IMG/VR virus record: IMGVR_UViG_3300035703_000009
Location: 1 to 64,000 of that record
DNA length: 64,000 nt
Source: a virus
Direction: 5' to 3' (one strand)
Both the position numbers and the translations under genes were made by a program. The notes beneath the pieces are model-generated. The model saw nothing but the letters and a program-made list of their open reading frames with translations. It had not been told where the DNA came from and did not search any database. Shown here piece after piece: positions 1-64,000 of the stretch; positions within the stretch are counted from its first letter, which is position 1; the number at the start of each line of letters is the position of its first letter.

Positions 1-13
1 GTTAGTGGTAATT

Positions 14-277
14 TTAATCTTTGTATCTACTCCATACCGCAGAACCATCAATACCATCTTTCCACATTCCTTCGTCATTTTCCTTAACAGTTTTGAAGAA
101 TTCTTTAACTAAATCCAACACTTCTTTTTTATCCATTTTTACACCTTCGTAATATACATCATCTCTTTGATTTCTGAAGAATTCTTCAAAACGATTAAAA
201 CTACCACTAACATCAGATATACGCAATTCTTTTTCTGCGTTTTCCGAAGTTTTGTCTTTATTATTTAAGTTTTCCAT
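14..277 (-). CDS. hypothetical protein (87 aa)
   Basis: Intact ORF. Protein-like composition. No recognisable motif. Confidence 0.4.
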   Translation of the reverse strand: MENLNNKDKTSENAEKELRISDVSGSFNRFEEFFRNQRDDVYYEGVKMDKKEVLDLVKEFFKTVKENDEGMWKDGIDGSAVWSRYKD

Positions 278-319
278 ATCTATTTAATTTTGTGTTAGAA
301 CTGCGTATATCTACAACAG

Positions 320-520
320 TTATAGGCAATGTCTGATGAAGTTCACAGAAAGTATCTCGTATGATGGAAATTTTCGTTTTGCTTTACCTATTGCTCCTTT
401 ATCCGTTTTGGCGAACACTACAATGTCATAATGGGCATAATCCCACCTCATTTTAACCAAGAAGGCACTGCCTATAACAGCAGGTTGCTTCAATGGCTTA
501 GTTTCGTTCTTTTTTGACAT
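320..520 (-). CDS. hypothetical protein (66 aa)
   Basis: Short basic ORF in a same-strand gene series. Confidence 0.3.
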   Translation of the reverse strand: MSKKNETKPLKQPAVIGSAFLVKMRWDYAHYDIVVFAKTDKGAIGKAKRKFPSYEILSVNFIRHCL

Positions 521-627
521 ATCTTCGTTTATTTAAAGGTTGTAATTCTAATTAAGTTTATCGGTTAAAGTCGCCACTAAAGCAACCTGCAAAACGTTAT
601 GTGTAATACTATTATACTAAGTTAGAT

Positions 628-660
628 TAAAAAATAAAAAAGGGATCCTAAGATCCCTTT
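628..660 (-). terminator. rho-independent terminator (minus strand) downstream of 684..1442
   Basis: Hairpin aagggatc-ctaa-gatccctt (640-659), followed on the minus strand by a T-run (an A-run at 628-639 on plus). Confidence 0.5.
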
Positions 661-683
661 AGAGCCTGAAATTAAAATGCGTG

Positions 684-1442
684 TTACTGTTTAGCACCGC
701 AGCTGGGACAGAACTTCCAGCTGGAATTTTTCATCCTGGTGCCGCAGTCGGTGCAATAGTTGCGAATGCTCTGCACTTCTGCTGGCTTGCTCGATTCTGG
801 CAGGATCTGCATCACGATCGATTTGCTAAACCATATAGAATAACTCGAAGAGTCCTGCACAAAGCTTTGGTCGGAGCTCTCGCCCTTTTCAGCTCTGCCG
901 GTCTCGATTGTGCTCTTGCTTTTCACCGAGTTAGTAGACATCAGGGTTCCTGAAGAGTTCGAGGTGGTCGTAAAGCTCCCACCAATTGACTGAGAAGTGC
1001 TTGAGTAATAGCAGTTTACCGTTGTTCCGCCGAATGGAGGAAAACCTGATCCGTTGTAAACGTAGCCAGTCGACCAGTTTGAGGATGGCACGATTTCGTC
1101 ATAGAACTCGATGAGTACCTTGCCGTTCTGCTCGATTGCCTTGGCGGCTTGGGTAGAGTTCTCGACATCATATGTCTCAAATAGGAACTTCTTGGCCTCA
1201 TCGATCCAACGCTCTAAGAAGACGCGTTGGCCTGGACGAAGCACGATCCCTGCAGTCGAGATGGCGACTCCATTCAAGTAGATCTTGGCTAGAACTTTTG
1301 TTTGTTTTGGGTTAAATAACTCGATCTCGAACTGGGTTCCGTTCTTAAGATAGATCGAAGTGCCGTATTGTTTTAGGCGATTGCGATTCACTGCAACGTG
1401 TGCAGTAGGTTCACCCGAACCTGTGGTTGTTGTTTGGTACAT
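684..1442 (-). CDS. hypothetical protein with C-terminal zinc-ribbon (CxxC...CxxC)
   Basis: 252 aa. C-terminal CTDCG...CPSCG motif. Ser/Thr-rich middle region. Confidence 0.5.
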   Translation of the reverse strand: MYQTTTTGSGEPTAHVAVNRNRLKQYGTSIYLKNGTQFEIELFNPKQTKVLAKIYLNGVAISTAGIVLRPGQRVFLERWIDEAKKFLFETYDVENSTQAAKAIEQNGKVLIEFYDEIVPSSNWSTGYVYNGSGFPPFGGTTVNCYYSSTSQSIGGSFTTTSNSSGTLMSTNSVKSKSTIETGRAEKGESSDQSFVQDSSSYSIWFSKSIVMQILPESSKPAEVQSIRNYCTDCGTRMKNSSWKFCPSCGAKQ

Positions 1443-1624
1443 AGTTTACCTGATTATTTTTAATTTAAGCTAACGTCTTTGCGGCAGGTACCGCTCCAAA
1501 GCCACTGGGACTCGACGCCAACTAGAGTTTCAGGCTCTATTACTATATACTCTGTTAAACATCGTTGGTTTTGGAGCAATCAATTGCGTAACAAAAAATA
1601 AGGAAGCAATTAAAAGGCTTCTTT

Positions 1625-2353
1625 TCATGGTTTTGTCAGTTTTTGATGAGCATCGAGCTGTTTAACTAACTCGTTTATCCCAAAGTCAATAGGGCCGTAC
1701 TCTTCGTCTGAGCAGTCAAATACTACGCGATCGTCCACTAATTTTAGGCATGCACGACGGTTCCACTTCGATTCACCAAAATGGACCATGGTCACTACAC
1801 CACCTGAAGTCTCCTCCTTTTCTTGTAGGCCAGCTAAGATATTTTGCAAATCGCTAGTTGTTTTCCAGGACTCTTTAAAGTCAGGCTGCAATACTTTAAT
1901 TCTTTCAATCAGCTCAGCTTTGTAACCTTTTCTATAAACATACTGCTCAATTGCATCTGCTAGGTTCTGTAAGTATTGAGGAGCTGAAATATTGATACGT
2001 AGATCGTAATCGGACCATTTCGTCTTATAGTCCCACATCATGATGCCGTTAGTCAGTCTTTTTTCCAAGTTATGTAGGAATCGGTTGCGTACTCTAACGA
2101 TGGAGTTGTCGCTGCCAAATAGGTGTAAAAAACGAAGGAACCAACGAGGACACCACCAAGGTTTCGCAGCATGGTCCATTGCAACAACCAACGCCTTAAG
2201 CTCGCTCATCCCATCACCATATGGAACAGAGCCTAAATAATGATACTTCTCCCAAAAGTTCTTGGGGAAGAACACCGCTCTGATGTGATCAAGCTCAATA
2301 TCCATTGTGTGTACTGGGCCCACTTTTGCCTTTTTTCCTTTAAATATTTTCAT
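1625..2353 (-). CDS. hypothetical protein (242 aa)
   Basis: Long intact ORF. No recognised motif. Confidence 0.5.
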   Translation of the reverse strand: MKIFKGKKAKVGPVHTMDIELDHIRAVFFPKNFWEKYHYLGSVPYGDGMSELKALVVAMDHAAKPWWCPRWFLRFLHLFGSDNSIVRVRNRFLHNLEKRLTNGIMMWDYKTKWSDYDLRINISAPQYLQNLADAIEQYVYRKGYKAELIERIKVLQPDFKESWKTTSDLQNILAGLQEKEETSGGVVTMVHFGESKWNRRACLKLVDDRVVFDCSDEEYGPIDFGINELVKQLDAHQKLTKP

Positions 2354-2356
2354 AAG

Positions 2357-2689
2357 TTATTCTTTATTTGCTAATTCAAATAAAACGTCTGCGTGACAGG
2401 CTTTTGGATGACACCAACACGCGAGTGTCTTACCCTTCAATTTAGGTAGGTGTTCCAGTAACCACTTGCCTTCGCCCTCAGTGATCCACTCACGATACTT
2501 TTCAACAGCTTCTTCTCTGGTCGCAACTATGTGCTTAGCGAGAGTCTTCTTATCGGCCAGGTGGGTGAACGGGTTCCCCCATTGGGTTGGGCGTCCAACA
2601 TAGACGTCGTAGGCTTCCTTTTTAATGTGTACTACTTTAGGATGATTCATACTTTTCTTTTTCGGCCGCATCAAGCAGGCCCTTACCAA
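2357..2689 (-). CDS. DUF4326-like protein (YDVYVGRP...WGNPF...CWCHP..CHADVL)
   Basis: Motifs resemble the DUF4326 family found in phages and giant viruses. The true start is probably the internal Met near 2650, which gives only a small overlap with the upstream gene. Confidence 0.45.
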   Translation of the reverse strand: MVRACLMRPKKKSMNHPKVVHIKKEAYDVYVGRPTQWGNPFTHLADKKTLAKHIVATREEAVEKYREWITEGEGKWLLEHLPKLKGKTLACWCHPKACHADVLFELANKE

Positions 2690-3086
2690 ATTTTTCTACT
2701 CGCTCAACATATCGAGTTTTCACCCGGTCTGAGATGGCAAGCGGCGTGCCCTCATCATCGATGCGAACGAAGGTGATGTTGGTGTGCACCACTACTGCCT
2801 GCTTACCAGTATAAACGTTGTGCTTGCGAACTTCTAAGTAAACTTTGATTGATGTAGTGCCGAACTTTACCACCTCGCCGTAGATCTTTAGGATGTTGCC
2901 GATCTTTACAGGTGTCTTGAACACCAGCTCATCGATCTTTAGGGTGACGATTCGCTGAGTATCACAGATCTGTGAAACGTAAGATGCAGCCGCATCATCG
3001 ACGATCGAAAGTATTGTGCCCCCAAACATATTGGAGTGGACTCCGATATCGCTGGCTTTGCAAATATATGTTGTGATTAGTTCCAT
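2637..3086 (-). CDS. acyl-CoA thioesterase, hotdog fold (YciA/4HBT-like)
   Basis: HSNMFGGTILSIVDDAAA motif and a size of 149 aa, typical of hotdog thioesterases. Confidence 0.55.
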   Translation of the reverse strand: MELITTYICKASDIGVHSNMFGGTILSIVDDAAASYVSQICDTQRIVTLKIDELVFKTPVKIGNILKIYGEVVKFGTTSIKVYLEVRKHNVYTGKQAVVVHTNITFVRIDDEGTPLAISDRVKTRYVERVEKFGKGLLDAAEKEKYESS

Positions 3087-3090
3087 ATAG

Positions 3091-3438
3091 TTATTTTTTG
3101 ACTACTTTAAAAAGTGCTTTTTCGATGTAGAAACCGTTATTGATGAAATACTTTAAACTATCGACGTTACAGTGCGCGTAAACGGTTTTTTGAACATCCT
3201 TTAATTTAGCATCTCGATAGTTCCATAACATTTTATAGATTCCTCGACTTCTATATTCTTCTTTTACAAATGCATGGCATAAATAAATCACTGTTTCTTG
3301 TTCAACATATGAGACTATTCCTACTAACTCTCCTTTTATGAAACATCCATAATAGGTGGCGATTGCATCAATCAAGTCAGGTTTGATTTCGCTAAATTCC
3401 TTTTTTACTTTAGAATAATCTACTTTTTTTATTTCCAT
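3091..3438 (-). CDS. putative GNAT-family acetyltransferase
   Basis: 115 aa. The VKEEYRSRGIYKML stretch resembles the acetyl-CoA binding motif A. Confidence 0.35.
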   Translation of the reverse strand: MEIKKVDYSKVKKEFSEIKPDLIDAIATYYGCFIKGELVGIVSYVEQETVIYLCHAFVKEEYRSRGIYKMLWNYRDAKLKDVQKTVYAHCNVDSLKYFINNGFYIEKALFKVVKK

Positions 3439-4094
3439 TAGCTTTGAATGTTTGAACCAAACGACTTGTCCTGCACAACTTGGTTAAAGGGTAGCACCAC
3501 TCTAATGTTATACTTACCGGATTGGTTATGGTTATAGCTCATGTGCTGTAGTACTTTCGCATAAAAGTTGTCGATCTCCATGCCGGACCGCGCTCCCATC
3601 TCCAAGATGTCGAGGTAAGTCGTCGACTTGAGAGCGTATGCGTGCGCACACACTATCTGATTACGAAAGAACGGCTCGACAAGGCCTCCAAAGTACAGCT
3701 GGTCCCAATCGTTAAGTATCGATTGATTGATAGTTAGCAGCTCATTAGGGTCTGTCAGGAATAGAGCATCGTCCTCTAAGATGAGGACTCTATCCCAACT
3801 CTTGCTCTTAGCCAGCTGCACGCACTTGAGGTGGCTCGCTCTACAGGAGAGGGATCCCAACCTGTACTTCATGTCGTGCTTGATAAAGTTACGATACTCG
3901 ACCTGGTCAGGTAGCTGAGTGAGCTCGACCGCTTCTACTCTCTCAAAGTTGGTGATGTTCCACTTCTTAAACTGCTGTAGCAGACTAGCCATGCGACTCG
4001 TCTCACTAGCTCGGTTAATGTAGAGAACTCGATCAAAGTAGGAGTCGATTGATGTTGCCCGATAGGTAAAGTCATGCATCATCTCCTGTTCCAA
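3438..4094 (-). CDS. hypothetical protein, possibly GT25-like glycosyltransferase
   Basis: VLYINRASETSRM near the N-terminus and RVLILEDDALF resemble GT25 family motifs. Weak. Confidence 0.3.
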   Translation of the reverse strand: MEQEMMHDFTYRATSIDSYFDRVLYINRASETSRMASLLQQFKKWNITNFERVEAVELTQLPDQVEYRNFIKHDMKYRLGSLSCRASHLKCVQLAKSKSWDRVLILEDDALFLTDPNELLTINQSILNDWDQLYFGGLVEPFFRNQIVCAHAYALKSTTYLDILEMGARSGMEIDNFYAKVLQHMSYNHNQSGKYNIRVVLPFNQVVQDKSFGSNIQS

Positions 4095-4291
4095 ACCACC
4101 TCACCATTTACTTTGACTTTCGTGATTCCCTTGCCGCGAGAGAGCAGAGCGTTGACGTATTTTCTGGGACTCTTGATCTTATCATAGACTCGAGAGTTTC
4201 CTTTTTCATAGATGACAGTCACAGTATCGCCGCCTGGTAAGAGGCTCAATTCGTTGATTCTGTGCTCGTCACTGACGTGTATTGTGCTCAT
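4079..4291 (-). CDS. hypothetical protein (70 aa)
   Basis: ORF translationally coupled to neighbouring genes. Confidence 0.35.
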   Translation of the reverse strand: MSTIHVSDEHRINELSLLPGGDTVTVIYEKGNSRVYDKIKSPRKYVNALLSRGKGITKVKVNGEVVWNRR

Positions 4292-4632
4292 AGTTCAAAT
4301 TTTTTCTTTAGGAATTTATAGGAATTGGAATGACGAATTGGGTGCAACTCTTCAGTGAATTGGTCGATAAGTAAGATCAGAGAAGCTGTATGCGCATCAA
4401 TCAGGTCGACCTTCCTTTGGACAGTGACGTTTAGTCGTTCATCGATCTGCTCCTCAAGCTCTTCTTCGATCCATAGGTTGTCCTCAAGTTGGTGCTTGAA
4501 CTCGTCCATGTGCAAGTCCTCATAGACCCTGCGTGAGATGCCGTCCAGGATCAGCACTCTGGGCACGTGTGCGTACTGTTGTTCAGCGATGAGCGAGTCC
4601 TTTCCGGTGTATTTCCAACTTTTATACGGCAT
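4288..4632 (-). CDS. hypothetical protein (114 aa)
   Basis: ORF within the coupled gene series. No motif. Confidence 0.4.
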   Translation of the reverse strand: MPYKSWKYTGKDSLIAEQQYAHVPRVLILDGISRRVYEDLHMDEFKHQLEDNLWIEEELEEQIDERLNVTVQRKVDLIDAHTASLILLIDQFTEELHPIRHSNSYKFLKKKFEL

Positions 4633-4634
4633 GT

Positions 4635-4904
4635 TTACTTTATTTGGATCATTGATACCGATTCTACTCCGCGATAGATCAAAAGGTTTAGCGTGTCGTT
4701 GACCTGCACTAGGTTTAGACCATGGTCAACTTCGTGAGTCAGCCTGGTAATTTCGATGCCCTTTAGGGTCACGGCGTTGGTGCGGCCGATCTCTTCCACT
4801 TGAGTCGGCAGTTTCTTTGATTTCATCTTAATAAAGTAGGAGATTCCGATCGATGTTAATATTGAGAAGATTAAGATTAAGATAAACGGTTTTAGGTTAT
4901 ACAT
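4635..4904 (-). CDS. small membrane protein (N-terminal TM helix)
   Basis: Hydrophobic N-terminus LKPFILILIFSILTSIGISYFI. Confidence 0.4.
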   Translation of the reverse strand: MYNLKPFILILIFSILTSIGISYFIKMKSKKLPTQVEEIGRTNAVTLKGIEITRLTHEVDHGLNLVQVNDTLNLLIYRGVESVSMIQIK

Positions 4905-5427
4905 GGGCCTCTTGGGTTTTATTCTGGTGATTTAAGATCCTGTCTAAATGTTTCCACATCGCGCTGGCTTCGAGGTGTTCAGGTGTGAACAGGTTATCCC
5001 TAAAGTCCTGGTATTCTGAATAGTACATCTTCACGATGTCGTTGCCCATTCGTTGGCCGTGCTCGATGTTTGCGATGCGATCGGCTAGCTTCACGATGAT
5101 GGCTAACTCACCGCAAGCCCTAATCTTAGGATAGGTTTTGGCCTTGCGCTCCTTACGATTGCGACCTAGTTCGTCAGTGACTGCGAAGACTATCTCTGCC
5201 ACCCTGGTGCCAAAGGCTTGCTTGATCTTTGAATATGTTAGGTCGCCGTCCTCGATCGAGTCGTGCAACCAGCCGGCAATTAGGGCATCGCCGCTGTGAC
5301 CATACCGCTTAAGCACGTCGACCACATCGCGTAGGTGCTTTTCATATGGAAAAATATCGTATGTCTGGTTTCTGTGGGTCAACAGTGATACCATCTCAGC
5401 TTCGTGATATAGTTTTGCGTAATTCAT
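4897..5427 (-). CDS. small alarmone hydrolase (RelA/SpoT-type HD domain, Mesh1/SAH-like)
   Basis: HRNQTYD..FPYEKHLRDV...LIAGWLHDSIEDGD...VKLADRIANI matches the (p)ppGpp hydrolase HD-domain motifs (HD, ED, KLADRLHN). Confidence 0.65.
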   Translation of the reverse strand: MNYAKLYHEAEMVSLLTHRNQTYDIFPYEKHLRDVVDVLKRYGHSGDALIAGWLHDSIEDGDLTYSKIKQAFGTRVAEIVFAVTDELGRNRKERKAKTYPKIRACGELAIIVKLADRIANIEHGQRMGNDIVKMYYSEYQDFRDNLFTPEHLEASAMWKHLDRILNHQNKTQEAHV

Positions 5428-5720
5428 AGTTTATCCTTTAGTTTAGAGTAGCTTTTTTCTATTTTTTCAATGAGACCTAAGTCAACTGTTATCTTTTTTA
5501 AGTCGCTGATCGGCATCGGAGCGTAACAACGTTTGGTTCCTCTTATTTTTCGATACTTAATTCCGAGGCGAGATGTCGTCCAGTGCTTTTTAAGCGAGTC
5601 AGTGTGGCCTAAGTTAAAAGCATCTTCACTACACAAGACCAGAAAACCGACTTGTAAATCCTTTGCCATGAGCAAGGAGTCGTCTATCCAAAGGTCTGTT
5701 AAAATGAGCTGATTGTTCAT
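5424..5720 (-). CDS. hypothetical protein (98 aa)
   Basis: ORF overlapping the downstream gene start by 4 nt. Confidence 0.4.
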   Translation of the reverse strand: MNNQLILTDLWIDDSLLMAKDLQVGFLVLCSEDAFNLGHTDSLKKHWTTSRLGIKYRKIRGTKRCYAPMPISDLKKITVDLGLIEKIEKSYSKLKDKL

Positions 5721-5760
5721 GTGTTTAATATATGATACTAAAAATAGAGACTAATTAAAA

Positions 5761-5790
5761 CAAAAAAGGAGCGATTGCTCGCTCCTTTGT
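5761..5790 (-). terminator. rho-independent terminator (minus strand) downstream of 5807..6988
   Basis: Hairpin aaaggagcg-attgct-cgctccttt, followed on the minus strand by a T-run. Confidence 0.55.
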
Positions 5791-5806
5791 AAAGATAACT
5801 CATTTA

Positions 5807-6988
5807 TTATTTTCTGTCCTCAAGCAACTTCACTCCAAGTAAGCTTTCCAATAGGTTGGCTTGACCGTTTCCGTTGCTGCCTGAAATGTAGGTATTAGGC
5901 AGAGTAACTTTAGATAGTTTTTCAGCAACTCCGACTTTCGTCTTGTACTCCCATTCAGCTTTCTCCTGTGGAGTAAGACCGGCCGCTACTAATTTTGCGT
6001 TCTGATAAGATTGAGCATCAGCTAAGATCTTAATTTTTTGGTTTTCCAACTCAGCTGCCTCTTTTTCAAGTTTAGCAACCTCTTTTCTAGTTTCAGCGGT
6101 AACTACCTGTTTAGTTTGATCTTGTTTTTGTTCATATTCTATCTCCACGAGAGCTTGTTCACCCTTTGCCTTGGCTGTGAGGGCCTGTTGTTGGGCAGTC
6201 ATCAATTCCTGCTTGGAAACGCTAGCCTTAGTCGATGCGGCAACTTTCTTTGAGATCATGTCGTCCACTTGCTTTTCATAATCAACATCAGTGACCTGAG
6301 CGTCAGCTACTGTGATATTGTATTCTTTGATTGAGGAAGTTTTACGTTTGTATGTGCCGTCTCCGTTCTTTTGGATCTCTGTCTTATACACTCGCTTGTC
6401 TTCTTTCTCGAGAGAGTCGAACACAAACTGCTCGCTGGTCATCAAGAGGAAGGATCCATTCTTTAACTGATCGATGAAGTCCTGGGCCATCTGTGCTCGA
6501 CCTCCGGAGTAGTGCATCTCTGAGCTCATCAGCTGGGCTGAAGACTGCAAGCACTCTTTGGTATAAGGAGAGAGGCGTTTGGTCACCAACGACTGCGGAG
6601 TACGATGCGTGTTGTGGATGAGTACCATGTCCTTCTCGTCATTCGGCAAGATGTACTGGGTGATACCTTTCACATTAGCAGTAGTCGCGTCTCCACCAAA
6701 TCGAATGTTAATCACTCCGATCTCGATTGAGTTGTCGTTAAGATCTAAGTCGGCTTCGTTTTGCTGGTACGAAACTGAGATTTGGTTTGGCCATGCGGTC
6801 TGCTTTGCAAAGAAACCTGCATAGTAGACACCGGACTCAAACTGAACGAATTGCTTTCCACTTAATTGCTGGACAACGGTACGTTCACCACCATCGTTCC
6901 AGGAGAATGGGTTGATTATCGAAACTACGATTAACCCTACGATTGCAAGACCGGCAATCACGGCATACTTGATTGGACTTTTTTCCAT
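5807..6988 (-). CDS. SPFH/band-7 (stomatin/HflK-like) membrane protein
   Basis: N-terminal TM helix, then an SPFH-like segment (IINPFSW..GERTVV), then a long Glu/Lys/Ala-rich coiled coil. Confidence 0.5.
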   Translation of the reverse strand: MEKSPIKYAVIAGLAIVGLIVVSIINPFSWNDGGERTVVQQLSGKQFVQFESGVYYAGFFAKQTAWPNQISVSYQQNEADLDLNDNSIEIGVINIRFGGDATTANVKGITQYILPNDEKDMVLIHNTHRTPQSLVTKRLSPYTKECLQSSAQLMSSEMHYSGGRAQMAQDFIDQLKNGSFLLMTSEQFVFDSLEKEDKRVYKTEIQKNGDGTYKRKTSSIKEYNITVADAQVTDVDYEKQVDDMISKKVAASTKASVSKQELMTAQQQALTAKAKGEQALVEIEYEQKQDQTKQVVTAETRKEVAKLEKEAAELENQKIKILADAQSYQNAKLVAAGLTPQEKAEWEYKTKVGVAEKLSKVTLPNTYISGSNGNGQANLLESLLGVKLLEDRK

Positions 6989-7007
6989 TTTATTGTTGTT
7001 TAATTGT

Positions 7008-7280
7008 TTACAGATGTGATATTTTGCTCTTTAGGTCTTGAGCACGAGTGAGCTGATTTTTATAGCTCTCAAGGCGTTGTTCTGCCTCGATGACGCCGTT
7101 TGCAGAGTCAGCTTCTGCCTCTTCAATACGCTTCTTCAGCGTCTCGATGATCTGATCGATGCTTGTAGTGTCTGCCTTTTGCTTTGCTGGTGCCAAGTAA
7201 AACTTAGCAATGTTCCAGATTGCCCAAAAGAAGAGTAGGCTAAAACCTACGATGATGAATGTTACTAATAGTTTAAACAT
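7008..7280 (-). CDS. small membrane protein with coiled-coil tail
   Basis: N-terminal hydrophobic helix. Charged helical C-terminus. Confidence 0.45.
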   Translation of the reverse strand: MFKLLVTFIIVGFSLLFFWAIWNIAKFYLAPAKQKADTTSIDQIIETLKKRIEEAEADSANGVIEAEQRLESYKNQLTRAQDLKSKISHL

Positions 7281-7291
7281 AGTTTGATTGG

Positions 7292-7768
7292 TTATACGGT
7301 GTGCTCAATTCTTACTCTAACGCAAGTCTGAGGTTTATGAAAATTCATGAAAAAGTTATTGATGTAGCCCATTATGTTAGCTGAGCCGATTGGATTTGCC
7401 GAGTGGGTGTATATTGTTGGAAAATATCCACGTTGGTGAGGGTGCCTGACCTCAAACCAGTGTTCAACTAGCCATTTAGCGCAGTCATATCCGGTCTTTT
7501 CCTTGATGTTGTCGTAATTGAGAGTGTAGTTAGGAGAGACGTTTGTGTAATATTCCTGCATCGCAGAATCTCCCAAGTCATGGTCTAACGAGATGGTCTC
7601 TATGTTGTCCAGCCCAAGTTCATTGACTTTAGCTACGAACTCATCGTAACTTCTCACCACTATCCACTCAGGATCGATGGGAGTCCTGACGTCATCTAAA
7701 TAGATTTTATGTTTCATTGGAGCTATTATACTAACTTGAACTACTACTTTAAAATTTGTTTTGTGCAA
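7292..7768 (-). CDS. hypothetical protein (158 aa, TTG start)
   Basis: Intact ORF with conserved-looking YLDDVRTP...ISLDHDLGD...DCAKW segments. Family not recognised. Confidence 0.45.
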   Translation of the reverse strand: MHKTNFKVVVQVSIIAPMKHKIYLDDVRTPIDPEWIVVRSYDEFVAKVNELGLDNIETISLDHDLGDSAMQEYYTNVSPNYTLNYDNIKEKTGYDCAKWLVEHWFEVRHPHQRGYFPTIYTHSANPIGSANIMGYINNFFMNFHKPQTCVRVRIEHTV

Positions 7769-7771
7769 TGC

Positions 7772-7790
7772 GAATAAATAACTAAAAAAG
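7772..7790 (+). promoter_or_regulatory. late-promoter-like motif variant (GAATAAATAACTAAAAAAG)
   Basis: Close variant of the recurrent ATAAATAATAAAAA motif, 8 nt upstream of the ATG at 7798. Confidence 0.4.
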
Positions 7791-7797
7791 AAGCAAT

Positions 7798-8448
7798 ATG
7801 TCAGAACGAGTACTAAATTTCTCAGAATTCTTCACAAAATACTCAAAGGAAGGACACGTAGACCAGGCAAGCCTTGATAACTTTACAGGAGCAGCCGCTA
7901 ACTTTGAAGAAGGATTTGACAAAGACACATACGACCAAGCTCCACTGGGTCCAAAAAAACCGATCGCATCAAGCACTGAGACAACTCCTCCACAACCTGG
8001 AGAAGTAGGAGCTCCTACCTTTAACGCAGAAACAGAAGAAGACATGGTCGCGCCAGACGAGATCGTTGCTGCCGATGAACCTGAAGGAGATGCAGAAGAG
8101 CCAGCCGAAGAGGCTGATGAATCTGATGAGCCGACAGAAGAAAAAGAAGAGAATGATGAGACACCAGAACCGGAAGCCGGCGCTAATCCTAAGAAGAAAG
8201 AAGAAAAGGTAGAAGAAGGATTAGTTGTAGATTTCGCTAACTTCATCAATGAAGAGTTCGATGACTTTGAATACGAAGGAGATGATCACTATCATGAAGA
8301 GCAAGAAGAAGACGACTTATTGGGAGCTAATCCATTTGACGAAGACGATGACTTTGGCCATGAAGAAGACGAATACGAATATTGCGATCAGTGTGACGAA
8401 CCTATCTATCACACGGTAGAAGGAGCAAGCTGCGGATGTAACATGTAA
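7798..8448 (+). CDS. highly acidic protein with C-terminal Cys cluster
   Basis: 216 aa, Asp/Glu-rich, low complexity. C-terminal CDQCDEP...CGC. Promoter-motif variant lies upstream. Confidence 0.5.
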   Translation: MSERVLNFSEFFTKYSKEGHVDQASLDNFTGAAANFEEGFDKDTYDQAPLGPKKPIASSTETTPPQPGEVGAPTFNAETEEDMVAPDEIVAADEPEGDAEEPAEEADESDEPTEEKEENDETPEPEAGANPKKKEEKVEEGLVVDFANFINEEFDDFEYEGDDHYHEEQEEDDLLGANPFDEDDDFGHEEDEYEYCDQCDEPIYHTVEGASCGCNM

Positions 8449-8460
8449 AAAACTTAACGA

Positions 8461-9054
8461 ATGACTGGAATAATTATTGCATTCTTAGCAGGAGCGACGG
8501 CCGCAACATCTGCCTTGCTTGCCAAAAAATACTTGGCAACTAAAAAAAGACCTGACCTGATCGCTGACACAGTGAACAACGCTAACGTGATACACGATCA
8601 ATTAGATAAAATGCTAATAGAGTTTGAAGCCAACCGAATTTGGATAGCACAGTTTCACAATGGCGGACACTATTATCCAACCGGTAAGTCAATCCAAAAA
8701 TTTAGCTTCTTTTTTGAAGTAGTAAAGAACACAAAGGACGCTATTCAATCTAATTTTCAAAACATACCAGTGAACCTGTTTAGCAGAGCGCTAGGACAGA
8801 TACTTGAGAACGACATAATCGCTATCCCAGACTATAAAGACAAGAAGGTCGCTACCTATGGATTAAAATATGTGGCTGAGACCCACAAGTCAAAGAGCTC
8901 ATACCTTTTTGCCATCCGCAACGTTGACAACCGACTGATTGGTGTCATCGGGATCGACTATACCGAAAAAACTAAAAAACTTGATCCTCTTGATGTGACC
9001 CTACTTAAGTTAGAGGCAACCAAGATCGGTGGAGTGTTGATGAGTCACCTATGA
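8461..9054 (+). CDS. membrane-anchored hypothetical protein
   Basis: N-terminal TM helix (IIIAFLAGATAATSALLA). 197 aa. Confidence 0.5.
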   Translation: MTGIIIAFLAGATAATSALLAKKYLATKKRPDLIADTVNNANVIHDQLDKMLIEFEANRIWIAQFHNGGHYYPTGKSIQKFSFFFEVVKNTKDAIQSNFQNIPVNLFSRALGQILENDIIAIPDYKDKKVATYGLKYVAETHKSKSSYLFAIRNVDNRLIGVIGIDYTEKTKKLDPLDVTLLKLEATKIGGVLMSHL

Positions 9055-9326
9055 GACTATTAGAAAGCTTTATGGAGTTCATTCAATCTGCTGCAGTGCA
9101 CCAACAACCCGATGCATATTCATATTATGGCAGCAATCCACGTAGAGCAGGAAAACGACTGATTGATAACTTACGAGAATTTTCTCAATCGTCAAACTCG
9201 TCATCATCAAAATCGTCTAAGTCTCCAGTCGGAGCAGAAGGCACTGAACCTAGTGTAGGAAAGTCCCAATTGAGCAAGACGTCGTCTAACTCATCGCTGA
9301 CCATCGTCAAGACTTGTAAGTCTTGA
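9051..9326 (+). CDS. hypothetical protein (ATGA-coupled; C-terminal Ser-rich part may be an antisense artefact)
   Basis: Start overlaps the upstream stop (ATGA). Second half is low-complexity Ser-rich and overlaps minus ORF 9185..9442. Confidence 0.3.
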   Translation: MRLLESFMEFIQSAAVHQQPDAYSYYGSNPRRAGKRLIDNLREFSQSSNSSSSKSSKSPVGAEGTEPSVGKSQLSKTSSNSSLTIVKTCKS

Positions 9327-9442
9327 ATCGCATGCCCGCTACTCTTCGTTAAAACTCGAGTCTTAATGGCTTCAAGCTTTTTTAAGATCTCATTTTCAAT
9401 CTCTTTAAGCGCAATCTTGATTTCTGGTGATTCTTGTGACAT
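9185..9442 (-). CDS. hypothetical acidic-tail protein (alternative to 9051..9326)
   Basis: 85 aa with C-terminal DLDDFDDDEFDD tail. Convergently overlaps the plus ORF. Only one of the two is likely real. Confidence 0.3.
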   Translation of the reverse strand: MSQESPEIKIALKEIENEILKKLEAIKTRVLTKSSGHAIQDLQVLTMVSDELDDVLLNWDFPTLGSVPSAPTGDLDDFDDDEFDD

Positions 9443-9477
9443 GTTCTATAGTACTAGTAAAAGTTTTTCGAGTTTTA

Positions 9478-9491
9478 GATAAATAATCAAG
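9478..9491 (+). promoter_or_regulatory. late-promoter-like motif variant (GATAAATAATCAAG)
   Basis: Variant of the recurrent motif, 11 nt upstream of the ATG at 9503. Confidence 0.3.
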
Positions 9492-9502
9492 ACAAATAAC
9501 TT

Positions 9503-9895
9503 ATGAACATGCTTAAACTTAGAAGACTAGTAGAACAAGATGAACCGATGTCAGCAATGACTGCACCGGCTCAGCCTGACATGCAAATGCCAGCCATGCC
9601 AGCTGACTTACCTGCACAGCTACCTACTCCAGCTCAATCGACTGTACCTGTTGATCCGATGACAATGACTGTTAGGGACTTTTTAGATAAGTGCAAGTCA
9701 CTTGACCCTCTAGTTTGCATGGGCATAGAGTCATTCATAGAAAAAAATACTGAAGCTTTCGGCGCAGATCAAGCACAAAGTGAGCCAGACCTTACTTTCT
9801 CAAATGCAGTTCAACCTGCAGCACCTCAAGCACCAGCTCAAGTTGAACCATTTTCCCTAGATCAAGCACCGGACGCTCTTAACTTCCCGGGATAA
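9503..9895 (+). CDS. hypothetical Pro/Ala/Met/Gln-rich protein
   Basis: 130 aa. N-terminal low-complexity MPAMPADLPAQLP region. Confidence 0.45.
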   Translation: MNMLKLRRLVEQDEPMSAMTAPAQPDMQMPAMPADLPAQLPTPAQSTVPVDPMTMTVRDFLDKCKSLDPLVCMGIESFIEKNTEAFGADQAQSEPDLTFSNAVQPAAPQAPAQVEPFSLDQAPDALNFPG

Positions 9896-10179
9896 TGAGA
9901 GCAAAGAACTTCGATCAATACTTAAATGAAGTGCTAGGAGCAAATTCGATGGAAACCGACCCATTGGACTTAATCTTACGTCCAGACATTATTAGGCCCA
10001 ACCCAGTGACTTTGGGAGCTGGCTCAAGCTCGACAATACCTATGCATTGGAACAACTCACCATTTCTATCAGGAAGCAGGCTGACCAGTGCTTTTGGAAT
10101 AAATCCAAAGGCTCCGACTAGAAAGAAAGCATTACGCTTCCATGAGTTCATAGGAGCAGTTAAGAAGCTCACTAAATAA
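9895..10179 (+). CDS. hypothetical protein (94 aa)
   Basis: ORF coupled to the upstream gene by an ATGA overlap. Confidence 0.4.
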   Translation: MRAKNFDQYLNEVLGANSMETDPLDLILRPDIIRPNPVTLGAGSSSTIPMHWNNSPFLSGSRLTSAFGINPKAPTRKKALRFHEFIGAVKKLTK

Positions 10180-10190
10180 ATAATAAAAAG
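10175..10190 (+). promoter_or_regulatory. T4-late-like promoter motif AATAAATAATAAAAAG
   Basis: Exact copy of the recurrent 14-mer, 6 nt upstream of the ATG at 10197. Confidence 0.55.
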
Positions 10191-10196
10191 AAGACC

Positions 10197-10562
10197 ATGG
10201 CATACGTCTCAAACTTTAAGAAATTCATCAAAACAGAAGAAAAGAAAACGACTGAAACTGGTGCGAACCCATCAATAGAGGAACAGGTTACATCGACTGA
10301 ACCTACTACTGATACTCCAGACACGAATGCTGCTCAGACCGAGACTCCGGCTGCTCCGGCAAGCGTAGAAGCAGATCCTGCGGTTGCAGCAGCTCGTCAA
10401 TCAGTCGCTCAAGCTATCGCAAATCGTGATAAGACGGTAATGGCAAAACAGGCTGAACTAGATAAACTAAAGACTGATCAGAATAACTTGGTTAACACAG
10501 CTAACACTAACTTAAATAAAGCCCTGCAAGACGCAGCTAAAAAACAAACAACTCAAGCCTAA
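10197..10562 (+). CDS. hypothetical Thr/Ala-rich protein (possible virion/internal protein)
   Basis: 121 aa. Low-complexity TTETGANPS...TETPAAPA region. Preceded by the late-promoter motif. Confidence 0.5.
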   Translation: MAYVSNFKKFIKTEEKKTTETGANPSIEEQVTSTEPTTDTPDTNAAQTETPAAPASVEADPAVAAARQSVAQAIANRDKTVMAKQAELDKLKTDQNNLVNTANTNLNKALQDAAKKQTTQA

Positions 10563-11005
10563 TGGAACCCGTAAAGTCATACTCTGAGTTCGTCAACGAA
10601 GGCACCAAAGAAGTGGTGTACCCTACCAACTTTAAGGGCATGGTACAGAGCACACTAGCCAGCGTTTATACATCAGTGATGGCGATTGCCCAGGAACTAG
10701 CTAACGAAAAGGCAGCTCGTAATCCTTCGCGATATACCGGCACTATCGAGGAAGTTGACATCACCAGAGCGTTGAACATGATCTTTCACAGCGACTGGAA
10801 AAAGAAGCTAAAGCAGAAGGCCCTAGGCCAAATGATGTTAAAATCGGCGGAACGCGCCGGCAAGCAGGACGCAGTCGTCGCTAAGAAGAATCAACGTGCG
10901 ATGGGTAGAATGCTTGGAGACAAGAAATTTAACCTGGAAGTCGATAAACAGAGCGTTCGTTTTAGCGACGAACGTGGAGGTTTTGGACCCGGCTCAAACC
11001 AATAA
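10562..11005 (+). CDS. hypothetical protein (147 aa)
   Basis: ORF coupled to the upstream gene. Confidence 0.5.
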   Translation: MEPVKSYSEFVNEGTKEVVYPTNFKGMVQSTLASVYTSVMAIAQELANEKAARNPSRYTGTIEEVDITRALNMIFHSDWKKKLKQKALGQMMLKSAERAGKQDAVVAKKNQRAMGRMLGDKKFNLEVDKQSVRFSDERGGFGPGSNQ

Positions 11006-11011
11006 AGAGAA

Positions 11012-11746
11012 ATGACTGAACATGAACTCATACGCGACATAAACGACGAGATCACCTTCTCAGGCTCTCTACCTTACTCTTTGCCAGAAAGGGAGATCAA
11101 ACGTATCCTTACTAACGATTCTAGGTTCTTTTGGGACAATTGGAGACACGCAGTTGAGAGTAGATACTTACTCTTACCGACTGAGTTATTTGATACTCCA
11201 CAGTTCAAGAAGCATCGCCAGCTTCAACTACCAGATTGCGTGCAGTTCGTGGTAGACTTTAAAGAGGCCAAGGGTGGATCGATCTTCGCAACAATAGACC
11301 GCGACTTCTCAGAACAAAAATTTATTGGTTCCGAGATCTACTTGACCCCATTCATCGGCGAGAGCATCATGTATCGTACTGTGATCTTCTCATTTTTAGA
11401 CCTAACTAAGGGTCTAATGCTCGATACTATCGCATATGACTATAATAAGAATACCAAGATGCTTGGAGTATTAGGTAGGACTCCAAAGACTAATGCAGTA
11501 CTTAGGATCTATAAAAAGCTAGAACAGGAGAAGCTCTTTGAGGACGAACTCTTTCAGAGATATGTGCGTGCCCATGCAAAGGTAAGACTATCTCACATGC
11601 TACAGACATTTAACTATACCTTACCTGGAGACGTCACTGTGAACTATGCTAACATTGTCACCACTGCTGAAAAGGAGATGGAAGACGTTAAAGCTATGAT
11701 GAAAGGTGAGAATACGCCGGATTGGCTGTACCTTTATCATCAATAA
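11012..11746 (+). CDS. hypothetical protein (244 aa)
   Basis: Intact ORF in a same-strand cluster. Confidence 0.5.
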   Translation: MTEHELIRDINDEITFSGSLPYSLPEREIKRILTNDSRFFWDNWRHAVESRYLLLPTELFDTPQFKKHRQLQLPDCVQFVVDFKEAKGGSIFATIDRDFSEQKFIGSEIYLTPFIGESIMYRTVIFSFLDLTKGLMLDTIAYDYNKNTKMLGVLGRTPKTNAVLRIYKKLEQEKLFEDELFQRYVRAHAKVRLSHMLQTFNYTLPGDVTVNYANIVTTAEKEMEDVKAMMKGENTPDWLYLYHQ

Positions 11747-11755
11747 TCTATTAAA

Positions 11756-12133
11756 ATGCCACAAATTAGAGACTTTTACTTTAGAGACCAAACTGATCCT
11801 GCTTTTAGAGCTGACCAGCTAGAAGTATACGATAGCTTAGAAGAGACTCTACAGCAGGTGAAGATGACTCTGTTTACTCGTAAGGGCGAGGTGCTCGGCG
11901 AACCTAACTTTGGGATCGATGTTGAGAAGTATCTCTTTGAGTTTACAGTAGACCCTTTTTCCCTTTCTAAAGAAGCGACTGACCAGCTCAACACATATGT
12001 TGGTGAAGGTCGCTCTCGCAATATCACGACCCGCCCTGCAACCTATAAAGATTCCAGAGCTGGTCGTGAAATTTTCGTTCTTCTAATTGATATTCCTGAA
12101 TTGAAGAATCCTCTTTCTATTTTTTACGATTAA
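11756..12133 (+). CDS. hypothetical protein (125 aa)
   Basis: Intact ORF. Confidence 0.5.
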   Translation: MPQIRDFYFRDQTDPAFRADQLEVYDSLEETLQQVKMTLFTRKGEVLGEPNFGIDVEKYLFEFTVDPFSLSKEATDQLNTYVGEGRSRNITTRPATYKDSRAGREIFVLLIDIPELKNPLSIFYD

Positions 12134-12135
12134 AT

Positions 12136-13845
12136 TTATAGAGCGCCTGCGCCTTTAGTTTCTCCGCCTTCTATGGTCTCAGCTCCTGCGGCAGGCTGTT
12201 CTGCTGTTGCTGCTGGTGCAGCAGCTGATGCACCTCCTCCTGCTGGAGCAGCCGCTTCTGATGCTGCAGCTTTTTCTTCAGCTGCCTTGCTCGCATCGAT
12301 CCAGTGTTTGTTAGAATCAATTTCGTCAGCAGTTAACCTTAGTTCTTTTCTAATGAGGTATTCGGTTGAGAAATATGGTGTACCATCGTCCTTCATGATT
12401 CCTTTCTTCGCAGTAAACGAAGCGATTCTCTTGGATTCAAGCTCATTCTGCTTCATTTCTTCAAAGACGTTATCGTTATTGAAAGTTATTCCAAGACCAT
12501 TACCGAACTTATAATCAGTCGCAAGATCAGGAAAGTCTAGGCACATCTGCAGGTAAAAAGGTTTAGTAATTAGTTCGGCAAAGACCGTACGCAGACGTCG
12601 AACGAATTTCTGATAACGAATCTCCTCACGAGTGATGCCCTCAGCGTTTAGCGTGAAGGCCCCCATACCGCTCTGTCCTTCCCAACGTGAGTAAGGAATC
12701 TTGGAGTCCATCTTCAGTTTCTTATAGAAGTAGTTTAGCAATTCAGAACCAGATAAGTTTGGGCCAGGCCATTGTAGAGGTTCGATCTTTACTTGTTGGT
12801 TCTGGTCATTGACTGGTAGCACATAGTTCTTATAGAACATCACGTTCGGCTTGCCCTCAACGCTCAGCTCACCAGTGTCACCGTTAAAGTAGATGTCCTC
12901 CTTAAGCAAGTTCATGAACTCTCTAACGTCTTCCTGACTCTTCTGTAAGCTCTTAGAACCAATCGGCACAGTAGTCGTCAGACGAATCGGTGCGTTCATC
13001 ACGTGCCAAATTACTTTGCTGTGTTCGATGATGCGTAATAAGTTAAAAGACCTGATCAAGCGCTCGGTGAAAGAGACGCGTTTGGTCCTAAAGTGGTTTG
13101 AGTAGGAAAGGTAGATGATTTGTGAGTCGTTTAGCACTCTAGTCGAACCGTTTGACTGGTCGTACTGTACCCATTGCAAGAATAACTTGCCCTTAGCATC
13201 CTTTTGTAACTGAGGAGCTAGACTCACAGGATCAAGCTCTTTAAAGCCGATGATCTCGGTAGGTTTCTGTAGGTTGTCATACAGAATCTCAAAGGCCAGG
13301 TGACCCTCAACCAGGAACTGGAAGGCGTACTGCCATGCCGTGATAGCTGTGTCAAACCCCCAAGCTGTATAGATCTTCTCAAAGTTCTCGTTGTACTTGG
13401 TGACAACCTTTTCTTGATAGTTTAGACGCTCGTCCTTAGTATTACCTTGATAGATCATCTTACCGGTAAGGTCTCGGCTGTAACAAAACCTGTTCTCCTC
13501 GTCATAGACGATCATGTCGTCGACGATGGTTTCGAGAATGAATTCAATCTCGCCATTGGCCGCAACGTCACGTAGTCGTTCACGCTTGACAGCATAGTCC
13601 AATTGGAAAAAGGCGATCGCTTTGGTCCTCAGCTGGGAGGTAGTATCGGCGATTGCCATCGAAAACTTGAGCAGGTCTGAGCTGTCTGCGCTAAGCTTGT
13701 TTGAGCGAGCTGCGATCTGGCTCTCGATGAAGCCGATCGCCTGTGAGTTTTTTAGGAGAAGGTCCTCGTATCGAGTGCCGAACTTACTAAGTCCTTCAAG
13801 CGCTCCTCCTGCTCTGTTTTTACGTACGTCTAAGAATCCTGCCAT
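12136..13845 (-). CDS. gp20: portal vertex protein (T4 gp20-like)
   Basis: 569 aa. The EEIRYQKFVRRLRTVFAELITKPF segment resembles T4 gp20 [22 protein letters not shown]. Ala-rich C-terminal tail. Lies adjacent to a gp4-like gene. Confidence 0.5.
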   Translation of the reverse strand: MAGFLDVRKNRAGGALEGLSKFGTRYEDLLLKNSQAIGFIESQIAARSNKLSADSSDLLKFSMAIADTTSQLRTKAIAFFQLDYAVKRERLRDVAANGEIEFILETIVDDMIVYDEENRFCYSRDLTGKMIYQGNTKDERLNYQEKVVTKYNENFEKIYTAWGFDTAITAWQYAFQFLVEGHLAFEILYDNLQKPTEIIGFKELDPVSLAPQLQKDAKGKLFLQWVQYDQSNGSTRVLNDSQIIYLSYSNHFRTKRVSFTERLIRSFNLLRIIEHSKVIWHVMNAPIRLTTTVPIGSKSLQKSQEDVREFMNLLKEDIYFNGDTGELSVEGKPNVMFYKNYVLPVNDQNQQVKIEPLQWPGPNLSGSELLNYFYKKLKMDSKIPYSRWEGQSGMGAFTLNAEGITREEIRYQKFVRRLRTVFAELITKPFYLQMCLDFPDLATDYKFGNGLGITFNNDNVFEEMKQNELESKRIASFTAKKGIMKDDGTPYFSTEYLIRKELRLTADEIDSNKHWIDASKAAEEKAAASEAAAPAGGGASAAAPAATAEQPAAGAETIEGGETKGAGAL

Positions 13846-13848
13846 GTA

Positions 13849-14469
13849 TTAAAGTGTTGATTTTTCTATGAATTCCTCAAAGACTAGCTCCATGTTTAGC
13901 ATTTCTGGAAAGAGCCCAAGTGGTGAGAACTTTGGTCGAACTAGGAGCCCAAATTGATCGAAATCAATGAGCCGAGCTTCGACTACGTCCTCTATTTTAT
14001 ATTTATTTATAGCATAGTCGAGGTTTGTTGCTCCAATCGACTGTGCAAGTAAGCTGGGTGGAAAGAGATAGAACCTCTTGTCAAGGAGACGACGTTGTTC
14101 GATCGGAAGTAAATTACCGTCTTCGAAAAGAGTAGGCAGGCCATTTCGTGAAGCTAACTCATAGTATGCCTCAAGTAGTTTAGATGCGATTTTTGCCGGA
14201 ATCACCTTCAAGTTTAGCATCAACATCGTCTGTTGCCAGTTATCATGATAGAGTAGCAGACCAGTCGGCATCATGTCATAGTATCGCCGACCTCTGGTGA
14301 GAGTCGGTACTGTCTGTTCAGTAAGGGCGACTGCTGGGCTGATCATAGTAAGCGAATAGAATCTTCCAGGAATGATCTGCAGCTTTGGCTGCGGAATTCC
14401 GACCTCCTGGCCTACTGCTGTCAGGGAAAGGCGTCCGTCGTTCTTTTTTATTTGGCTAAAGGTCTTCAC
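13849..14469 (-). CDS. hypothetical protein (206 aa) between gp4-like and portal genes
   Basis: Intact ORF. Family not recognised. Confidence 0.45.
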   Translation of the reverse strand: MKTFSQIKKNDGRLSLTAVGQEVGIPQPKLQIIPGRFYSLTMISPAVALTEQTVPTLTRGRRYYDMMPTGLLLYHDNWQQTMLMLNLKVIPAKIASKLLEAYYELASRNGLPTLFEDGNLLPIEQRRLLDKRFYLFPPSLLAQSIGATNLDYAINKYKIEDVVEARLIDFDQFGLLVRPKFSPLGLFPEMLNMELVFEEFIEKSTL

Positions 14470-14481
14470 TAATTATTTCTT

Positions 14482-14982
14482 TTACATGTTATTGAACAGA
14501 AAGTTTTCGGTGATGATACCAAACTTCATGTTTTGACTCAACGCATACGCTTGAGCGGCCTTAAACTTTGCAGTATTGATGATATACATCTTCGCATGAC
14601 GCGCATAGTTTAATGTCTGTTTTTCAGTGAGCCGAGTAGGAGGCTCAGGTGGAGTCAAGTACTTGTTGGGTTTGATCTCGATAAGCCACTTCGTCACAGA
14701 ATCATCCTGGTTCCTCGTGCACATATAACAGTCGATCCAATATGTACTCTCCTTTTTGAGAATCGGATTAAAGTAAGGGATCCCGTGAGGTTCTGAGGCA
14801 TACTCAAGGACTCGGATATGATTGTCACAGTACTCTAAGAACTTAAATTCCCAGCTAGAACGATAGATGATCTTAGTAAGGTCTCCCTTGTACTTTTCTG
14901 GGTTCTTGGGAGTAAAATAACCCTGACGAACTCTGCCGTTTTGCGGCTTGAGAAAATCATGGATGTCCTTTTTAGCTTTCAT
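14482..14982 (-). CDS. gp4: head completion protein (T4 gp4-like, PD-(D/E)xK fold)
   Basis: GYFTPKNPEKYKGDLTKIIYRSSWEFKF and WLIEIKP motifs match the gp4 family as recalled for T4 and cyanophages. Confidence 0.55.
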   Translation of the reverse strand: MKAKKDIHDFLKPQNGRVRQGYFTPKNPEKYKGDLTKIIYRSSWEFKFLEYCDNHIRVLEYASEPHGIPYFNPILKKESTYWIDCYMCTRNQDDSVTKWLIEIKPNKYLTPPEPPTRLTEKQTLNYARHAKMYIINTAKFKAAQAYALSQNMKFGIITENFLFNNM

Positions 14983-15000
14983 ATAGGATTATTTATCCAA

Positions 15001-15030
15001 AAATAAAAATGGAGCCGACTTGGGCTCCAT
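15001..15030 (-). terminator. rho-independent terminator (minus strand) downstream of 15052..15363
   Basis: Hairpin atggagcc-gacttg-ggctccat, followed on the minus strand by a T-run (an A-run at 15001-15009 on plus). Confidence 0.55.
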
Positions 15031-15051
15031 TCAGTTATCTGTGAGTTAGGC

Positions 15052-15363
15052 TTAACCTACGTTGTCTGCGATGAATTGGTCTGCGTCCTCTGGGCCGATT
15101 TTGCCCTGCTCAACGAGCTTTAGGATTAGTGAGGCAATCGCCAGCTTTTCAGGCACTGCGTCCTCGTCGATCTCTACTTCATTACGTTCGAAAGCGGCGA
15201 CTAGGTCCTCGTGAGCTTCCTTTGCGGCAGCCTCAACTTCTTCTTCAGAACCAACTAGCTCAACCAGTTCGTCCAGCATTTGAGTGTCTAGGTCGAGCGC
15301 ATTTTCCTCATCCGGATTGGCACCAACCACATAATTTTCATCGAGTCTAAGTAACTTAACCAT
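15052..15363 (-). CDS. acidic hypothetical protein (103 aa), late-expressed
   Basis: Asp/Glu-rich. Late-promoter motif lies 9 nt upstream on the minus strand. Confidence 0.5.
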   Translation of the reverse strand: MVKLLRLDENYVVGANPDEENALDLDTQMLDELVELVGSEEEVEAAAKEAHEDLVAAFERNEVEIDEDAVPEKLAIASLILKLVEQGKIGPEDADQFIADNVG

Positions 15364-15371
15364 GGTGGTAT

Positions 15372-15387
15372 GTTTTTATTATTTATC
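15372..15387 (-). promoter_or_regulatory. T4-late-like promoter motif (reverse-complement GATAAATAATAAAAAC)
   Basis: Exact 14-mer in minus orientation, immediately upstream of the start at 15363. Confidence 0.55.
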
Positions 15388-15395
15388 AACCCAAC

Positions 15396-16565
15396 TTACG
15401 CTAAAATGAGATCAAATGCCGAGTCTGAAAAGTATTGAGCGAGCATGGAATTAAAGCTCACAAAGGTTAAAGAAGAATCTCGAATCGAGAGGAAGAGGTA
15501 AAGGTCATTGATGTCTTTCACATCAAGCAAGAGTCGAGCCGATTGGGGATATTTCTTCTTTAGGTCGCTTATCAGCTTGGTCCACAAGAAGACTTGATAT
15601 CCCTGCTTCAGAAGCTCAATCGATTGCTGCTTACCGGCCTTGTCGTTGTCGAAGAGAATACGAGAGTTCTTTTTGGTGACCAAGTTACCGAGTAAGGCCT
15701 TGCTCTTTGTCACGCCGGTGGTGGCGATCGAGTTGTCAAGGAACATCGAATCGATCTGGCCCTCAGTAATAATTATGGGACGCGAGAAGTCAACGTTCAG
15801 CACGTTGAAGTAGTTATTTAACGAGTCGATTTCTTGAATCAGGCTGTCCTCCAGGTCCCTCACGAGGCCGTTCTTTTTGAGTTCAGAATAGTTCTTGATG
15901 TTGTACTTTGGTCCGGGCATGGAATCATCGAGCTTACGTAGGGCAAAGCCCAGCATTCGGCCCGACTTGAGGTCTAGGTTGAATAAGTACACCTTGTCCT
16001 GTCGAGAGTCATAATAACAACTCGACTCAAACACAGGTAGACTGTCAATCTTACGCTTTTTGACGAATCGGCCGACTGGGCTCTCAGGATCGGCCTCACT
16101 GCAAGGTAACAGAGAAAACCTCTCGACTAGGTCATCAAACATTAGCAGTTTCTGACCGATCTCACGATTGATGAGAAGCTCTATTAAAAAGCCTCTCTTC
16201 TTTAGCGTGGTCTCAGGCTTGAACTCTACTCGCTTCTTCTCTAACCCAGGTAGGGTCAAGTTATACTTGGTTGAAAAGTGGGAGATGAACTTTGCAAGCG
16301 GCACCCACACCATGCAACCGTCGTTGTAACACTTATAGGTATGGGTTTTGAGGTAGAGGTTACCTCGTTTCTTGTGTGAATCGGATGCGGAGTCGCCACA
16401 GTAAGGGCAGGCAATGTTTATCTTGTCTCCGTCTGACTCATATATCTCTTGCTTAGTCAACTCGTTTGGAAACCTTCGCTTCAGTACTGCCTTACAGAAC
16501 TGTTGCAGAGAGTAGTCGGTCTTCAGGTCCAGTTGGTTATTCATCGTCAGTGTCATCTTCTCCAT
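15396..16565 (-). CDS. gp61: DNA primase (T4 gp61 / DnaG-like: zinc-binding domain + TOPRIM)
   Basis: CPYCGDSASDSHKKRGNLYL...KCYNDGC zinc finger. ITEGQIDSMFL and LFDNDKAGK match TOPRIM E and DxD motifs. Confidence 0.6.
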   Translation of the reverse strand: MEKMTLTMNNQLDLKTDYSLQQFCKAVLKRRFPNELTKQEIYESDGDKINIACPYCGDSASDSHKKRGNLYLKTHTYKCYNDGCMVWVPLAKFISHFSTKYNLTLPGLEKKRVEFKPETTLKKRGFLIELLINREIGQKLLMFDDLVERFSLLPCSEADPESPVGRFVKKRKIDSLPVFESSCYYDSRQDKVYLFNLDLKSGRMLGFALRKLDDSMPGPKYNIKNYSELKKNGLVRDLEDSLIQEIDSLNNYFNVLNVDFSRPIIITEGQIDSMFLDNSIATTGVTKSKALLGNLVTKKNSRILFDNDKAGKQQSIELLKQGYQVFLWTKLISDLKKKYPQSARLLLDVKDINDLYLFLSIRDSSLTFVSFNSMLAQYFSDSAFDLILA

Positions 16566-17973
16566 TTTCAGCCTCGACTAGTGCGGCTTGTTTCTTCTTA
16601 GTGAGTCGTTTAATGTATTTGTCCAGCTCAAACTTCGGCACGATCACCGAGTTTAGGCCGTACTTTGTGATGGTCGCAAGGTACTCTGGAAAGTCATCCT
16701 CTGAGACTTGAGTTTCAGGATTACCGATTATCTTCCAGAACTTTTGTGGAGTCTCAATGTATTCTAGAGAGTCTTGGTTGACCACATAAAGCGGATAGAT
16801 CTGATCATCCGTGAGATCTTTTTTAGACTTAACAGTCACAACTTCGACTGCTCTTTTTAGATGCGTGTCGATTGAGCTCATCTTCATCGCGACGAGGAGT
16901 CGATTGATGGGTTCGACGATTAAGGTAAAGAATTGTTGGTCACGATCCATAGGCGGAGCGAGCTCAGTAGGATAATTTTCAGGAGCATAGGCAAATACAT
17001 CAAAGTTGTGCTCGTTTGGAGCGCAATAGTAGAACTTGATCTTGTCCTTTTCGCGAATGAGCGAGTACTTTTGGTTGAGTCCGCTCTTAAGCAGAAGATA
17101 GTTATAGTAAGCCGATGCTCGAGGATAGATTGAGATACCCTTCTTAAGGTTTAGGGTCGTAATGTCCTCGACATACTTGTTATAGACTCGCACGTTAAAG
17201 TTAAAGGCTAATTCAGTAGGGTGGAGTTCCATGAACTCTTCCTTAAGAGCTTGTAGCTTGGGAATGAGGTCACGCTCAATATTCAGCTTCTTACCGATCT
17301 CGAGGATGTATTCATCTAGCTTGATCAGGTTCTTACGAGCCCAGTCAGGATAGGAACCTTTGATCGGTTCTAAGCCCTTGATGACTAGGTAACGTTTTTC
17401 TTTAGGCATCAGTGCCAAGTTAGGATTCGGATCGTAAGCTACCTTGATCGCATAGTTCTTTTTCTTGAGCCAGATGCCATACTCAGACAGGTTCTCAAGC
17501 TTGAACTTGAGACGGTTCTTCGTGTTGAAGATCTTTCCGTACTTTTCAAAGCACTGGTCAAAGTATTTCGATAGTCTGTGATGGTCGATGGCGACACAAA
17601 TCGCTAGGGCTTCTTCACGAGTGAATGAAGCGCCTTCTATCGAATCGATAGCTGATTCAAACTGCACGTAAATGGAGTCAGTATCAGTGTAGATTGCAGC
17701 TTCACGCTCGATCTTATTGATCTTGTATCCGTCGATTTTCAATATCTGGTGAAGCTCAGTATCAAGGTGCCACTTTTCTTGAAAGTAGTAGTTCACTGCC
17801 TTGATGGAAAACTTGATCAAGTCTTGGCCCTGTAAAGTTATAGATTGGGCGATGTCTGGGTTGTAAAAATAGAACCACTTGTTACCAAAGGCTCCATAGA
17901 TTGAGTTAATTAAGATCTTGACTGCGTTTTGCTTAAGGTCTAACTTTTTGATCTGCTTTGTTATGTCTTCCAT
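16537..17973 (-). CDS. gp43: family-B DNA polymerase, C-terminal fragment (T4 gp43-like, from motif B onward)
   Basis: KILINSIYGAFGN (motif B, KxxxNSxYG) near the N-terminus and YTDTDSIYV (motif C). No motif A or exonuclease domain. No upstream ORF continues the frame. Confidence 0.8.
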   Translation of the reverse strand: MEDITKQIKKLDLKQNAVKILINSIYGAFGNKWFYFYNPDIAQSITLQGQDLIKFSIKAVNYYFQEKWHLDTELHQILKIDGYKINKIEREAAIYTDTDSIYVQFESAIDSIEGASFTREEALAICVAIDHHRLSKYFDQCFEKYGKIFNTKNRLKFKLENLSEYGIWLKKKNYAIKVAYDPNPNLALMPKEKRYLVIKGLEPIKGSYPDWARKNLIKLDEYILEIGKKLNIERDLIPKLQALKEEFMELHPTELAFNFNVRVYNKYVEDITTLNLKKGISIYPRASAYYNYLLLKSGLNQKYSLIREKDKIKFYYCAPNEHNFDVFAYAPENYPTELAPPMDRDQQFFTLIVEPINRLLVAMKMSSIDTHLKRAVEVVTVKSKKDLTDDQIYPLYVVNQDSLEYIETPQKFWKIIGNPETQVSEDDFPEYLATITKYGLNSVIVPKFELDKYIKRLTKKKQAALVEAENGEDDTDDE

Positions 17974-18109
17974 ACATGGGTATTGTACTTGCTGTTTCCA
18001 TGTAAGTTTATGAAAGCGCTAAGTAAAAAAATTTTTAATTGTTTTGAGCAAGTTCGGCCCATCTGAATAAGATTACTAAATTATAGTGGTGAATTAAAAT
18101 TGACCTTCA

Positions 18110-18125
18110 ATAAATAATAAAAAGC
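18110..18125 (+). promoter_or_regulatory. T4-late-like promoter motif AATAAATAATAAAAAG
   Basis: Exact 14-mer, 8 nt upstream of the ATG at 18134. Confidence 0.55.
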
Positions 18126-18133
18126 CACTCGGC

Positions 18134-18754
18134 ATGGTCGAAGAAGAACTGGAAAGTATTTCAGAGATATGTGACAGCTTACCTTTTATGCAGTCTTTTC
18201 CATTTAGAGACTATGCAATAACTTTGCAAGACACACCTGATCAGTCCACCCAAGACTTAGGCATTGATCCAATACTCATAAAAACATTCGGCCACCTCGA
18301 ACTCAGCAAGAGGGTACACTTTAGCTATGTAGAAGGCGACTCGACCATCATGGTCAGCTTTTACCTAGACGACCTAAAGTTCATCGATGTAAACCAAAAG
18401 AGGATCACCAAGCTGGACTCGGTTCGTGCAGAACTTGAACATGGGCTCGCTTCAAATGACGTTGATACTAAGATCAAGATGATTAAGAGGGGCAAGAGCT
18501 TCGTAAAGAAGTTTAAGTCTTCGATCCTAGACTCACCGTCTTTTGAGAGAATACTGATGGACCTTTGCGAGATAAAGGAGGCCCACCTGGCGACTAACGT
18601 GATGTTAGACTTGCACAAGTTGAATCCTAATGACTCACTTAAACATGGAGACTTTTCAAAAAGAGATCGTGAGACCATCGCAGCATATCTCAATTTTCAA
18701 CTGCACTATGCTAAGATTATCTTAGGAATCGTAATTGCAGCTAAAATATACTAA
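18134..18754 (+). CDS. hypothetical protein (206 aa), late-expressed
   Basis: ORF preceded by the late-promoter motif. Confidence 0.5.
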   Translation: MVEEELESISEICDSLPFMQSFPFRDYAITLQDTPDQSTQDLGIDPILIKTFGHLELSKRVHFSYVEGDSTIMVSFYLDDLKFIDVNQKRITKLDSVRAELEHGLASNDVDTKIKMIKRGKSFVKKFKSSILDSPSFERILMDLCEIKEAHLATNVMLDLHKLNPNDSLKHGDFSKRDRETIAAYLNFQLHYAKIILGIVIAAKIY

Positions 18755-19523
18755 TTACATGGCAAAAACAAGAGGACGCAGAGAAAAAGAAGAACTAGAA
18801 AATCTCGATGACTGGGACAAGAAAAACATCGCTGATCGTATGAAGGCGAGTTTTTCCCAAAAGATCGATATTAAGTGTAAGTCTAACGCACAAAAAGAAG
18901 TTCTTAATGCTATTGAACAGAATTTTATCACCATTATCACTGGTCCTCCAGGCACAGGTAAGACTTACTTATCTTGTGCAAGAGCTCTAAAATACGTAAA
19001 AGATCACAATGAACCCTATCAAAAGATAGTGTTAATTAAATCAGTTAATGTGCCAAAGGACGAGGAGATCGGTTACCTAAAAGGCACTCTCGAAGAAAAG
19101 ATGGAGATGTACATGTACCCGTTCATCTCAAACTTTCACAAGGTCATCGGCAAGACTGCAACCGAAGAGCTTAAGGCTAATGGAGTGATCGAGATCCTGC
19201 CGATCAAGTTTGCGCTTGGAGTCACTCTTGATAACTCGATCGTGCTCATCGACGAGGCTCAGCAGATTGCAAAGGATCACCTTCACACGCTCTCAACCAG
19301 AATAGGAACTAATTCTAAAATGATCTTCCTTGGGGACATCAAGCAAAAATCAGTCAATAAATCCCAAAAGAGCGCGCTGGAAATACTAATGGAACACTTT
19401 GACGGGCACGAAGGAATAGGTTCAGCGAAGCTAGGAGTCGATGACATAGTGCGCCATCCAATCATAAAAACTCTTGAGGAGATCTTCCAAAAGATAGAAG
19501 ACGCCGAGAAGCTTAATAAATAA
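18735..19523 (+). CDS. phoH: PhoH-like ATPase
   Basis: ITGPPGTGKTYLS Walker A, LIDEAQQ Walker B and a GDIKQ motif, typical of PhoH. Confidence 0.8.
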   Translation: MQLKYTNYMAKTRGRREKEELENLDDWDKKNIADRMKASFSQKIDIKCKSNAQKEVLNAIEQNFITIITGPPGTGKTYLSCARALKYVKDHNEPYQKIVLIKSVNVPKDEEIGYLKGTLEEKMEMYMYPFISNFHKVIGKTATEELKANGVIEILPIKFALGVTLDNSIVLIDEAQQIAKDHLHTLSTRIGTNSKMIFLGDIKQKSVNKSQKSALEILMEHFDGHEGIGSAKLGVDDIVRHPIIKTLEEIFQKIEDAEKLNK

Positions 19524-19527
19524 CTCT

Positions 19528-19872
19528 ATGAAAACATTCGTTCACTCTTTTAATTCTTTTTCTCTTAATGAGATGGCAATCAAGTCTCGAGAAGAAATGT
19601 ATCGCCCTGAAAAGATCGAGATCGATCTTTCTGGTCCAGAAGGCAACGCTTTCTACCTCATGGGTTTAGCTAGAAAGTTATACCGTCGAAAATATCCGGA
19701 GCAAAAGGAAGGATTTAACGTTTCTCAAAAGCTTGCCAAAAAGTTCGATCCAGAGATGGAACTAAAATCGGCTGAGGAACTTTTTATGGAGGAGATGATG
19801 AGTGGCGATTACGATCACCTATTAAAGGTGTTTGATGATGAGTTTGGAGACATGGTAACTTTATATCGATAA
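19528..19872 (+). CDS. hypothetical protein (114 aa)
   Basis: ORF with AATAAATAACT motif variant immediately upstream (19515-19525). Confidence 0.45.
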   Translation: MKTFVHSFNSFSLNEMAIKSREEMYRPEKIEIDLSGPEGNAFYLMGLARKLYRRKYPEQKEGFNVSQKLAKKFDPEMELKSAEELFMEEMMSGDYDHLLKVFDDEFGDMVTLYR

Positions 19873-19959
19873 CCACGAGAACTGGTTAAGGAGTCTTAGT
19901 ATTGAATAGTATTCTCAAATAATTTTTCATAATGTACTTAGAAGGTGTAATAGTGTGCG

Positions 19960-21573
19960 TCAATTATGCGGACTTTCTTGCGCACACACTTCCACAGATT
20001 CCTTGGAATTTAATTTAGTTAGGTCAACCTCAATCTTCGCCACCTCAAACTCCTGTTCGTGATAGATCTCTTCACGGATCTTTGCGTGCTTTTCCATGTA
20101 TCCATCGAGCAGATCAATTAGATCCCAAATGATTACCTTGTTCTTTTCGGCAAGCTTACGCATGCCTCGGCCTATAGACTGTCGAATGGTGACCTCAGCT
20201 TTAGTCGACTCTGCAAAGACGATGTGATGTACATTTTTGAGGTCTATTCCAGTAGAAAAAGTGCCGAAGCTTGCTACAATTATCACGTCATTATTGGATT
20301 CCATGATGTCCTTGAATCGATCACGGTCACTGGAGTCGACCTCGCCGTCAATGTAAAAGGTGTTTGGGTTCCACTCAAATAGTTTCTGTTGGATCTTTTT
20401 ACCATAGCCGTTCTTCACGTCAGAAAAGAGGATGAGAGTGTTTTTACTTAGCTTTCGAGTAAGCGAGTCGATAAAGTCTAGCCGTTCTTTGCTCTCAAAG
20501 ATGAATCCACGTTCAATATTAAGCATGTCACGACCATAGTCCTTAGCGCTGTTATACATGGCTTTGCCGTCCTTCTTAAGCGCCCAATACTTTTGTAAGT
20601 ATTGACTCTTGCGATCGTACTTTAGGCCGACTGCCTTTATCTTGATGTTTGGTGAGTAGCCATTGTCGATCAGGTGCTTTGCTGAAAGCACCATCACTAG
20701 CGGACCAACATTCTCTTGCACTCTAAAGAAGTCAGAGTACTGCTCGTCGATTTTTACCGTGCCAGAAAGACCAAGTCGGTACGTCCAATTGACACAAGAC
20801 AGCAGGATGTTACGAATGACGTTGCCTCTGGACTTGTGCACCTCATCGACACACACAGTATGAAATGATTGGAACATGGAGGGTTGCCAGTTCTGTAGGC
20901 TCTGGTAGGTGGAGACCACCACCTCGCTCTCGTCAAACCTCTTCTGGTCGAACTTATCTTCTCCGCCGATAGTGCAGACCTTCCACTGTCTCTTACCTAC
21001 GGAATAGAGCTCGAATTTCTCGGCTGTCTGGCCGACTAGCGAGATGTTTGGGACTATAATTAGCGACTTTTTACTGGAGTCGATCTTGCGACCGTCTCGT
21101 AAAAAAGAATTGAAGATGTAAAAGATTAAGGTCTTACCAGCAGAAGTTGCCAGCTCTTGGGTGCAGAACTTATATTTGATAGCACGGTAGGCTCCCTCGA
21201 TCTGGTAGTCTCTAGGCTTAATTAAGTTGCCATGCTCATCTAGCACTCCATCAAGGAGCTTATTAACGTACTCTAGGTAACGCTCTCTAGGTAAGTTTAG
21301 GTTGAGTAGAGCGTCGATTCCATCGATCTCACAGTCGTAACCATATCGATTGGCACAGTTGTAGACTTCTTTCCACAGGCCGACTGCGATGCGACCCTCT
21401 TTGGTGATGAACTTGTCCTTTCCGTCCCAGATTCCTCTGTCAACTAGAGGATTAAAGTCTCCCTTCTTTGACTTGCGCTTAAAAAAATTGAATAGGTCAT
21501 TGCGCTCAGAATTGAGGTCAAAATCGACTAGAGATATGAAACGTAGGTCGTCGGTTAGCTTAAACTTGAGCAA
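19960..21573 (-). CDS. uvsW: UvsW-like SF2 DNA helicase
   Basis: RDYQ, TSAGKT (motif I) and CVDEVHKS (motif II). The C-terminal VIIVASFGTFSTGIDLKNVHHIVFAEST...QSIGRGMRK is near-collinear with T4 UvsW IIIVASYGVFSTGISVKNLHHVVLAHG...QTIGRVLRK. Confidence 0.8.
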   Translation of the reverse strand: MLKFKLTDDLRFISLVDFDLNSERNDLFNFFKRKSKKGDFNPLVDRGIWDGKDKFITKEGRIAVGLWKEVYNCANRYGYDCEIDGIDALLNLNLPRERYLEYVNKLLDGVLDEHGNLIKPRDYQIEGAYRAIKYKFCTQELATSAGKTLIFYIFNSFLRDGRKIDSSKKSLIIVPNISLVGQTAEKFELYSVGKRQWKVCTIGGEDKFDQKRFDESEVVVSTYQSLQNWQPSMFQSFHTVCVDEVHKSRGNVIRNILLSCVNWTYRLGLSGTVKIDEQYSDFFRVQENVGPLVMVLSAKHLIDNGYSPNIKIKAVGLKYDRKSQYLQKYWALKKDGKAMYNSAKDYGRDMLNIERGFIFESKERLDFIDSLTRKLSKNTLILFSDVKNGYGKKIQQKLFEWNPNTFYIDGEVDSSDRDRFKDIMESNNDVIIVASFGTFSTGIDLKNVHHIVFAESTKAEVTIRQSIGRGMRKLAEKNKVIIWDLIDLLDGYMEKHAKIREEIYHEQEFEVAKIEVDLTKLNSKESVEVCAQESPHN

Positions 21574-21588
21574 TCATCATAGATTATT

Positions 21589-22035
21589 TTACAAGCCAAG
21601 CGTCTTTTCGATGTCGAGGCGAGTCTTGATGCCAAAGATCACATTATCGATTGTTTTGATCGACTCGGTGAAAAAAGAGACCTGGTTCTCAAATATCTCA
21701 AGGAATTCCTTGGTCGCAGAAGTCTTTCCGTCGATCACCATGTTCTTTTCGTTGGCTTGATAACGCAGGGCTAGATTTCTGGAAAGTGTTTCCATTTCAG
21801 CTGCCTTTTCTTCTCGCATCTTCTTACGTAGGGAGGTCAAGTGTTCAAGTAGGGAGTGATTGTCCTCTAAAAGCTGCTGACGTAGTGATAGCATGTTCAC
21901 TTGAGCGTCCTTTAGCGTCTTAAGGTTAGATAACTTTTCTATATTTGCGTAAATTGAGCTAGAAACTTCCTTTCTACGTGCTTCGAACTTCTTTGAGATG
22001 CGGTCTTTGGTCGTTTCTTGGTCTTTTTCTTCCAT
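21589..22035 (-). CDS. coiled-coil protein, possible UvsY-like recombination mediator
   Basis: 148 aa, sits directly upstream of uvsW in the position UvsY holds in T4-like genomes. Sequence similarity is weak. Confidence 0.3.
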   Translation of the reverse strand: MEEKDQETTKDRISKKFEARRKEVSSSIYANIEKLSNLKTLKDAQVNMLSLRQQLLEDNHSLLEHLTSLRKKMREEKAAEMETLSRNLALRYQANEKNMVIDGKTSATKEFLEIFENQVSFFTESIKTIDNVIFGIKTRLDIEKTLGL

Positions 22036-22076
22036 ACAGTGAAATTTACCTTTTATACTAAAACTGGAGCTAAAGT

Positions 22077-22562
22077 TTAACCCTGAAAGTCGTAGAATTT
22101 ATAGCAAGTGGAACCTACTCTAAAGTATTCATCATTCTCAAAGTCCATTGGTTCTATCGTGGAAATGATTTCGTTGCCTAGTTCCACTGAACTGCCGTCT
22201 GGTGAGTACATTTTTGCAGTATCAACGTTGGCTTGACCCGCAATGATTAGCTTGAGGTCATACTTTTCGTAAAGACGATGTGCGGTATCCGAATAGTCTA
22301 CGTCTGAATTAAGGATGATGAAAACTGACGGGTATTTGATCTTTTTACCTTCCTTGTCAAGGGTAGCGACCTGCTTGATGATGTTTTCTTGAGCTTTATT
22401 TTCCTCTAAGTAGCTTAAATAACTGCTCCTGGTCCTAAATACTAGGATGGCAAACGGTCTTTTCATTTGCAAGGTGTCGCGGACCTCAGTCCAAGTCGGA
22501 GAAGGAGTCTCTTGCTGTTCATTAAGATAATGCTGGAAGGTTTTTAGCTTTTTTTGAGCCAC
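22077..22562 (-). CDS. hypothetical protein (161 aa, GTG start), late-expressed
   Basis: Late-promoter motif lies 10 nt upstream on the minus strand. Confidence 0.5.
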   Translation of the reverse strand: MAQKKLKTFQHYLNEQQETPSPTWTEVRDTLQMKRPFAILVFRTRSSYLSYLEENKAQENIIKQVATLDKEGKKIKYPSVFIILNSDVDYSDTAHRLYEKYDLKLIIAGQANVDTAKMYSPDGSSVELGNEIISTIEPMDFENDEYFRVGSTCYKFYDFQG

Positions 22563-22572
22563 TTGGACGAAA

Positions 22573-22588
22573 CTTTTTATTATTTATC
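22573..22588 (-). promoter_or_regulatory. T4-late-like promoter motif (reverse-complement GATAAATAATAAAAAG)
   Basis: Exact 14-mer in minus orientation upstream of the start at 22562. Confidence 0.55.
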
Positions 22589-22624
22589 AATACAAGATAC
22601 TGAAATCTAATTAAGAAATTTAAC

Positions 22625-23185
22625 ATGATTACTCAACTTGACATATATGACTTTGACGAGACGTTAGTCAGAGCTCCAAGCTATACAAACAAAAAAACAG
22701 TAGAAAGAGCTCATCCTGAGCATAATTTTGACACGCCGTATGCCTTTTACGATCACTCAAAGTCCCTGTGTGAGGACTTACACCACATACAGCTCATTGC
22801 ACCAGTATATGAGTGTTGGGGTCAGGCAAACCAAAACCCATCGGCAATCACAGCATTGGTCACGCACAGAGTAGAAAGCCTAGCGGATGAAGTAAAGGAC
22901 GTGTTGAACAGACGTGGCGTATCAATGGACTACTACTTCTTTTATGGAAGGGCTATCCCAAAGTTCAAAGCGATTGAGGAACTGCTCGAAAGGTTTCCAA
23001 ACATCAAGAAAGTAAGGATATTTGATGACTCATACGAACAGATCGACATCTACTTGACATACATTAACATCATCAAAGAAATAGACCATGACATTGAATA
23101 TGAGTTGTGGGCAGTAGACAAGACCAAGATATTTAAAGTAAACTCGCTAAACATTAGCGAACCTAAACGTATAAGTCTGATATGA
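22625..23185 (+). CDS. HAD-superfamily phosphatase, T4 Pnkp 3'-phosphatase-domain-like
   Basis: LDIYDFDETL (DxDxT motif I) and KVRIFDDSYEQIDIY resemble T4 Pnkp KAVIFDVDGTL / KLAIDDRTQVVEMW. Confidence 0.5.
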   Translation: MITQLDIYDFDETLVRAPSYTNKKTVERAHPEHNFDTPYAFYDHSKSLCEDLHHIQLIAPVYECWGQANQNPSAITALVTHRVESLADEVKDVLNRRGVSMDYYFFYGRAIPKFKAIEELLERFPNIKKVRIFDDSYEQIDIYLTYINIIKEIDHDIEYELWAVDKTKIFKVNSLNISEPKRISLI

Positions 23186-23778
23186 TAGTGATGATAGAAG
23201 GCCCACGTAACGTCGGCAAGACCACACTTATGTCCTCTTTTCTTGAAAAGAACAAGGATTCTAACGTGATCTATTACAAGTTTCTCTTTGCAAAGTACAT
23301 CGATCAGTTTAACATGCGAGACCAGGAATCTGGACCAGGCATGCACTACTTTAGCTTAGGCAACATACTTAGCATCTTTGAGCTTAATCAGACTCTATTT
23401 AAAGACAAGATCATCTTATTTGACCGATGCATCCACTCAGCCTATGTCTGGGCGATCTATCGAGAAAGGTTAGGTCGTGAAAAGTTGTTGGCTGAATACT
23501 CAAAGATACTCAACAGTGAGCTCTACACCGATTGCTCTACCTTTTACATCAATCGTCGAGAATCTATCAAGACTAAAACTAGAGGAAAGGACTTATTTGA
23601 TAACTTTGAAAGTCATGATAAAGAGTTGGCCCTGTTTGAAGAGCTGCTCGACTTAAACATGAAACCCGTCTCAGACGCCAATAGAGGAAATCACTTTGTG
23701 AAGTTCATCAATGATTTTAACGATGAAAGCATTAGAGATTTCAACTACGTACTTGGTGACTTGATAAAGAGAGGGTAG
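23182..23778 (+). CDS. P-loop kinase, candidate polynucleotide 5'-kinase (Pnkp kinase-domain-like)
   Basis: IVMIEGPRNVGKTTL Walker A. About 198 aa. Start overlaps the upstream HAD gene (ATGA). Confidence 0.4.
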   Translation: MIVMIEGPRNVGKTTLMSSFLEKNKDSNVIYYKFLFAKYIDQFNMRDQESGPGMHYFSLGNILSIFELNQTLFKDKIILFDRCIHSAYVWAIYRERLGREKLLAEYSKILNSELYTDCSTFYINRRESIKTKTRGKDLFDNFESHDKELALFEELLDLNMKPVSDANRGNHFVKFINDFNDESIRDFNYVLGDLIKRG

Positions 23779-23786
23779 TTTGCCTT

Positions 23787-23802
23787 AATAAATAATAAAA
23801 AA
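23787..23802 (+). promoter_or_regulatory. T4-late-like promoter motif AATAAATAATAAAAAA
   Basis: Exact 14-mer, 10 nt upstream of the ATG at 23813. An extended 20-mer CCTTAATAAATAATAAAAAA recurs at 52846. Confidence 0.55.
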
Positions 23803-23812
23803 CCAAGTAAGG

Positions 23813-24382
23813 ATGCGTAAAGAACTTAGATCCTTTGACCAATATTTAGTCGAACAAGCGGAGACAGCAGTCGCTAACCGTCCGTTAAAAGGATATACTG
23901 CCGAACAAATGATCACCAGGATCGGAGAACTAATGGAAGTTCTATCTGATGACATTCGATTTGGAGTTCCATCTGACACTCTTGGTAGAGTCACTACTTA
24001 TCGTGATGCAAACGGTGCCATCCAAAAGATCCAAGACATGCAGCACTACTATTCAAGCAAGGGCGAAGAAGTTCGCTTCTATGCATGGTCAATCAGTTAT
24101 TCAGGTAGCTGGAAGGCGACCAAGAATCTAAAGAGTAAAATCGAGGCTGCTGGAGGGTTTGGAGAAGAGAAGCTAAATATGAATCTTAAAAAGATCATAG
24201 ACTACTTTACTGAGAACGCAGAGGACTCCGACAACGTTCGTAGCATATCGATCAGCATGGACGCAGAGAGCATTCGCAAGGCCATGCAAAAGCCTGCTGA
24301 AAAACCAGAAGCCGCTGAGACTCCAGCGCCGACTGAAACCGCTAAATCTGAAGAAAAACCAGCTGAAACACCGGCTGAATAA
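23813..24382 (+). CDS. hypothetical protein (189 aa) with Pro/Glu/Ala/Thr-rich tail, late-expressed
   Basis: Late-promoter motif upstream. C-terminal PAEKPEAAETPAPTETAKSEEKPAETPAE. Confidence 0.5.
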   Translation: MRKELRSFDQYLVEQAETAVANRPLKGYTAEQMITRIGELMEVLSDDIRFGVPSDTLGRVTTYRDANGAIQKIQDMQHYYSSKGEEVRFYAWSISYSGSWKATKNLKSKIEAAGGFGEEKLNMNLKKIIDYFTENAEDSDNVRSISISMDAESIRKAMQKPAEKPEAAETPAPTETAKSEEKPAETPAE

Positions 24383-24385
24383 TCT

Positions 24386-26296
24386 ATGGCAGGAATAAAC
24401 AACTTACGAGAAATACGCGACAAGCGCGGGGATGACTTTTTAAATGGCATGATGAATAATTACGTCATCATCAATGAGAAGGTCGATGGCACATTCTTTG
24501 GAGTAAAAAAGACTAAAGGAGACCTATTTAAGTACTTCAAGAAATCGGGAGAGATCAGCTATGTCGATCGAGTGCTGATGAAGTACTACAACCACGTGAT
24601 CGCATATTTTGAGTCGATTCCTCTCGAGAAGAGGCAACGTATTCCAACAAATTTCTTTTTTGGATTCGAGTACTTGACCAAACGTGACGCAGCGGCAAGC
24701 CGATACTCAAGGATGCCAAAGAATGGCTTGGTTCTTTCCTACATCCATAAGTTAGATGATGCTGGAAACGTCATTGCTACAGTTCAAACAAAAGAACATC
24801 TTGATAGATGGGCGGACTATCTAGGAGTAGAGAGACCGCCGATAATCTTTGAAGGCAAGCTCGACGACGAACAAAGAGCCGAGATACTTGAGTTCGTCTA
24901 TGCACCAAACGATAAGTTATACGAAAAATTCAAGACCAAGTCCTTTACCAAGTACATCATCTCGGTTCTAAACAAGGATTATGAGTCGGCCTTCTTAAAG
25001 AACTCTAAGGAAGCTGGAATCGAAGGAATCATTTTTAGGTTCTATGATCAGAACTCTGAAAACCCAGAAGCAAACGTCTTCCTAGCAAAGTTGATAGATC
25101 CGCTATTTCAAGCAAAGGTAAAAGAAGGCGAGCCTGCTCGTAAGAATTCCTCGCAAGACTATATCTGGCTGATCGTCATCGACCTAATGAACCACTTTGA
25201 GATGTATGACCTTTCCGCATTAAAGGAAATGGCAAGCACACCAGGATCCTTTGAAGAAAAGTACGTGCAAATCATCAATTCCATATTTAAAGACTTTATT
25301 AAACAATACGCTGGCAAGTATGCAGGTCTGCATCTAGAGGTTCCAGAATACTTAAATCGACCTGAGTTCAACCTTGATTTTAGCCTAATCCAGGATCCAG
25401 AAGTAAAGAAGTTGGTCGAATCCAGCGAGACCTATGCTGAGATCTATAAGATCTTGCTCAACTTTTTCAGAAAGGCTCGTAAGAAATCGACTTCGGGTTT
25501 CTTCACCAACGAGTTACTGACTCAACTCAACCTCATCGTCGCAAAGATTCGTAACGTGATCATGGGAGACGAGGTGTATGAGGGACTCTTCCCAAGCTTT
25601 AGCGAGTTTGTGGGATCAGCAAACGATGAGTACATGCTGAGCGAGAAAGAAGTCGCTGAGCGCAATAGCAAAAAAGTCGAGGCTAATGAGGTCAATGTTC
25701 TAATTGGAAGCTTTCAGCCAGTGACGATGGGTCACATCAAAGCGGCAAAGAAGCTAAAGGAAAAGAACGGGTTACCGTGCGTCTTTGTTGCGATAAAGCC
25801 TCAATCGCCCACCGCAAAGTCACCTTTTTCTCCACGCTTAACTAAAGCACTATTAGACAAGGTGCAACAGGAGTTTAACGACCTGATAGTCGACGTCAAG
25901 ATAGTCGACTCTGGCCAGATTGAGGATGTAGTAGGCACATTGACTCCAAACTATGAACCTGCTCTTTGGGGAACAACTGAGCGTCGTCTTAAGGACTTTG
26001 CTCTGCAATTAGATTACATCAAAAAAAGAAACATTCCAATAAGGCTCTCTTCGAACCTAAAGTTGACTGAATTACCAGTCTACGTTAGATCAGAAGAAGT
26101 TATTGCTGCCATAAAGAGCTCAGACTTTGCTGAATTCAAAAAGCTAGTGCCAATATCTGTCGCATCAGAGTTCTTTAACTTACAAAAAGAGCTCGGATCG
26201 AAGATTGATGAAGCGACTAATTCAATGCAGAAGATATTTGAATCCGCAGAGATCTCGATTGAGATCGAGGATCCAAAGCTAAAGGAATCGGACTAA
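24386..26296 (+). CDS. RNA ligase (Rnl2-like nucleotidyltransferase) fused to a C-terminal HxGH nucleotidyltransferase-like (NMNAT/cytidylyltransferase-fold) domain
   Basis: N-terminal EKVDGTFFG (motif I KxDG), EGIIFRF (motif IV) and FLAKLIDP (motif V). The C-terminal 200 aa carries VLIGSFQPVTMGHIKAAKKL (a GxFxPxHxGH-like motif) and an SxxxIR-like segment. Confidence 0.55.
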   Translation: MAGINNLREIRDKRGDDFLNGMMNNYVIINEKVDGTFFGVKKTKGDLFKYFKKSGEISYVDRVLMKYYNHVIAYFESIPLEKRQRIPTNFFFGFEYLTKRDAAASRYSRMPKNGLVLSYIHKLDDAGNVIATVQTKEHLDRWADYLGVERPPIIFEGKLDDEQRAEILEFVYAPNDKLYEKFKTKSFTKYIISVLNKDYESAFLKNSKEAGIEGIIFRFYDQNSENPEANVFLAKLIDPLFQAKVKEGEPARKNSSQDYIWLIVIDLMNHFEMYDLSALKEMASTPGSFEEKYVQIINSIFKDFIKQYAGKYAGLHLEVPEYLNRPEFNLDFSLIQDPEVKKLVESSETYAEIYKILLNFFRKARKKSTSGFFTNELLTQLNLIVAKIRNVIMGDEVYEGLFPSFSEFVGSANDEYMLSEKEVAERNSKKVEANEVNVLIGSFQPVTMGHIKAAKKLKEKNGLPCVFVAIKPQSPTAKSPFSPRLTKALLDKVQQEFNDLIVDVKIVDSGQIEDVVGTLTPNYEPALWGTTERRLKDFALQLDYIKKRNIPIRLSSNLKLTELPVYVRSEEVIAAIKSSDFAEFKKLVPISVASEFFNLQKELGSKIDEATNSMQKIFESAEISIEIEDPKLKESD

Positions 26297-26360
26297 ATTA
26301 AAACCTTTTATCAAAAAAGGATATAATATTGGTAAGCAAAAAAAAGCTTTACTCGACCGA

Positions 26361-27932
26361 ATGAAGTATACAGAACTCGAAGAAGCTGACATAGATTACA
26401 TTTCTGAAATCTATTTCAACAAGGAAATTTCATGGGATCAGCGACTTCGCATGCTCTCTGAACGCTATAAAAGATCTGAGCGCACGATTCAACACTGGAT
26501 CTCAAAGCTAGGATTTAGCACCAAACAACAAGAAGAATCTCCGCAGCTGATCGCTGCCAAGTCCCGAGAGCTAGATCGAAGCAAATCGAAGTTCATCATC
26601 ACCTGGGCACAAAACAATACTGACGTTCACGAAAGGTTTATCACCAACCTAGAAGCATATGCTGCTGAGCTGGATGCCAGCATTCACGTGATTGCAGGTA
26701 GATACAAGAACCCAACATCTGTGTTTACCGATCGCAAGTATGACGTATGGTCAGACCGAATCGAAAGGTACTTGGACGCGAATCGTCATGATGTGCATAA
26801 GTACGTCTCAATCATGTCTGACGTGAAGATACAGCCGACTGCGGTCGATCCGATGACGGGCTTACAGGGCATGAGCGGTATCAATTCCTGCGTTTTTGGT
26901 TCGCCTAAGGTGCAGATGGAAATGATCCCAGTTTTGACTGGCAACAGACCAAAGATGATGGTAACTACTGGCGCATGCACAGTGAAGAACTACACCGACT
27001 CAAAGGCCGGTAAAAAGGGCGAGTTTCATCACACTCTAGGATTTGCCATCATTGAGATCAAGGACGATGACACTTTTTTCATAAGACAAGTAACAGCTTC
27101 AGATAACGGAGACTTTAACGACCTATACTTTAACGTAAAGTACTCTGAAGGTGAGGGTAAGAGCTCAATTAGTCGTAACTCATCGATCGCTGCACTAGTG
27201 TTAGGCGATCTACACTATGGTCAACATGATCCTCAAGTATTAGACCAATCATTTAACCTGATGGCCAAGTTAAGTCCCGATCACGTCATCATCCACGACG
27301 CGTTTGACGGAACCTCAATCAACCATCATGAGACCAAGGACCCATTTGTCCAATACCAAAAGGAAATGGCTGGCACAAACTCGCTAAAGAAGGAGATAGA
27401 TGCCTTGTTGCTTGGCCTTGAAGACTTTCAAGACTATAACGTGGTCATCGTTCGCAGCAACCACGACGACTTCATCGATCGTTGGTTAAAGGACACCGAT
27501 TGGAGAAAGACTGTCACCCCAAAGAACTCTCTCGAATACATGCAATACTCGGCAGCCATACTAAGCGGCCAAGCTCCAAACGGAGTCATTCCATACCTGA
27601 TCAACCAAAAGTTTCCTCACTTTAAGACACTAGGCAGAAACGATAGCTACCTGGTGAAGGGCTGGGAACTAGGTCAGCATGGAGATATCGGTTCGAGCGG
27701 AACCAGGGGATCGCTATTACAGTTACGCAAGCTCAACACCAAGATAGTGGTAGGCCACTATCATGCTCCAGGCAGAAAAGACGGTGCTTTGTCAGTTGGA
27801 ACCTCGACCAAGCTTCGCCTAAACTATAACCTAGGCGCTAGCAGTTGGTTACAGTCTCACGTAATCATCCATCAAGACGGAAAAGCACAACACATTAACT
27901 TTATTAACGGCGAATTCACTACTCTAGAATAA
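26361..27932 (+). CDS. calcineurin-like metallophosphoesterase with N-terminal HTH-like region
   Basis: LVLGDLHYGQHD (GDxHG), VVIVRSNHDD (GNHD/E) and later GQHGD / VVGHYH motifs. Confidence 0.55.
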   Translation: MKYTELEEADIDYISEIYFNKEISWDQRLRMLSERYKRSERTIQHWISKLGFSTKQQEESPQLIAAKSRELDRSKSKFIITWAQNNTDVHERFITNLEAYAAELDASIHVIAGRYKNPTSVFTDRKYDVWSDRIERYLDANRHDVHKYVSIMSDVKIQPTAVDPMTGLQGMSGINSCVFGSPKVQMEMIPVLTGNRPKMMVTTGACTVKNYTDSKAGKKGEFHHTLGFAIIEIKDDDTFFIRQVTASDNGDFNDLYFNVKYSEGEGKSSISRNSSIAALVLGDLHYGQHDPQVLDQSFNLMAKLSPDHVIIHDAFDGTSINHHETKDPFVQYQKEMAGTNSLKKEIDALLLGLEDFQDYNVVIVRSNHDDFIDRWLKDTDWRKTVTPKNSLEYMQYSAAILSGQAPNGVIPYLINQKFPHFKTLGRNDSYLVKGWELGQHGDIGSSGTRGSLLQLRKLNTKIVVGHYHAPGRKDGALSVGTSTKLRLNYNLGASSWLQSHVIIHQDGKAQHINFINGEFTTLE

Positions 27933-27943
27933 ATAACTAAAAG
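27927..27943 (+). promoter_or_regulatory. late-promoter-like motif variant (GAATAAATAACTAAAAG)
   Basis: Same variant as at 7772. Overlaps the stop codon of the upstream gene. Confidence 0.35.
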
Positions 27944-27945
27944 AG

Positions 27946-28143
27946 TTGCTAGTGAAACACGTCAAAGCTAAACCAGAGAGCTGGTCAAACGTCGAAAAAT
28001 ATCGTAAGGGTAAGGCTCGATTAGAGAATGCAGTGATGCAACACCCAGAAGACGATCCAAAGACCTCAATCTACGATTTTGTGAAACGCAACATCAAGCG
28101 TAAGCTTTGGGTCATTCCTTATGACAAGCTTAAGGCAAAGTAA
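27946..28143 (+). CDS. small hypothetical protein (65 aa, TTG/GTG start)
   Basis: Short basic ORF. Non-ATG start. Confidence 0.3.
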   Translation: MLVKHVKAKPESWSNVEKYRKGKARLENAVMQHPEDDPKTSIYDFVKRNIKRKLWVIPYDKLKAK

Positions 28144-28158
28144 ATAATTAAACGATAG

Positions 28159-29853
28159 ATGCGACACATCACTAGAATATTTGAATCCTTTGACCTTTCA
28201 GCAATCAAGTCACAGCTTGAAGGCAAGGTCGGCGGCAACATACAGGATGATAAGACCAAGATCACTTCCTTTGAAGGACTGGAAAAGGTGTTTGACCTCA
28301 TTCCTTTAGAGCTGACTGAGTCTGCAAATTCACCGGAGATGAATGACCTAGTCGGGTTGTTGATCGATAAGGATCGAATTGACTTTCTAAAGGCATATGT
28401 CGAGAAAGAGGCCAAGGTTGTCAATCAAATAGCCAATGACCTAAAGCCGATCTTCACACCAAAGGACGAGCTCAACTTTGCTCGTTCGATCCAAGCATAC
28501 ACTACAGTCTCACAAAGACTTCTTAAGATCCATAACCTAATGAGTCCGGCTCCAGCAAAGGCTAACGAGTCGAGGCTGGTTGAGGAGTTAAATCCCGACG
28601 AAGACACAAAGAAAAAGATGGAGGAGATTGCGAGAGTGAGCAAGGAGAGCCTAGCGAACAGCTACGCCAAGATCTTTAACATTCAGACAAAAAACATTGA
28701 GTCGATACCAGAGACGGGTGAAGGCGCTGACAAGCTAGAGAGCCTCATTGAGTTATTAAGTTCGCTTGGAGTGCTATCCCTAGTTAAGGAAGAAGCGGCA
28801 AAGAAAAAGAGTCGCATGCCCAAAGAAGAGTCCCTCTCCACCAAAAAGAAGAAAAGGATTAGCGTACGACTACTTAGAGCGATAGCCATCTCGCAGTTGC
28901 CGGCAATCTCAAACCAACAGATAGACAAACCCGGTGACTATTTTAGACTATTCAAGTCATTAGAGTCCCAAAACCCAGCATGGATGGACCTTTCAATCGA
29001 AAAATACGTCTTTGGTGGAAACGCCAAGGAGGTATCTGACTTCAACGCTACTGCTCGTGGCACTGAAAGCGCGACCGAAGAGAACCAGATCAACTACTTG
29101 CGAGCGAATCGTTCATGGATCCTAAGCTACATCAAGAGCGACAAGGACGGAACCTTGACCGATAAGGAAGAAAATAATTATGTCTCACAGCTTGAGACCA
29201 CCTGCACTGAAAAGGAAAAGGAGATCAAGAACTATTACTTGTCCCGTGACTTCAACATCAGTAACGTGAGCGGCATACAAATTAAGCCAGAGATTAAGCT
29301 TCCTCTCTACTCAAAAGTAAGGTTAGCTGTGTCTGAAAGCGACAGGCTAAAGGAAAGCCCGCTTAGAAACATCGTAGGAGGAGCTCTGGCAATAGTCGGT
29401 GGACTCTTTTCAAGAATAGAGGACAAAGTTGACTCAGGAGCGCTGGCTGCATCCAAAGCTAGAAACGAAGCCATATTCAAGGGAATTAGTGCAATCGCTA
29501 AAGGAACTGTAACACTAGTCGGTGGCAAACAAGCCGGTCGAGACTATGAAGCTGGCCTAGAGAAGATAAGTTCTAAGTTAAACCCAGAACGCATCACCCT
29601 ATCCCAAGACGAAAGGAAAGGTAGAGTTAAAGAAGATATGATCGCGACGACTGATGCGACAGGATATGCTCCAGTGAATCCAGAAGCACCAGGTCAGTTC
29701 ATGCAGACTCCTAATTCCATGGCAGGTACCATGGACACTTTCTCACTACTTGGTCCAGGTAAAAAGAGCGAGGCTAAGAAAAAGTCAAAGACTGCAGGTT
29801 CAAAGGTGTTAACCTTTGCCGATTTCATCGATAGTAAAAGCAAAGTTGATTAA
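28159..29853 (+). CDS. hypothetical large protein (564 aa), probable virion/structural module
   Basis: Long ORF at the head of the same-strand structural gene block. Lys-rich, no motif. Confidence 0.5.
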   Translation: MRHITRIFESFDLSAIKSQLEGKVGGNIQDDKTKITSFEGLEKVFDLIPLELTESANSPEMNDLVGLLIDKDRIDFLKAYVEKEAKVVNQIANDLKPIFTPKDELNFARSIQAYTTVSQRLLKIHNLMSPAPAKANESRLVEELNPDEDTKKKMEEIARVSKESLANSYAKIFNIQTKNIESIPETGEGADKLESLIELLSSLGVLSLVKEEAAKKKSRMPKEESLSTKKKKRISVRLLRAIAISQLPAISNQQIDKPGDYFRLFKSLESQNPAWMDLSIEKYVFGGNAKEVSDFNATARGTESATEENQINYLRANRSWILSYIKSDKDGTLTDKEENNYVSQLETTCTEKEKEIKNYYLSRDFNISNVSGIQIKPEIKLPLYSKVRLAVSESDRLKESPLRNIVGGALAIVGGLFSRIEDKVDSGALAASKARNEAIFKGISAIAKGTVTLVGGKQAGRDYEAGLEKISSKLNPERITLSQDERKGRVKEDMIATTDATGYAPVNPEAPGQFMQTPNSMAGTMDTFSLLGPGKKSEAKKKSKTAGSKVLTFADFIDSKSKVD

Positions 29854-29874
29854 TTATCACCTGCTTCTTATCTC

Positions 29875-29890
29875 AATAAATAATAAAAAG
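29875..29890 (+). promoter_or_regulatory. T4-late-like promoter motif AATAAATAATAAAAAG
   Basis: Exact 14-mer, 11 nt upstream of the ATG at 29902. Confidence 0.55.
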
Positions 29891-29901
29891 AAGCGCAGCT
29901 C

Positions 29902-31773
29902 ATGAGAAACATAATTAAGATGGGTCAGAACTCAAATCCTACTGGAGGAGAGAATGAGCCAGCATTTGGAAAGTCTCTTGATAGCCTGCTCAATGTTGAT
30001 CAGGACACCTTTAACCACCTGGCATCCACATATGATCCCAACGTCAAGCCAATCGGCGTGACTGATGGACCAGGAGCAGAAGGAATCACGGTCGAGGCAG
30101 CTGACTCTATTTTCAACCCATTCTACCTATTTAGATACGCAAAGTATGGAAATGTTGCAGGTGCATCTAAGGGTTATTCAACTGAGTATCACCGAGATGT
30201 CAATCCAATTTCTCAGAACTCAAACAGTGCTGTGCAGAAGGATACCGTTACCTTAATCAACGAAAACAAGAAGTTCATCAATAACCCGACTGCAAGTCAA
30301 ATCATCGAGTGGGCAGCAAATGATGCCGATCGCAAGACAGCAAACACTTTGGGTCCGACTCCATATCAGTGGAACGACTTTTTATGGTGTAAGTGGTATG
30401 GTCGTATACCAAACAATCGTCTATTGACTCTGCGTAGGTACCCGATTCCGGTAGAAGATAACCTGCTTATCGCGTCTGAAAAGATGCCGCTTGTTCCAAT
30501 CGCTCAAGCTGTGACTTGGTGGGGAGGAGAGACTGAAAACTCGTTAGACAACATACTTGGTCTATCATATGGTTTTAATTGGACGTCAAAGACCGCTGAA
30601 GTCACTGATGCTAACGGTAATGAGATTTCAGTCGACGCGTTAAATGGATCGCTCGGAATAGAAAATAAGACTTTGCGACAGTTCTTAAACGCTGCTCTTG
30701 GAGGAAGTGATAATCCGTACGCTGCGACTGGCTTGGATAAAAAGTTACAAGACTGGGTCAAAGAATCATACACGAAGGGACCGTATTGGAACCGAGTGTT
30801 AGGTCCGATTAACGTGATCAACAAGACTCAAATCAGAGACACTGGCTATACTTTCACTCACCAAATCCAATTAAAGTTTTCCTATGCGTTAAGGTCATTT
30901 AATAACATCAATCCTAAGATCGCGATGTTGGACCTAATTACTAACTTTTTAGCTTTGACTTACAATAAAGCTGAGTTCTGGGGAGGCAGCATACGTTATT
31001 TTAAACAAACAGGCTTGCTCTTACCGGGTTTGCCGCAGGCTGATTTTGAAAAAGGCGACTACATCACTGGAATCAAGGAAACGCTCAAGGCTCTCTTACA
31101 AAGGGCTCAAGAACAAGCAAAAGATGTTTCAACGCTAATCGGAAAGGTGGTTGCCAAAGAAGAGTCTATTGATGCAGCACTGGCTAAGGTTGAGAGCTCA
31201 CAGATAGCTCGAAACATTGCCGGCTCTTGGGTAAAGGACTTGATTCAGGGACCGATTGCGATGCGTGCTATCCTAGACGGCAGGGCCGTTGGTGAATGGC
31301 ACTTAACAGTTGGCAACCCAATCGATCCGATCGCAGTGATTGGGAACTTGTGTCTAAAGAACACTAAAATAAAGTTTTCTGACGCTCTTGGACTAGATGA
31401 CTTTCCTACCGAAGTAAGCTTCACGGTCACGTTAGAGCCAGGCAGAGCCAGAGCAAAGCAAGACATTGAGTCGATGTTTAATGCTGGTGGCGGAGACATG
31501 TCATTCACTCCACTACCTCTTCCTTCTTCTGCATACAACTCATATGGAGAAAGAAACTCAATTGTTGCAAACTCGCTTAGGGCTGGAAACAATGCTGACC
31601 CTAATGCAAAGGATGCATACACTGGATCAAACAAGTCAGTTACATCAAACCAATCTGGAGCAGAAAACATTGCAAACTACTTTAGAACAAACGTCACTAA
31701 GGCATACGGTTCAAAGTTTGCAGCATCGCCTGTGTTAGATGACTACTTTTTACAACTAAAAACTAAGGACTAA
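29902..31773 (+). CDS. putative structural (baseplate/tail) protein (623 aa)
   Basis: Large late-promoter-driven ORF upstream of the baseplate-like genes. Confidence 0.5.
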   Translation: MRNIIKMGQNSNPTGGENEPAFGKSLDSLLNVDQDTFNHLASTYDPNVKPIGVTDGPGAEGITVEAADSIFNPFYLFRYAKYGNVAGASKGYSTEYHRDVNPISQNSNSAVQKDTVTLINENKKFINNPTASQIIEWAANDADRKTANTLGPTPYQWNDFLWCKWYGRIPNNRLLTLRRYPIPVEDNLLIASEKMPLVPIAQAVTWWGGETENSLDNILGLSYGFNWTSKTAEVTDANGNEISVDALNGSLGIENKTLRQFLNAALGGSDNPYAATGLDKKLQDWVKESYTKGPYWNRVLGPINVINKTQIRDTGYTFTHQIQLKFSYALRSFNNINPKIAMLDLITNFLALTYNKAEFWGGSIRYFKQTGLLLPGLPQADFEKGDYITGIKETLKALLQRAQEQAKDVSTLIGKVVAKEESIDAALAKVESSQIARNIAGSWVKDLIQGPIAMRAILDGRAVGEWHLTVGNPIDPIAVIGNLCLKNTKIKFSDALGLDDFPTEVSFTVTLEPGRARAKQDIESMFNAGGGDMSFTPLPLPSSAYNSYGERNSIVANSLRAGNNADPNAKDAYTGSNKSVTSNQSGAENIANYFRTNVTKAYGSKFAASPVLDDYFLQLKTKD

Positions 31774-31774
31774 T

Positions 31775-32362
31775 ATGTTACTAGGCAGAATACTAAGGGC
31801 AAAACGAACTTTCACGACTAAGCTAAACGATGTCATCATTGACTTAATTAGCTCTACGTTCAATTTTGAAGCGGCCAGTGGACCTGCTCAAGGTTACGTT
31901 AGAGTAAAAGAGTTTGAAGTGATGCGTCCAGACCTGATCTCGATTAGGATGTATGCCGATCACCAGTACTATGAGCCATTGTTAAAGTACAATGGAATCT
32001 CCAATCCTTTTTCCCTAGACGTAAACGAAGTGTTACTCGCTCCGCCATTTAAGAACTTAGACGCGATGGTGGTTGCACCAAAGAGTGTTGTCGAAAAAGG
32101 ATTAGAGCTTGCAGCAAACAACGAGTCTAAACTAGTCGTGCCAAAAACAGTTAAAGATAAGAAGAGACTTGATGCTCTCAAAGATAAGGTAAAGGAGATA
32201 GTTCCACCTAATGTTAATACCTCAGGAAACAAAAACGTGAAAGTAAGAGATGGAAAGGTCATATTCGGTGAGGACGTGACCCAAGTGAACAAGGATAACT
32301 GTCCGGTGCCAATATCAAGAGCAAGACTCATTCAACAACTCACAAAAGCTAACCTATTCTAA
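31775..32362 (+). CDS. LysM-like domain protein, possible baseplate wedge (gp53-like)
   Basis: VMRPDLISIRMYADHQYYEPLLKYNGISNPFSLDVNEVLLAP fits the LysM pattern. Confidence 0.35.
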   Translation: MLLGRILRAKRTFTTKLNDVIIDLISSTFNFEAASGPAQGYVRVKEFEVMRPDLISIRMYADHQYYEPLLKYNGISNPFSLDVNEVLLAPPFKNLDAMVVAPKSVVEKGLELAANNESKLVVPKTVKDKKRLDALKDKVKEIVPPNVNTSGNKNVKVRDGKVIFGEDVTQVNKDNCPVPISRARLIQQLTKANLF

Positions 32363-33855
32363 TGTCATTTAACCAGACCATAAAAGGCACGGTGTTGCCA
32401 AAGGTTCCCTTAAAAACTCTGTTTGAGGAGGACACTTCAGTCGATAGCCAGAGCGATGCCTCAAGGAAGGCTCCAAAGTACATGCCGGACTCAGGGCAGC
32501 TGACTGGCGCAAGGGAACCCTATGTCAAAATAGGAGGACAGATCGTCAAAGGGATTGACATGTTGACAATCGATGAGACTGGATTTATCCCTACTGTCTC
32601 AATGACGTTCGTCGATCCATTAGGCGAGTTTGCCGGCGATTACTTTCCAAAGACGAATCTTATCATGAACGTCTACCTAAAATCAGGTAGCGAGAAGTTT
32701 AAGCCGATTCGCTGTGATTTCTTAATCAAGTCAGTAAAATCGATTCCGCCTAAGTTTACAGGTAAAAAGGATGCGATTGCAATGGGCACCACTTACATGG
32801 TAAAAGGAGAGCTCTACATTCCTAACATCTATCGTAGCATCTCAAAGAGTTATGCTAAGTTGAACTCTAAGGACGCCTTAAAAAAGATATGTGATGAGTT
32901 AGGCTTAGGATTTGCAGAAAATGAGAGCAAGCCTGCCGATTCAATGACTTGGATCAATACTAACATGAGTAATCTACAGTTCATCCAAAAGATAGTTGAA
33001 CACTCATATCAGAGCGATGACACTTTTTTCATGGCATTCATCGACAAGTACTATTACTTAAACTTTATTGAAGTCAATGAGCAGTTAAAAGTAGGTGAAG
33101 CACAAAAGACATTCATCACTTCAGGCAATGCGTTATTGCCTAGTTTTAACCAAAGATCAAAGGACGATGCAGGTGCGGCTGCCATTCAAGACGACACTAC
33201 TTACAACTATTTGACTACTGAAGTCGACTATAAGAACTCGATAAACTACATTCACACATTGAACTTGGTCTCGGCACAAGGGGACGTTTTAAAAAACCAG
33301 GGATATAAAAAGGAGATCTACTATTATGATCACCTTAAAAAAGCAGACACGCCGAGGGACAAGTTCATCAACTTCTTCATGGCTCCGCTACGTAGTCAGG
33401 ATCGAGATACCTCGACTTTTCTAATTCCAGAAGAGCAAAGCCTAGCTGAAAACAAGATAAAAAAGTGGATGAACATTGACTACGGTAACACTCACATCCA
33501 TTGGAACGCGGCTAGAGTCATAAATAACCATAACTTGAAGGAGTTGGAGAAAATTAAGCTAAAGGTCGTGCTAAATAACATTAACTTTCAAGCTATTCGA
33601 GGATTCATGATACCTGTGGCGATAACCGTTCAACAGGCTGAAAAGATATTAAAATCAACTGAATCTGGCGATGAGGCTAATCAAAAGGCTAATGTTAGAA
33701 CTAATCTTAATGACCAAGCGATTGACGAACAACTTACGGGTTACTACTACATTAGCGGAGCAAAATATCACTATGACGCATTGCACCCGAATGGCCTCTA
33801 CACTGAGCTTTTCCTCGCACGTAGAGAGTGGAGACCTTCGAAAAAAACTAGTTAA
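32362..33855 (+). CDS. putative baseplate-module protein (497 aa)
   Basis: ATGA-coupled to its neighbours in the structural block. Confidence 0.45.
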   Translation: MSFNQTIKGTVLPKVPLKTLFEEDTSVDSQSDASRKAPKYMPDSGQLTGAREPYVKIGGQIVKGIDMLTIDETGFIPTVSMTFVDPLGEFAGDYFPKTNLIMNVYLKSGSEKFKPIRCDFLIKSVKSIPPKFTGKKDAIAMGTTYMVKGELYIPNIYRSISKSYAKLNSKDALKKICDELGLGFAENESKPADSMTWINTNMSNLQFIQKIVEHSYQSDDTFFMAFIDKYYYLNFIEVNEQLKVGEAQKTFITSGNALLPSFNQRSKDDAGAAAIQDDTTYNYLTTEVDYKNSINYIHTLNLVSAQGDVLKNQGYKKEIYYYDHLKKADTPRDKFINFFMAPLRSQDRDTSTFLIPEEQSLAENKIKKWMNIDYGNTHIHWNAARVINNHNLKELEKIKLKVVLNNINFQAIRGFMIPVAITVQQAEKILKSTESGDEANQKANVRTNLNDQAIDEQLTGYYYISGAKYHYDALHPNGLYTELFLARREWRPSKKTS

Positions 33856-33857
33856 CG

Positions 33858-34916
33858 ATGCATAATTTTTTGGGAATAAGATATAAGACCGATAACTTTC
33901 GTAAGGGAGTCTTTACTGATCCTTATGATGAGCCTACTTTCTTGACCTTTGCCATCGACTTTAAGTTTGAAGACACAGCGGCTAGCGTCATCACCAGTCA
34001 CCACCTATGGGACTCTCCTCTCTTTAACGAAAAGAGTGGCAGCGCCCTTAAGTTCTTAGAGAATCGAGGATACGCAGATGACGCGCATGGAGTCAAGGTC
34101 TTTAAGGAGATCCTACGTTACTTGACGTTTGATGCACCTTGGTACTTTCAGTCGATTTCCGGTCTGAATGGAATGTGGAAACAGGCGACTGACATGGCTT
34201 CAGGCAACAAGACTAAGGGCACATCTCTTACTATCGAGACGCTAGAGGCAGTAGATCTACGCATCACTGAGCTGGCCAGCATCTATCGCAAGGCCATGTT
34301 CGATAAGGTCCACATGCGTGAAAAGGTTCCAGATAACCTGCGATGGTTTGCAATGGACATCTACATCGCAGAGGCACGTAATCTTAGGTATCGTCTACCA
34401 GGCATAGGTCAAAACACGGCTCAACTCTTTGGTGTAAACACGGCGGCAATCGGTAACGTGCTAGGAGGAGGCAACATCTTATCCAACGTGTTGGAGCAGT
34501 ATGGCTACGTCAAATTTAGGTGCAGACAGTGTGAGTTTGACTTTTCAGACTCTTTTGCCGGAGGCAGCAAGCTCGACGTCACCACGACCAATAAACCGGC
34601 GACTAACTCATTTAAGATCAATGTAGGTTACTTTGAGGAGGAGACTAGGTTTGCAGACGGCTCGAGAATATTCGATGACCTAATCAGGTCTGAGATCGAG
34701 AATCCATGGAGCTTACGCAATGTGGGAACTGACATCAAGAATGCAGGTTCGTTCTTGTCAGGCTTACCCCTGATCGGAGACGACATACAGAGGGCAGGTC
34801 AGAAAGTACAGAATGCTTTTGCTCAAGTCGGAGGACTCTTGAATCCTGCGCTGGGTGCAGCCTCTCAATTCATTGACCCGCCAGTAAAAACGCTAGGTAA
34901 CGCATATCGTCGATAA
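33858..34916 (+). CDS. putative baseplate-module protein (352 aa)
   Basis: Same operon, directly upstream of the spike gene. Confidence 0.45.
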   Translation: MHNFLGIRYKTDNFRKGVFTDPYDEPTFLTFAIDFKFEDTAASVITSHHLWDSPLFNEKSGSALKFLENRGYADDAHGVKVFKEILRYLTFDAPWYFQSISGLNGMWKQATDMASGNKTKGTSLTIETLEAVDLRITELASIYRKAMFDKVHMREKVPDNLRWFAMDIYIAEARNLRYRLPGIGQNTAQLFGVNTAAIGNVLGGGNILSNVLEQYGYVKFRCRQCEFDFSDSFAGGSKLDVTTTNKPATNSFKINVGYFEEETRFADGSRIFDDLIRSEIENPWSLRNVGTDIKNAGSFLSGLPLIGDDIQRAGQKVQNAFAQVGGLLNPALGAASQFIDPPVKTLGNAYRR

Positions 34917-34948
34917 AACTTTAGTGCTTAACTTGATATAATTAAAAG

Positions 34949-35743
34949 ATGGAAGAACGTTATCATGACATTAACCGCCGGGAGATTGACCTAATCGACA
35001 AACAATTCTTGGGAGTCGTCGAAGACCCAAACGATCCTCGAAAGGAGGGCCGTGCCAAAGTAAGAGTAGTCAGCATATATGACGATATTCCAGTCGATGA
35101 CCTACCTTGGGCATATCCCAAGCAGAAGAGCGCCTTTTTTGGTAAGGAAGGCAGAGGCGGGTCGCTTTCAGTGCCGAAAAAAGGCTCGATAGTTGCAGTT
35201 AGGTTCGATAACGGTAACCCATACTGTCCAGAGTATTACTCGCTACATGAGATTGCTGAAGACGTTCGAGAAGAACTGGGCAAGAACGGTGAGTATTTAG
35301 GTTCTCACGTGGTTCTCTTTGATGGAGATGAGGAACTAAAGATTTGGTTTACCATCTCAAAGGGAATCACCATGCAGCTTAAGGGATCCCGAGTAAATAT
35401 AGGTCGAGACAAGGCCATCACCATTGAACACGACCAGACTCAATCGATCATCGAATTACGAGGAGGTAATATCTCTATACACGCGAATTCAAGAGTCGAG
35501 GTGACCTCCGGAAGCGAAATAGAGGCGGCCTCCAACGACATATGGATTAACGGTAATTTCGTGAAGGTGGGTCATAATCCAGTAACTGGACCAGCTGTGC
35601 TCGGAGACACTTTATTTTTGCTGCTTAGTGCCATGGCCAGCGCAATCGACGGCAAGTTCCCACCGACTCCAGGTGCGGTCACAGCAGCGGTCAATGCCGC
35701 AAAGGAGGCGGTCCTCTCTAAGACCGTTAAAGTCTCAATGTAA
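34949..35743 (+). CDS. baseplate hub/spike protein, gp5 N-terminal OB-fold / gpV-like
   Basis: LGVVEDPNDPRKEGRAKVRVV...LPWAYP...GSLSVPKKGSIVAVRFDNGNPYCPEYY matches the gpV/gp5 OB-domain pattern. No lysozyme domain. Confidence 0.6.
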   Translation: MEERYHDINRREIDLIDKQFLGVVEDPNDPRKEGRAKVRVVSIYDDIPVDDLPWAYPKQKSAFFGKEGRGGSLSVPKKGSIVAVRFDNGNPYCPEYYSLHEIAEDVREELGKNGEYLGSHVVLFDGDEELKIWFTISKGITMQLKGSRVNIGRDKAITIEHDQTQSIIELRGGNISIHANSRVEVTSGSEIEAASNDIWINGNFVKVGHNPVTGPAVLGDTLFLLLSAMASAIDGKFPPTPGAVTAAVNAAKEAVLSKTVKVSM

Positions 35744-35747
35744 GAAT

Positions 35748-36101
35748 ATGGAAAAATTTGAAATTAGACCTTGGGGCTGGTTTGAAGTGTTAACTGAAGA
35801 CGTTAACTATAAAGTTAAAAGATTAGTAGTATGTCCAGGCAAAAGACTCTCATATCAATACCATAATAAAAGAAAAGAACATTGGGTTGTTGTGCAAGGA
35901 GATGGAGTTTTTATCTATGGAAATGATAATTCGACTTTTGAAAAAACTGTGGAAACAGGTAGTTCAATTTTTATTGAAATTGGTGAGTATCATCGTATAC
36001 AAAATACAGGAGAAAGTGATCTGATCATCATTGAAACCCAATTAGGTCAGTGTGATGAAGAAGACATTGTAAGAATAGTTGACGACTTCAATCGAGTCTA
36101 A
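35748..36101 (+). CDS. cupin-domain protein (mannose-6-phosphate isomerase type II C-terminal-like)
   Basis: RPWGWFEVL...KVKRLVVCPGKRLSYQYHNKRKEHWVVVQGDGVF matches the PMI/ManC cupin signature. The start taken is the ATG at 35748, not the upstream in-frame Met of the ORF track. Confidence 0.55.
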   Translation: MEKFEIRPWGWFEVLTEDVNYKVKRLVVCPGKRLSYQYHNKRKEHWVVVQGDGVFIYGNDNSTFEKTVETGSSIFIEIGEYHRIQNTGESDLIIIETQLGQCDEEDIVRIVDDFNRV

Positions 36102-36694
36102 CGATATAGAGTTTCAATGCTCTCATACCTTAAAAAAGAATTAAGGCTTGAATTTGGATTGACTGAAACCATTGAAATCCCTTTACTTTTAAGCAGCTGC
36201 ATATTGAATTTAATCTTTTCAAATCTAGGTAGATACCAATCAGCTCCAACTGAATGGCCGATTTGATTTGAGGAGGAGTTGGATTTTTTCCAAAAATGAC
36301 TGGGGTCTTGCCACTTCAATGAGACTCCAGCAATGTAAAAAATTGAATTTGGAATGTAGTTTGTGTTGAAAAGATCAATTGCGTTTGAAATTGAGTCAGG
36401 AAAGAGTCTCGTATTTTTTCTAGAGTAAACTTTAGTCCATCCTGGTATTTTATTTTTGATGTTCTTTTGTAACCAGTCACTTGAATAAATTGTGGAATTT
36501 CTTTTAAGCTCTTCTAGTTTTTCAGGATAGCGCGAAAGTTCATTTGAAATGATAAGATCAGAAAAAAAGAAATAATTAGGAATAAATTTAAGCCAAATTC
36601 GATTTACACCGAGCGTCACAATGTTTGGATGAATTTTCTCAAAGTCAATTGAATTGATTTGTGGATCGTTACCTAAAACTAAAACTTTAGCCAT
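36098..36694 (-). CDS. Cst-II/GT42-like or Maf(DUF115)-like nonulosonate glycosyltransferase
   Basis: MAKVLVLGNDPQINSIDFEKIHPNIVTLGVNRIWL parallels Cst-II MKKVIIAGNGPSLKEIDYSRLPNDFDVFRCNQFYF. The IGHS motif aligns with the Cst-II catalytic His (YIGHS). Confidence 0.45.
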   Translation of the reverse strand: MAKVLVLGNDPQINSIDFEKIHPNIVTLGVNRIWLKFIPNYFFFSDLIISNELSRYPEKLEELKRNSTIYSSDWLQKNIKNKIPGWTKVYSRKNTRLFPDSISNAIDLFNTNYIPNSIFYIAGVSLKWQDPSHFWKKSNSSSNQIGHSVGADWYLPRFEKIKFNMQLLKSKGISMVSVNPNSSLNSFLRYESIETLYR

Positions 36695-36986
36695 TCAACC
36701 AGTCTCTAGAGTTCATATTTTTATCGTCAATGAAGACATCATATGCTGGCTTACCAAACTTTAGTTCGTGATACTGGACACCCCAAGTCCTAAGTTGTTG
36801 CTCAGTTAATTGTCTCCAATCGATTCCACTTTTAGTGCCCCTGGCAGTCCAGAAAACGATCTGGTGACCTTCCTCGTATAAAGCATTGACTTTTGCGATT
36901 GCCTGAGGAATCGGAGTCGCAGTTTCATACTTTAGGGACTCAGCTAGAGTGCAGATGGTGTCGTCAATGTCGATGTAGTAGGTCAT
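36687..36986 (-). CDS. small HAD-superfamily phosphatase
   Basis: YIDIDDTICTL (DxDxT), FWTARGT and KPAYDVFIDDK motifs. 99 aa. Confidence 0.5.
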   Translation of the reverse strand: MTYYIDIDDTICTLAESLKYETATPIPQAIAKVNALYEEGHQIVFWTARGTKSGIDWRQLTEQQLRTWGVQYHELKFGKPAYDVFIDDKNMNSRDWLNG

Positions 36987-37266
36987 CTATCTTAATGTTG
37001 TTTTCTTCTTTGAACTTTTCCCAAGCAGCCGCATCCATCATGTCTGGAAAGCGTGAGCCTCCATTGCAAGACTCCTTTACATAGATCTTGCCGGGAAAGG
37101 AACATCCGCAATTGATGCAAAATTCATATACGGCACAGTCATTCTTACAGACCTGTGAACGATAAAAGACTTGCTCTTTTTCGTGCTTAGGCAAGAGGTG
37201 GAACTGGTCGCCCAGCATCTTTAGGTTGCCCTCAATGAACTGGTAGATTTTCTTAGGGGTTATCAT
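36964..37266 (-). CDS. Cys-rich hypothetical protein (100 aa)
   Basis: CKNDCAVYEFCINCGCSFPGK cluster. Overlaps its neighbours by a few nt. Confidence 0.35.
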   Translation of the reverse strand: MITPKKIYQFIEGNLKMLGDQFHLLPKHEKEQVFYRSQVCKNDCAVYEFCINCGCSFPGKIYVKESCNGGSRFPDMMDAAAWEKFKEENNIKIDDLLHRH

Positions 37267-38153
37267 TTTCCTCTTAATGTTTTTCTTTTGTCAAGTTCAG
37301 ACTTAAGAACTTCTCTGGGGCCGTAACCTCCTCTAGCGCTTTCGATATCACGAATGCTCTTTATCAGCTTAATGAGTCCTTGGGGCTCGACTGAAGCTAT
37401 TTGATCACTGCCCCAAAGAGAACGATCGACTGTGATGTGACGTTCGATCCAGGTGGCTCCAAGCAAAGTTGCAGCAATGGTCGTAGTAAGTCCAAACTCA
37501 TGACCGGAATACCCCACCGCAAATGACTTTGGAAAGTCTTTACCCTTACTGATGTGGCTCAAGTAGGTGATATAGTCGAGATTAAGTTCATGATTTGGAG
37601 CAGGATAAGTAGAGTTAGTATGAAAAACTACATCAGGTCTACATTCAACTACTGCTAAGTCTATTTCCTCTTGTGTGCTCATACCGGTGGAGATAAGGAG
37701 AAAGTCTGAACAGTCTCGTGCGTATTGAATTAGCTCGAGGTCATGGATTAGGGCCGATGGTATTTTCATCATCACTCCCCACTTGCCATTAGGTAAGAGG
37801 GTCTCAAATTTTCGCGCAAAGTCAACTGACTTTTTGTCCCACACTGAGGTAAACCAACGCATTTTTCGAGCTTCGCAATAGTCATCTATTTCCTTGTACT
37901 GTTCATGGGAAAGCTCAATGTCGAGTTTATATTGAAAGTAAGTGGTCGCCTCTTTGCGCCAGGGCACCCTTTTTGTTTTTGACCTTTCCGCTTGAGGAAC
38001 ACACGATTCAGGATCACGTTTTTGAAACTTTACATAATCAACTCCGGAAACTGCCGCAATATCAATAAGTTTTTTTACATTATTGATGAATTCCTTCGTA
38101 GAGGAACCATATGCATAATTTATGCCTATTTCTGCAATTATCGTGGTTTTCAT
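37263..38153 (-). CDS. neuB: NeuB-family nonulosonic acid (sialic/legionaminic/pseudaminic acid) synthase
   Basis: IIAEIGINYAYGS, VKFQ, ISTGMST, VGYSGHEFG and IERHITVD match NeuB motifs IIAEIGCNHNG / ISTGMAT / VGYSDHSLG / IEKHFTLD. The start is set at the internal Met, which gives an ATGA overlap with the upstream gene. The ORF-track 5' extension reaches 38225. Confidence 0.75.
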   Translation of the reverse strand: MKTTIIAEIGINYAYGSSTKEFINNVKKLIDIAAVSGVDYVKFQKRDPESCVPQAERSKTKRVPWRKEATTYFQYKLDIELSHEQYKEIDDYCEARKMRWFTSVWDKKSVDFARKFETLLPNGKWGVMMKIPSALIHDLELIQYARDCSDFLLISTGMSTQEEIDLAVVECRPDVVFHTNSTYPAPNHELNLDYITYLSHISKGKDFPKSFAVGYSGHEFGLTTTIAATLLGATWIERHITVDRSLWGSDQIASVEPQGLIKLIKSIRDIESARGGYGPREVLKSELDKRKTLRGK

Positions 38154-39184
38154 GAGTTTACTAGAGAGTTTATCCAAGAAAAAGTTTTTTTCATTCCATC
38201 TACTAAAGGCTGGGAGACTTTCCAACCCATTTTTTCTTCATAAAGTTGGTTGTCTGAATTTCTACCTTTGACTCCAATTGGACACTTGAATCCGTACTTT
38301 TTCTTGAATTCTTCGCCTTCTATATTTTCAATAGAGATATTTTTATTTGAGATTAAGATCGCCATTTCAGCAAGTTGATTAATTGTAACCATCTCTTCAG
38401 AACCGATGTTGACAGGTCCTAAGAATCCATCTTGTCTCATGAATCTAAGAACTGCTTCAACACAATCATCAATGTACAAAAAAGAGCGAGTCTGCATACC
38501 GTCTCCCCAAACTTCTATGATACCTCCGCTCTGGGTTTCTGCTACTTTGCGGCACATTGCAGCGGGAGCCTTTTCCTTACCTCCTTTCCAAGTTCCATAG
38601 GGGCCAAATATGTTATGGAACCTGGCAATTCGCACGTCTAGCCCGTAGTTTCTATGAAAAGCTAAATAAAGTCGCTCACTAAAAAGTTTTTCCCAACCGT
38701 ATTCTGAGTCAGGATTTGCTGGATATGCTGATGACTCTTCACAATTTGGGTTATTTGGATCGAGCTGATTGTGCTCTGGGTACATGCACGCAGAAGAGCT
38801 ATAGAAAATCTTCTTTACTGATTTTTTGACGGCTTCATGTGCAACATTTAAGTTTATTAGAGATGAGTTATGCATTACATTAGCATCGTTATTACCTGTA
38901 AAAATATAACCAGCTCCTCCCATGTCAGCAGCAAGTTGATAAACTTCATCGAAAGATTTTTCTCTGTCCCCTTCAAAAGTTTGATTAGGAGATAACATGA
39001 CACAACTTACAAACTTAGGGTCTCTAAGATCACCTAAAATAAACTCATCACAAAAATCATCTTTATCAAAGTACTCATGAACTTTAATGTCAACTGCTCT
39101 GACCCAAAAGCCTTCTTCCTTTAATTTTTTAGCCAGGTGGCCTCCTATGAAGCCTCCTCCACCAAGTACTAGTGCCTTTTTCAT
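38150..39184 (-). CDS. NAD-dependent epimerase/dehydratase (GDP-L-fucose synthase-like extended SDR)
   Basis: LVLGGGGFIGGHL Rossmann motif. YSSSACMYP and VWGDGMQTRSFLYIDD resemble Fcl LGSSCIYP / VWGSGTPMREFLHVDD. Confidence 0.55.
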   Translation of the reverse strand: MKKALVLGGGGFIGGHLAKKLKEEGFWVRAVDIKVHEYFDKDDFCDEFILGDLRDPKFVSCVMLSPNQTFEGDREKSFDEVYQLAADMGGAGYIFTGNNDANVMHNSSLINLNVAHEAVKKSVKKIFYSSSACMYPEHNQLDPNNPNCEESSAYPANPDSEYGWEKLFSERLYLAFHRNYGLDVRIARFHNIFGPYGTWKGGKEKAPAAMCRKVAETQSGGIIEVWGDGMQTRSFLYIDDCVEAVLRFMRQDGFLGPVNIGSEEMVTINQLAEMAILISNKNISIENIEGEEFKKKYGFKCPIGVKGRNSDNQLYEEKMGWKVSQPLVDGMKKTFSWINSLVNS

Positions 39185-39921
39185 AATTTTCTTTTATTTT
39201 TTTCAAAAATTTTGTCTCCTGGAAAGGAGGCTGTATTTATGAATCCTTTTTGAGTTAAGAAAGCCATCATTTCATCTAGTGAATTTCCTGCCTGAACCGT
39301 ATGCTTTTGGTCCCACTCAATTATAAGAGTAAGGTTATTTGCTTTTTCTAAAAAATCGCTCATACCTTTTAATACATTCATCTCAAACCCTTGAACATCA
39401 ATTTTTATTAACCCAATATCGTAACTTGGATTTTCAAGTAAAAACGTGTCTAATTTTTTACAGACAACTTGCTCAGTAATGTAATTTTTAGAATTCATAT
39501 TAGAGATCGCAACCTCTTTGTTAAAGGAAGCATTGTCTGAGCAATAAGGAATGAATATTTCTTGAGTAGTATCAGAATCAAATAGAGCAAAGTTTAGAAT
39601 TTGCATGTTTTTACAAGAGTTTGCACTTTTACTCTGCTCTAACAATGAAACATTCATACTAAGCGGCTCAACTGATAGTACGGAATAACCATATTTTTCA
39701 GCAGGTATTGAAAACATTCCGCAATTTGCACCAACATCTAACACAGACCTAGATTTATCCATTTTTCTTACAAGATTAAGCATCATAGTGTAATCCTTCA
39801 TCTCATTGAGGTTTGTTCTAGCTTTTATTTTATAGTCAGTGACAAAATAGTCAAAATTAAAGATTACGTATTCAAAATTAGCGTTTTTAAAAATAAATCT
39901 TTCAGGTTTAGTAGAAATCAT
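39181..39921 (-). CDS. FkbM-family methyltransferase
   Basis: VLDVGANCGMFSIPAEK...VLSVEP matches the FkbM DVGANxG...EP signature. Confidence 0.5.
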   Translation of the reverse strand: MISTKPERFIFKNANFEYVIFNFDYFVTDYKIKARTNLNEMKDYTMMLNLVRKMDKSRSVLDVGANCGMFSIPAEKYGYSVLSVEPLSMNVSLLEQSKSANSCKNMQILNFALFDSDTTQEIFIPYCSDNASFNKEVAISNMNSKNYITEQVVCKKLDTFLLENPSYDIGLIKIDVQGFEMNVLKGMSDFLEKANNLTLIIEWDQKHTVQAGNSLDEMMAFLTQKGFINTASFPGDKIFEKNKRKL

Positions 39922-39932
39922 GAGCGTTTAGA

Positions 39933-40715
39933 TTATTTGAAGTAAGAATCATAATTAAAATCAGATAACTTATTTGAATAGTAATGAGGTCCTATTATTT
40001 TTAAGAATGCGTTTTGGTCCTTGATTCCACCGTCAGTGTCGCTAGCATTAGTCAACTGATTAGCCATACCGGGAGTAAATGAATAGCAGTTTAACGAAGG
40101 CTCAATTAGTATGAATGAGTGATCTATTGCTCGAGATCGGTGCACACACGCGTCCAGTAACTCTACTATTTTAGGTATTGAACTTGGATTAATTAAATAT
40201 GAGTGGCCGCAAAAAGAACCATATACTCGGTGTATGTACTTGATTCCAGTTAACTCATAATCCCCTCCTTTATTCCAACGACTGGGATCATTGTTTAGAT
40301 GATAAAAAGAAGAAAGGAAAAATATGTCCCAATCTAGGTTAAATTTTTCTTCAATGTACTTAAATCTTTCGTTAAAATCTTCGCAGAGAATGACATCATC
40401 TTCAAATATTCCAAGTATCTTATCACTGCTAGTATCGTATTCTTTAATTAGAGTGTAGTGGGAGCGATAGCATTTTTTCTGTCCTTCAGAAAAGGCTGAA
40501 CTAAATGGTATGCTGCAGCCAGATAAGTCTTCGTACGCTCTAAATTTTTTAGCATCGATGTTATGCTTTTTTAATTCAGAATTAACGTGGGCAAGTCTGT
40601 CTACTCTTCTGTCTAAATTTATGAAATAGAAGTCAATGTTCTTTCTTTCTATTTTTAAGAAGGTTTTTGTGTGAGCCATATACTTATGTATTATTTTTGT
40701 CTTATTTTTATCCAT
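39933..40715 (-). CDS. GT25-family glycosyltransferase
   Basis: FYFINLDRRVDRLAHV N-terminal motif and FEDDVIL, typical of GT25. Confidence 0.5.
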   Translation of the reverse strand: MDKNKTKIIHKYMAHTKTFLKIERKNIDFYFINLDRRVDRLAHVNSELKKHNIDAKKFRAYEDLSGCSIPFSSAFSEGQKKCYRSHYTLIKEYDTSSDKILGIFEDDVILCEDFNERFKYIEEKFNLDWDIFFLSSFYHLNNDPSRWNKGGDYELTGIKYIHRVYGSFCGHSYLINPSSIPKIVELLDACVHRSRAIDHSFILIEPSLNCYSFTPGMANQLTNASDTDGGIKDQNAFLKIIGPHYYSNKLSDFNYDSYFK

Positions 40716-41530
40716 CTTTCTGGAGTCAAAGCATTAGTATCAAAGCTTTGATAGTCTGGTCCAAACCACTCATCTGGATAAGGACAGTAAACAAGCTTAT
40801 CCGTAGATTTTGATAAATATGCAGCCCACCATGAAAAAGTACTGTTTGCAATAATGAAGTGGTCACACAAAGACTGAGCTATGAAGTCACTAATATAATC
40901 ATCGCTATAGTCAAAATAAGTAATAGGTTTTTGATATTTTTCAAATTTTCCAAATATGAATTCTTTAGTATCTTCATTATCAGTAAAGATGCATATTTCA
41001 TCGATGCTTTTTTTAGATAAAATGTCTTCTATACTTCTTTGATAGTATTCTAAAGTAAGAACTGGGTGTCTATGCTCGACACCTTTATGCCCTCCTCCAA
41101 ATTTACGATCATACTGATCACCCCAGCGTATGTGAATCGAAAGTTTCTTTGAGTTCTGATTCATTTTACTATTAACCTTTTCTATAATAGTTGGGTCAAA
41201 GACCAAATACTCAAGTACTTTTTTTTCATAATCATCAAAAAACAAAGAGGACTGAAAATATCCTACTATTTCTACTAATTTATCACTAGTTGGAATATTG
41301 TGGATTCCAAATTTAGATTCCTTATGAGTCAGTGAAATATTTGACTTTATTTTGACAGAGGAACGTGTAGGTAGATTTGGAAAAAGCTTTGCGTGCTCCC
41401 ACTCAGATGGAACAAAAAAGCTACTGTTGTTCTTAATTGCTTGACCAATAATAGTCGCAACTCTAAACAATTGATTGCCAAGGCGTCCATGACGATGGTC
41501 TAATATTTGCAAAGTAGTGAAACCTTTCAT
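40691..41530 (-). CDS. GT11-like alpha-1,2-fucosyltransferase
   Basis: HGRLGNQLF (GGLGNQMFQ-like) and LSIHIRWGDQY (HxRRGDY-like) motifs. Confidence 0.5.
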   Translation of the reverse strand: MKGFTTLQILDHRHGRLGNQLFRVATIIGQAIKNNSSFFVPSEWEHAKLFPNLPTRSSVKIKSNISLTHKESKFGIHNIPTSDKLVEIVGYFQSSLFFDDYEKKVLEYLVFDPTIIEKVNSKMNQNSKKLSIHIRWGDQYDRKFGGGHKGVEHRHPVLTLEYYQRSIEDILSKKSIDEICIFTDNEDTKEFIFGKFEKYQKPITYFDYSDDYISDFIAQSLCDHFIIANSTFSWWAAYLSKSTDKLVYCPYPDEWFGPDYQSFDTNALTPERWIKIRQK

Positions 41531-41546
41531 ATTTAAAAATTGTTTT

Positions 41547-42464
41547 TTATGAGTTTTGTACTACACTAGACTCAATGAGTTTAGACGGAAGCATTATTTT
41601 CGGTTCACTGAAACTTGCACTTTTAAAAAATTTATCATTATAATTGATAGTGTTTCGAGTAAGTGTGTGATGAAAGATTCCATCGTAATAGCTTTGGCTA
41701 TGATATACACTAGCTACATAGCTAAGAGAACTCTTTGACATTATGAATGCATCTGATTTGATTATTCTATCTAGCGTTTTTACAGGGTGCTCATCTAAAT
41801 GAAAAAATACTTTTCCATGCGCATTAAGTTCATTAAAATATTGAAAATCTAAAATGTCACCTTGAGAGTAAATATGAAATTGAATATTTTTATTAGTGGG
41901 CATGATTTCTTTAACGAAGTCAATGGAGCCGTTAGGAATATTGGGGTAATAATATCTACGCCATTCGGAGAAATCAGTGTCCTCGTCAGTAGCTCGTCTA
42001 ACATGAATAGAAATAATGAAATCTGAATTTTCTTCTCTTGGGTATTTTTTAATTAACTCTTCTTGAATATTGTTTAATAGAAAAATGTTATGGTCAGTTA
42101 GTGTCTTTAGATCTGCCCAGTGAAGATTAACTATTGATTTTTCTAAAGAGGAAGGATTATATATTAAAGTGTCTAACAATTCATATACACTCAGCTCTAC
42201 TACAGGAAGCGAATCAGACTCAGTAATCGAGTCTCTTAATAAAAAATCTCGAGTATATTCAAAAAAATGAAGATCCCATTCTTCTTGAGAAAAATTAAAT
42301 TTTTGAATGTGTCCAACGTTTTTCATTGGAGTTAATAAAAAATCAACTCCATAGTGTTTAGCCAATGCATAGCCGCCTAATTGAAGTTGAAAGGCAGAAC
42401 CAAAACCTTCGTTGTGTCCAGGAAGGTATAAATTTGAACAATCTATCTCACATTTTATTATCAT
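41547..42464 (-). CDS. putative glycosyltransferase (GT11-like?)
   Basis: GFGSAFQLQLGGYA and SIHVRRATDED weakly resemble GT11 motifs. Confidence 0.3.
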   Translation of the reverse strand: MIIKCEIDCSNLYLPGHNEGFGSAFQLQLGGYALAKHYGVDFLLTPMKNVGHIQKFNFSQEEWDLHFFEYTRDFLLRDSITESDSLPVVELSVYELLDTLIYNPSSLEKSIVNLHWADLKTLTDHNIFLLNNIQEELIKKYPREENSDFIISIHVRRATDEDTDFSEWRRYYYPNIPNGSIDFVKEIMPTNKNIQFHIYSQGDILDFQYFNELNAHGKVFFHLDEHPVKTLDRIIKSDAFIMSKSSLSYVASVYHSQSYYDGIFHHTLTRNTINYNDKFFKSASFSEPKIMLPSKLIESSVVQNS

Positions 42465-43171
42465 TACATTCCTCCAGTAAAATTTGAAAAATCTTTATTT
42501 AAAATTATATTATTCTGAAAACGAAGATTTCCATCAAAAGTTTGATAAAAAGTAAAATTTTGAGTTTTCATAAAATCTAATATTTCTTCTCTAGAAGAAG
42601 CATTTTCATACTGATATCGACAATCGTCTTCCATGTCCAAAAATTGAACTCTACGCAAATGTGGACCTAAACTCTTTGTAATATCTAAATCTTTTCCTTG
42701 AGCATCTATTTTTATTAATTCGATGTGTTCATATACTAGTGAGTCCAATAACATCTTAAGAGAAAAGGTTTCCACGTCAATTTCGCAATCTATTTCACAC
42801 TCTGGAATATTTTGCAATTTTGGAGTCAATAGACTAGAACAGCCAACATTTCCACTAAGAAGGTAAAATTTACTTTCACGTAAGGTGTCAACATTATCAC
42901 AAGCACCAATTATATGATAATAGTTTTCTTTTTGTTCATTTTCTTTAAATACATCTAATATGTTCCAGGTTTTTCCATCCCACTCATTTATTCCATCCAA
43001 ACAATAAGGATTAGGTTCGATTCCAATTACAAAAATATTTTTGACATTAGAGAACCACTGACGTGTGACTGGAGCGCTTATTGACGTGCCTATGTCAAAT
43101 CGCAATTTTTTATTTTTTAACTTTGAATTTAGTAATTTAAAATCACAATTTGAAAATTTACTAAAATTCAT
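42464..43171 (-). CDS. FkbM-like methyltransferase (divergent)
   Basis: RFDIGTSISAPV...VIGIEPNP pattern. Confidence 0.35.
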   Translation of the reverse strand: MNFSKFSNCDFKLLNSKLKNKKLRFDIGTSISAPVTRQWFSNVKNIFVIGIEPNPYCLDGINEWDGKTWNILDVFKENEQKENYYHIIGACDNVDTLRESKFYLLSGNVGCSSLLTPKLQNIPECEIDCEIDVETFSLKMLLDSLVYEHIELIKIDAQGKDLDITKSLGPHLRRVQFLDMEDDCRYQYENASSREEILDFMKTQNFTFYQTFDGNLRFQNNIILNKDFSNFTGGM

Positions 43172-43809
43172 TTTGTAAAAATATAATTTTCTCCATCAAA
43201 AACTTCTTTTTCAAAATATCCTATTGACTCCAAGTAATTTTTAGCATCTTGAATAGTATGACCTCGCTTTTCAAGAGCGTGATTGAGCTCTATGATAATT
43301 AAAGGAGACTGCTCTCTTAAAAACTTTTCACCGCCTAAGAGCACTTCATAATCATAGGAGTCAACATCAATTTTTATTAAGTCTATTTTTTTTCCAATTT
43401 GTTCAACAAAAGAATTTAGAGTTATGAAATCATGTTCGCGATCATCAGTTATACCTTGAGACCAAACTTTAAAAATTTTATCTAGTTTAAGGCCATCTTC
43501 TTTTCCAAGAGGTCTATTAATTAGAATTACGTTCTCTTTACAGTCATTGTATGCCAAGTTTTTCTCTAACATATCGACAATATCAGTAGGTTCAAATGCA
43601 TAAACTGTTCCTTTTGATGCAAGTTTAGAAAAAGGAATTGTGTACATTCCTATGTTTGCACCTGCGTCTATGATATTAAATTCAGGCTTTACGTAAGAAT
43701 GTATAAACTTTTTAGTGGAAATCTCAGCAGAAGAAAACCAGCCGGCGTCACATTCGTTATATGATGGAAAAGAATATGAAATTTCTGAAGTATATTGAAT
43801 TGAGATCAT
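43168..43809 (-). CDS. FkbM-family methyltransferase
   Basis: NIIDAGANIGMYTIP...VYAFEPT signature. Confidence 0.5.
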   Translation of the reverse strand: MISIQYTSEISYSFPSYNECDAGWFSSAEISTKKFIHSYVKPEFNIIDAGANIGMYTIPFSKLASKGTVYAFEPTDIVDMLEKNLAYNDCKENVILINRPLGKEDGLKLDKIFKVWSQGITDDREHDFITLNSFVEQIGKKIDLIKIDVDSYDYEVLLGGEKFLREQSPLIIIELNHALEKRGHTIQDAKNYLESIGYFEKEVFDGENYIFTK

Positions 43810-44366
43810 AGTTGTGGGGTTATGTAAGCTACACCGCTATTTGTGAGGCTAGACGTGCTAAAGGTTACAGTATAATTAAGTTTTCCATAAATTTCATCTA
43901 GCGAGTTGTTCACGTAGCTCAAATTAAGAGGTTGGCCTCGATAGATATCGTATCCGAACTTAGGATTTTCATTTTCATCAGGAACAAAAAAATCATGAAT
44001 AGCAATAACTGGGATTATTTGCTTTTTTTTAATCTCAAAAAGTTCATCTAAAAGAGGCCAGTACTCTTCCCAATGCGCATCTAAAAAGAAAAAAGTATTT
44101 GAAGTTAAGGATTTGCTGCGTATAATTTCTGGGCTATTTCCTAAAATTAGCTCACAATTTGTAATCTCTTTTAAAGTCTGTTCAGCTATCTTGTAGTTTT
44201 GCAAATCATTTTCTACTGTAAAAACCTTGGAAAAATACGGCGCAACTATCCTGGCAGATTCTCCAAGATAAGATCCAGTTTCAAAAAAAACATCTATTTT
44301 GTATTTTTTGGATAAGTTAATAGTCCACTCTAATAGTTGAGGATCTGAATACGCAGGTCTAGTCAT
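43806..44366 (-). CDS. TylF/MycF-like class I SAM-dependent O-methyltransferase
   Basis: FFETGSYLGESARIVA resembles ETGVFRGGS. A D..H motif (FLDAHW) lies downstream. Confidence 0.4.
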   Translation of the reverse strand: MTRPAYSDPQLLEWTINLSKKYKIDVFFETGSYLGESARIVAPYFSKVFTVENDLQNYKIAEQTLKEITNCELILGNSPEIIRSKSLTSNTFFFLDAHWEEYWPLLDELFEIKKKQIIPVIAIHDFFVPDENENPKFGYDIYRGQPLNLSYVNNSLDEIYGKLNYTVTFSTSSLTNSGVAYITPQL

Positions 44367-44376
44367 CGTAGTTCAT

Positions 44377-45138
44377 TTATTTTTTAAACACTGGGATGTT
44401 TTGCATCTTGTGTGAATTTTGAGTGTTAAAACTTCGGTAAATCCCTATTACTTCTTTTTCTCTAGCTGAAAGCTTGTCCAGATCAGCGGCAGTAAAATAA
44501 GGATTTTTTTCTAAAAACTGCATAGCCCATTCAAGTTCAGCATAGGAAGCACCTATTTGATCTTCATCGCTTCGTCCGTCTTCCCAGAGTCCATCAGTTG
44601 GTTTTGCTTTAATAATTGATCTAGATATTCCCAAATCTTCCCCTAGCTCCCATACCTCAGTTTTTAATAAATCAGCAATAGGGCTAATATCTACTCCTCC
44701 ATCTCCATATTTTGTAAAGAAACCGACTCCAAAGTCTTCTACTTTGTTGCCTGTTCCAACAACCAGCCCATGATTCTCAGTAGCGATTTGATAGAGAGTC
44801 ATCATTCTGAGTCTTGACCTAGAGTTAGCCAACGCAAGTTTGTTATCTTTTGTAAACAACGACTTAAAATTTTCAAAAACTTGGGTAAGATTCAACTCAA
44901 TTGATTCAACATTTGAGAAGTTGCTCTTTAACCAAGAAATGTGTTCATCTGCTCTAGTTAACTGATCTGGCGCTTGATGAATAGGCATGCTTACAACAAT
45001 GGTTTTTATTCCGGTCATTGCACAAAGAGTAGAAACAACGGCAGAGTCTATTCCTCCAGAAACTCCTATAATAAATGTTTTAAGATTAGCCGATTTTAAA
45101 TAATCATTCAACCACTTTGAAATTTGTTGTTGTAACAT
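44377..45138 (-). CDS. nadE: NH3-dependent NAD+ synthetase
   Basis: FIIGVSGGIDSAV PP-loop. GFFTKYGDGGVDISPI is nearly identical to E. coli NadE GFFTKYGDGGTDINPL. 253 aa. Confidence 0.8.
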   Translation of the reverse strand: MLQQQISKWLNDYLKSANLKTFIIGVSGGIDSAVVSTLCAMTGIKTIVVSMPIHQAPDQLTRADEHISWLKSNFSNVESIELNLTQVFENFKSLFTKDNKLALANSRSRLRMMTLYQIATENHGLVVGTGNKVEDFGVGFFTKYGDGGVDISPIADLLKTEVWELGEDLGISRSIIKAKPTDGLWEDGRSDEDQIGASYAELEWAMQFLEKNPYFTAADLDKLSAREKEVIGIYRSFNTQNSHKMQNIPVFKK

Positions 45139-46204
45139 TCTTGATTTGATTTTTTACTTCTTCTCGATTATCTAATACTAACACTTCATATCCAAGTTCT
45201 GCTAAAGCTACTGCGTATTTTAGCTGTTGAGACTCCTCAATTAAGGTACTTTCTGCCTTATATGTAACGTATGGTAACTCTACTTTAATTGATTTATCGG
45301 GATTAGCTTTAATAAAGTCCTCGATTTGATATTGTAAATGTTTTTCATTCATTTCATCGGTTGCTTTAGAGATTACTGCATCGATTCCTACTTCTTCGCC
45401 ACACTTAGCTAGTGCTCTATTATCCCTAGGAAAACAGGGACCTCCGAATCCAAAACCAGGTCTTAAATATTTGTTTCCAATTCTTGAGTCAGTTCCGATC
45501 GCCTTTAAAACGACATCTGCATTGCACTCTAGTCTTTTTGCAATATCGCCGACCATGTTTGCAAAACTGATCTTGGTTGTCAAAAAGCAGTTTACTGAAA
45601 GTTTAGTCAATTCAGCTTCGGTGCAGCTCATCCTATTAAAAATTGGGCTAGAATCACACAGTCTTTCGTAAACTTGCTGTATACGATTGCCTGCATCAAG
45701 GTCAGCTTGCCCAATCAATACGTTATCACAATTTAGTTGATCTTTAATGATTGTGCCTTGTGCTATAAATTCTGGATTATAGGAGACTTTATAATTGTAT
45801 TCAGATAGCTTATTTTGAAGAGTCTCGCAATATCCAGGAAAGGTGGTACAATTTATTATTAAGTCTTTTCTTGTTTCTTGTTTTCCAAAAGAGATTAGCT
45901 TTTCTGCAATCTGCTCTATTTGTGAATGGTCATATTTCCAATCGTTAGTTGAAGGAGTTCTGACCACAACAAAAATGAGATTACTCTCTAGCGCTCTTTC
46001 CAAATTAGTTGTAAATTCTACATTTTTAGATTCAATCAAAAATTCATTTACGTATGGTTCTGATGTTCGAAAAGACTTTGAAGAAAGAGCATCTATGTAA
46101 TCTTGAGAAACATCTACGCCTAGTACAAAATATCCTTTTCTCTCTAAATTTAAAGCTAAACATAAGCCAAGTTTACCTACTCCGATTATCGAAATTTTGT
46201 TCAT
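45104..46204 (-). CDS. nucleotide-sugar 6-dehydrogenase (UDP-glucose/UDP-ManNAc dehydrogenase family)
   Basis: ISIIGVGKLG N-terminal Rossmann motif. GFGFGGPCFPRD contains the catalytic Cys motif. Confidence 0.75.
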   Translation of the reverse strand: MNKISIIGVGKLGLCLALNLERKGYFVLGVDVSQDYIDALSSKSFRTSEPYVNEFLIESKNVEFTTNLERALESNLIFVVVRTPSTNDWKYDHSQIEQIAEKLISFGKQETRKDLIINCTTFPGYCETLQNKLSEYNYKVSYNPEFIAQGTIIKDQLNCDNVLIGQADLDAGNRIQQVYERLCDSSPIFNRMSCTEAELTKLSVNCFLTTKISFANMVGDIAKRLECNADVVLKAIGTDSRIGNKYLRPGFGFGGPCFPRDNRALAKCGEEVGIDAVISKATDEMNEKHLQYQIEDFIKANPDKSIKVELPYVTYKAESTLIEESQQLKYAVALAELGYEVLVLDNREEVKNQIKNVTTTNFKVVE

Positions 46205-46868
46205 TTTTTACCATTTTTTGATTATTTATCGTTTTTTTAGTTAAGTGCTTAGTATTTTTGATAAAACGATCTATTATGAAATCGTAATTTACTTCTTTTT
46301 TTTCTATGTCGCTATGTCCTGGAATCTGAATAGCAGCTAACGGATAGCTACCGAAACACTCAAACTTACTTTGAACATTTTTTGCGAGCCATACATCAAT
46401 TATTTCGATGTTATTATTTTCAAAAGCATGCAATATAAAGTCAAATATTGTAGAATTATACGCTATTGCGTGTGCAGCATAACAGTTAGTTATTTTTAAG
46501 AGGTTTGGGCTCACTTGACTAAGTGAGGAATGACTATTATATCCAAGGTAATAGAGAGCCCAATGAGTCCTCTGTAGCTGATCTATCGCAGGAGGAATAA
46601 AGTTAATATTCATTAGTTCAAAGTCATCTTCGAAGACCAAAACATTTTTTAAGCCTAATGCTTTTGCTCTTTTGATTGTTTCTATGTGAGAAAGTAGACA
46701 GCCTTGACGACCGTTGCCGTCTGGAGGAACTATGCCTGAGAGTCTCTCAACGCGATCAGCTATTCCTAGCTGGTTAAAAATAGTCAACGCTCTAGCTAAG
46801 CGATCTGGTCTAGAATCTAAATTAATTAAGTAAATCTTTTGAAAATAATTAAATGCTTCCTTTATCAT
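46173..46868 (-). CDS. GT25-family glycosyltransferase
   Basis: IYLINLDSRPDRL and VFEDDFEL motifs. Confidence 0.5.
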   Translation of the reverse strand: MIKEAFNYFQKIYLINLDSRPDRLARALTIFNQLGIADRVERLSGIVPPDGNGRQGCLLSHIETIKRAKALGLKNVLVFEDDFELMNINFIPPAIDQLQRTHWALYYLGYNSHSSLSQVSPNLLKITNCYAAHAIAYNSTIFDFILHAFENNNIEIIDVWLAKNVQSKFECFGSYPLAAIQIPGHSDIEKKEVNYDFIIDRFIKNTKHLTKKTINNQKMVKNEQNFDNRSR

Positions 46869-47482
46869 GCGTCAATTTTACCCAGATGACAAACAACGTA
46901 ATCTGGAGTATCTATTTTATAGTGTTTTTCCTTTAAGATATGACTAATACTGGTCCAATCATGGCCATATCCGTCCGCCCATTGAAATGAGCAAGCACGA
47001 CGGTGGCAAATTGAACTTGTACCGATCCTATTTGCCTTGGGCTCGACCGTCCTTTTCCATTTTTTTTCTCCATTAAAGATATAATCGTCATAGTAACACC
47101 AAACATACTCTGAATCTTTAAAGCCACTAAGTATCTCAAGGTGTGTACTTCCAAAATAATCATCACTGTCTAAATAGCACACAATCTCGCCTGTGGATTG
47201 AGTTAAACCGGCTTGCCTAACTGTTCCGCTAAATAAGGGTTGTTTTGGAAGTTCAATCAAACGCACAGCTGAAAAATTAGAGTATTTTTCTCGAGTTATT
47301 TTTGAAGTTTTTTCGCAGCCGTCACTCACAATTATGAGCTCAGCACTCTTAAAAGTCTGGTCCAAAAAAGAATTTACTGCGCGTCTAAATTTGAACTCAC
47401 GATTTGAGGCAGCTTCAAACCCTCCACTAGTGTAGTGATCTAAATATGAAGCCATGATTACAGTTATCCTTGGAGAATTCAT
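46865..47482 (-). CDS. GT2-family glycosyltransferase
   Basis: ITVIMASY...IIVSDGC and YLDSDDYF (DxD) motifs. Confidence 0.5.
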   Translation of the reverse strand: MNSPRITVIMASYLDHYTSGGFEAASNREFKFRRAVNSFLDQTFKSAELIIVSDGCEKTSKITREKYSNFSAVRLIELPKQPLFSGTVRQAGLTQSTGEIVCYLDSDDYFGSTHLEILSGFKDSEYVWCYYDDYIFNGEKKWKRTVEPKANRIGTSSICHRRACSFQWADGYGHDWTSISHILKEKHYKIDTPDYVVCHLGKIDA

Positions 47483-48195
47483 GACAGTTCGTTGATTTTT
47501 AAAAAAGTTGGCTTAAAAGCACATAGATCAAAACATACATCCAGCTTTCCATGAGAAAAACCCATCTTTTTATACTCAGAAACATCACGATTTGAGATCC
47601 CAGGAATCCTAGGAGTTATTCCTTGAAAATGTATTATTGGAGAACTAGTAATGATTGCAAAATTCCATCCTTTTCTATAGAGCATATCATATAGGTAATC
47701 ATCTCCGCAAAAAAAGTGCAGATTTCTTGGAATTTGAGAGTATGCGGACCTACGCATGGTAAAGTCCCAACCTTGACGGTACTTACCATGAAAAATTCGA
47801 TATTCAAGTTGTGTACAAGACTGATAATTTGGGTGATTTGTTGAGTGAGCAACGCAGCCTACTCGCGGTTCTCTTTCAAAGACGTCAAGAGTGTCCTTAA
47901 TGAAATTTTTTGGAATTATTAGGTCGTTATTTAAAAAACAGCACAACTCATAATTATTTTTAAGAGCAAAATCGTTCCACACGTGGTTTAGTGGACGATT
48001 TTGTCCTGTATATTCTATCTTCTTTAAAAAGGAAAAAGAAAGTTGATCTAGGGACTCTCTAGTGCCGGGCTCAGTAGACCCATTATCGACGACTGTCAAC
48101 TCGAAATCCAGGCAACTCTGAACCGACAGTTGCGTAATTAGATCAATTGTATACTTTATATGATTTCTGTTAATTATTATTACGCCTAATTTCAT
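47479..48195 (-). CDS. GT2-family glycosyltransferase
   Basis: LGVIIINRN...LTVVDNGS N-terminal GT-A signature. Confidence 0.5.
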   Translation of the reverse strand: MKLGVIIINRNHIKYTIDLITQLSVQSCLDFELTVVDNGSTEPGTRESLDQLSFSFLKKIEYTGQNRPLNHVWNDFALKNNYELCCFLNNDLIIPKNFIKDTLDVFEREPRVGCVAHSTNHPNYQSCTQLEYRIFHGKYRQGWDFTMRRSAYSQIPRNLHFFCGDDYLYDMLYRKGWNFAIITSSPIIHFQGITPRIPGISNRDVSEYKKMGFSHGKLDVCFDLCAFKPTFLKINELS

Positions 48196-49052
48196 AAAGA
48201 ATCGTATATTTTAGTAAATTCGTTTACTATTGTTTGAGGATGCCAGTGTTGTTCCATCCAACTCCTACTTTCCTTTCCTTTTTCAAGAATAAAATCAAGA
48301 CCGGCATCGACTATTTTGTTTAGTTCCGTCTCAAGGGAATTGATCCAAACGTTGAAAAAAGGAGAAACTTGAGCACCAGAGGAAGAGAGTAGTATTTTTT
48401 CAACGTCTGGAGAAAGAGAGCATATTGTGAGTTTGCCAAGTGCAAGTCCTTCTAAACCTGATCTATGATAGCTTGAAGTAACGCACTCATCTATAATTAT
48501 GTTGCATTTTGATTTGCGAGCAATACAAGCATCAAGAGAGACTCCAGTTATCACATCAATTTCTACAGAGGTGCCATACTCTCTTTTAATCTTGTTAAGT
48601 ACTGCAAGAGTCTGATCATATCCCTTATCGTGCCACTTACCGAGTTTTTTTGTTCGGCTTGGAGAAAAACCTATTTTAATTGCATGTGAAACCTGCTGAG
48701 AAGAATATTGCGGAGTTGTGAAGTCAATCACATTTCTAACTATTGAGCAGCCTGAATACTCTGGCAGAGTTGCATGATATTGAGAAATTACTAACTTGCG
48801 GTCAACTCGGCTTTTTAGGTCTACTTGAAAAGGTTCGCTATGGTATTGCAAAACAGTTTTGATCCCATGCCGATTGCCAGGTAAGAGATTATGAGCATGT
48901 AGAATACTACCTGCTGGGAAGGCACGCATAGCCGGTGCACCTAATCCTGCCATCTCGCATCGATAGCCTTGACCGAATTTATTGATGGCTTTAGCTAATT
49001 CTAAAGGAGCTTGAGCAATAGGTGTTTGTCTATAGTGATAAACTATTTTCAT
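48192..49052 (-). CDS. hypothetical protein (286 aa), possible glycosyltransferase
   Basis: Embedded in the glycosyltransferase run. No motif recognised. Confidence 0.3.
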   Translation of the reverse strand: MKIVYHYRQTPIAQAPLELAKAINKFGQGYRCEMAGLGAPAMRAFPAGSILHAHNLLPGNRHGIKTVLQYHSEPFQVDLKSRVDRKLVISQYHATLPEYSGCSIVRNVIDFTTPQYSSQQVSHAIKIGFSPSRTKKLGKWHDKGYDQTLAVLNKIKREYGTSVEIDVITGVSLDACIARKSKCNIIIDECVTSSYHRSGLEGLALGKLTICSLSPDVEKILLSSSGAQVSPFFNVWINSLETELNKIVDAGLDFILEKGKESRSWMEQHWHPQTIVNEFTKIYDSL

Positions 49053-49055
49053 TAT

Positions 49056-50513
49056 TTACTTTTTTTTTAATATTCCTGGTTCGCCTTTTTCAAATTTACA
49101 AGTAAGATACTTTAACTCTAACAAGTAATTATGCACACTAGAAATATTCTTATCTGAATTTGATCTAAATATTGAATTTAATCCGTTTGTGTAGCCGTTA
49201 AAACCAAACAGGGACAGTGAATAGTGCGGAATCTTTAACTCCTCTAATAACAAAATCATGCTAAGTCCACTAGTTGGAAGAAGATAGCTTTTTTTTAAAG
49301 CGGCAGATATAGAAATTAGAGCAGGGTAGTGGTAGTTTAGTATTTTCTTGCTAGGATAACTAGCACAAATGTCACTGACTGCTTTGTGCCAAAGATCAAT
49401 AGGTTTTGAGAAAACTATCAAATAATCTGAGGGTTGGTCTAAATTAAATCTAGCCTGCCGAAATATGCAGTGAACGCTTGTTTTAGTGCCGGTGTGAGTA
49501 GGTTCGATTGGATAACCGTTGAATCTAATAACTACATCATGTGAATCAATTAGTTCTCCATGTTGGTGTTCTAAAAGTTCTGAAGAATTTGCGATTATTG
49601 CTATTTTTTTGCCAGTTAAATACTCTTTGAATGAACTTAATGAAGTTAACTTAGATTTAAGTAAAAATCTGTTTTCAGAAGATCTATTCAGTGTAATTGG
49701 TATTGAACTATTTTGCTGTTTTACATGAGGAATCGGCCTAGGTTGTTCTTCGGCATTTATAGTTTGTCTATCAGAATTAAAAGAACTCGGCTGGACTAAA
49801 AATTGGCTACTTTCTTTGTTTTTAAAAAGCCACACTTGATTGATTTTAGAATATTGAGCTGAGTTGTTTAGAGTTGTGAAAAGAATTACATCTTTAGACT
49901 CTAAGGAAGCTCGCATAGTTATAAATTTAGAGTCTAAGTATTCATTTGAAAAAGAAATGTTAGCTTCAGAATAAAAACTAGGATTTAGACAAGAATTCAA
50001 GTGATTATTTAGTTGTAAATCTAACGAATTGGAAGTTAACATTCTATTTGAGAGTTCATGGTAAACTTCTTCAGATAATGATATTTTTTCACTTAGGTGA
50101 AAAAAGAGAACTGAATTGAGCGCTTTGCCTAACTTATTTTCAGATATGAAATTACAGCTTTTTTGAAAAATTGAATAGTTAGAAAAGTATAGTAAACTTT
50201 CGTTTTCTGTAGATTCATTAAATACTGTCCATTTTAGAGCAGAGTTCACCAGTTCAAAATATTGCACTCGTCCCTTATATTTGTCTATTACACTAAAAAT
50301 AGGATGCGACGTTTGTAATTTTATTGCGAGCTTTGGATAAATTTTAAGAAGAATGTCATAATTCCTAGTGGATAATTGATCCATAGGATGATCGAGTAGG
50401 TTAATTGTACCAGTAAACCATGGATTGTTTTTTATAAAAGAAAAAATACTGGTTCTAAGTAGGTGAAAATTTTTGTTAGTGGCCTCAGTATACGCATTAA
50501 CTATCTTATCCAT
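49056..50513 (-). CDS. two-domain protein with C-terminal GT29-like (eukaryotic-type) sialyltransferase domain
   Basis: KKIAIIANSSELLEHQHGELIDSHDVVIRFNGYPIEPTHTGTKTSVHCIF matches sialylmotif L (C.VVGNSG.L..S..G..ID.HD.V.R.N.AP....DVG.KT). LPTSGLSMILLLEE...FGF matches motif S, and HNYLLE matches motif VS (Hx4E). The N-terminal 280 aa are unassigned. Confidence 0.55.
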   Translation of the reverse strand: MDKIVNAYTEATNKNFHLLRTSIFSFIKNNPWFTGTINLLDHPMDQLSTRNYDILLKIYPKLAIKLQTSHPIFSVIDKYKGRVQYFELVNSALKWTVFNESTENESLLYFSNYSIFQKSCNFISENKLGKALNSVLFFHLSEKISLSEEVYHELSNRMLTSNSLDLQLNNHLNSCLNPSFYSEANISFSNEYLDSKFITMRASLESKDVILFTTLNNSAQYSKINQVWLFKNKESSQFLVQPSSFNSDRQTINAEEQPRPIPHVKQQNSSIPITLNRSSENRFLLKSKLTSLSSFKEYLTGKKIAIIANSSELLEHQHGELIDSHDVVIRFNGYPIEPTHTGTKTSVHCIFRQARFNLDQPSDYLIVFSKPIDLWHKAVSDICASYPSKKILNYHYPALISISAALKKSYLLPTSGLSMILLLEELKIPHYSLSLFGFNGYTNGLNSIFRSNSDKNISSVHNYLLELKYLTCKFEKGEPGILKKK

Positions 50514-51151
50514 TTTACTTGATCTAAGTCTTTTTGAGTGTCGACGTCAACTACATCTTCGATCGGGTAGAACACGGTAGACGGGCCGTACATATTCTTA
50601 TTTAATTTATAGAGAGCAGAAGCTCTAAAGATGCACATGTAGTGACTGATCTCAAAGCACTTTGGATAGTCTTGGCGTCGGTATAGATCGTGTTCAAGTA
50701 AAGGCTTGCCGAAAACGCCGTCTGCTCCATGCTCCTGTAACATGAGATAAGGTGAGACTTTAAGTTCCTTCTTACATAGCATAGAATCAGCAAGACCTAA
50801 GTCAGCAAACTGACAGTAATATTCATAAGCCGCGTAAATCTCTTTCCAGGTCCTCTCTGGATAGGTTAAGTAGAGCATTATTACTTCAGCAGACATGGGA
50901 AGCCCGACGTTTTTTACGGCGTGTTGCATCACGTCCCGAATGTTAGCAGAGTCGTCTGATAGTTCAGAAGGACGATCGATTGCACAACACCCATGCTTAA
51001 TGGCTAACTGAAATATCTCAGGGTCGTCGGTCGTCACAAAAACACGTCTACGAAGAGACTCTGGAATCGAGTCTATTGTCGCTTTAAAAAGCTTACGGTT
51101 CTTAAAGGGTAGGCCCTTGGAACCCAGTCTGGCTGGAATGATGATGTTCAT
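50501..51151 (-). CDS. neuA: CMP-nonulosonic acid synthetase (NeuA-like acylneuraminate cytidylyltransferase)
   Basis: MNIIIPARLGSKGLPFKNRKLF matches NeuA/KdsB IIPARGGSKGIxxKN. Confidence 0.75.
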   Translation of the reverse strand: MNIIIPARLGSKGLPFKNRKLFKATIDSIPESLRRRVFVTTDDPEIFQLAIKHGCCAIDRPSELSDDSANIRDVMQHAVKNVGLPMSAEVIMLYLTYPERTWKEIYAAYEYYCQFADLGLADSMLCKKELKVSPYLMLQEHGADGVFGKPLLEHDLYRRQDYPKCFEISHYMCIFRASALYKLNKNMYGPSTVFYPIEDVVDVDTQKDLDQVKWIR

Positions 51152-51765
51152 AGTTGATCGAACTCTTTGAGAGTTATTTTTGGAATCTGTAGGTTACTAG
51201 ACTCGCTCAAGTTGTAAAAAGATACTCCGCGCCTTTCAAGCTCAGCTCTAAGCTTTTGATAAGCAAGATTGACCTTAGTCAGGTGCTTAGTCTTAACGAC
51301 ACTGTGCGCTCCATCCTTGGGATTATAAAAGTGCCCGTCTGTAAAGTCGACACCAATAACGCCGATGTGTTTTGCTCCCAATCGATACGCTAGGCAGACC
51401 GCACAATACGGCGAATTCAAATAGTGATCGAGATGGTTCTTTTTATCTAGACAAGTCAGCTCTCGAGTACCTAACTCAAAATAGATTAGGCTAGTGTGTC
51501 GCCAGCCCCTGGCGCAAGTAAAGAGGTGTTTTGACTTTGACTGTACTACTAGGTCCTTGCGTTTACCGACAAACCGTAATGGGCTGTCTGTGACTAGTAA
51601 ATAGGTCGGAGTAAAAAGGGCCGGCACGTCGTTGACTCCGATCGTGGTGTATCGTTCCGCATGTTCAGCAAAGCCCAGCAGAGAAGTGCCACAGCCACAG
51701 ACTATGATCTTTTCACCTGAATGCGGACGGTCAATGTCCTTAAGAGATTTGATTAAGCTAGACAC
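51148..51765 (-). CDS. hypothetical protein, possible Maf/DUF115-like glycosyltransferase
   Basis: KIIVCGCGTSL resembles the xIxGNGPSL motif of Maf/Cst-II-like enzymes. Weak. Confidence 0.25.
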   Translation of the reverse strand: MSSLIKSLKDIDRPHSGEKIIVCGCGTSLLGFAEHAERYTTIGVNDVPALFTPTYLLVTDSPLRFVGKRKDLVVQSKSKHLFTCARGWRHTSLIYFELGTRELTCLDKKNHLDHYLNSPYCAVCLAYRLGAKHIGVIGVDFTDGHFYNPKDGAHSVVKTKHLTKVNLAYQKLRAELERRGVSFYNLSESSNLQIPKITLKEFDQL

Positions 51766-51830
51766 TTAGATAAATTATTTTAAAACCTAGTCTTCAATTT
51801 TTATACAAGATCAGGAACATAAGTTTTAAA

Positions 51831-52826
51831 ATGGATCATTATTCAACCCTTGGTGTCTCTAAGAACGCAACAGACGATGAGATTAAAAAAGCCTATCGTC
51901 AAATGACGTTAAAGTACCATCCCGACAGAAATCAGGACGATCCAGGAGCGGCTGACCAGTTTAAGAAGATAGCGGCTGCTTATGAAGTGTTAAGCGATTT
52001 AAAAAAGAAGGCAGAATACGATGGAGCTGCACAAAAGGCCTCACATGACTGGAACTATAACTTTAACGACGATTTTACCACCTTTTCAAATAACTTTAGG
52101 AACTCAGAGTTTAGAAGAAAGTCAAACGAACGTGCTAGAGCCTCACAGGGCAAGACCCACATGGGTCCAGTCGATACTTCATACTTGGACATCAATTTAA
52201 ACTGTGAAATCGATTTTAAAGAGACTGTCTTGGGTAAAAAGGTCGACATCACGTTTACTCGCAAAAAAATCGTCTATACTGGAGCGGCTGGCAACTTACT
52301 TAAGTACGTCAAAGAGGACGAAGAGAAGGAGATCAAGGTAAACTTTGACTTGCGTAAAACCTATTTACAGATCAAAAAGGAGGGACAAAACTATGTGGCT
52401 AAGGTCCGAGTGAGTAAGTTCGGTAACGAGGACGTCTCAGTAAGACCCAACATCTGGGGAGACATGGAGCAGTATCCTCTTACTGGAGAGTTATACATCA
52501 CAGTAACTATCATTATGCCTCCAGGAGTCGAACTTGAAAACAATAACATCATACACAGGGTTGAGATCCCACTATATAAGGCAATCATACCTGGAGAAAA
52601 AGTAGAGATTGAGACCGTCCTAGATAAAAAATATGAGGCTGAGATCAAGAGCCCAACTCACCTAAACGATCTTAAGCTAGTGATTAAGGAACAGGGCATA
52701 GCCGACTCATTTGGCACGATCGGTGATTATATCGTTAGATTCTCCATACTGGCTCCAAGAGTTGCTGATTTTAGTAAATCCAAAGTAGAGAGTTTGCGTA
52801 CAATATTGGTTGACTCCGGCGCATAA
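51831..52826 (+). CDS. J-domain (DnaJ-like) protein
   Basis: N-terminal [53 protein letters not shown] carries the HPD motif. The remaining 260 aa lack DnaJ zinc-finger motifs. Confidence 0.75.
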
Positions 52827-52850
52827 CTTAAAAAATCTCCCAAAAGCCTT

Positions 52851-52867
52851 AATAAATAATAAAAAAA
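52851..52867 (+). promoter_or_regulatory. T4-late-like promoter motif AATAAATAATAAAAAAA
   Basis: Exact 14-mer, 10 nt upstream of the TTG start at 52877. Flanked by complementary aaagcctt / aaggcttt arms. Confidence 0.55.
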
Positions 52868-52876
52868 TTTAAGGCT

Positions 52877-54856
52877 TTGACAAGTACAAATTTAAGCTTC
52901 AATGGAGACAATCAGGACTGGGTCCTTATTGTTGAGAACATCGGCGAGACACTGGCTCAAGTCAAGTCTGGCGAAAACAACTCAGTTCTCGAAGGAGTCT
53001 GTGCAGTATTCGGCAGAATGAACAACAATCGCCGCGTTTACGAAAAAGAAGAATATTTACCCCACCTTTCATACTTAAAGGATAAGATCGCAAAACGACA
53101 ACTTGTCGGAGACTTGGATCATCCACCTCACTTTGATGTTAGCTTAAAGAGCGCATCACACATCATCGAAGAGCTTAAATATGATGGCGGAGACAAGGTT
53201 TACATTAAACTACGTATCCTCGAAAACACTCCAAACGGAAAAATTGCAAAGGCACTATTGGATGGCGGAGTTCAACTTTCGATCTCATCCAGAGCAGCCG
53301 GTCAAGTCTTTGAAGGCGGCAAAGTAAAACTACAAAGAATCTTTACTTACGATCTAGTAGGAGAGCCTGGATTCACAGAAGCGATCCTTAGAAAAACAGT
53401 TAGCGAGTCACTTAAGCATGACTTTCAGATGATAACTGAGAGCTACAACCACCTTAAAGAGGAGTCAGTAGTACAAACTCAAAACTTGACAGACATTTCA
53501 GAAAGTCTCAATTTTTCTGAAAATTTCAAAGTCTACAAGATAAATAAAACTAATGAAGATCTAGGATTAAACTTCCAATCGTCTTCAATTCAACAAAAAA
53601 ATAAAACAACCATGGTTGAATATGTAACTAAAGATCAGATGGATCAGTACTCTGAAGTATTAAAGAACCAGTTCGCCGGTCTTAAGAAAGAAATCAAATC
53701 TCAAAAGGAGCTACTTGAGTCAGCTAACTCATCTAATCCTACTGACATTAAGTTAGTTGGTTTTGTGAATTACTTGGCAGAACAACTCGAAGGAGTTGTA
53801 AACTATGCTAACTACATTTCAGGTAAGCTTAATGAGTCGATCAAGTACTCAGAGCACGTTGCAGAGACCACTAACAATTCTATCGCGTACTCAAGCTATG
53901 TTGGTGAACAGCTAAACAAATCGATCCAACATCAAGATCACATCGCTGAAAAGCTCAACCAAACTATTAACTATTCCGAGTACATCAAGGAAAACTTAAA
54001 TAACTCAATCAAATATCAAAACTATTTAGCTGAAGAGATAGACAAAGGAATCCAGTACACTGAATACGTTGCTGAAGGCTCAAACCGCGGCTTAGAATTC
54101 TCTGACTACTTAGCAGAACAACTCAACCTTAACCGCGATTACGCAGGCTATATTGCTGAAAAGCTTGGTCAGAGCATTGGTTATACTGAGTATATCGTTG
54201 AGTCTCTAAACGAAGGCACAACTGTTGGAAGCAAACGAAACGTTCTAAACGGAGTTGAAAAACTCGATGAGTCAGTTTCAGTTGACGCTCTAATCGCTAA
54301 GGTTGACCAAGTGATAACTGAAGTAAGCGACAAGTCTTCTAAAGCGGTTCTTGAAAGCAGATACCCATTCTTAAAGGTAATGAGTGAAGCTAAAAAGAAA
54401 GCATTCTTCGCTCTTGAAACAGACACTAAACAAGCGATTGTTGAAGCCCTAAACGGAGCTATCTGGTTCAACGAAAACGATGTAGCTGGAATCATGGAAG
54501 CAGTGGTTGATCATAAGACTCAAAACCTACCAGTTCACATAAGATTTATGCCTGCTGACTACAAAGCACTATGGAACGAGATGCATGAGAGCGAAAAGAA
54601 TCGCATCCACGCTAAGTCTCAGATGTATGACATTCGTACTCCATACCAAGCAAAAGCTTTCTGGGATGAAATGGACCTAAGAGGAGTTCAAGAAAGAATC
54701 GCAATCGAAAAGAATAACACAAAAATACAAGCACAGCTCAACGAAAGCCAAAGTACAGAAGGCCTAATACCTGTAAACCAGGTGGTTGAGATGCAGAGAG
54801 GTTACTCTCAAAACTATCTCGAGAAACTCCAACGCCAGGCGGACTATCGTAGATAA
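52877..54856 (+). CDS. prohead protease (T4 gp21-like, S77) fused to a repeat-containing scaffold-like domain (gp22 analogue); TTG start
   Basis: N-terminal 190 aa carry NNNRRVYEKEEY, GDLDHPPHF and LSISSRAAG, resembling the gp21 NGRIYP, GELDHP and SSRGxG motifs. The remainder is acidic and helical with 11 tandem 14-aa repeats (xYxEYxAExLNxSI) and Gln/Glu-rich coiled coil. Confidence 0.55.
   Translation: MTSTNLSFNGDNQDWVLIVENIGETLAQVKSGENNSVLEGVCAVFGRMNNNRRVYEKEEYLPHLSYLKDKIAKRQLVGDLDHPPHFDVSLKSASHIIEELKYDGGDKVYIKLRILENTPNGKIAKALLDGGVQLSISSRAAGQVFEGGKVKLQRIFTYDLVGEPGFTEAILRKTVSESLKHDFQMITESYNHLKEESVVQTQNLTDISESLNFSENFKVYKINKTNEDLGLNFQSSSIQQKNKTTMVEYVTKDQMDQYSEVLKNQFAGLKKEIKSQKELLESANSSNPTDIKLVGFVNYLAEQLEGVVNYANYISGKLNESIKYSEHVAETTNNSIAYSSYVGEQLNKSIQHQDHIAEKLNQTINYSEYIKENLNNSIKYQNYLAEEIDKGIQYTEYVAEGSNRGLEFSDYLAEQLNLNRDYAGYIAEKLGQSIGYTEYIVESLNEGTTVGSKRNVLNGVEKLDESVSVDALIAKVDQVITEVSDKSSKAVLESRYPFLKVMSEAKKKAFFALETDTKQAIVEALNGAIWFNENDVAGIMEAVVDHKTQNLPVHIRFMPADYKALWNEMHESEKNRIHAKSQMYDIRTPYQAKAFWDEMDLRGVQERIAIEKNNTKIQAQLNESQSTEGLIPVNQVVEMQRGYSQNYLEKLQRQADYRR
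53765..54215 (+). repeat. in-frame 42-nt (14-aa) tandem repeat array inside the protease-scaffold gene
   Basis: Eleven degenerate repeats: KYSEHVAETTNNSI / AYSSYVGEQLNKSI / QHQDHIAEKLNQTI / NYSEYIKENLNNSI and so on. Confidence 0.65.
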
Positions 54857-54883
54857 TCAAAAACTAAAAAAATCAACTCAAAA

Positions 54884-56554
54884 ATGGCACGTACTAAAAT
54901 TTTCAGACGTTCAAGTGATAAGAACTTGGCCGCAACCTGGAAGCCAGTCCTTGAGAGCTATGGTGCAAATGTTGAAAAGACACCTTGGTTAGCAGAATAT
55001 GCTCACAACCACGGAATCTTCGACAACACTACTCCATTGTTCGAACAGGCTACTGCTCCCGGTCTATTCTTCCAACAACCAGCCTCTTTAGGCGGCTATG
55101 CTGGACAGATCTCCGCACCAACTAACTCGATGACTCCGTTCTCGGGTGGTGCAAAAAATGCATACGGTAACGTAGGCGACACCGTAGGTTCTGGTGACAA
55201 ATTTCCTTCATTGCTTCCTGTAGCTATCCAAGTTGCAGCTAAGACAATTGGATTTGACCTTGTTCCAGTTATCCCAATGGATTCTCCAGTAGGATTCCTT
55301 CCTTATCTTGATTACTTGTACACAGGTGGTCGTACAGATAAAGCATTTGATCCTTACATGGTAAAAGTTGTAGGAATCAACGCGAATGACTTCCCAGCTG
55401 GTCCAGCGTATGGTGATTCAATCACTGTATCTGGTAGTGGAGCTGGCGATTTCGATCTAGAATTCGTAGGCTACTCTCGTGTTGACGGTAACTTGATCAT
55501 CAAAATAGTTGCAGATAATGGCTCAAACATCATCGCTACTTCTCTTGAAGGTAACACTTTGACGATTGGAGTTGATACTTCAGCTACAGTTGATGCTGGT
55601 GCAGTACAATTAGTTTCTGCTCTTGAAAACCACATCTCTGGTTTCACTTCAGTATCTGATGATGACTATGCAAATTCTGGAAACTTTGTTGGTCCTTACC
55701 TTCCAACTACCGGAGCAGTTCCTGGTTCAATGAAGCGTGAAGCTTCTGAGCTTTCTAAGTTCCGTCAAATGGGCTTAAGAATGTTTACCAAATTCGTTGA
55801 GGCTGAAACTGATCAAGTTGCTATCTCTGCAACTGTTGAGCAGATCCAAGACCTTAACCGCGTTTGGAACTATGACGTTATCTCAATGCTTGAGAACGTT
55901 GCAGTTAACGACATCGCTCAATCAATCAACAAGCGTCTTGTAGACCGCGTGTTCACCCTTGCTGACGTTCACTCTAATGAAATCGATCTAGTTGAAGGTA
56001 CTGGAATCACTAACCTAGACTTAACTGCAGGTTCTGGTGGTTTCGAAAACATCTCAACTTTACAACGTAGAGTTGTTACCAAGATCCTTGAACTTGCTAA
56101 CTTGATCTACCACAGAGGTCGTTTCGGAGCAGCTTCTTACCTTGTTACCACAGGTCGTGTTGCTTCTGCTCTTGCAGACGTAGCTGGTTACTCAATCGCT
56201 CAAGTTCCATCTGACATGTCAACTACTGCAGGTCAATTGTACCCAGCAGGTAAAGTGTATGGCGTTCAGGTATATGTTGATCCTAACTTAAGTTGGGGAG
56301 ATACGCGTATCGTTCTTGGACGTAAGGGTGCTGACGAAGAACCAGGTGTTAAATTCATGCCTTACATCATGGCGGAATCACTTCAAACTATCGCTGAAGG
56401 AACAATGTCTCCTAAGATCGGTATGAAGTCGCGTTACGCTATCACCGAGGCTGGATGGCATCCTGAGACTCAGTATGTTAGCATGAACCTTCAAGGTCAA
56501 GACCTTGGTGTTCTAACTGGTAGCATCGCTCCACAGCCAAGCGGCACGCTATAA
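54884..56554 (+). CDS. gp23: major capsid protein (T4 gp23-like)
   Basis: ATWKPVLESYGANVEK resembles gp23 NKWKPLLEGEGLPE. AAKTIGFDLVPVIPMDSPVG resembles IPNLIAFDICGVQPMNSPTG. C-terminal GMKSRYAI resembles GFKTRYGI. 556 aa. Confidence 0.7.
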   Translation: MARTKIFRRSSDKNLAATWKPVLESYGANVEKTPWLAEYAHNHGIFDNTTPLFEQATAPGLFFQQPASLGGYAGQISAPTNSMTPFSGGAKNAYGNVGDTVGSGDKFPSLLPVAIQVAAKTIGFDLVPVIPMDSPVGFLPYLDYLYTGGRTDKAFDPYMVKVVGINANDFPAGPAYGDSITVSGSGAGDFDLEFVGYSRVDGNLIIKIVADNGSNIIATSLEGNTLTIGVDTSATVDAGAVQLVSALENHISGFTSVSDDDYANSGNFVGPYLPTTGAVPGSMKREASELSKFRQMGLRMFTKFVEAETDQVAISATVEQIQDLNRVWNYDVISMLENVAVNDIAQSINKRLVDRVFTLADVHSNEIDLVEGTGITNLDLTAGSGGFENISTLQRRVVTKILELANLIYHRGRFGAASYLVTTGRVASALADVAGYSIAQVPSDMSTTAGQLYPAGKVYGVQVYVDPNLSWGDTRIVLGRKGADEEPGVKFMPYIMAESLQTIAEGTMSPKIGMKSRYAITEAGWHPETQYVSMNLQGQDLGVLTGSIAPQPSGTL

Positions 56555-56587
56555 GCGAACCTTTTAGCTAAACTAGCTATATCAAAA

Positions 56588-56618
56588 AAGAGGACCCGTA
56601 AGTCCTCTTTTTTTGTTT
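56588..56618 (+). terminator. rho-independent terminator after the capsid gene
   Basis: Hairpin aagaggac-ccgtaa-gtcctctt followed by tttttgtttt. Confidence 0.65.
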
Positions 56619-56624
56619 TAGCGG

Positions 56625-56640
56625 GATAAATAATAAAAAC
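56625..56640 (+). promoter_or_regulatory. T4-late-like promoter motif GATAAATAATAAAAAC
   Basis: Exact 14-mer, 11 nt upstream of the ATG at 56652. Confidence 0.55.
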
Positions 56641-56651
56641 TTACAGATCAC

Positions 56652-57020
56652 ATGGCAACTATCATGTCAACTTTTTTGGGAATACAAGCACAGTTTAAAG
56701 TGCTACACTGGCAGACCCAAACCTACTCAAAACACATGGCCTATGGAGGCATATACGAGACTCTTGACGGACTAGTCGACGAGTTCATGGAAACTTACAT
56801 GGGCAAGCATGGTCGTATCGCTCTAGAAGGAGAAAAAGACGCAATCATCCTAAGCAACATCGGCGAGATGAAAATCGAGGACTTCCTAGAAACTCTTACA
56901 GGTTTCTTATTGTCCTTTAATAATCAACTAGATAGTAGCAAGGACAGCGATCTCCTGAACCTTAGGGACGAAATGTTAGGGGCAGTCAACAAGCTAAAAT
57001 ACTTGCTCACCTTAAAATAA
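56652..57020 (+). CDS. hypothetical protein (122 aa), late-expressed
   Basis: ORF driven by the late-promoter motif. Confidence 0.5.
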   Translation: MATIMSTFLGIQAQFKVLHWQTQTYSKHMAYGGIYETLDGLVDEFMETYMGKHGRIALEGEKDAIILSNIGEMKIEDFLETLTGFLLSFNNQLDSSKDSDLLNLRDEMLGAVNKLKYLLTLK

Positions 57021-57029
57021 TAAGAAAAG

Positions 57030-57278
57030 ATGTTTGCAATACTCATACAATATGGAGCGCTTGGTGTCCTGATCCTTGGGTTGGGTGCAGCACTCTGGTA
57101 TCTACTTAAAAGGCAGATCGAAAACGAAGAAAAACTAAAGGCTAGACTCGATGCAGTCGAGCAAGACCTAGGCGATTATCTTAGAGCTGATCAGGGAAAG
57201 ATGCTGCAGGTGATTGAAAACAACACTAAGGCGCTAAAGGAACTAAGAGAAATAATCGTCAAATCCAATGAAGAATAA
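57030..57278 (+). CDS. small membrane protein with coiled coil
   Basis: N-terminal hydrophobic helix ALGVLILGLGAALWYLL. 82 aa. Confidence 0.45.
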   Translation: MFAILIQYGALGVLILGLGAALWYLLKRQIENEEKLKARLDAVEQDLGDYLRADQGKMLQVIENNTKALKELREIIVKSNEE

Positions 57279-57729
57279 AGTACTACTTCCGATCGTCTTT
57301 TTTGCGACCATTGCTGTTGCCATCGGGTACATAGCGGTCAGCGGTAAGAATCACGTAGATGCGGTCCAAGAGTCGGCTGTTCTAATTGAGCAAAGGGCTC
57401 AATTGAAAGACTCAGTCGTTAGCCTAGAATGCGTTAAGAAAGAGTCGATCAAAAAGCTAAAGGAGGCAGACTCAGTTCTCACTTCCCAAAATGAGCTGAT
57501 CACCAGCCAACAGAAAAAGATCGTCTCGCTCGACAAGGAGGCGAAGGTGGCAAAGGCCCAACCCAAGTCAGTGATGGCTATTGAGCCCAAGATAATCTAT
57601 GTGCACGACACGGTGTTCGTCACCGAAAAGAAAAACTTTTGGGGCAGGACCAAAAAGACAGTCGTCTCAGTGCAGGCCATCGACAGCGTGTTCAGCGAAG
57701 AGCAGGTCGATAGCTTAGAGACCAAATAA
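57268..57729 (+). CDS. membrane-anchored protein (153 aa)
   Basis: N-terminal TM helix VLLPIVFFATIAVAIGYIAV. Confidence 0.45.
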   Translation: MKNKVLLPIVFFATIAVAIGYIAVSGKNHVDAVQESAVLIEQRAQLKDSVVSLECVKKESIKKLKEADSVLTSQNELITSQQKKIVSLDKEAKVAKAQPKSVMAIEPKIIYVHDTVFVTEKKNFWGRTKKTVVSVQAIDSVFSEEQVDSLETK

Positions 57730-57745
57730 AATAATTAACTAGCCA

Positions 57746-59518
57746 ATGTACTCATCTGGAATCGAAATACCTAAAGTCCAATTTTCTCTGATCGCTTTTA
57801 GCCAGATCGAGCCCGGAAGCTTTTTCTTGGGCTTTGACCTGGACAATGCAGGTACGCTATCAAAAATAGACAATACTGGAACCATTACTGTGATCGAGGG
57901 AGCCGGCGGAGGCAGCTCAATTATGATTGAGGACAGTGGGTTAGGCTCAACTGTTCGTATCAATAACTGTAATTCAGCAAGCAGTTGCTCTTCAACAGTC
58001 AGTGGCGGTTATTCAAACACTGCATCGGGTAATTATGCCACAGTTAGTGGCGGTTATTCAAACACTGCATCGGGTAATTATGCCACAGTTAGTGGCGGTG
58101 AGAGCAATACCGCATCGGTTTATCATTCCACAGTTAGTGGCGGTTTTGGCAACACGACATCGGGTGGTGCTTCCACCATTGGCGGCGGGTGTAGCAACAC
58201 GGCATCGGGTTATATTTCCACAGTTAGTGGCGGTAGCCAAAATACGGCATCGGGTTATAATTCCACAGTTAGTGGCGGTATATGCAACACGTCATCGAGT
58301 AGTTCTTCCACAGTCGGCGGTGGTGCGAGCAACACGGCATCGGGTTATTGTTTTTCCACAGTCAGTGGCGGTGTGGTTAACACCGCATCGGGTGCTGCTT
58401 CCACAGTGGGTGGCGGTAGCCAAAATACGGCATCTGGTGCTGTTTCTACAGTCGGTGGCGGATGTAACAACACGGCATCGGGTTGTTCTTCCACAGTGGG
58501 TGGCGGTAGACAAAACACGGCATCGGGTTGTAATTCAACAGTCAGTGGCGGTTGCGGTAATACTATTAATGCTTTTACAACATGTTTAGGTTATAGCGTA
58601 GTTGGAAATACCATAGGCGGTGGTCAACAAAATACAATAAATTCAAATAGCGCTTATAATGCAAATGCTGGTGGTGTTACAATAGCAGGCGGTTTTAACA
58701 ATACAACATGTTCAGGTTCTTATGGGTTTAATACCATAGGTGGTGGTCGTAGCAACACGTCATCTGGTGATTATTCCACAGTAAGCGGCGGAAATGCCAA
58801 CATGGCATCGGGTTATTTTTCCACATTAAGTGGCGGTTTTAGCAACACGGCATCGAATTCTTCTTCCACAGTCGGTGGCGGTAGCCAAAATACGGCATCT
58901 GGTGCTGTTTCAACAGTCGGTGGCGGATGTAGAAACACGGCATCAGGTTATTGTTCAACAGTCGGTGGCGGTTTTTGCAATAATGCATCGGGTGCTCGCT
59001 CTACTATTGGAGGAGGGTGTCGCAACACGGCATCGTGTACTTATTCTACAGTCGGTGGCGGTAGGAGCAACACGGCATCGGGTGCTTATTCCACAGTCGG
59101 TGGCGGTTTTTGCAACACGACATCGGGTTCTATTTCCACAGTTGGTGGCGGATATTGCAACACGGCGTCGAGTAATTCTTCCACAGTGGGTGGCGGATGT
59201 TGCAACACAGCATCTGGTGCTTGTTCCACAGTAAGCGGCGGGGTTAACAACACGGTATCGGGTGGTTATTCCACAGTCGGTGGCGGATGTAGAAACACGG
59301 CATCGGGTTGTAGAAGTTTTGTTGCAGGTGGTCAATGTAATAACACAAACAGTTGCAATGACGCTATGATAGTGGGCAGCTGTATCACGGCTGATCGCGC
59401 ATGTGCTACATTTGTCAATAACCTATCAATCAAGAGCATACCTACTTCGAGCGCGGGCTTACCTAGCGGCTCAGTCTGGCGGTGCACAGCTGACAATACT
59501 TTGCGTATCATTGCATAA
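57746..59518 (+). CDS. fibre/decoration-like protein with about 30 tandem 15-aa Gly/Ser/Thr/Asn/Cys-rich repeats
   Basis: 590 aa. After a 75-aa N-terminal domain, the repeat unit is TVSGGYSNTASGNYA (consensus S/GGxxNTASGxxSTV) through residue 530. Distinct C-terminal domain. Confidence 0.6.
   Translation: MYSSGIEIPKVQFSLIAFSQIEPGSFFLGFDLDNAGTLSKIDNTGTITVIEGAGGGSSIMIEDSGLGSTVRINNCNSASSCSSTVSGGYSNTASGNYATVSGGYSNTASGNYATVSGGESNTASVYHSTVSGGFGNTTSGGASTIGGGCSNTASGYISTVSGGSQNTASGYNSTVSGGICNTSSSSSSTVGGGASNTASGYCFSTVSGGVVNTASGAASTVGGGSQNTASGAVSTVGGGCNNTASGCSSTVGGGRQNTASGCNSTVSGGCGNTINAFTTCLGYSVVGNTIGGGQQNTINSNSAYNANAGGVTIAGGFNNTTCSGSYGFNTIGGGRSNTSSGDYSTVSGGNANMASGYFSTLSGGFSNTASNSSSTVGGGSQNTASGAVSTVGGGCRNTASGYCSTVGGGFCNNASGARSTIGGGCRNTASCTYSTVGGGRSNTASGAYSTVGGGFCNTTSGSISTVGGGYCNTASSNSSTVGGGCCNTASGACSTVSGGVNNTVSGGYSTVGGGCRNTASGCRSFVAGGQCNNTNSCNDAMIVGSCITADRACATFVNNLSIKSIPTSSAGLPSGSVWRCTADNTLRIIA
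57990..59330 (+). repeat. 45-nt tandem repeat array (about 30 copies) within the fibre-like gene
   Basis: Unit acagttagtggcggttattcaaacactgcatcgggtaattatgcc and close variants. High nucleotide identity between copies. Confidence 0.8.
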
Positions 59519-59522
59519 AAAT

Positions 59523-59556
59523 AAAAAAGGAGAACTTAACGTTCTCCTTTGTATTA
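59523..59556 (+). terminator. rho-independent terminator after the fibre-like gene
   Basis: Hairpin aaggagaac-ttaac-gttctcctt followed by a T-rich tail. Confidence 0.6.
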
Positions 59557-59750
59557 TAAGGTGGGCAGCCTTTAACTTTGGAAATTAGAGATTATAAATG
59601 ATTTTTGAATTCTTACAGTTATACTCTTTGAAATCTTGAATCTTGAAGTTTGTACGGCAATATCATATCCGGCATCCTGATCAAGTATTGTTAAAACCAA
59701 ACGGTTTCGACGATAATTCTAGTTGCCTCAGTCTCCGGCTACCCTTTTCT

Positions 59751-60182
59751 TTAAATTTCTGTGGTATGATTAAACGTGTCCAGCTTTTCTTGGATAGATT
59801 CAATAGTCTGTTCCAACACCTCAACTTGTGTGTCCTTCCACTTGATGTCGAAGTGTGCTACCATTTCGATAGGTGTAGCTGAATCATAACGATTCGTTTG
59901 CTTACCCTTGTTTGTGCTGACTGATTGAATACGATTCATGTGGCTCTTTAGCTCAGACAAGGAAAAGATCTCAGATCGAACTGGAGCTGACGCCAGGTGA
60001 ATACGTGTCTTTAGACTGATTAGCTCGGAGGTCTCCTTATTGAGTTCTTCCCAAACTTTGTCCAGGTCATATGGAGTCTCAGACTCAGCTATTACTGAGT
60101 TGTACGAATAGATTTTCTGCCACAGCTTATTGATCTTAGCTGCCTTCTTGTTTTTCTCCTTTAGAGCTTGTGCGATTGTCAT
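59751..60182 (-). CDS. hypothetical protein (143 aa)
   Basis: Intact ORF downstream of the topoisomerase genes. Confidence 0.45.
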   Translation of the reverse strand: MTIAQALKEKNKKAAKINKLWQKIYSYNSVIAESETPYDLDKVWEELNKETSELISLKTRIHLASAPVRSEIFSLSELKSHMNRIQSVSTNKGKQTNRYDSATPIEMVAHFDIKWKDTQVEVLEQTIESIQEKLDTFNHTTEI

Positions 60183-60197
60183 GTTTATTGATGGTTT

Positions 60198-60482
60198 TTA
60201 GTTTTCGTTGATTTTAGTCCATTCACCGGCTGGAGGAACCACTACTTCTTCATAATTTTTCCAAACACAAGGAGTTCCCTCCTTAACGGTTTCAGCACCA
60301 GTCGGTACTGCTAATAAGATCTGGCCGGTGTCGTCCTTAGCGATTGCCAAGAAGCCGAATCCTTCGCAAATGATCTCGGTGTATTCTTCGTTGTTTAAAC
60401 CATCCGCGATTTCAAGTATATCAAAGTCGTGCGGCATTTCTGGATCGTGTAGTTCGCAATACTGCTTGGAAAAGTCTGCCAT
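60198..60482 (-). CDS. hypothetical acidic protein (94 aa)
   Basis: Intact ORF. Confidence 0.45.
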   Translation of the reverse strand: MADFSKQYCELHDPEMPHDFDILEIADGLNNEEYTEIICEGFGFLAIAKDDTGQILLAVPTGAETVKEGTPCVWKNYEEVVVPPAGEWTKINEN

Positions 60483-60580
60483 AGTTATGAGTGTTTAGCT
60501 ATTGTACTTGGTTTGGGTAAAGAGTTTAAATTTTGGCTAAAAATTATTAGAGATTACCGGTTAGGCCTGAGTCTACCGGA

Positions 60581-61942
60581 TCAATATGACTTAACTGCCA
60601 CTTTTTTAAGGTCTAGAAGGTCCTCCTTGTACATCTGGGAAGGATCCTTCTGCTTAATTGAGTCTAACTCTTTTTCTTTTTGAGCCACCTGTACGAGCAG
60701 TTCCTCGTATTTTTCCTTAGTCAAGGTATGGATCGGCATCGAGAGCAAGTATGAATAGGAACCGTCAATCTCGTCAAAGCCATTTGTTTGTAGATAAGCG
60801 ATGATGTCCTTACGTGGCACGTTATTGATCTTTAGCTTGCCATCAATGATCGATTTGATGAAGTTTGCACGGTTAGTGAGCAAGCTCAGCTCGGCTGAGA
60901 TGGTCGAGATTAGGTATGCCTTACGCTTATGATAGTAAGTCAGTCTAAACTTCACAAAGTAGTCGATGATCTCAGATGCAGAATTAAAGACTTTAAGCTC
61001 GCCGTTCTCGTCAAGCACCGTGAAATTTTCGCTCTGCTTTTCTTCCATCTTCAAGAATCGATCAAGTCGACCGCTGTCTTGTAACTGCTTAAGGTCTTCA
61101 CGACGAAACTTTAGCGTGTAGCTGATGTTTGACTTGCAGTTGTTTTCGTAACCAGCGACCCGTCGAGAGTCTTCTAAGTCGCTCAGATAGTTGTCAAACT
61201 TCTCATAAGTCATTGAAGGAGGTAGCTCAGAGATCTCGACAGTCGAGGTATTTTTTACCTCGTACTTGCCCTTAAATATCCACGACTTTTCGGTTTCTTC
61301 CACCTGAAAGCATCCACCGCTAAATCCATTGAACCATGGAGCAGGGTCCTTAAACGTTTTGCCCTCAAGCGATTTTAAGCAGGCTTCGATGAGCTCGACT
61401 GGGTTACGGTTTAGGATGTTAGTCGCAAAGCCGACTGCGATACCGCTGCCGCCATTAAGCAATATCGTTGGAATTACTGGCAAGAAGAACTTAGGTTCGA
61501 TCTCACAGCCCTCTTCCCAACGCGACTCCAGCAACTCAAAGTCCTTGTATAGAGACCTAAAGTTAGGGTGCAGTTTAGTTGAGATGTAACGTGGAGCGCC
61601 GGCTTCAGGCGAACGCAAGGAGCCGAACTGGCCGATTGCATCAAGCACTGGCATCGAGTTCTTAAAGGACTGGGCCATGCCGACTATCGCGCCGTTGAGC
61701 GAGCCGTCACCGTGATGGTAGTGAGCATCACTCGCGACTTTACCGGCCAACTGAAAGATCTTTAACGGTTTTTCGCTGCCGCTTTTCCAGACCCTATCGG
61801 CCACAAAGATGACCTTACGTTGAGTTGGCTTGAATCCATCGATCACTGATGGAATGGCGCGTTCTTCGACCACATAGATCGCATATTCTCGATAGTCTTG
61901 ATCGAGATATTGGGTGACTGTTTTTATTTCAGGCTTTTGCAT
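60581..61942 (-). CDS. gp52: DNA topoisomerase II medium subunit (T4 gp52-like, GyrA/ParC-like)
   Basis: YREYAIYVVEERAIPSVIDGFKPTQRKVIF matches the GyrA-type N-terminal signature (RALPDVRDGLKPVQRR). Size (453 aa) matches gp52. Confidence 0.8.
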   Translation of the reverse strand: MQKPEIKTVTQYLDQDYREYAIYVVEERAIPSVIDGFKPTQRKVIFVADRVWKSGSEKPLKIFQLAGKVASDAHYHHGDGSLNGAIVGMAQSFKNSMPVLDAIGQFGSLRSPEAGAPRYISTKLHPNFRSLYKDFELLESRWEEGCEIEPKFFLPVIPTILLNGGSGIAVGFATNILNRNPVELIEACLKSLEGKTFKDPAPWFNGFSGGCFQVEETEKSWIFKGKYEVKNTSTVEISELPPSMTYEKFDNYLSDLEDSRRVAGYENNCKSNISYTLKFRREDLKQLQDSGRLDRFLKMEEKQSENFTVLDENGELKVFNSASEIIDYFVKFRLTYYHKRKAYLISTISAELSLLTNRANFIKSIIDGKLKINNVPRKDIIAYLQTNGFDEIDGSYSYLLSMPIHTLTKEKYEELLVQVAQKEKELDSIKQKDPSQMYKEDLLDLKKVAVKSY

Positions 61943-62264
61943 CAGTTATAGGTACTTTAAAATAGTTATTTTTTACTAGATACTCATAAAGACCCTTAAG
62001 GTCTTCACAGATCGGAGTTTCGTCGTCGTGTGCAGTAAGATCAGCACGACCGACACCATCACCAACATAATCCTTTTCGTACATGAACCACATGAACCAA
62101 TCGAACCCATGGTCAGTTAATATACACGACCATAATTTGTGAACCAGATCGGCATATTGCTCGGTAAAATCATATAACTTGATGCCGAGTTGAAGTGCAG
62201 AATCTGTCCTTTCTGTTTGTTTTACCATGAGATCGGTAAGTTCTTTGAAGTGAGTAAACGTCAT
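61929..62264 (-). CDS. hypothetical protein (111 aa) between topoisomerase subunit genes
   Basis: ATGA-type overlaps on both sides. No recognisable motif. Confidence 0.45.
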   Translation of the reverse strand: MTFTHFKELTDLMVKQTERTDSALQLGIKLYDFTEQYADLVHKLWSCILTDHGFDWFMWFMYEKDYVGDGVGRADLTAHDDETPICEDLKGLYEYLVKNNYFKVPITDAKA

Positions 62265-64000
62265 TATTCTTGAGGTATGTTTAAAATTCTTTCTTTACGA
62301 GGAGCAGAGTCAGCACCGAACCACACATTTAAGGAGTCGCGGTGAGCAATGTCGTTTTTGATCTGCACGATCTTGGGATCCTTAATGATCTCAGCATACT
62401 CAAAATCTTCGAGTGCAGCTAATCCTTTCTTATATTCTATGTTCCAACCTTTTGATTGGCTTTTTTGTGACCATTGGTCAAACTCCTGATTAGTATAAAA
62501 ATTGAGCACGTCCTTGCCTTTTTTTGCGACTACTAGCGGAGTCATCACCTTGTAGACTCTGCCTTGGTCGAAGAGCTCTGGCCAAAATCGGTTAAAGAAG
62601 TTGATGAGTAGAGCAGCGATCGAGTTTCCGTCTGGATCGGCATCAGTGTAGATGTAGATGCGGCCATATCGTAAGCCTCGAGGCTCTTCTCCAAGCTTTA
62701 GTCCTAATGATGCCATTAGCTGAACTGCCTCGTCGTTCTTGATGATCTCTGAGCTCTTCATTTCGCTAACGTTAAGGAACTTACCTTTGAGAGGAAAGGC
62801 TCCCTGGGTTTGAGTATCGCGAAACTTGCGCACTGCGGAAAGGGCTGAAAGTCCTTCATAGATTCCCAAGATGCAGGGACCACGGTCTCCTTTCTTTTGA
62901 GCGTCGATTAACTTTGGAATCTTCGTCTTATCTAACGTGCTGTTGAGCTTACGTAGCTCTGCACGTTCTTGGGCAAGTGCTTTCTTTTCTACCCAGTCAA
63001 GCACCGATTGAATAATCTCCGACTTAAATATCGCTTTAGCTAGCTTGTCGCTAACCTCGTGCGAGGTCTCGAACTCCTTGGGCTCGGTGATCAGCTTTTC
63101 TTTGGTTTGTGAGCTAAATGCGGAGTTGACTATCGTGCAGTCTATAAAGACCATCATGTGTTGGCGAATGTCGCTGGGTTTTACGTCAACTTTGTGCTTC
63201 TTTTTGATCATCTCACGCAGCTGTGCGATGAGCTGATTGGTGATGTACTCGACGTGAGTACCTCCGTCTTTAGTGTGGACAGAGTTCACAAAGCTTACGG
63301 TAGCGAACCCCTTTTCAGACTTAGCAAAGCCTATGTTCCAGTCCTTTGACTCTTCGTAATGGAAGTCGGTCGTGTAGAGCTTGATGTACTCTTCAAAGCT
63401 CTTAAACTTGATCGTGTGTTCCCAACTCTGACCATTGTCAGTCTTTGCAAACTTTAAGGTCAGCTTAGGGTTGCAGGCAACCACGTCCAAGCAGCGCTTA
63501 AAGATCATGAAATAAGTAGTCTCATCGATTGAGCTCATCTTAAAGCGCTCAAGGTCAGGTTGATACACGATTTGGGTAAATCCGCGCTTGGCTGGAGTGA
63601 TCACTGCTTTGCTGCGTTTGTGCATGTTATCAGTGAACTCCTGCTCAAACTTATTTTTTCCATCACAAGTAGCGATGAAGAAACTCTTACTGAAGATGTT
63701 GGTGAGAGTCGCACCCACGCCATTGGTTCCAGCAACAGTTCTCTTTTCAGAGTCATCGAAGTTTGAACCGGCCTTGAGATTGGAAAAGATCATTTCTGGA
63801 ATCCACTCTTTGTGCACTCGGTGTTTCTCGACTGGAATTCCACCATTATCCATCACTGAGATGGCGTTGGTGGTCATGTTGATTGCTACCTGGATCTCAT
63901 TGAGCTTTGGATTGCGACGATGTTCGTCGACCGAGTTAGAGATGATCTCATCGAAAAGCTTAATAAAGCCTGGATTGTAGGTCACCTCTTGCGACCAAAT
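62264..64000 (-). CDS. gp39: DNA topoisomerase II large subunit (T4 gp39-like, GyrB-like ATPase + TOPRIM), 5' end beyond window
   Basis: GFIKLFDEIISNSVDE (gp39 GLVKLIDEIIDNSVDE), the GTNGVGATL GHKL motif and the TOPRIM IYEGLSA...YTDADPDGNSIAALL. The frame stays open to the window edge. Confidence 0.8.
   Translation of the reverse strand: MWSQEVTYNPGFIKLFDEIISNSVDEHRRNPKLNEIQVAINMTTNAISVMDNGGIPVEKHRVHKEWIPEMIFSNLKAGSNFDDSEKRTVAGTNGVGATLTNIFSKSFFIATCDGKNKFEQEFTDNMHKRSKAVITPAKRGFTQIVYQPDLERFKMSSIDETTYFMIFKRCLDVVACNPKLTLKFAKTDNGQSWEHTIKFKSFEEYIKLYTTDFHYEESKDWNIGFAKSEKGFATVSFVNSVHTKDGGTHVEYITNQLIAQLREMIKKKHKVDVKPSDIRQHMMVFIDCTIVNSAFSSQTKEKLITEPKEFETSHEVSDKLAKAIFKSEIIQSVLDWVEKKALAQERAELRKLNSTLDKTKIPKLIDAQKKGDRGPCILGIYEGLSALSAVRKFRDTQTQGAFPLKGKFLNVSEMKSSEIIKNDEAVQLMASLGLKLGEEPRGLRYGRIYIYTDADPDGNSIAALLINFFNRFWPELFDQGRVYKVMTPLVVAKKGKDVLNFYTNQEFDQWSQKSQSKGWNIEYKKGLAALEDFEYAEIIKDPKIVQIKNDIAHRDSLNVWFGADSAPRKERILNIPQE

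Follow-up and report, generated by a model that had tools for sequence, protein, structure and literature searches.

A conserved nonulosonic acid framework with an exchanged central cassette between the baseplate and head genes of an uncultured freshwater jumbo phage

Positions 35748-51765 of the window, the whole stretch of 64,000 nt analysed from a large (jumbo), uncultured freshwater phage, carry a single operon that runs leftward from a conserved divergent control region and encodes 21 soluble enzymes. Its framework is ancestral, has a phage-like composition and is the source of the nonulosonic acid (NulO) chemistry, and a low-GC central cassette is swapped by recombination inside this framework, so that near-identical phages bear different cassettes. 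We tentatively read the segment, at slightly less than even confidence for the explanation as a whole, as the form taken in this phage by a hypervariable glycan-type locus whose position, between the baseplate-hub gene and the DnaJ, protease and capsid genes, is fixed.

Layout of the locus and its framework genes

An ORF scan of the segment gave 22 genes over about 16 kb, with 21 minus-strand ORFs (36098-51765) that overlap or abut (spacing -35 to +16 nt) and a plus-strand cupin ORF (35748-36101) that converges on them. Both flanks are virion genes on the plus strand, with a gp5-like baseplate hub gene on the left (34949-35743; PHROG 430) and the genes for DnaJ (51831-52826), an S77 prohead protease (52877-54856) and a Gp23-type capsid protein (54884-56554) on the right. 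An earlier note on this DNA had described a mostly antisense gene block between baseplate and head genes, and both points were confirmed, as was the large coherent glycan-synthesis operon with a CMP-nonulosonic acid module, in which many glycosyltransferases and O-methyltransferases were identified; profile, PDB or fold searches backed sugar-enzyme assignments for 18 of the 22 genes. Because at least nine contigs from several samples carry the same island at 98.9-100% identity, an assembly chimera is excluded as its origin. No membrane helix was predicted in any island protein, no flippase, polymerase or initiating transferase was found among the island genes, and no integrase, tRNA or attachment-type repeat at the island. 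The control region (51766-51830) is common to the operon and DnaJ; its blocks AGAACCTTTT, TTATACAATATA and AGTTTAGAAAAAA are kept in 28 related loci, with the full island or without it, and it has no match to ATAAATAATAAAAA, i.e. is without the late-type motif.

The framework comprises a NeuB-type synthase, a small HAD phosphatase, NeuA, two proteins of the Maf/sialyltransferase fold and a two-domain transferase, all on the minus strand. At its right end, the first gene of the operon, p51148 (51148-51765), encodes a protein of 205 aa with a minimal Maf-like/sialyltransferase fold, proposed here as a candidate nonulosonic acid transferase. The adjoining NeuA, a CMP-nonulosonic acid synthetase (50501-51151), scores above cut-off with PF02348 (8e-8), and its full-length PDB matches are the CMP-Neu5Ac synthetases 6ifd (5e-12) and 1eyr (2e-10). 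The third member, the two-domain transferase (49056-50513), has a conserved N-domain of about 260 aa that is homologous in 11 relatives with other C-domains, where it is fused to GT2, RgpF or GT29-like domains. Here the C-domain is GT29-like (PF00777 1e-8, residues 301-351; PDB ST3Gal1 2wnb 4e-6), with readable sialyl motifs L (304-333), S (413-441) and VS, the last as HNYLLE (461-466).

The left end consists of NeuB, a Cys-rich protein, the HAD phosphatase and p36098. The NeuB-family nonulosonic acid synthase (37263-38153; Pfam NeuB 6e-55; PDB 6ncs 8e-16) likely starts at the ATG at 38153, giving 296 aa as also called in public contigs; it is without a C-terminal SAF domain, keeps the motifs GYSGHE and ERHITVDR, and matches the NeuB_NnaB (2e-47) and PseI (6e-33) models, both under the equivalog cut-offs. 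The Cys-rich protein (36964-37266; 100 aa, six invariant cysteines) is the most conserved among the locus genes. The capless HAD phosphatase of 99 aa (36687-36986), named as such before, is weak in Pfam, yet PDB 9iqw, annotated as 'capsule biosynthesis protein', matches at 6e-12 and the NCBIfam BT0820-type HAD at 6e-5, and the DxDxT motif is present (motifs read as DIDDT, WTARG, KFGKP and FIDD); we propose it as a candidate nonulosonate-9-phosphate phosphatase. Among 47 viral loci with this NeuB type, a HAD lies inside the locus in 42, mostly adjoining NeuB, and NeuA in 45; the NeuA-NeuB-HAD module is widespread across viral contigs. The last gene of the operon, p36098 (36098-36694; 198 aa), encodes a conserved framework protein kept in 11 of 12 complete islands. 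It has no Pfam or PDB match, and its hhalign match to the p51148 family (probability 67%, E 5e-5, 168 columns) makes it a predicted distant paralogue of this Maf-like transferase. The Cst-II/Maf-like label given to it earlier has as its sole basis this profile-profile match to a protein that is itself Maf-like by fold.

The central cassette and its exchange

The central cassette (38153-50523, minus strand; 12.4 kb, 15 genes) is bounded by recombination breakpoints and low GC. Profile or PDB searches matched the earlier assignments of the PMI cupin, NeuB, two GT25, two GT2, NadE, the dehydrogenase, the GT29-like domain and NeuA. A fucose-synthase-like enzyme at 38150-39184, in turn, was ruled out by a full-length match to Arabidopsis GDP-mannose 3,5-epimerase (GME; PDB 2c59, 3e-90). 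The products of GME are GDP-L-galactose and GDP-L-gulose, and the likely user of its product is the GT11 protein (alpha-1,2-fucosyltransferase family, 40691-41530; PF01531 3e-14). Bacteroidota genomes encode GMEs with 72-79% identity to this one, which is a signal of donor or host. The cupin is of the mannose-6-phosphate isomerase (type II PMI C-terminal) kind (PF01050 4e-26; TIGR01479 C-terminal region 1e-26), has a GC of 0.33 and is missing from the near-identical phage L064; four bacterial loci have a homologue directly upstream of GME, a cyanophage has one close to GME, and the trio of cupin, GME and GT11 is likewise present in the cyanophage contig MH319754.

Two of four FkbM methyltransferases listed previously are solid, namely an RfbT-like sugar O-methyltransferase (39181-39921; PF05050 1e-17; PF05575 RfbT 5e-8; TIGR01444 5e-24) and an FkbM-family O-methyltransferase (43168-43809; PF05050 9e-16; TIGR01444 2e-20). 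A third, weakly FkbM-like (42464-43171), stays below cut-off (PF05050 5e-4, 20.6 bits against 22.7; TIGR01444 5e-5), and the fourth was not recovered. The label 'TylF-like' for a protein of 186 aa (43806-44366) was dropped, as no Pfam or NCBIfam profile matched at E<=10, leaving it with no assigned family. Where one or two GT11 proteins had been suggested, one stands; the second candidate (41547-42464; 305 aa, no assigned family) has an HVRR motif only, no Pfam match even at E<=10 and a BLASTP value of 0.07 to the GT11 protein. Further cassette genes encode a GT25 glycosyltransferase (39933-40715; PF01755 2e-12) and a NadE-type NH3-dependent amidoligase of the NAD synthase family (44377-45138; PF02540 4e-50; TIGR00552 6e-52, above cut-off), the gene of which overlaps by 35 nt that of an NDP-sugar 6-dehydrogenase with a uronic acid product (45104-46204; TIGR03026 5e-72, above cut-off; PF00984 and PF03721 2e-29). 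A late-promoter-like motif with one mismatch (46216-46229) lies 12 nt upstream of the dehydrogenase gene. The second GT25 (46173-46868; PF01755 6e-7) has its C-terminus set by an A7/A8 homopolymer (231 or 215 aa), and the homopolymer at 46232-46238 reads T7 in the window versus T8 in four other contigs. Two GT2 glycosyltransferases follow (46865-47482, PF00535 4e-12, with a 73% identical homologue in L002; 47479-48195, PF00535 4e-10, with 68-71% identical homologues in L002 and L012), and then p48192 (48192-49052; 286 aa), whose family is so far on metagenomic contigs only. Its 214 homologues, none with Pfam domains, are on contigs of up to 484 kb, many of them phage-sized; the gene recurs adjoining a sialyltransferase-like gene, and a 46% identical copy is found in the huge phage LR756508. 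Island proteins without assignable function number four.

A compositional deviation of 35.7-51.8 kb, as raised earlier, holds for part of the segment. Low GC and deviant tetranucleotide use were found in the central 12.4 kb, the cupin and p36098, whereas the framework genes have the composition of normal phage backbone. The centre has a GC of 0.29-0.39 and a GC3 of 0.20-0.33, where the flanks have a GC of 0.43; its tetranucleotide distance is roughly threefold that of the background. In L064/L065, the flanks are 96.1% and 99.8% identical and the left arm 80.5%, and the centre is replaced: no homologue of 38153-50523 was detected there, and a different cassette of 6.4 kb (GT8/RgpF/WbsX/GT4/2OG-oxygenase) occupies its place; the breakpoints of the swap lie at the start of NeuB and the stop of NeuA. 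Each cassette type was found repeatedly in several samples. Judged from these sequences, the centre, the cupin and p36098 look imported or exchanged, and the rest does not.

Relatives and ancestry

The site is kept in 62 capsid-anchored loci, with 69 bp to 16.1 kb between hub gene and DnaJ, and of the 48 related contigs that could be scored, about 28 have a homologous island there, throughout the capsid-protein tree and including the deepest branch. Among 12 complete islands the framework is conserved and the centre consists of about 65 mostly singleton gene clusters; a Pfam census of the other cassettes gave GT2, DegT, PglD-like acetyltransferases, methyltransferases, GT8, RgpF, pyruvyl transferase, WbsX and WbqC. 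The shorter forms look like losses: the reduced form is one derived clade, and empty or short sites are nested among island-bearing lineages and still contain remnants, namely the Cys protein and a NeuB-like protein whose catalytic motifs are gone. Identity of the capsid protein to that of any deposited phage does not exceed 38%, with huge phages as top matches, and no deposited phage DNA matches the window; the T4-like relationship assumed before was thus overstated for a distant huge-phage relative. The clade, made up of uncultured freshwater jumbo phages, is probably the 'moraphage' lineage, which infects Bacteroidota.

Product and target of the predicted glycan

On our preferred reading, the product of these soluble enzymes would be a heteroglycan that bears methyl groups and a nonulosonic acid cap. 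NeuB would join PEP and a 6-phospho-hexose, the HAD would strip the phosphate in a KDN- or Neu5Ac-type route via a 9-phosphate intermediate, and NeuA would form the CMP-sugar. The cassette may contribute L-galactose or L-gulose through GME and GT11, a uronic acid, possibly amidated, through the dehydrogenase and the NadE-like ligase, hexoses through two GT25 and two GT2, and terminal O-methyl groups through the FkbM/RfbT-like enzymes, and the GT29-like domain, the Maf-like proteins or both would transfer NulO. Of the methylated, fucosylated glycan predicted earlier, methylation is retained and fucose is better replaced by L-galactose/L-gulose. Against this scheme, the NulO type is ambiguous, with the NeuB and PseI models both under cut-off, neither NeuC nor an aminosugar pathway was found in this island, and the NadE product may simply be NAD+.

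As target, serine/threonine residues of virion proteins, modified in the cytoplasm, appear the most likely option, if at a probability just short of even, in the way that Maf modifies flagellin. The particle would thereby acquire a glycan coat that differs from cassette to cassette. The absence of membrane helices, flippase, polymerase and initiating transferase noted above, the constant position beside the head module with a control region common with DnaJ, and the late-promoter-like motif ahead of the dehydrogenase gene argue for this target, and there is a mycobacteriophage precedent, cited in PMC12619734, for phage enzymes that glycosylate the virion. However, capsid Ser/Thr content and insertions do not differ between phages that have the full island and those that lack it, none of the structural genes lying downstream of the capsid gene follows the island state, and the late-type motif precedes virion genes but not the first gene of the operon. 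In addition, GT25, GT11, GT8, RgpF and WbsX are typical of LPS, LOS or O-antigen synthesis.

These families, together with GT2 and RfbT-like terminal methylation, would as hallmarks of such loci fit a glycan of the same locus and chemistry that is placed during infection onto the host envelope (LPS/LOS core, O-antigen, capsule or S-layer glycan), which we regard as somewhat less likely. It might mask receptors, block superinfection or keep progeny off debris, and cassette diversity would track the diversity of host surface acceptors. Bacterial surface-polysaccharide loci have the same architecture of conserved ends and a variable low-GC centre, the epimerase is of Bacteroidota type, the operon is run from a non-late control region, and a marine T4-like cyanophage contig has similar sugar-gene sets; moreover, prophage enzymes altering NulO residues of host capsules are documented (PMC12053666 and PMC6586298). 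Yet the island is without initiating transferase, flippase, polymerase, ligase, exporter or membrane-spanning protein, so every step past cytoplasmic assembly would rest on the host. Furthermore, the nearest fold of the two most conserved transferases is a protein glycosyltransferase, and the locus stays among the virion genes even where capsid proteins diverge by more than 40%.

The earlier note had suggested a horizontally acquired accessory island; taken as a recent insertion of the whole 16 kb between two late modules adjacent in relatives, this reading is very unlikely and already contradicted as regards the framework. The low GC and deviant tetranucleotide use of centre, cupin and p36098, a GME nearest to bacterial enzymes and DNA that matches no deposited phage would agree with it, and the two modules are indeed adjacent in L048, where hub gene and DnaJ are just 69 bp apart. 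But the site is occupied in most scorable contigs, the framework genes are backbone-like and syntenic in about 28 related loci down to the deepest branch, the empty or short sites are nested in island lineages with remnants kept, and no integrase, tRNA or attachment-type repeat was found.

Equally little credence is given to a collection of independent auxiliary metabolic genes that yield no common glycan, in which NadE would serve NAD+ supply or counter-defence and the cupin, epimerase and dehydrogenase would redirect host sugar-nucleotide pools. By its score NadE is indeed a true NAD synthase domain, jumbo phages are reported to have NAD+ synthesis genes (PMC11662467), and four genes have no assignable function. 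However, 21 genes that share one orientation and overlap at their stops and starts, at least eight glycosyltransferase domains and two to three sugar methyltransferases, which require a common acceptor, and complete NulO activation and transfer functions that are conserved together speak against it. Least credible of all is a glycan that hypermodifies phage DNA as an extension of T-even-type base glycosylation, as no hydroxymethylase-type or base-modification gene is among the families found in the window's 50 other proteins, GT25, GT11, GT29-like and Maf-like transferases are to our knowledge not families used on DNA, and we know of no precedent for NulO on DNA. In its favour, phage glycosyltransferases are known to decorate DNA with varied glycans, as cited in PMC12619734 (see also PMC13326640).

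Gene content and predicted glycan chemistry

The gene set at 35748-51765 is complete for the synthesis, activation and transfer of a nonulosonic acid (NulO). The same operon encodes enzymes for GDP-L-galactose or GDP-L-gulose and a uronic acid, two to three O-methyltransferases and no fewer than eight transferase domains, and these proteins are all soluble. An ORF scan gave 21 minus-strand ORFs that overlap or abut each other (gaps of -35 to +16 nt) and a plus-strand cupin ORF (35748-36101) converging on the last gene of this operon. Virion genes on the plus strand lie on both sides: on the left, baseplate genes of which the last encodes a gp5-like hub (34949-35743; PHROG 430, 2e-19), and on the right, genes for DnaJ, the prohead protease (S77-type) and the capsid protein (Gp23-type). 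The rest of the window encodes a T4-type portal, a family-B polymerase, topoisomerase II subunits, PhoH and helicases. The island recurs, unchanged or at 98.9-99.8% identity, in nine or more contigs assembled from several metagenomes, among them a contig of 198.8 kb, and is therefore not an assembly artefact. Membrane helices were predicted for none of the 22 island proteins, and no Pfam family of an initiating polyprenyl-phosphate transferase, a flippase/polymerase or an ABC exporter was found among them. There was no tRNA or attachment repeat at the island borders, no integrase-type Pfam family in the island and no flagellar gene within the 64-kb window, and megablast of 35-53 kb against 50,697 deposited phages gave no match.

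Profile and structure searches bore out the labels that the earlier note had given to the PMI-type cupin (profile 4e-26), NeuB, two GT25, one GT11 and two GT2 glycosyltransferases, NadE (4e-50, above the TIGR00552 cut-off), the nucleotide-sugar dehydrogenase (5e-72), the GT29-like sialyltransferase and NeuA. The supposed GDP-fucose-synthase-like epimerase at 38150-39184 turned out to be a GDP-mannose 3,5-epimerase (GME), with a full-length match of 3e-90 to the Arabidopsis enzyme compared with 4e-20 for the next family and 1e-17 for fucose synthases. Instead of four FkbM methyltransferases, two solid FkbM/RfbT-like enzymes and one below the cut-off were obtained, and no search supported the TylF-like methyltransferase (ORF p43806, 43806-44366) or the second GT11-like enzyme (ORF p41547, 41547-42464; BLASTP against the GT11 protein, 0.07). 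Both ORFs, as well as p36098 (36098-36694) and p48192 (48192-49052), gave no Pfam match at E<=10 and no PDB sequence match. Enzymes of Flavobacteriaceae, Saprospiraceae, Chitinophagaceae and other Bacteroidota share 72-79% identity with the GME; around the closest bacterial GME genes no locus syntenic with the central genes was found, and the cupin-GME pairing alone recurs. Outside the island, a third GT25-family glycosyltransferase (2.7e-9) is encoded at 3438-4094 (minus strand), ~32 kb away among mostly unannotated minus-strand genes. A homopolymer at 46232-46238, just upstream of a late-promoter-like motif before the dehydrogenase gene, is T7 in the window and its identical Logan contig and T8 in four other contigs of the same phage, so that the second GT25 ends differently, at 231 or 215 aa; either a true length variant or an error of sequencing may lie behind this. 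In other contigs the dehydrogenase gene looked like a pseudogene because of scaffold N-gaps.

NeuB matched PF03102 with 6e-55 and 186.9 bits (cut-off 22.1), and the catalytic and metal-binding motifs GYSGHE, ERHITVDR and KIPSA of the TIM barrel are intact, with AEIGxNH altered to AEIGINY. The protein ends at 296 aa and the C-terminal SAF (antifreeze-like) domain of canonical NeuB/PseI/LegI is absent; it covers the NCBIfam model only to position 276 of 329, and the closest PDB entry, 6ncs, is a 290-aa form. As the equivalog models for both NeuB_NnaB (162 bits, cut-off 400) and PseI (114 bits, cut-off 340) stayed below their cut-offs, they do not decide which NulO is made. The 99-aa HAD protein carries all four HAD motifs and matched a solved 'capsule biosynthesis protein' (6e-12), and NeuA was recognised by PF02348 (32.8 bits, cut-off 22.6) and by alignment of its residues 4-213 with the solved CMP-Neu5Ac synthetases 6ifd (5e-12) and 1eyr (2e-10). 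Among 47 longer viral loci with this type of NeuB, drawn from 318 matching IMG/VR stretches, NeuA was present in 45 and HAD in 42, usually adjoining NeuB; the two genes are also adjacent in the cyanophage contig MH319754, and both occur in one island of a huge phage (LR756508). Based on this association, NeuB would take a 6-phospho-hexose and HAD would dephosphorylate its product, the adjacency of HAD and NeuB suggesting a phosphorylated substrate and hence the 9-phosphate route, not the Pse/Leg routes, for the window island. In other islands, DegT and PglD-type genes suggest Leg- or Pse-type sugars. The PMI cupin had prompted the idea of KDN as product, which was weakened by the pairing of this gene with GME in bacterial genomes and a cyanophage, so that the 9-phosphate route is now based on HAD adjacency. 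The occurrence of NeuA, NeuB and HAD in most of the 47 loci points to this route being common among viruses, and NeuB of this kind was found in two of the 50,697 deposited phages. Also encoded here is a Cys-rich protein of 100 aa (36964-37266, minus strand) with C40, C44, C50, C53, C55 and C67 invariant and only 61 homologues, for which a fair model gave no fold match; its gene is retained beside NeuB or its remnant even in phages without the rest of the island.

For the transferases, p51148 (51148-51765) gave only 13.1 bits with PF01973 (Maf/DUF115; cut-off 34.6), its listed homologues P0021, P0029 and P0044 have a precomputed hit to this family, and the protein showed the fold of the Maf catalytic domain. 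With 205 aa compared with 632 aa for Maf, p51148 is, as p36098, a ~200-aa catalytic core without the flanking domains of Maf. This Maf-like pair and the Cys-rich protein are specific to the clade, and p51148 was found in none of the 50,697 deposited phages. The two-domain transferase at 49056-50513 consists of a GT29-like domain of ~190 aa fused to an unrelated N-terminal transferase-like domain. The former matched PF00777 with 35.4 bits (cut-off 23; model positions 54-106 only) and ST3Gal1 with 4e-6, and its residues 304-333, 413-441 and 461-466 contain recognisable sialyl motifs L, S and VS. No hydrophobic segment was found in this protein and it is thus without the type II membrane anchor of eukaryotic and viral GT29 enzymes. 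Enzyme characterisation would be worthwhile for the minimal Maf-like proteins of 200 aa and for the compact GT29-like domain. In the pathway proposed, GT11 would transfer the GME product, since the cupin-GME-GT11 trio recurs in MH319754 and cupin-GME pairs occur in bacteria. The gene of the NadE-like ligase overlaps that of the dehydrogenase, and its product may serve to amidate the uronic acid or simply to make NAD+, the FkbM/RfbT-like enzymes would methylate terminal sugars, and the NulO would be added last.

Relatives of the locus and exchange of its centre

Capsid protein (PF07068), Gp20 portal (PF07230) and S77 protease (PF03420), all T4-type structural markers, are present. The best capsid matches were uncultured huge phages (38%) and Lak megaphages (32%), with a maximum identity of 38% among the 50,697 deposited phages and all 1876 matches of the capsid search below 60%. 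The phage thus has a T4-type structural core without being closely related to T4; of the T4-like context described before, the three structural markers stand and the close kinship to cultured T4-like phages does not. A putative link leads to the moraphages, freshwater jumbo phages of 200-307 kb with DnaJ and predicted Bacteroidota hosts, of which 25 genomes are published and whose core includes four glycosyltransferase orthogroups (Perez-Hernandez et al. 2025, PMC12619734). The window lineage shares with them DnaJ, freshwater-type metagenomes and a Bacteroidota-type gene, the related contigs here being 195-199 kb; the Bacteroidota-type GME fits the predicted hosts, and one moraphage genome comes from BioSample SAMN08331091, numerically near the BioSample of contig L065 (SAMN08331096). 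PMC12619734 makes no mention of NeuB, of sialic or nonulosonic acids or of a variable locus.

Across 62 IMG/VR loci with capsid proteins 51-96% identical to that of the window, the order hub gene, locus, DnaJ, protease, capsid is kept and the content of the locus is highly variable. It measures 69 bp in one contig, holds the Cys-rich gene alone in two, comprises ~1.9 kb with the Cys-rich gene and a gene for a 253-aa NeuB-like protein in sixteen, and extends over 6.7-16.1 kb in about 28, the window locus being the longest among the 12 measurable end to end. These 12 complete islands have a common framework, its left arm made up of p36098, HAD, Cys-rich protein and NeuB and its right arm of two-domain transferase, NeuA and p51148, and the two arms enclose 3 to 15 genes from ~65 clusters, mostly singletons. 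According to a Pfam census, the other cassettes encode GT2, GT8, RgpF, WbsX, WbqC, DegT aminotransferases, PglD-like acetyltransferases, methyltransferases, dioxygenases and pyruvyl transferases. In the capsid-protein tree, full islands occur in all lineages including the deepest and the 1.9 kb form makes up a single nested clade, for which an ancestral locus that was repeatedly reduced would be the simplest history, not a recent insertion. The horizontal acquisition of the island suggested in the earlier note is, as a recent event involving the whole of it, contradicted by the framework in about 28 related loci across the tree. The NeuB-like protein of the 1.9 kb form has lost the AEIGxN, KIPSA, GYSGHE and ERHIT motifs. 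In the reduced loci (L006 6122-6880, L024 6116-6877, five similar ones and also L068 4352-5080) this protein of 243-254 aa, without the catalytic motifs and a 30-aa segment, is kept with the Cys-rich protein and without NeuA, and from its sequence it would be a conserved pseudoenzyme. In the left arm of some relatives only, a 321-aa gene with a GC content of 0.25 lies between the Cys-rich gene and NeuB (L108 12020-12982 and L082 7229-8191, both minus strand); its DUF7487 and DUF559/Vsr-like endonuclease domains mark it as a putative homing-endonuclease-like element inside a recombining arm.

Replacement of the centre is evident in the related contigs L064 (195 kb) and L065. Compared with the window, their hub gene is 99.8% identical and the stretch from the NeuA 3' end through the capsid gene 96.1%, with only 80.5% for the left arm. 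No homologue of the cassette at 38153-50523 was found in L064/L065; in its place is a 6.4 kb block encoding GT8, RgpF, WbsX, a GT4-type enzyme, a 205-aa protein and a 2OG-Fe(II) oxygenase, and the cupin is missing. The breakpoints of this swap, the NeuB start codon and the NeuA stop codon, are the same as the compositional boundaries. Framework genes are backbone-like (GC 0.42-0.46, GC3 0.38-0.53), whereas cassette, cupin and p36098 deviate (GC 0.29-0.39, GC3 0.20-0.33), with a tetranucleotide distance of the cassette of ~3x background. The composition check of 35.7-51.8 kb thus did not confirm a deviation over the full island, HAD, Cys-rich protein, NeuB, NeuA and p51148 being at backbone GC, but it did so for 38153-50523, cupin and p36098, and the central cassette alone is confined to this phage type. 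The cassettes of most of the twelve islands have a GC content below that of their own backbones. The two GT2 genes and p48192 are 67-73% identical to genes of other clade members. As judged from these contigs, cassette switching appears to occur within one phage species, and the variety of cassettes between phages with 96-99.8% identical flanks, together with the different centres of nearly all relatives, implies that diversifying selection on the phage-made glycan is strong.

Control regions and target of the glycan

The 14-mer ATAAATAATAAAAA occurs in the window in eight exact copies (10176-10189, 15373-15386 on the minus strand, 18110-18123, 22574-22587 on the minus strand, 23788-23801, 29876-29889, 52852-52865 and 56626-56639) and in 16 copies with up to two mismatches compared with 1.8 expected. 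Its exact copies and several variants lie 10-25 nt 5' of start codons, among them the starts of several baseplate genes and of the prohead protease gene. The 14-mer resembles the T4 late promoter TATAAATA and is probably the late promoter of the phage. The divergent region 51766-51830 between the first operon gene and DnaJ contains the blocks AGAACCTTTT, TTATACAATATA and AGTTTAGAAAAAA, which are kept across the clade in 28 related loci (e.g. L011 6889-6956, L024 6716-6947) with the island either full or reduced, and is probably a control element of a non-late class, either a promoter for both directions or an operator. Scans for sigma-70 promoters and terminators performed no better than on shuffled sequences. 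The DnaJ gene itself (51831-52826, plus strand) is full-length, with J domain and C-terminal domain, lies directly 5' of the protease and capsid genes and is kept at this position in 49 related loci.

As to the target of the glycan, virion proteins come close to an even chance in our estimate. This is favoured by the Maf protein-glycosyltransferase fold in two clade-specific transferases kept with the island, by a locus in which nothing serves lipid carriers or export, by its staying with the head module and sharing a conserved control region with DnaJ, and by the late-promoter-like motif that precedes the dehydrogenase gene. The main rival, remodelling of the host envelope, is somewhat less probable; it agrees with transferase families of LPS/LOS type, with the non-late control region of the operon and with the idea that cassette diversity mirrors the diversity of host acceptors, and it would mean an unusually elaborate surface remodelling for a lytic phage. 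A glycan on the virion would raise questions of particle stability, adsorption, grazing and immune recognition, and of a hidden phage diversity beyond capsid or genome similarity. We tentatively propose, at somewhat under even confidence, that the phage coats its own particles with a self-made, NulO-capped methylated glycan, attached by the minimal Maf-like enzymes, and that its glycotype is switched by the cassette at a fixed locus. A structural gene 3' of the capsid gene that tracks the island state was not found in a comparison confounded by phylogeny, nor were Ser/Thr-rich insertions in the capsid proteins of island-bearing phages. Closely following the capsid gene, 57746-59518 (plus strand) encodes a protein of 590 aa with ~15-aa repeats STVSGGxxNTASGxx in 45-bp tandem repeats, a UspA1_rep match (2.6e-27), 30% Ser+Thr and 28 Cys. 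By these features it looks like a trimeric-adhesin-like beta-roll fibre, which makes it a candidate for a head or tail fibre and also for the acceptor of the glycan. The comparison of the repeat fibre with the cassette type among near-identical phages covers few contigs, as assemblies break in the repeats: its lengths are 463 and 590 aa for the window type and 813 and 828 aa for the other, and some contigs are without the gene.

Comparison with known glycan loci

Phage glycosyltransferases are usually treated as single genes modifying DNA or host serotype. The present locus follows the logic of a bacterial serotype locus: its core, which makes and transfers a sialic-acid-like sugar, is conserved, and its centre is different in nearly all relatives. 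Bacterial NulO surface-polysaccharide loci (e.g. Campylobacter jejuni LOS neuBCA/cst, Acinetobacter baumannii K loci) also combine conserved ends with a variable centre of low GC, encode a NulO synthase and a CMP-activating enzyme next to glycosyltransferases and modifying enzymes that are strain-specific, and show whole-cassette replacement between otherwise near-identical genomes. Unlike these, the window locus is found in a lytic-type jumbo phage between virion modules and has no initiation, flippase, polymerase, export or membrane proteins. Its enzyme set also recalls the flagellin glycosylation islands with Maf (Campylobacter, Aeromonas, Magnetospirillum Maf, PDB 5mu5), from which it differs by the lack of flagellin, the minimal Maf-like cores and the HAD-linked synthase.

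Chloroviruses and mimiviruses have glycan machineries of their own, and virion glycosylation is known from giant viruses. In addition, virus-encoded glycosylation of the virion is described for capsid and tail tube of mycobacteriophages, according to the citation of Freeman 2023 in PMC12619734. As here, all these viruses have lineage-specific sets of glycosyltransferases and methyltransferases in or near the structural genes. Compared with the mycobacteriophage sets, the window locus is much larger and includes de novo synthesis and activation of a NulO and cassette switching, and attachment of its product to the virion would be a possible parallel. A literature search found no report on phage-encoded nonulosonic acid synthesis or a switching phage glycan locus. 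If the glycan is indeed on the virion, this would be the first sialic-acid-like glycosylation of a phage virion and would correspond, in viruses, to the O-antigen or capsule serotypes of bacteria.

Sugar-gene islands are known in cyanophages. The marine Kyanoviridae contig MH319754 (72485-103288) encodes cupin-GME-GT11, a 2OG oxygenase, NeuB-HAD and a GT25, and the 484 kb huge phage LR756508 (307775-338578) encodes NeuA, a p48192 homologue, two GT25, NeuB, GT29-like motifs and HAD within ~19 kb. Compared with the window, both islands are without the Maf-like pair and the Cys-rich protein and have another position relative to the virion genes. From these related sets, parts of the gene set appear to circulate among unrelated phage lineages, and the NeuA-NeuB-HAD trio of the window recurs in dozens of IMG/VR contigs.

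Follow-up and report, generated by a model that had tools for sequence, protein, structure and literature searches.

A phage locus for nonulosonate glycosylation with a conserved frame and a swappable sugar-building cassette

Positions 35748-51765 of the phage DNA analysed here (64,000 nucleotides of IMG/VR record IMGVR_UViG_3300035703_000009, hereafter the window) are a genuine phage-encoded nonulosonate glycosylation locus. This jumbo phage locus encodes the synthesis of an activated, sialic-acid-like sugar, two or three candidate transferases, and an exchangeable sugar-building block; what is new is the conserved frame around that cassette, the solubility of the island, and the bacterial homologues of one of its proteins, B. 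Gene content, folds, synteny, mosaicism, and solubility were established directly. Glycosylation of virion proteins is the leading explanation for the island, held tentatively and with somewhat less than even confidence. The phages of this lineage look like the large freshwater "moraphages", whose predicted hosts are Bacteroidota (PMC12619734). Every feature listed in a preliminary description of this DNA was found in place.

A CMP-nonulosonate pathway had been proposed, and its NeuB-family synthase, mini-HAD phosphatase, and CMP-sugar synthetase were all detected. The NeuB-family nonulosonic acid synthase (37263-38153, minus strand; 296 residues; PF03102, 186.9 bits) has no C-terminal SAF domain, matches PDB entries 6ncs and 8h2c with aligned SxH and ExH motifs, and lies below the NeuB and PseI equivalog cut-offs (161 bits against TIGR03569, under its cut-off of 399). 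Its listed reading frame reaches 38225 from a TTG start; the NeuB of relatives has 296 residues. The mini-HAD (36687-36986, minus strand) is a capless HAD-type phosphatase of 99 residues with weak PF25109 and NF046079 matches; all four HAD motifs (DxD, T, K, and DD) are visible by inspection, and the gene adjoins those for A (below) and NeuB in every locus extending that far—we predict a nonulosonate-9-phosphate phosphatase. Between the HAD and NeuB genes lies a conserved Cys-rich protein of 100 residues (36964-37266, minus strand), 59-97% identical among relatives and without a family match in profile searches. The CMP-nonulosonate synthetase, a cytidylyltransferase (50501-51151, minus strand; PF02348), best matches the CMP-Neu5Ac synthetases 6ifd and 1eyr in the PDB and scores 63 bits against the PseF-like TIGR03584. 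The island holds no NeuC and no upstream Pse or Leg enzymes. Synthase, HAD phosphatase, and CMP-synthetase also make up the KDN pathway of Bacteroides thetaiotaomicron and the animal Neu5Ac-9-P route. The phage set resembles these in its NeuB-family synthase, small capless HAD, and cytidylyltransferase, and B. thetaiotaomicron shares the predicted host phylum; however, the phage synthase is SAF-less and the HAD is unusually short and weakly matched.

Two small proteins are candidates for transferring this sugar: A (36098-36694, minus strand; 198 residues), a putative CMP-ulosonate-dependent transferase, and B (51148-51765, minus strand; 205 residues from a GTG start). They had been called Maf/Cst-II-like; neither has a significant sequence match in Pfam, NCBIfam, or the PDB, while AlphaFold2 gives confident (pLDDT 94.1 and 93.7), Maf-like models, so the likeness holds for the fold alone. 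A is modelled as a single domain of Maf/Cst/MptE fold and B as one of Maf/MptE fold. The top structural match of both is Maf (5mu5), also with the longest alignments (166 and 182 residues), and sialyltransferases of two families match as well. A has a GNxP loop at its start and a conserved His after its central strand, which we take to be Cst-II-like. The proposed linkage to the NeuB-like synthase and CMP-sugar synthetase genes stands—it is tight and conserved, with B adjoining the CMP-synthetase gene in 32 of 34 IMG/VR loci. It is quite improbable that A and/or B are instead MptE- or thiamine-pyrophosphokinase-like (pyro)phosphotransferases, which might supply a phosphorylated sugar for the NeuB-like synthase and HAD while the GT29-like and other glycosyltransferases carry out transfer. 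B's only Pfam signal is PF01973 (MptE-like/DUF115), named after MptE and found below threshold in 37 of 40 B-family members (best E 1.3e-5), and A lies immediately beside HAD and NeuB; against this stand the Maf and sialyltransferase matches, two minimal islands (L009 and L027) without a tblastn match to this one GT29-like protein of the window, and bacterial B-like domains fused to GT-B, KpsC/S-like transferase, and methyltransferase domains.

Maf (motility accessory factor; PF01973/DUF115) flagellin nonulosonate O-glycosyltransferases work in the cytoplasm, attaching Neu5Ac or Kdo from CMP-activated donors to Ser/Thr through an O-linkage (PMC11339370); the proteins they modify go on to build a filament or particle outside the cell. 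A and B resemble them in fold, in their coupling to NeuB-type and CMP-synthetase genes, and in being soluble and cytoplasmic. Unlike Maf (about 600 residues with flanking domains), A and B are single domains with sequence similarity below the Pfam threshold, the locus has no flagellin, and the activity of A and B is predicted; the missing extra domains, thought to bind flagellin in Maf, speak against a protein acceptor.

The variable cassette comprises sixteen genes, methyltransferases among them. Its first part (38150-48195, minus strand; GC 0.29-0.39), annotated with Pfam and NCBIfam, encodes an Fcl-like epimerase/reductase, an NDP-sugar dehydrogenase, five glycosyltransferases (two GT25, one GT11, and two GT2), three FkbM methyltransferases, a NadE-like protein, and two unknowns. 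Next comes a probable GT-B-type glycosyltransferase of 286 residues (48192-49052, minus strand). This assignment draws on tblastn, by which 31 of 80 multidomain proteins from bacteria carry a homologue of it after their B-like domain; in the L093 protein, PF13524 (Glyco_trans_1_2) lies at residues 423-569, within the homologous region. The 286-residue protein also occurs in six related loci (L007, L017, L022, L023, L029, and L031). Finally, a two-domain protein of 485 residues (49056-50513, minus strand) ends in a GT29-type sialyltransferase domain (about residues 296-485), a third candidate transferase absent from the preliminary description. The PF00777 match is a true one (35.4 bits against a cut-off of 23), ST3Gal-I (2wnb) matches at E 3.6e-6, PTSG...FGF and HNYLLE can be read in its translation, L-, S-, and VS-like motifs are present, and at E<=1e-3 the protein has 402 cluster representatives. 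Known GT29 enzymes sit in the Golgi as type II membrane proteins and have conserved disulfides, whereas the phage counterpart is soluble and joined to a further N-terminal domain.

The frame runs in a shared order—B, CMP-synthetase, then the bracketed cassette, then NeuB, Cys-rich protein, HAD, and A—and is conserved at 45-60% protein identity in more than 30 related phage contigs. It keeps one position, between tail and head modules, with the baseplate hub on one side and DnaJ, prohead protease, and MCP on the other, in the sister phage, three contigs of 170-258 kb, and 32 of 34 IMG/VR loci. In the divergent B/DnaJ intergenic region (51766-51830), a conserved element, TTGTATAA, occurs at 51801-51808; it has one copy in the window, and in 33 of the 37 phage loci it precedes B by 27-49 nt. 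The HAD, Cys-rich protein, NeuB, CMP-synthetase, and B genes have backbone-like GC (0.42-0.46); A, a PMI cupin, and the cassette have GC of 0.29-0.39, which for the cassette and A allele suggests foreign origin. In the sister phage the flanks are ~99% (99.6%) identical and B is 98% identical, but A is a replaced allele (59% amino acid identity) and the cassette shows no DNA similarity (blastn gap 38154-50522)—replacement at strain level. The mannose-6-phosphate isomerase-type cupin (35748-36101, plus strand; 117 residues from its ATG; GC 0.33; PF01050, E 5e-26) also matches the C-terminal part of TIGR01479; it had zero tblastn matches across all relatives' loci and was acquired together with the A allele.

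From these genes we infer a phosphorylated route, a donor, a transferase activity, and an acceptor. The NeuB-like synthase would condense PEP with a hexose(amine) phosphate, the mini-HAD would remove the 9-phosphate, and the cytidylyltransferase would form the CMP-sugar. A and B, joined in the window's phage by the GT29-type domain, would transfer this activated nine-carbon sugar, and the cassette's GT2, GT11, GT25, GT-B-like, FkbM, and nucleotide-sugar enzymes would build the remaining strain-specific methylated glycan. The acceptor would most likely be one or more virion proteins that receive the glycan in the cytoplasm, either ahead of assembly or while it proceeds, by analogy with Maf on flagellin and with the capsid and tail-tube glycans of mycobacteriophages (Freeman et al. 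2023, as cited in PMC12619734). The folds and enzyme assignments, the fixed frame position, the backbone-like GC of most frame genes, and the strain-level replacement beside near-identical flanks are consistent with this.

Solubility bears directly on where the system acts. All 22 island proteins lack TM helices; the system is therefore cytoplasmic, and no flippase, polymerase, ligase, initiating phosphoglycosyltransferase, or exporter is encoded. This favors a virion-protein acceptor. It is possible, though on balance doubtful, that the soluble enzymes instead remodel the host surface by modifying host undecaprenyl-linked O-antigen, capsule, or general O-glycosylation intermediates at the inner membrane face, with host flippase and ligase exporting the NulO-capped glycan. 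Enzymes of O-antigen and capsule loci act on lipid-linked glycans. GT25, GT11, and GT2, with RgpF, WbsX, and GT8 in relatives' islands, are typical of LPS/LOS work; GT42 (Cst-I and Cst-II) and GT29 enzymes sialylate glycans (of LOS and glycoproteins) rather than proteins; and a low-GC cassette swapped with the A allele between near-identical phages recalls bacterial serotype loci. All of this weighs on the side of the host surface. Such low-GC, strain-variable blocks of glycosyltransferase, methyltransferase, and nucleotide-sugar genes are also found in hypervariable islands of aquatic phages (cyanomyoviruses, for example); unlike those islands and O-antigen/capsule loci, the phage block has no Wzx, Wzy, ABC transporter, or initiating enzyme and sits in a lineage-conserved core locus between structural modules. 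This locus is not a transient accessory island, which tells against host-surface remodelling.

Bacterial homologues of B, 38-46% identical over its full length, form the N-terminal domain of multidomain glycosyltransferase/methyltransferase proteins. Of 80 loci, 34 have an eCIS-type AAA ATPase within 8 kb and 23 have a DUF4157 "eCIS core" protein nearby; one homologue has a tail-sheath gene beside it. The family thus tracks contractile-tail particles in two independent settings rather than LPS or capsule loci, which supports a virion-protein acceptor; however, no NulO genes were found in the bacterial loci, and because the B-like genes take the positions of eCIS payload genes they could encode effectors, not particle-modifying enzymes.

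Expression timing points partly the other way. The island and its two flanking late operons lie on opposite strands, and, as noted before, no exact late motif lies inside the island of the window; one near-consensus copy, GATAAATAATCAAAAA (46214-46235, minus strand), with a single mismatch to the 13-mer and ranked 9th by PWM in the 64-kb window, precedes the dehydrogenase ATG at 46204 by 12 nt and favors virion-protein modification. The lineage's canonical late motif is missing from the island coding strand in all 36 related loci examined, so late-gene co-expression is not indicated beyond that site, and island expression may be early or middle; this counts for host-surface remodelling and against a virion acceptor. 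The promoter class, unlike that of late genes, would also suit a glycan placed on phage DNA bases or released as a free or secreted product, which we consider highly improbable. We know of no nonulosonate on DNA, base-hypermodification genes were not seen beside the island, and the cassette with its methyltransferases suggests a complex oligosaccharide rather than base modification; DNA glucosylation has nevertheless been suggested for the core glycosyltransferases of the moraphage lineage (PMC12619734).

The preliminary description had favored a repeat fibre as the sialylated acceptor. This UspA1/YadA-head-like beta-roll protein (57746-59518, plus strand; 590 residues; PF18792, 93 bits; PF21300, 30 bits) is built from STV(S/G)GGxxNTASGxx repeats. 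Where 30 repeats had been described, we count two blocks with 25 canonical units of 15 residues in all, and degenerate units besides (TRF period 45). The 5-6 Ser/Thr said to be exposed per unit come to 5.3, and four positions hardly vary (S1, T2, T10, and S12). If the protein folds like the xxNxVxG grass ice-binding beta-roll (PF21300), T2, T10, S12, and position 4 where Ser would point outward. The fibre is late-expressed: its gene closes an operon (DUF5856, 82-residue, 153-residue, and fibre genes) behind an exact late motif (56626-56638, plus strand). Beta-helical adhesins such as AIDA-I and TibA are hyper-glycosylated in the cytoplasm. That A and/or B O-sialylate these ladders as their main target is unlikely, however. 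The fibre gene and the two small genes preceding it are confined to the window's phage and its ~98%-identical sister (loci L001/L002), whereas the transferase module is lineage-wide; elsewhere different genes, mostly for topoisomerase in the cases examined, come after DUF5856 (or after MCP, in loci lacking a detected DUF5856 homologue). In more than 30 relatives, the module has no ORF with Ser/Thr-rich repeats within 10 kb. Between the sisters, the cassette and A allele differ completely but the fibre mainly in repeat number (~96% nucleotide identity over its first 800 bases), and the beta-roll itself also needs near-invariant Ser/Thr. Virion-protein glycosylation does not require the fibre, which is probably not the main target. 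Two other proteins proposed as acceptors remain candidates: one of 121 residues with a mucin-like T/P/E/A-rich segment at about residues 17-65 (10197-10562, plus strand) and one of 189 residues with a P/E/A/T/K-rich C-terminal tail (23813-24382, plus strand). As had been claimed, both have a T/P-rich segment and a late promoter, the exact motif ATAAATAATAAAA lying 8-12 nt before the start.

Chloroviruses and mimiviruses are giant viruses that glycosylate themselves. The locus described here resembles both these viruses and the mycobacteriophage systems in its virus-encoded soluble glycosyltransferases and methyltransferases in a virion-gene context; in those systems glycans are built on structural proteins in the cytoplasm, while our locus is known from its genes. 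For the phage systems among them we know of no described nonulosonate pathway, Maf-fold enzyme, or GT29 domain, and our locus further differs in its conserved frame and variable cassette. If the host surface were the target, the infected cell would present an altered surface—for example, one that excludes superinfection or keeps progeny from adsorbing to debris. On the preferred reading, glycosylation of virion proteins, the locus may give these phages a virion glycan coat.

The glycosylation island of this large, myovirus-like genome consists of a conserved frame that brackets a variable cassette. The island (36098-51765) is a densely packed minus-strand block with a GC content of 0.31-0.36, against about 0.44 in the rest of the window; every ORF named in the preliminary description is present where it had been placed. 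Baseplate hub and sheath-like genes, a prohead protease gene, and a DnaJ gene flank the island, and the gene order reads baseplate hub, A, HAD, Cys-rich protein, NeuB, cassette, CMP-synthetase, B, DnaJ, protease, and major capsid protein (MCP). This order is common to the sister phage (loci L001 and L005), to three more distant large contigs (L007-L009), and to 32 of 34 IMG/VR loci, while the distance from B to A runs from 6.2 kb to more than 10.6 kb in relatives and is 15.7 kb in the window. Composition varies within the block—the HAD, Cys-rich protein, NeuB, CMP-synthetase, and B genes have the GC content of the genome (0.42-0.46), and A, a mannose-6-P isomerase cupin gene, and the cassette lie at 0.29-0.39. 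None of the 22 island proteins has a transmembrane segment; hence the island encodes no lipid initiation, flipping, polymerisation, ligation, or export.

Pfam and NCBIfam matches on the minus strand of the island include an Fcl-like epimerase/reductase, an NDP-sugar dehydrogenase, a NadE-like protein, three FkbM methyltransferases, and glycosyltransferases of families GT25 (two), GT11 (one), and GT2 (two). Within the cassette, the gene for the NadE-like protein, a member of the NAD-synthase family (44377-45138, minus strand), overlaps the NDP-sugar 6-dehydrogenase gene (45104-46204, minus strand); the protein could amidate the carboxylate of a uronic or ulosonic acid instead of making NAD. Other chemistries are carried by relatives: the cassette at L008 2337-7043 holds an asparagine-synthase-type amidotransferase, a PIG-L deacetylase, a sulfotransferase, and a hexapeptide acyltransferase, and that at L001 11271-17592 holds GT8, RgpF, WbsX, GT4, and a 2OG-Fe(II) oxygenase. 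These predicted functions indicate that the glycan decorations would be very diverse.

The lineage itself can be placed from the gp23-type MCP (54884-56554), which is most similar to that of an uncultured 462-kb phage (38%) and then to those of the Lak megaphages of Prevotella (32%). The near-identical and related contigs were recovered from freshwater metagenomes, with lengths of up to 170-258 kb, and the window matches the moraphages, a freshwater phage group, in several features: size, habitat, a DnaJ gene, a sister relation to the Lak phages, and "core" glycosyltransferases (PMC12619734). The predicted hosts of moraphages are Bacteroidota, and four core glycosyltransferase groups were named for them with no deeper analysis given (PMC12619734). 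In most relatives examined, a conserved VLTG(G/S)xAP near the MCP C-terminus is followed by a short tail that varies (the MCP of L035 ends VLTGSAAIA); the tail is QPSGTL in the window (56500-56554), and in L030 (MCP at 5213-6916, minus strand) it is longer and P/S/T-rich, SGPATPSPVAPIVAP, recalling the C-terminal glycosylation sites of mycobacteriophage capsids.

A CMP-nonulosonate pathway had been proposed for the island, and Pfam and NCBIfam searches bear this out, finding both a NeuB-family synthase and a CMP-sugar cytidylyltransferase. The synthase (37263-38153) scores 186.9 bits against PF03102, and its metal-binding His motifs, GYSGHEFG and ERH, align with 6ncs and 8h2c; the cytidylyltransferase (50501-51151) scores 32.8 bits against PF02348 (threshold 22.6) and aligns over its full length to positions 3-218 of the PseF model and to CMP-Neu5Ac synthetases. 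The 296-aa synthase has no C-terminal match to a SAF domain, and no NeuC, Pse, or Leg enzyme occurs among the island proteins. The combination of such a synthase with a capless mini-HAD and a cytidylyltransferase points to the phosphorylated route, in which a sugar 6-phosphate and PEP would give a nonulosonic acid (NulO) 9-phosphate, then the free NulO, and then CMP-NulO. Animals use this route, as does KDN synthesis in Bacteroides.

Family matching does not name the sugar, since neither the synthase nor the cytidylyltransferase reaches any equivalog cut-off (for the synthase, 161 against 399 for TIGR03569, NeuB, and 114 against 340 for TIGR03586, PseI); our guess is a Neu5Ac- or KDN-like sugar. 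KDN is attractive as a product given the HAD phosphatase, the predicted Bacteroidota host, and the mannose-6-P isomerase cupin, but we did not assign it because the cupin is absent from all relatives and could equally feed a GDP-fucose/GT11 branch. The Cys-rich protein (36964-37266, minus strand), always found between HAD and NeuB, matches no known family; its 100 residues include six cysteines, with a CxxxC and CxxCxC cluster, and it may bind metal or help the synthase.

A further candidate for sialyl-type transfer is a 485-aa protein (49056-50513) whose C-terminal part is a GT29 domain, scoring 35.4 bits against PF00777 (gathering score 23) and aligning to sialyl motif L of ST3Gal-I (E 3.6e-6). 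S-like (LPTSGL...LFGF) and VS-like (HNYLLE) motifs can be picked out by eye in the translated sequence, outside the HMM alignment. GT29 enzymes have a type II membrane anchor and lumenal disulfides, whereas the phage protein is soluble, with no hydrophobic segment that could serve as such an anchor (maximum KD19 1.11), and is fused to an N-terminal domain. The N-terminal ~290 residues (49647-50513) match no family; a GT8-like assignment, raised by a tblastn match to a relative's locus, was not supported by direct GT8 comparison or by the Pfam scan. Search method matters for this domain—a k-mer search gave 2 relatives and an exhaustive search 402 metagenomic ones, among which proteins of ~450-490 aa with a C-terminal GT29-like domain are common.

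The proteins that bracket the island, A (36098-36694, minus strand, 198 aa) and B (51148-51765, minus strand, 205 aa), were described as Maf/Cst-II-like, a description that stands at the level of fold but not of sequence. Searches of Pfam, NCBIfam, and the PDB with single sequences and 40-member profiles gave no usable match, and it was structure prediction alone (AlphaFold2, 40-member alignments, pLDDT 94.1 and 93.7) that resolved the two proteins. Both predicted models have the fold of the Maf catalytic domain and that of GT42 (Cst-I/Cst-II); the closest structural relatives are Maf, then C. jejuni Cst-I, the archaeal MptE kinase, and mammalian GT29 enzymes. At the sequence level, no Cst chain came up at E<=10, whether single sequences or family profiles were used, and neither protein reaches the 34.6-bit gathering score of PF01973 (DUF115, MptE-like), A having no match and B scoring 13.1 bits; sub-threshold matches to PF01973 occur in 37 of 40 members of the B family (best E 1.3e-5). 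Profile comparison with hhalign relates A and B to each other as distant paralogues (E 4.5e-4 over 166 columns); their metagenomic families are large, numbering at least 159 and at least 197 clusters, respectively. Among histidines that may correspond to the catalytic one of GT42, sequence alignment, as distinct from structural superposition, shows H133 of A (PSHFWK) conserved in at least 90% of members and H145 and H154 of B (GVDFTDGHFYN) invariant.

Maf is the sole enzyme family known to transfer CMP-activated ulosonic acids to protein Ser/Thr in the cytoplasm (PMC11339370). A and B lack two features of Maf, falling below the Pfam threshold and, as single-domain proteins, having none of the ~600-aa architecture with N- and C-terminal domains, and no flagellin gene occurs in the phage or bacterial loci. 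Both genes are linked to NeuB and the CMP-synthetase in all phage loci, and it is from this phage synteny only that we call B a putative nonulosonate transferase.

Comparison with the sister phage suggests different roles for A and B. The flanks share 99.6% DNA identity, while 38154-50522 has zero DNA similarity; nucleotide identity in NeuB falls to ~75% from about 37330 on; and A has 59% protein identity, next to a HAD and a Cys-rich gene at 97-99%. Relative to L005, the window is a sharp recombination mosaic in which 36690-37330 (HAD, Cys-rich gene) is ~100% identical and 35745-36690 and 37330-50522 are replaced, the replaced A gene being accompanied by an inserted mannose-6-P isomerase cupin. 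The A allele thus changes in step with the cassette and most of NeuB, and B and the CMP-synthetase stay with the backbone; we infer that A, and perhaps the exact sugar too, is matched to the cassette glycan and that B works with a constant partner.

What, then, is the acceptor? Our leading reading, a tentative one and somewhat short of probable, is that virion proteins are glycosylated in the cytoplasm with a glycan that contains nonulosonate and varies between strains. A particle protein is favoured as acceptor by four observations: position, solubility, the Maf fold, and the bacterial homologues. As to position, the locus is fixed between the tail and head modules across 45-60% protein identity, and in all relatives the island, with its glycosyltransferases, lies in a structural-gene context between the baseplate hub and head genes. 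Remodelling of the host surface would also fit the glycosyltransferase families and the strain-level swapping of cassettes; we regard it as a somewhat less likely rival.

The fourth observation concerns bacterial homologues of B. With one genome scanned per bacterial species, 80 full-length homologues with 38-46% identity were found (L044-L123) in Acidobacteriota, Proteobacteria, and others, and none has NeuB, CMP-synthetase, A, HAD, or flagellin genes within 8 kb. Gram-negative cells always have CMP-Kdo, so a ulosonate donor may be available to these proteins as well. Judged by ORF spans, the B-like domain in most of these loci forms the N-terminal end of a protein whose length ranges from ~800 to more than 2,000 aa (e.g., L092 1909-10493, L093 2262-11072, and L082 1478-10709); the five fusions scanned carry a methyltransferase (L091 and L045), a second MptE-like domain (L092), Glyco_trans_1_2 (L093), or KpsC/S-like and GT4 domains (L082). 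A domain homologous to window ORF 48192-49052 is present in 31 of the 80 loci.

Many of these loci resemble those of extracellular contractile injection systems (eCIS): an eCIS-type AAA ATPase lies 4-7 kb away in 34 of 80, a DUF4157 "eCIS core" toxin protein adjoins in 23 of 80, and the fusions are often just downstream of such ATPase and DUF4157/Ntox15 toxin genes. By this neighbourhood, the B family travels with contractile-tail particles in two unrelated settings. Beside the fusion in L091, from Paraburkholderia, a phage-tail-sheath-family protein (5772-7604, minus strand) has an extensin-like (SPPVA)n insertion of ~50 residues, which would be an obvious O-glycosylation substrate. The same neighbourhood is also where payload genes sit, and the bacterial B-like proteins may instead be effectors; domain content and position suggest that contractile injection system loci carry either their own glycan-building enzymes or glycosyltransferase payloads. 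A broader proposal—that the B family, as minimal Maf-fold transferases, decorates contractile-tail particles generally, phage virions and bacterial eCIS alike, in the cytoplasm with ulosonic-acid-containing glycans, and that in the phages recombination of the framed cassette yields strain-level virion "glycotypes" comparable to bacterial serotypes—seems to us distinctly improbable as a whole.

The preliminary description had proposed phage nonulosonate glycosylation by Maf-fold proteins, which we retain, and had named as its target a fibre-like protein (57746-59518, 590 aa), which we do not. The fibre matches UspA1-type repeats (PF18792, 93.1 bits against 27) and, marginally, ice-binding-type repeats (PF21300, 30.4 against 30). 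Its repeats are as Ser/Thr-rich as had been described (5.3 per 15-residue unit, STV(S/G)GGxxNTASGxx), and 25 of the units are canonical. The ice-binding match is to the grass beta-roll family, and the fibre has regular T-x-S ladders and 28 cysteines (4.7%) concentrated at variable repeat positions 7, 8, 14, and 15, and its repeat number differs between sisters (590 vs 813-828 aa). Co-variation of fibre and cassette between the sister phages was considered and rejected, the fibre differing mainly in repeat copy number.

The genes for the fibre and for the 82-aa and 153-aa proteins that precede it are found only in the window phage and its sister, whereas the transferase module is lineage-wide. 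In the eight more distant relatives with ORFs listed, other genes come after DUF5856 (or after the MCP where the search gave no DUF5856 homologue), and mostly these include topoisomerase-like genes on the opposite strand; no Ser/Thr-rich repeat ORF lies within 10 kb of the module in more than 30 loci. Enzymes found throughout the lineage would be expected to act on an acceptor that is just as widespread, which leaves the fibre as an extra substrate at most; that it is the main one is very unlikely.

Expression timing was also examined. The late motif that had been reported is real: ATAAATAATAAAA has eight exact copies in the window, each 8-13 nt 5' of a start codon—as (G/A)ATAAATAATAAAAA, at 10176, 15386 (minus), 18110, 22587 (minus), 23788, 29876, 52852, and 56626—and these precede both T/P-rich protein genes, as claimed, as well as the protease gene and the operon ending in the fibre. 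The motif occurs in L001-L042 and is kept lineage-wide before the protease and DUF5856 genes. Late promoters for the island enzymes, in contrast, are not found in canonical form on the island strand of 36 relatives, but the window has one near-consensus copy, GATAAATAATCAAAAA (46214-46235), exactly 12 nt 5' of the dehydrogenase start; by a rough estimate, ~0.02 such matches are expected by chance in the 15.7-kb island. From this site, the genes of the distal half (45104 through to A) could be transcribed late.

Scans of the island for sigma-70 promoters (51 vs 53.7) and intrinsic terminators (9 vs 8.5) did no better than shuffles. The divergent B/DnaJ spacer holds a conserved element, TTGTATAA (51801-51808, minus strand), which has a single occurrence in the window and is conserved in 33 of 37 loci, with CTAAAC ~15 nt upstream. 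We did not adopt it as the island's own promoter, since the element is 22 nt away from the start of DnaJ and contains TACAAT in its reverse complement. Ahead of genes 16537-17973 (minus) and 60198-60482 (minus) there is a similar AAGTACAATA, and the element may represent a non-late promoter class.

In its predicted working, the system comes closest to the glycosylation of flagellin by Maf and to the self-glycosylation of mycobacteriophages and giant viruses. Among 50,697 deposited phage genomes, none has a B homologue and two, both uncultured, have a related NeuB-like gene; in full-text literature we found no report of phage-encoded nonulosonate synthesis or of nonulosonate-bearing phage virions. 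If the virions of these jumbo phages, which are abundant in freshwater, do bear sialic-acid-type glycans of phage origin, glycosylated virions would no longer be confined to actinobacteriophages and giant viruses, a new sugar class and enzyme fold would be added, and minimal Maf-like transferases of ~200 aa would be available for glyco-engineering. It would also account for the "core" status of glycosyltransferases in this lineage, left unexplained in the moraphage paper. The frame-plus-cassette architecture represents strain-level glycan diversification in a virus, and the link to contractile injection systems suggests a wider, unrecognised glycosylation of tail-like nanomachines. Even with the host surface as acceptor, a lytic jumbo phage with a conserved nonulosonate pathway would be rare.

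What the first reader, a model, noticed from the sequence alone, without database searches (positions are those of the whole stretch)
44377..45138. Bona fide NAD+ synthetase (NadE) encoded inside the phage glycan island
The GFFTKYGDGGVDISPI and SGGIDS motifs make this a canonical NadE rather than a PseA-like sugar amidotransferase. A phage NAD+ synthetase could sustain NAD+ during infection or counter NAD+-depleting abortive-infection systems (Thoeris, DSR, SIR2/TIR effectors). It could also act jointly with the NMNAT-like domain at 24386-26296. Its placement among sugar genes is unexplained.
Basis: partly seen in the sequence, partly recalled or inferred. Interest (0 to 1): 0.6.

Follow-up and report, generated by a model that had tools for sequence, protein, structure and literature searches.

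The report
Phage NAD synthetase paired with sugar dehydrogenase
This phage gene looks like an ordinary, working NAD+ synthetase of a kind already annotated in marine phages, but in viruses (and not in cells) it almost always sits right next to a sugar-oxidising enzyme that consumes NAD+, and that pairing has not been explained.

Summary
The ORF at 44377-45138 (minus strand, 253 aa) is real and is a single-domain, ammonia-type NAD+ synthetase (NadE) by every test available here. It passes the Pfam and TIGRFAM cut-offs. The PP-loop, Mg2+ ligands and deamido-NAD-site residues are all conserved. The AlphaFold model matches solved NadE structures at TM 0.8-0.86. It scores the same as housekeeping NadE of Flavobacteriia and is 52% identical to Neisseria NadE. 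I found no sign of a changed substrate pocket. The family is already annotated in cyanophages and a pelagiphage (phrog_11189), so the gene itself is not new.

Its placement among sugar genes is not random. In 70 of 96 viral loci (26 of 37 lineages), NadE lies within 5 kb of a UDP-glucose/GDP-mannose-dehydrogenase-family gene, usually with overlapping stop and start codons. In 0 of 80 cellular loci does it do so. The pairing survives changes of gene order and swaps between deeply diverged dehydrogenase lineages.

Best reading: a genuine NadE kept as a module with an NAD+-consuming nucleotide-sugar dehydrogenase. Rivals are uronate amidation, NMN synthetase activity and anti-defence NAD+ replenishment, all less supported. 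The "NMNAT-like" ORF is a nucleotidyltransferase-fold domain that cannot be told apart from PPAT.

The parts
44377..45138 (-). nadE: single-domain, NH3-type NAD+ synthetase, 253 aa. PP-loop S27-S32; Mg2+ ligands D31 and E134; signature G139-I154; C-terminal H243-K244.
   Evidence: (phrog_11189, 289 bits).
45104..46204 (-). UDP-glucose/GDP-mannose dehydrogenase-family nucleotide-sugar 6-dehydrogenase, 366 aa. Catalytic Cys in GFGGPCFPRD. The C-terminal domain is shortened. Its stop lies 35 nt inside the nadE start, so the two ORFs overlap. This is the conserved partner of nadE in viruses.
   Evidence: PF03721 and PF00984; TIGR03026, 242.8 bits against a cut-off of 189.8; 3vtf, E = 3e-40, aligned to residues 23-373 of 444.
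43806..44366 (-). 186-aa ORF immediately downstream of nadE (10-nt gap), with no family hit. Homologs occupy the same position in some related islands. It contains an ETGSYLGES motif that, by eye, resembles motif I of SAM-dependent methyltransferases.
   Evidence: no hits; homolog in 5 viral and 2 metagenome loci; the methyltransferase-like motif is my reading of the sequence and was not tested.
37263..51765 (-). Glycan island, one minus-strand block: NeuB, SDR epimerase/dehydratase, three FkbM-type methyltransferases, two GT25, GT11, two GT2, a GT29-like transferase, a CMP-type cytidylyltransferase, several unknowns, and the UGDH-nadE pair.
   Evidence: low G+C.
24386..26296 (+). The N-terminus gives a weak RNA-ligase-like signal. 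The C-terminus is a cytidylyltransferase-like (PF01467) nucleotidyltransferase domain. A link to nadE is not established.

Best explanation
The gene encodes a genuine single-domain, ammonia-dependent NAD+ synthetase. It should adenylate the nicotinate carboxylate of deamido-NAD (NaAD) with ATP/Mg2+ at a PP-loop site and then amidate it with free NH3 to give NAD+. It descends from housekeeping cellular nadE and has kept that enzyme's active site unchanged.

In viruses it is maintained as a two-gene module with a nucleotide-sugar 6-dehydrogenase of the UGDH family. That is the one step in sugar-nucleotide synthesis that turns over free NAD+ (two per sugar oxidised). The island's SDR epimerase/dehydratases also need NAD+, as a bound cofactor.

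The most likely role is therefore to raise NAD+ supply for phage-directed glycan synthesis, and for infection generally, using ammonia. This would be independent of the host's own last-step enzyme. In cyanobacteria and other bacteria that carry the glutamine-dependent form, that enzyme is feedback-inhibited by NAD+ and controlled by PII.

Shown: enzyme family, fold, intact catalytic and NaAD-site residues, the virus-specific linkage to UGDH, and operon-like overlap. Inferred: the actual substrate, the NAD+-supply rationale and escape from host regulation.
For: Family and fold:
- PF02540 at 4e-50 and TIGR00552 at 176 bits against a cut-off of 63.65.
- AlphaFold model pLDDT 87.5. The top 50 PDB matches are all NAD(+)/NMN synthetases, with TM 0.80-0.86 for the best matches and rmsd 2.3 A to B. 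subtilis 1nsy.

Active site:
- B. subtilis/E. coli positions Y32, N133, R137, Y144, F167, T169, K170, D173, D177, H257, K258, plus S46/G47/G48/D50/S51, R139, T157, E162 and K186, map to identical residues in the window protein.
- Each of these positions is invariant in all 80 cellular, all 71 UGDH-linked viral and all 26 other viral sequences. The only exceptions are two gapped viral sequences at the Y32 column and one ambiguous X in a cellular sequence at the D173 column.
- The reference sequence was verified against 1ee1.

No divergence from housekeeping enzymes:
- 72 of the 90 columns that are >=95% conserved in cellular NadE carry the same residue in the UGDH-linked viral proteins. A few of those 72 are shared-gap columns.
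- The only virus-specific conserved column is Q117, at a position that varies among cellular enzymes.
- Viral and cellular proteins score alike on all NCBIfam NadE models.

Cellular relatives are housekeeping genes:
- Their neighbours are GldB (21 cases), aminoacyl-tRNA synthetases, PolA and primase.
- Neisseria NadE is 52% identical.

Coupling to UGDH:
- UGDH lies within 5 kb in 58 of 80 IMG/VR loci, 4 of 4 isolate phages and 0 of 80 cellular loci.
- With UGDH as bait, 58 of 80 viral loci carry NadE and 51 abut it.
- 26 of 37 viral NadE lineages are linked. There are three deep UGDH lineages, both gene orders occur, and partners have been swapped (window against L021: NadE 68%, UGDH 28%).

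Literature:
- Phage nadE within complete NAD pathways exists elsewhere (PMC11662467).
- Glutamine-dependent NadE is feedback-inhibited by NAD+ and PII-controlled (PMC7196632).
Against: - General NAD+ supply is a weak reason for such tight, repeatedly re-created adjacency. UGDH reduces NAD+ to NADH rather than destroying it, and NadE cannot correct a redox imbalance.
- No other NAD-pathway gene (nadD, pncB, NAMPT) was seen in the window, so the enzyme depends entirely on host NaAD.
- The functional roles of the mapped residues come from my memory of the B. subtilis and E. coli structural papers, which were not held.
- The full-length equivalog models NF010587 and NF001979 are not reached (185 against 255 bits), although the same holds for the cellular orthologs.
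- Two single-instance in-frame fusions of NadE to glycan-island domains (L040 to a GT47-like domain, L025 to an unknown domain) hint at closer physical involvement in glycan synthesis.
Confidence: 0.62

Rival explanations
1. Neofunctionalised sugar amidotransferase. The partner dehydrogenase oxidises C6 of a nucleotide sugar to a carboxylate. The NadE-like enzyme then adenylates that carboxylate and amidates it with ammonia, producing a uronamide sugar (such as GlcAN or GalNAcAN) for the phage-specified glycan. It would take the place of the AsnB-type enzymes (WbpS, WbtH) that do this in bacterial O-antigen pathways.
For: - The chemistry fits: alcohol to carboxylate to carboxamide, with the two genes overlapping.
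- The linkage is virus-specific, reciprocal and re-created across gene orders and UGDH lineages, as expected if NadE's benefit depends on UGDH.
- Occasional in-frame fusion to glycan enzymes.
- The GT47-NadE-UGDH trio in megaphage LR756502.
- No other amidotransferase family was hit by two or more of the 114 neighbours of NadE-less UGDH loci.
Against: - Every residue mapped to the nicotinate and adenylyl halves of the NaAD site is invariant in the viral clade.
- There are no systematic substitutions relative to housekeeping NadE apart from Q117.
- Viral NadEs not linked to UGDH carry the same residues and sit in DNA-metabolism or chaperonin contexts.
- NadE stays 55-68% identical while its UGDH partner drops to 24-28%, so NadE does not co-vary with its supposed substrate supplier.
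- I found no precedent for a NadE-fold enzyme acting on sugars.
Confidence: 0.15
2. NMN synthetase of the Francisella type. The enzyme would prefer NaMN over NaAD and make NMN. A phage NMN adenylyltransferase, possibly the C-terminal domain of ORF 24386-26296, would then convert NMN to NAD+, giving the phage a two-step terminal route.
For: - The nearest solved relative by both sequence and fold is 3fiu, 'NMN synthetase from Francisella tularensis'.
- Francisella pairs this enzyme with NadM in place of NadD (PMC3376133).
- The window encodes a PF01467 nucleotidyltransferase domain with a GxFxPxTxGH motif. Its nearest folds include NMNAT and Francisella NadM.
Against: - 3fiu leads by only a small margin over ordinary NAD synthetases such as H. 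pylori, P. horikoshii and B. subtilis.
- The residues mapped to the adenylyl half of NaAD (Y116, H243, K244) are invariant.
- The closest cellular relatives are housekeeping NadE of many phyla.
- The nucleotidyltransferase domain is equally close to PPAT, lies 18 kb away and is fused to an unrelated N-terminal domain.
Confidence: 0.07
3. Counter-defence as the primary role. The phage NadE would restore NAD+ after Thoeris, DSR or SIR2/TIR effectors deplete it.
For: - NAD+ depletion is a common abortive-infection mechanism, and phages are known to rebuild NAD+ (bioRxiv 10.1101/2024.02.11.579819, listed and read).
- Any increase in NAD+ synthesis could help marginally.
Against: - NADase effectors yield ADP-ribose and nicotinamide (abstract listed). 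NadE acts only on NaAD, three host steps downstream of nicotinamide.
- The NARP preprint does not mention NadE, NAD synthetase, deamido-NAD or nicotinic acid at all.
- The window shows no NAMPT, NMNAT, Adps or Namat-type family.
- The conserved genomic partner is a sugar dehydrogenase inside a glycan island, not an anti-defence locus.
Confidence: 0.06
4. No functional link. NadE and UGDH would be neighbours only because they were acquired and passed on together as a cassette in a hypervariable island.
For: - Phage hypervariable regions collect unrelated auxiliary genes (PMC7029224).
- NadE and UGDH divergence are positively correlated overall (Spearman 0.47), as expected for some co-inheritance.
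Against: - Adjacency persists across 26 NadE lineages down to 45% identity, three deep UGDH lineages and both gene orders, with clear partner swaps.
- It is found in unrelated phage groups: Kyanoviridae, a 642-kb megaphage, and this T4-like phage whose A1-like protein is closest to Flavobacteriia phages.
- It is never seen in cells.
Confidence: 0.08

Closest known systems
Single-domain NH3-dependent NAD+ synthetase (NadE, EC 6.3.1.5; PF02540/TIGR00552), the short ~250-aa subfamily found in Flavobacteriia, Neisseria, archaea, H. pylori and P. horikoshii
   Same: Same length and domain organisation, with no glutaminase domain. Same PP-loop, Mg2+ ligands, GFFTKYGDGG signature and C-terminal HK motif. 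Same fold (TM 0.8-0.86). 52-62% identity to chromosomal nadE genes.
   Different: It is encoded by a virus inside a glycan island and is translationally overlapped with a nucleotide-sugar dehydrogenase, a context never seen in the 80 cellular loci examined. It carries the virus-specific Q117.
Phage 'NAD synthetase' auxiliary gene of marine myoviruses (phrog_11189; annotated in Pelagibacter phage HTVC008M, Synechococcus phages S-SSM7, S-SSM6a, Bellamy, S-SCSM2R and Sf-FS3, and Prochlorococcus phage P-TIM68)
   Same: 51-56% identity over the full length. In every one of these genomes the gene lies in a sugar-gene cluster beside or near a UGDH-family gene.
   Different: The gene order is reversed: UGDH is upstream of nadE here, whereas nadE is upstream of UGDH in those phages. 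The UGDH is of another sublineage than in HTVC008M and Bellamy (24-25% identity). The host phage is not a Kyanoviridae member by its A1-like protein.
Francisella tularensis NadE* (NMN synthetase, PDB 3fiu)
   Same: Best sequence and structure match among solved proteins (E = 4.9e-34; TM 0.81/0.86; 31% identity).
   Different: The lead over ordinary NAD synthetases is marginal. The Francisella enzyme works with NadM in the absence of NadD (PMC3376133). Neither a preference for NaMN nor a bona fide NadM partner could be established here.
pncB-nadD-nadE clusters of gut jumbo phages (PMC11662467)
   Same: These are phage-encoded NadE genes presumed to raise NAD+ during infection.
   Different: There nadE sits with the other Preiss-Handler genes. 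Here it stands alone with a sugar dehydrogenase, and no other NAD gene was detected.
AsnB-type uronate amidotransferases of O-antigen pathways (WbpS in P. aeruginosa O6, WbtH in Francisella; named from my own knowledge)
   Same: They belong to the PP-loop superfamily, use carboxylate adenylation followed by amidation, and have genes located next to a nucleotide-sugar 6-dehydrogenase.
   Different: They belong to a different family (asparagine synthase B-like, glutamine-dependent). The window protein has no similarity to them beyond the PP-loop and retains the NaAD site.

Membership tests
NH3-dependent NAD+ synthetase (NadE) | Score above the curated cut-offs of the family models (PF02540, TIGR00552) | tested here: met
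   PF02540: 170.6 bits against 21. TIGR00552: 176.4 bits against 63.65.
NH3-dependent NAD+ synthetase (NadE) | Score above the cut-off of a full-length equivalog model (NF010587 PRK13980, NF001979 PRK00768) | tested here: not met
   185.2 against 255 bits and 113 against 250 bits. Housekeeping orthologs from Tamlana, Arenibacter, Polaribacter and an archaeon fall equally short at 174-182 bits. The shortfall therefore reflects model coverage of this subfamily, not divergence of the viral protein.
NH3-dependent NAD+ synthetase (NadE) | PP-loop ATP-pyrophosphatase motif SGGxDS and the Mg2+ ligands (B. subtilis D50, E162) | tested here: met
   S27-G-G-I-D31-S32 and E134 are present, and these positions are invariant in all groups.
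NH3-dependent NAD+ synthetase (NadE) | Conservation of the deamido-NAD-site residues (B. subtilis Y32, N133, R137, Y144, F167, T169, K170, D173, D177, H257, K258) | tested here: met
   All map to identical residues (Y13, N105, R109, Y116, F140, T142, K143, D146, D150, H243, K244) and are conserved in all 71 UGDH-linked viral sequences, apart from two gapped sequences at the Y13 column. The assignment of these residues to the NaAD site is from memory of the structural literature. The numbering was verified against 1ee1.
NH3-dependent NAD+ synthetase (NadE) | NadE fold | tested here: met
   Model pLDDT 87.5. The top 50 PDB matches are all NAD/NMN synthetases. TM is 0.82 and rmsd 2.3 A to 1nsy.
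NH3-dependent NAD+ synthetase (NadE) | Single synthetase domain with no fused or adjacent nitrilase-type glutaminase | tested here: met
   The protein is 253 aa with only PF02540. No CN_hydrolase family was found among the island neighbours.
NH3-dependent NAD+ synthetase (NadE) | Catalysis of NaAD + ATP + NH3 to NAD+ + AMP + PPi; homodimer with the NaAD site at the interface | not testable with these tools
   This needs an enzyme assay or complementation. Only a monomer model was made.
Francisella-type NMN synthetase | Preference for NaMN over NaAD; co-occurrence with a NadM-type NMNAT that replaces NadD | tested here: inconclusive
   3fiu is the nearest solved relative, but only marginally. 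The candidate nucleotidyltransferase domain (24386-26296, C-terminus) is equally near NMNAT, NadM, NadD and PPAT. Substrate preference is not testable here.
Sugar amidotransferases (PseA/WbpG-type, or AsnB-type WbpS/WbtH) | Homology to those families | tested here: not met
   Only NadE models and weak generic PP-loop families (MnmA, QueC, GuaA, LarE) were hit.
Sugar amidotransferases (PseA/WbpG-type, or AsnB-type WbpS/WbtH) | Gene embedded in a glycan cluster next to the enzyme that makes the carboxylate | tested here: met
   The gene overlaps the UGDH-family gene, and the pairing is conserved in viruses. This supports 'works with sugar genes', not membership of those families.
Phage NAD+ reconstitution pathways (NARP1/NARP2) | Presence of the pathway enzymes (Adps + Namat, or Nampt + Nmnat) | tested here: not met
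   The NARP preprint does not mention NadE. No such family appeared among the Pfam hits listed for the window. One search showed only the 25 strongest of 34 families, so weak hits cannot be excluded.

The most novel reading that the evidence does not exclude
The NadE-UGDH pair could be a two-enzyme device for making uronamide sugars in virus-specified glycans. One version has NadE directly adenylating and amidating the uronate made by its partner. The other version reconciles the intact NaAD site with the tight coupling. In it, the dehydrogenase's Cys-thioester intermediate is resolved by ammonia taken from the carboxamide of its bound NAD+, which leaves NaAD, and the bona fide NadE re-amidates that NaAD. 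NAD+ would thus act as an ammonia carrier. A similar idea has been floated for NAD-binding terminal amidation domains that have a neighbouring NAD synthetase gene (bioRxiv 10.1101/2024.10.28.620694).
Probability: 0.15. Interest if true: 0.75.

Novelty: new member of a known kind. Interest (0 to 1): 0.4.

Why it matters
The gene itself is an ordinary member of an already annotated phage auxiliary gene family. What I did not find discussed in the held literature is the rule behind its odd location. Across cyanophages, a pelagiphage, a 642-kb megaphage and this T4-like phage, NadE is kept next to a UGDH-family dehydrogenase, and this never happens in cells.

If the link is NAD+ supply, viral glycan synthesis would be limited by NAD+ in infected cells, which are often very small. 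Viruses would then be bypassing the host's regulated last step of NAD+ synthesis. If instead the pair makes uronamide sugars, that would be a new activity for the NadE fold and a new route to amidated sugars. Either outcome can be tested directly with two recombinant proteins from cultured phages.

Tried and rejected
- **Nucleotide match.** Megablast of the locus against isolate phages found nothing, so the window is a new phage at the nucleotide level.
- **Residue roles from the literature.** I looked for published lists of NaAD-contact residues. Sorci 2009 and Rizzi 1996 are not held, and a residue-name search found nothing relevant. The only structural paper held describes the two-domain enzymes. 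I therefore mapped residues from a B. subtilis sequence recalled from memory and verified against the PDB.
- **Pocket change in the viral enzyme.** I looked for one and rejected it. Only G21 and T35 differ from Bacteroidota-type cellular enzymes. G124, V127 and K252 are shared with sister cellular NadEs. Only Q117 is virus-specific.
- **Replacement by an AsnB-like amidotransferase in UGDH islands without NadE.** No such family was hit by two or more of 114 neighbours.
- **NadE paralogs in polysaccharide loci on plasmids.** The hits listed were ordinary nadE genes.
- **NCBIfam cut-offs as a way to separate viral from cellular proteins.** They do not separate them.
- **NMNAT identity of ORF 24386-26296.** There was no PDB or PHROG sequence hit, and the fold comparison is ambiguous between NMNAT/NadD and PPAT.
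- **NadE fusions as Rosetta stones.** They are real ORFs, but each was seen once and each involves a neighbouring island gene, so I count them as weak evidence only.
Full report
**Observation.** It contains SGGIDS (residues 27-32) and GFFTKYGDGGVDISPI (139-154). It matches Pfam NAD_synthase at E = 4.2e-50 over nearly its whole length. It matches TIGR00552 nadE at 176 bits against a cut-off of 63.65. By sequence it hits 20 solved NAD synthetases, the best being 3fiu at 4.9e-34. There was no hit to PseA/WbpG-type or AsnB-type sugar amidotransferases. An identical protein is on record from a JGI metagenome (P0001).

**Surroundings.** The gene lies in a minus-strand block at 37263-51765.
- The block encodes NeuB, an SDR epimerase/dehydratase, three FkbM-type methyltransferases, GT25, GT11, GT2 and GT29-like transferases, and a cytidylyltransferase.
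- Immediately upstream of nadE, and overlapping its start by 35 nt, is a 366-aa UDP-glucose/GDP-mannose dehydrogenase-family protein at 45104-46204.
- That protein passes TIGR03026 (243 bits against a cut-off of 190) and has the catalytic cysteine motif GFGGPCFPRD. It aligns only to residues 23-373 of a 444-aa UGDH, so its C-terminal domain is shortened.
- The block has lower G+C than its flanks.
- The rest of the window shows a T4-like myovirus: gp20 portal, gp23 capsid, topoisomerase II, PhoH and a family-B polymerase.
- The phage's A1-like DNA-transfer protein is closest to those of Maribacter and Flavobacterium phages.
- No nucleotide-level relative exists among isolate phages.

**Is it a real NadE?** Four lines of evidence agree.
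1. *Fold.* A model with pLDDT 87.5 finds only NAD or NMN synthetases among its top 50 PDB matches. TM-scores are 0.80-0.86 for the best matches, and rmsd to B. subtilis NadE is 2.3 A.
2. *Active site.* I aligned the protein with E. coli NadE (fetched) and with B. subtilis NadE. The B. subtilis sequence was recalled from memory and then shown to be identical to PDB 1ee1.
   - PP-loop, Mg2+ and ATP-site positions: S46, G47, G48, D50, S51, R139, T157, E162 and K186.
   - Positions I remember from the structural literature as lining the deamido-NAD site: Y32, N133, R137, Y144, F167, T169, K170, D173, D177, H257 and K258.
   - All are identical in the window protein. All are conserved in all 80 cellular, 71 UGDH-linked viral and 26 other viral sequences, apart from two gapped viral sequences at the Y32 column and one ambiguous residue at the D173 column.
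3. *Relatives.* The closest cellular homologs (52-62% identical) are chromosomal nadE genes of Flavobacteriia and other Bacteroidota, Desulfobacterota, Marinimicrobia and MGII archaea.
   - Their neighbours are GldB (21 cases), aminoacyl-tRNA synthetases, DNA polymerase I and primase. These are housekeeping contexts with no sugar genes.
   - Neisseria NadE is 52% identical.
4. *No divergence.* Of 90 columns that are >=95% conserved in the cellular set, 72 carry the same residue in the UGDH-linked viral set, a few of them shared-gap columns.
   - The few apparently viral-specific positions (G124, V127, K252) are shared with the sister cellular enzymes.
   - Only Q117 is virus-specific, at a position where cells vary freely.
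   - Viral and cellular proteins score alike on every NCBIfam NadE model. Both fall short of the full-length equivalog cut-offs, so that shortfall says nothing about the viral protein.

**Is it new?** No. PHROGs has the family as phrog_11189 'NAD synthetase' (289 bits). Homologs 51-56% identical are annotated as NAD synthetase in Pelagibacter phage HTVC008M, Synechococcus phages S-SSM7, S-SSM6a, Bellamy, S-SCSM2R and Sf-FS3, and Prochlorococcus phage P-TIM68. Reviews list NAD synthetase among cyanophage auxiliary genes (PMC10452541; PMC7238727).

- In all four isolate phages I inspected, the gene sits in a sugar cluster beside or near a UGDH-family gene.
- I fetched 80 IMG/VR loci and 80 cellular-genome loci using a NadE alignment as bait. 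I then searched their ORFs with the window's island proteins.
- A UGDH-family gene lies within 5 kb in 58 of 80 viral loci, mostly abutting with a 4-nt overlap. It does so in 0 of 80 cellular loci.
- Counting all viral, reference-phage and metagenome loci, 70 of 96 are linked, 12 are unlinked with adequate flanks and 14 are too short to judge.
- With the UGDH-like protein as bait, 58 of 80 viral loci carry NadE and 51 abut it. A further 19 with full flanks lack it, several of them giant-virus MAGs.
- Among isolate and single-virus records, every marine phage with this UGDH has NadE next to it, and the reverse holds. This includes the 642-kb megaphage LR756502.
- The linkage is not a single inherited accident. 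Of 37 viral NadE lineages at 70% identity, 26 are linked. The partners fall into three deep UGDH lineages, and both major ones occur upstream and downstream of nadE.
- Closely related NadEs can have very different partners. For the window against L021, NadE is 68% identical, UGDH is 28% identical and the gene order is opposite. The distant partners are still UGDH-family enzymes.
- A minority of viral NadEs sit elsewhere, among DNA-metabolism genes or chaperonins.

**Weighing the explanations.**
- *What each line of evidence favours.* Context alone would favour a direct biochemical hand-off: the dehydrogenase makes a carboxylate and a PP-loop enzyme amidates it. Sequence evidence argues against this.
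   - The nicotinate-stacking tyrosine, the adenylyl-pocket residues and the C-terminal His-Lys are all invariant.
   - The viral enzymes cannot be told apart from housekeeping ones.
   - NadEs not linked to UGDH carry the same residues.
   - NadE does not co-vary with UGDH lineage.
- *Best reading.* I therefore favour a genuine NaAD-to-NAD+ synthetase kept with the one sugar-nucleotide enzyme that turns over free NAD+. The island's SDR enzymes also bind NAD+ as a cofactor.
- *Possible rationale.* A single-domain ammonia-dependent enzyme would also be independent of the glutamine-dependent host enzyme. That enzyme is feedback-inhibited by NAD+ and PII-controlled in diverse bacteria; the study also cloned the Synechocystis enzyme (PMC7196632). 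This rationale is inference. It is the weakest part of the account, because UGDH reduces NAD+ rather than consuming it.
- *Uronate amidation.* It keeps about 0.15. It gains a little from two single-instance in-frame fusions of NadE to island domains. One is an exostosin/GT47-like transferase, which in LR756502 is a separate gene just upstream of NadE-UGDH.
- *A speculative variant.* It would reconcile both kinds of evidence. The amide of NAD+ would be donated to the dehydrogenase's thioester intermediate, and NadE would recycle the resulting NaAD. This parallels an idea raised for terminal amidation domains that have adjacent NAD synthetase genes.
The NARP preprint does not mention NadE. No other NAD-pathway gene was detected in the window. 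The conserved partner is a sugar gene.
- *Phage nadE inside complete Preiss-Handler clusters.* This does exist, but in gut jumbo phages (PMC11662467).

**The 'NMNAT-like' ORF (24386-26296).**
- Pfam gives borderline hits to RNA_ligase (N-terminus) and CTP_transf_like (21.1 bits against a cut-off of 21, residues 439-481).
- The sequence there reads IGSFQPVTMGH, a variant of the nucleotidyltransferase HxGH motif.
- Only 21 homologs exist in the large protein database, most carrying PF01467.
- A model of the C-terminal domain (pLDDT 79) is equally close to NadD, archaeal NMNAT, NadM and PPAT, at E about 1e-6 and 12-20% identity.
- It could be an NMN or NaMN adenylyltransferase, which would give the phage the last two steps of NAD+ synthesis. 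That cannot be decided here, and the gene is 18 kb from nadE.

**Verdict.** The defence and NMNAT extensions are unsupported or undecidable. The gene is a new member of a known phage auxiliary family. The virus-specific NadE-UGDH module is a modestly interesting observation that I did not find discussed in the held literature. Two recombinant proteins would be enough to test it.

Noticed in passing
window 24386-26296 (+): A 636-aa fusion protein. The N-terminus gives a weak RNA-ligase-like signal. The C-terminus is a PF01467 nucleotidyltransferase domain (IGSFQPVTMGH) whose model is equally close to NadD, NMNAT, NadM and PPAT. Only 21 homologs exist among 5.8 billion proteins, and there is no PHROG or PDB sequence match.
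   Followed up: partly
window 37263-38225, 49056-50513, 50501-51151 (all -): NeuB, a GT29 (sialyltransferase)-like protein and a CMP-type cytidylyltransferase lie in the same island. This looks like a phage-encoded nonulosonic-acid (sialic-acid-like) synthesis and transfer route.
   Followed up: no
window 45104-46204 (-): The UGDH-family protein and its viral relatives (about 360-390 aa) lack roughly the last 70 residues of the C-terminal nucleotide-sugar-binding domain of canonical UGDH (444 aa in 3vtf). The substrate is unknown.
   Followed up: partly
L040:4020-5786; LR756502.1 454626-457454: In one IMG/VR contig an exostosin/GT47-like glycosyltransferase domain is fused in frame to NadE. 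The domain is related to 8q8i/8avq 'A075L' at E = 2.5e-26. In megaphage LR756502 the same three functions (GT47-like, NadE, UGDH) are separate adjacent genes.
   Followed up: partly
L025:4121-5674: NadE is fused to a ~270-aa C-terminal domain of unknown function. The only weak similarity is to a hypothetical protein of Synechococcus phage S-SKS1.
   Followed up: partly
L237:4992-6932: In a giant-virus MAG contig the UGDH-family protein is fused to a C-terminal domain that looks by eye like a SAM-dependent methyltransferase. Several NadE-less UGDH loci come from giant-virus MAGs.
   Followed up: no
window residue Q117 of the NadE (codon within 44377-45138): Q117 is the only NadE alignment column that is conserved in viruses (86% of UGDH-linked and 81% of other viral proteins) and absent from all 80 cellular homologs. 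It lies next to Y116, the equivalent of B. subtilis Y144.
   Followed up: partly
window 38000-50000: The glycan island has G+C of 0.31-0.36, against 0.40-0.47 in the rest of the window. This suggests acquisition from, or exchange with, a lower-GC gene pool.
   Followed up: no
window 51831-52826 (+): A full-length DnaJ homolog (DnaJ and DnaJ_C domains) lies directly beside the island, just upstream of the prohead protease gene.
   Followed up: no
window, outside 36000-54900 (members not located): A bulk Pfam scan reported single hits to cREC_REC (cyclic-phosphate processing receiver), Tn7 TnsA-like endonuclease N-terminus, UspA1 adhesin repeats, an ice-binding-like beta-roll, DUF4326 and an HD_4 domain. 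I did not determine which ORFs carry them.
   Followed up: no
L002:3623-4057 (P-TIM68 record 152334-152768): P-TIM68 carries a second, 144-aa gene annotated 'putative NAD synthetase' next to NdhP. It is far too short for NadE. Annotations like this may inflate published counts of 'NAD synthetase' in cyanophages.
   Followed up: no
L007-L010 (contigs carrying P0081): A widespread viral NadE (seen on 34 contigs, 65% identical to the window protein) sits among a 5'-3' exonuclease, an ERCC4 nuclease, a ferredoxin and two DNA methyltransferases. No UGDH lies within 7 kb. This shows the gene is also kept outside glycan islands.
   Followed up: partly
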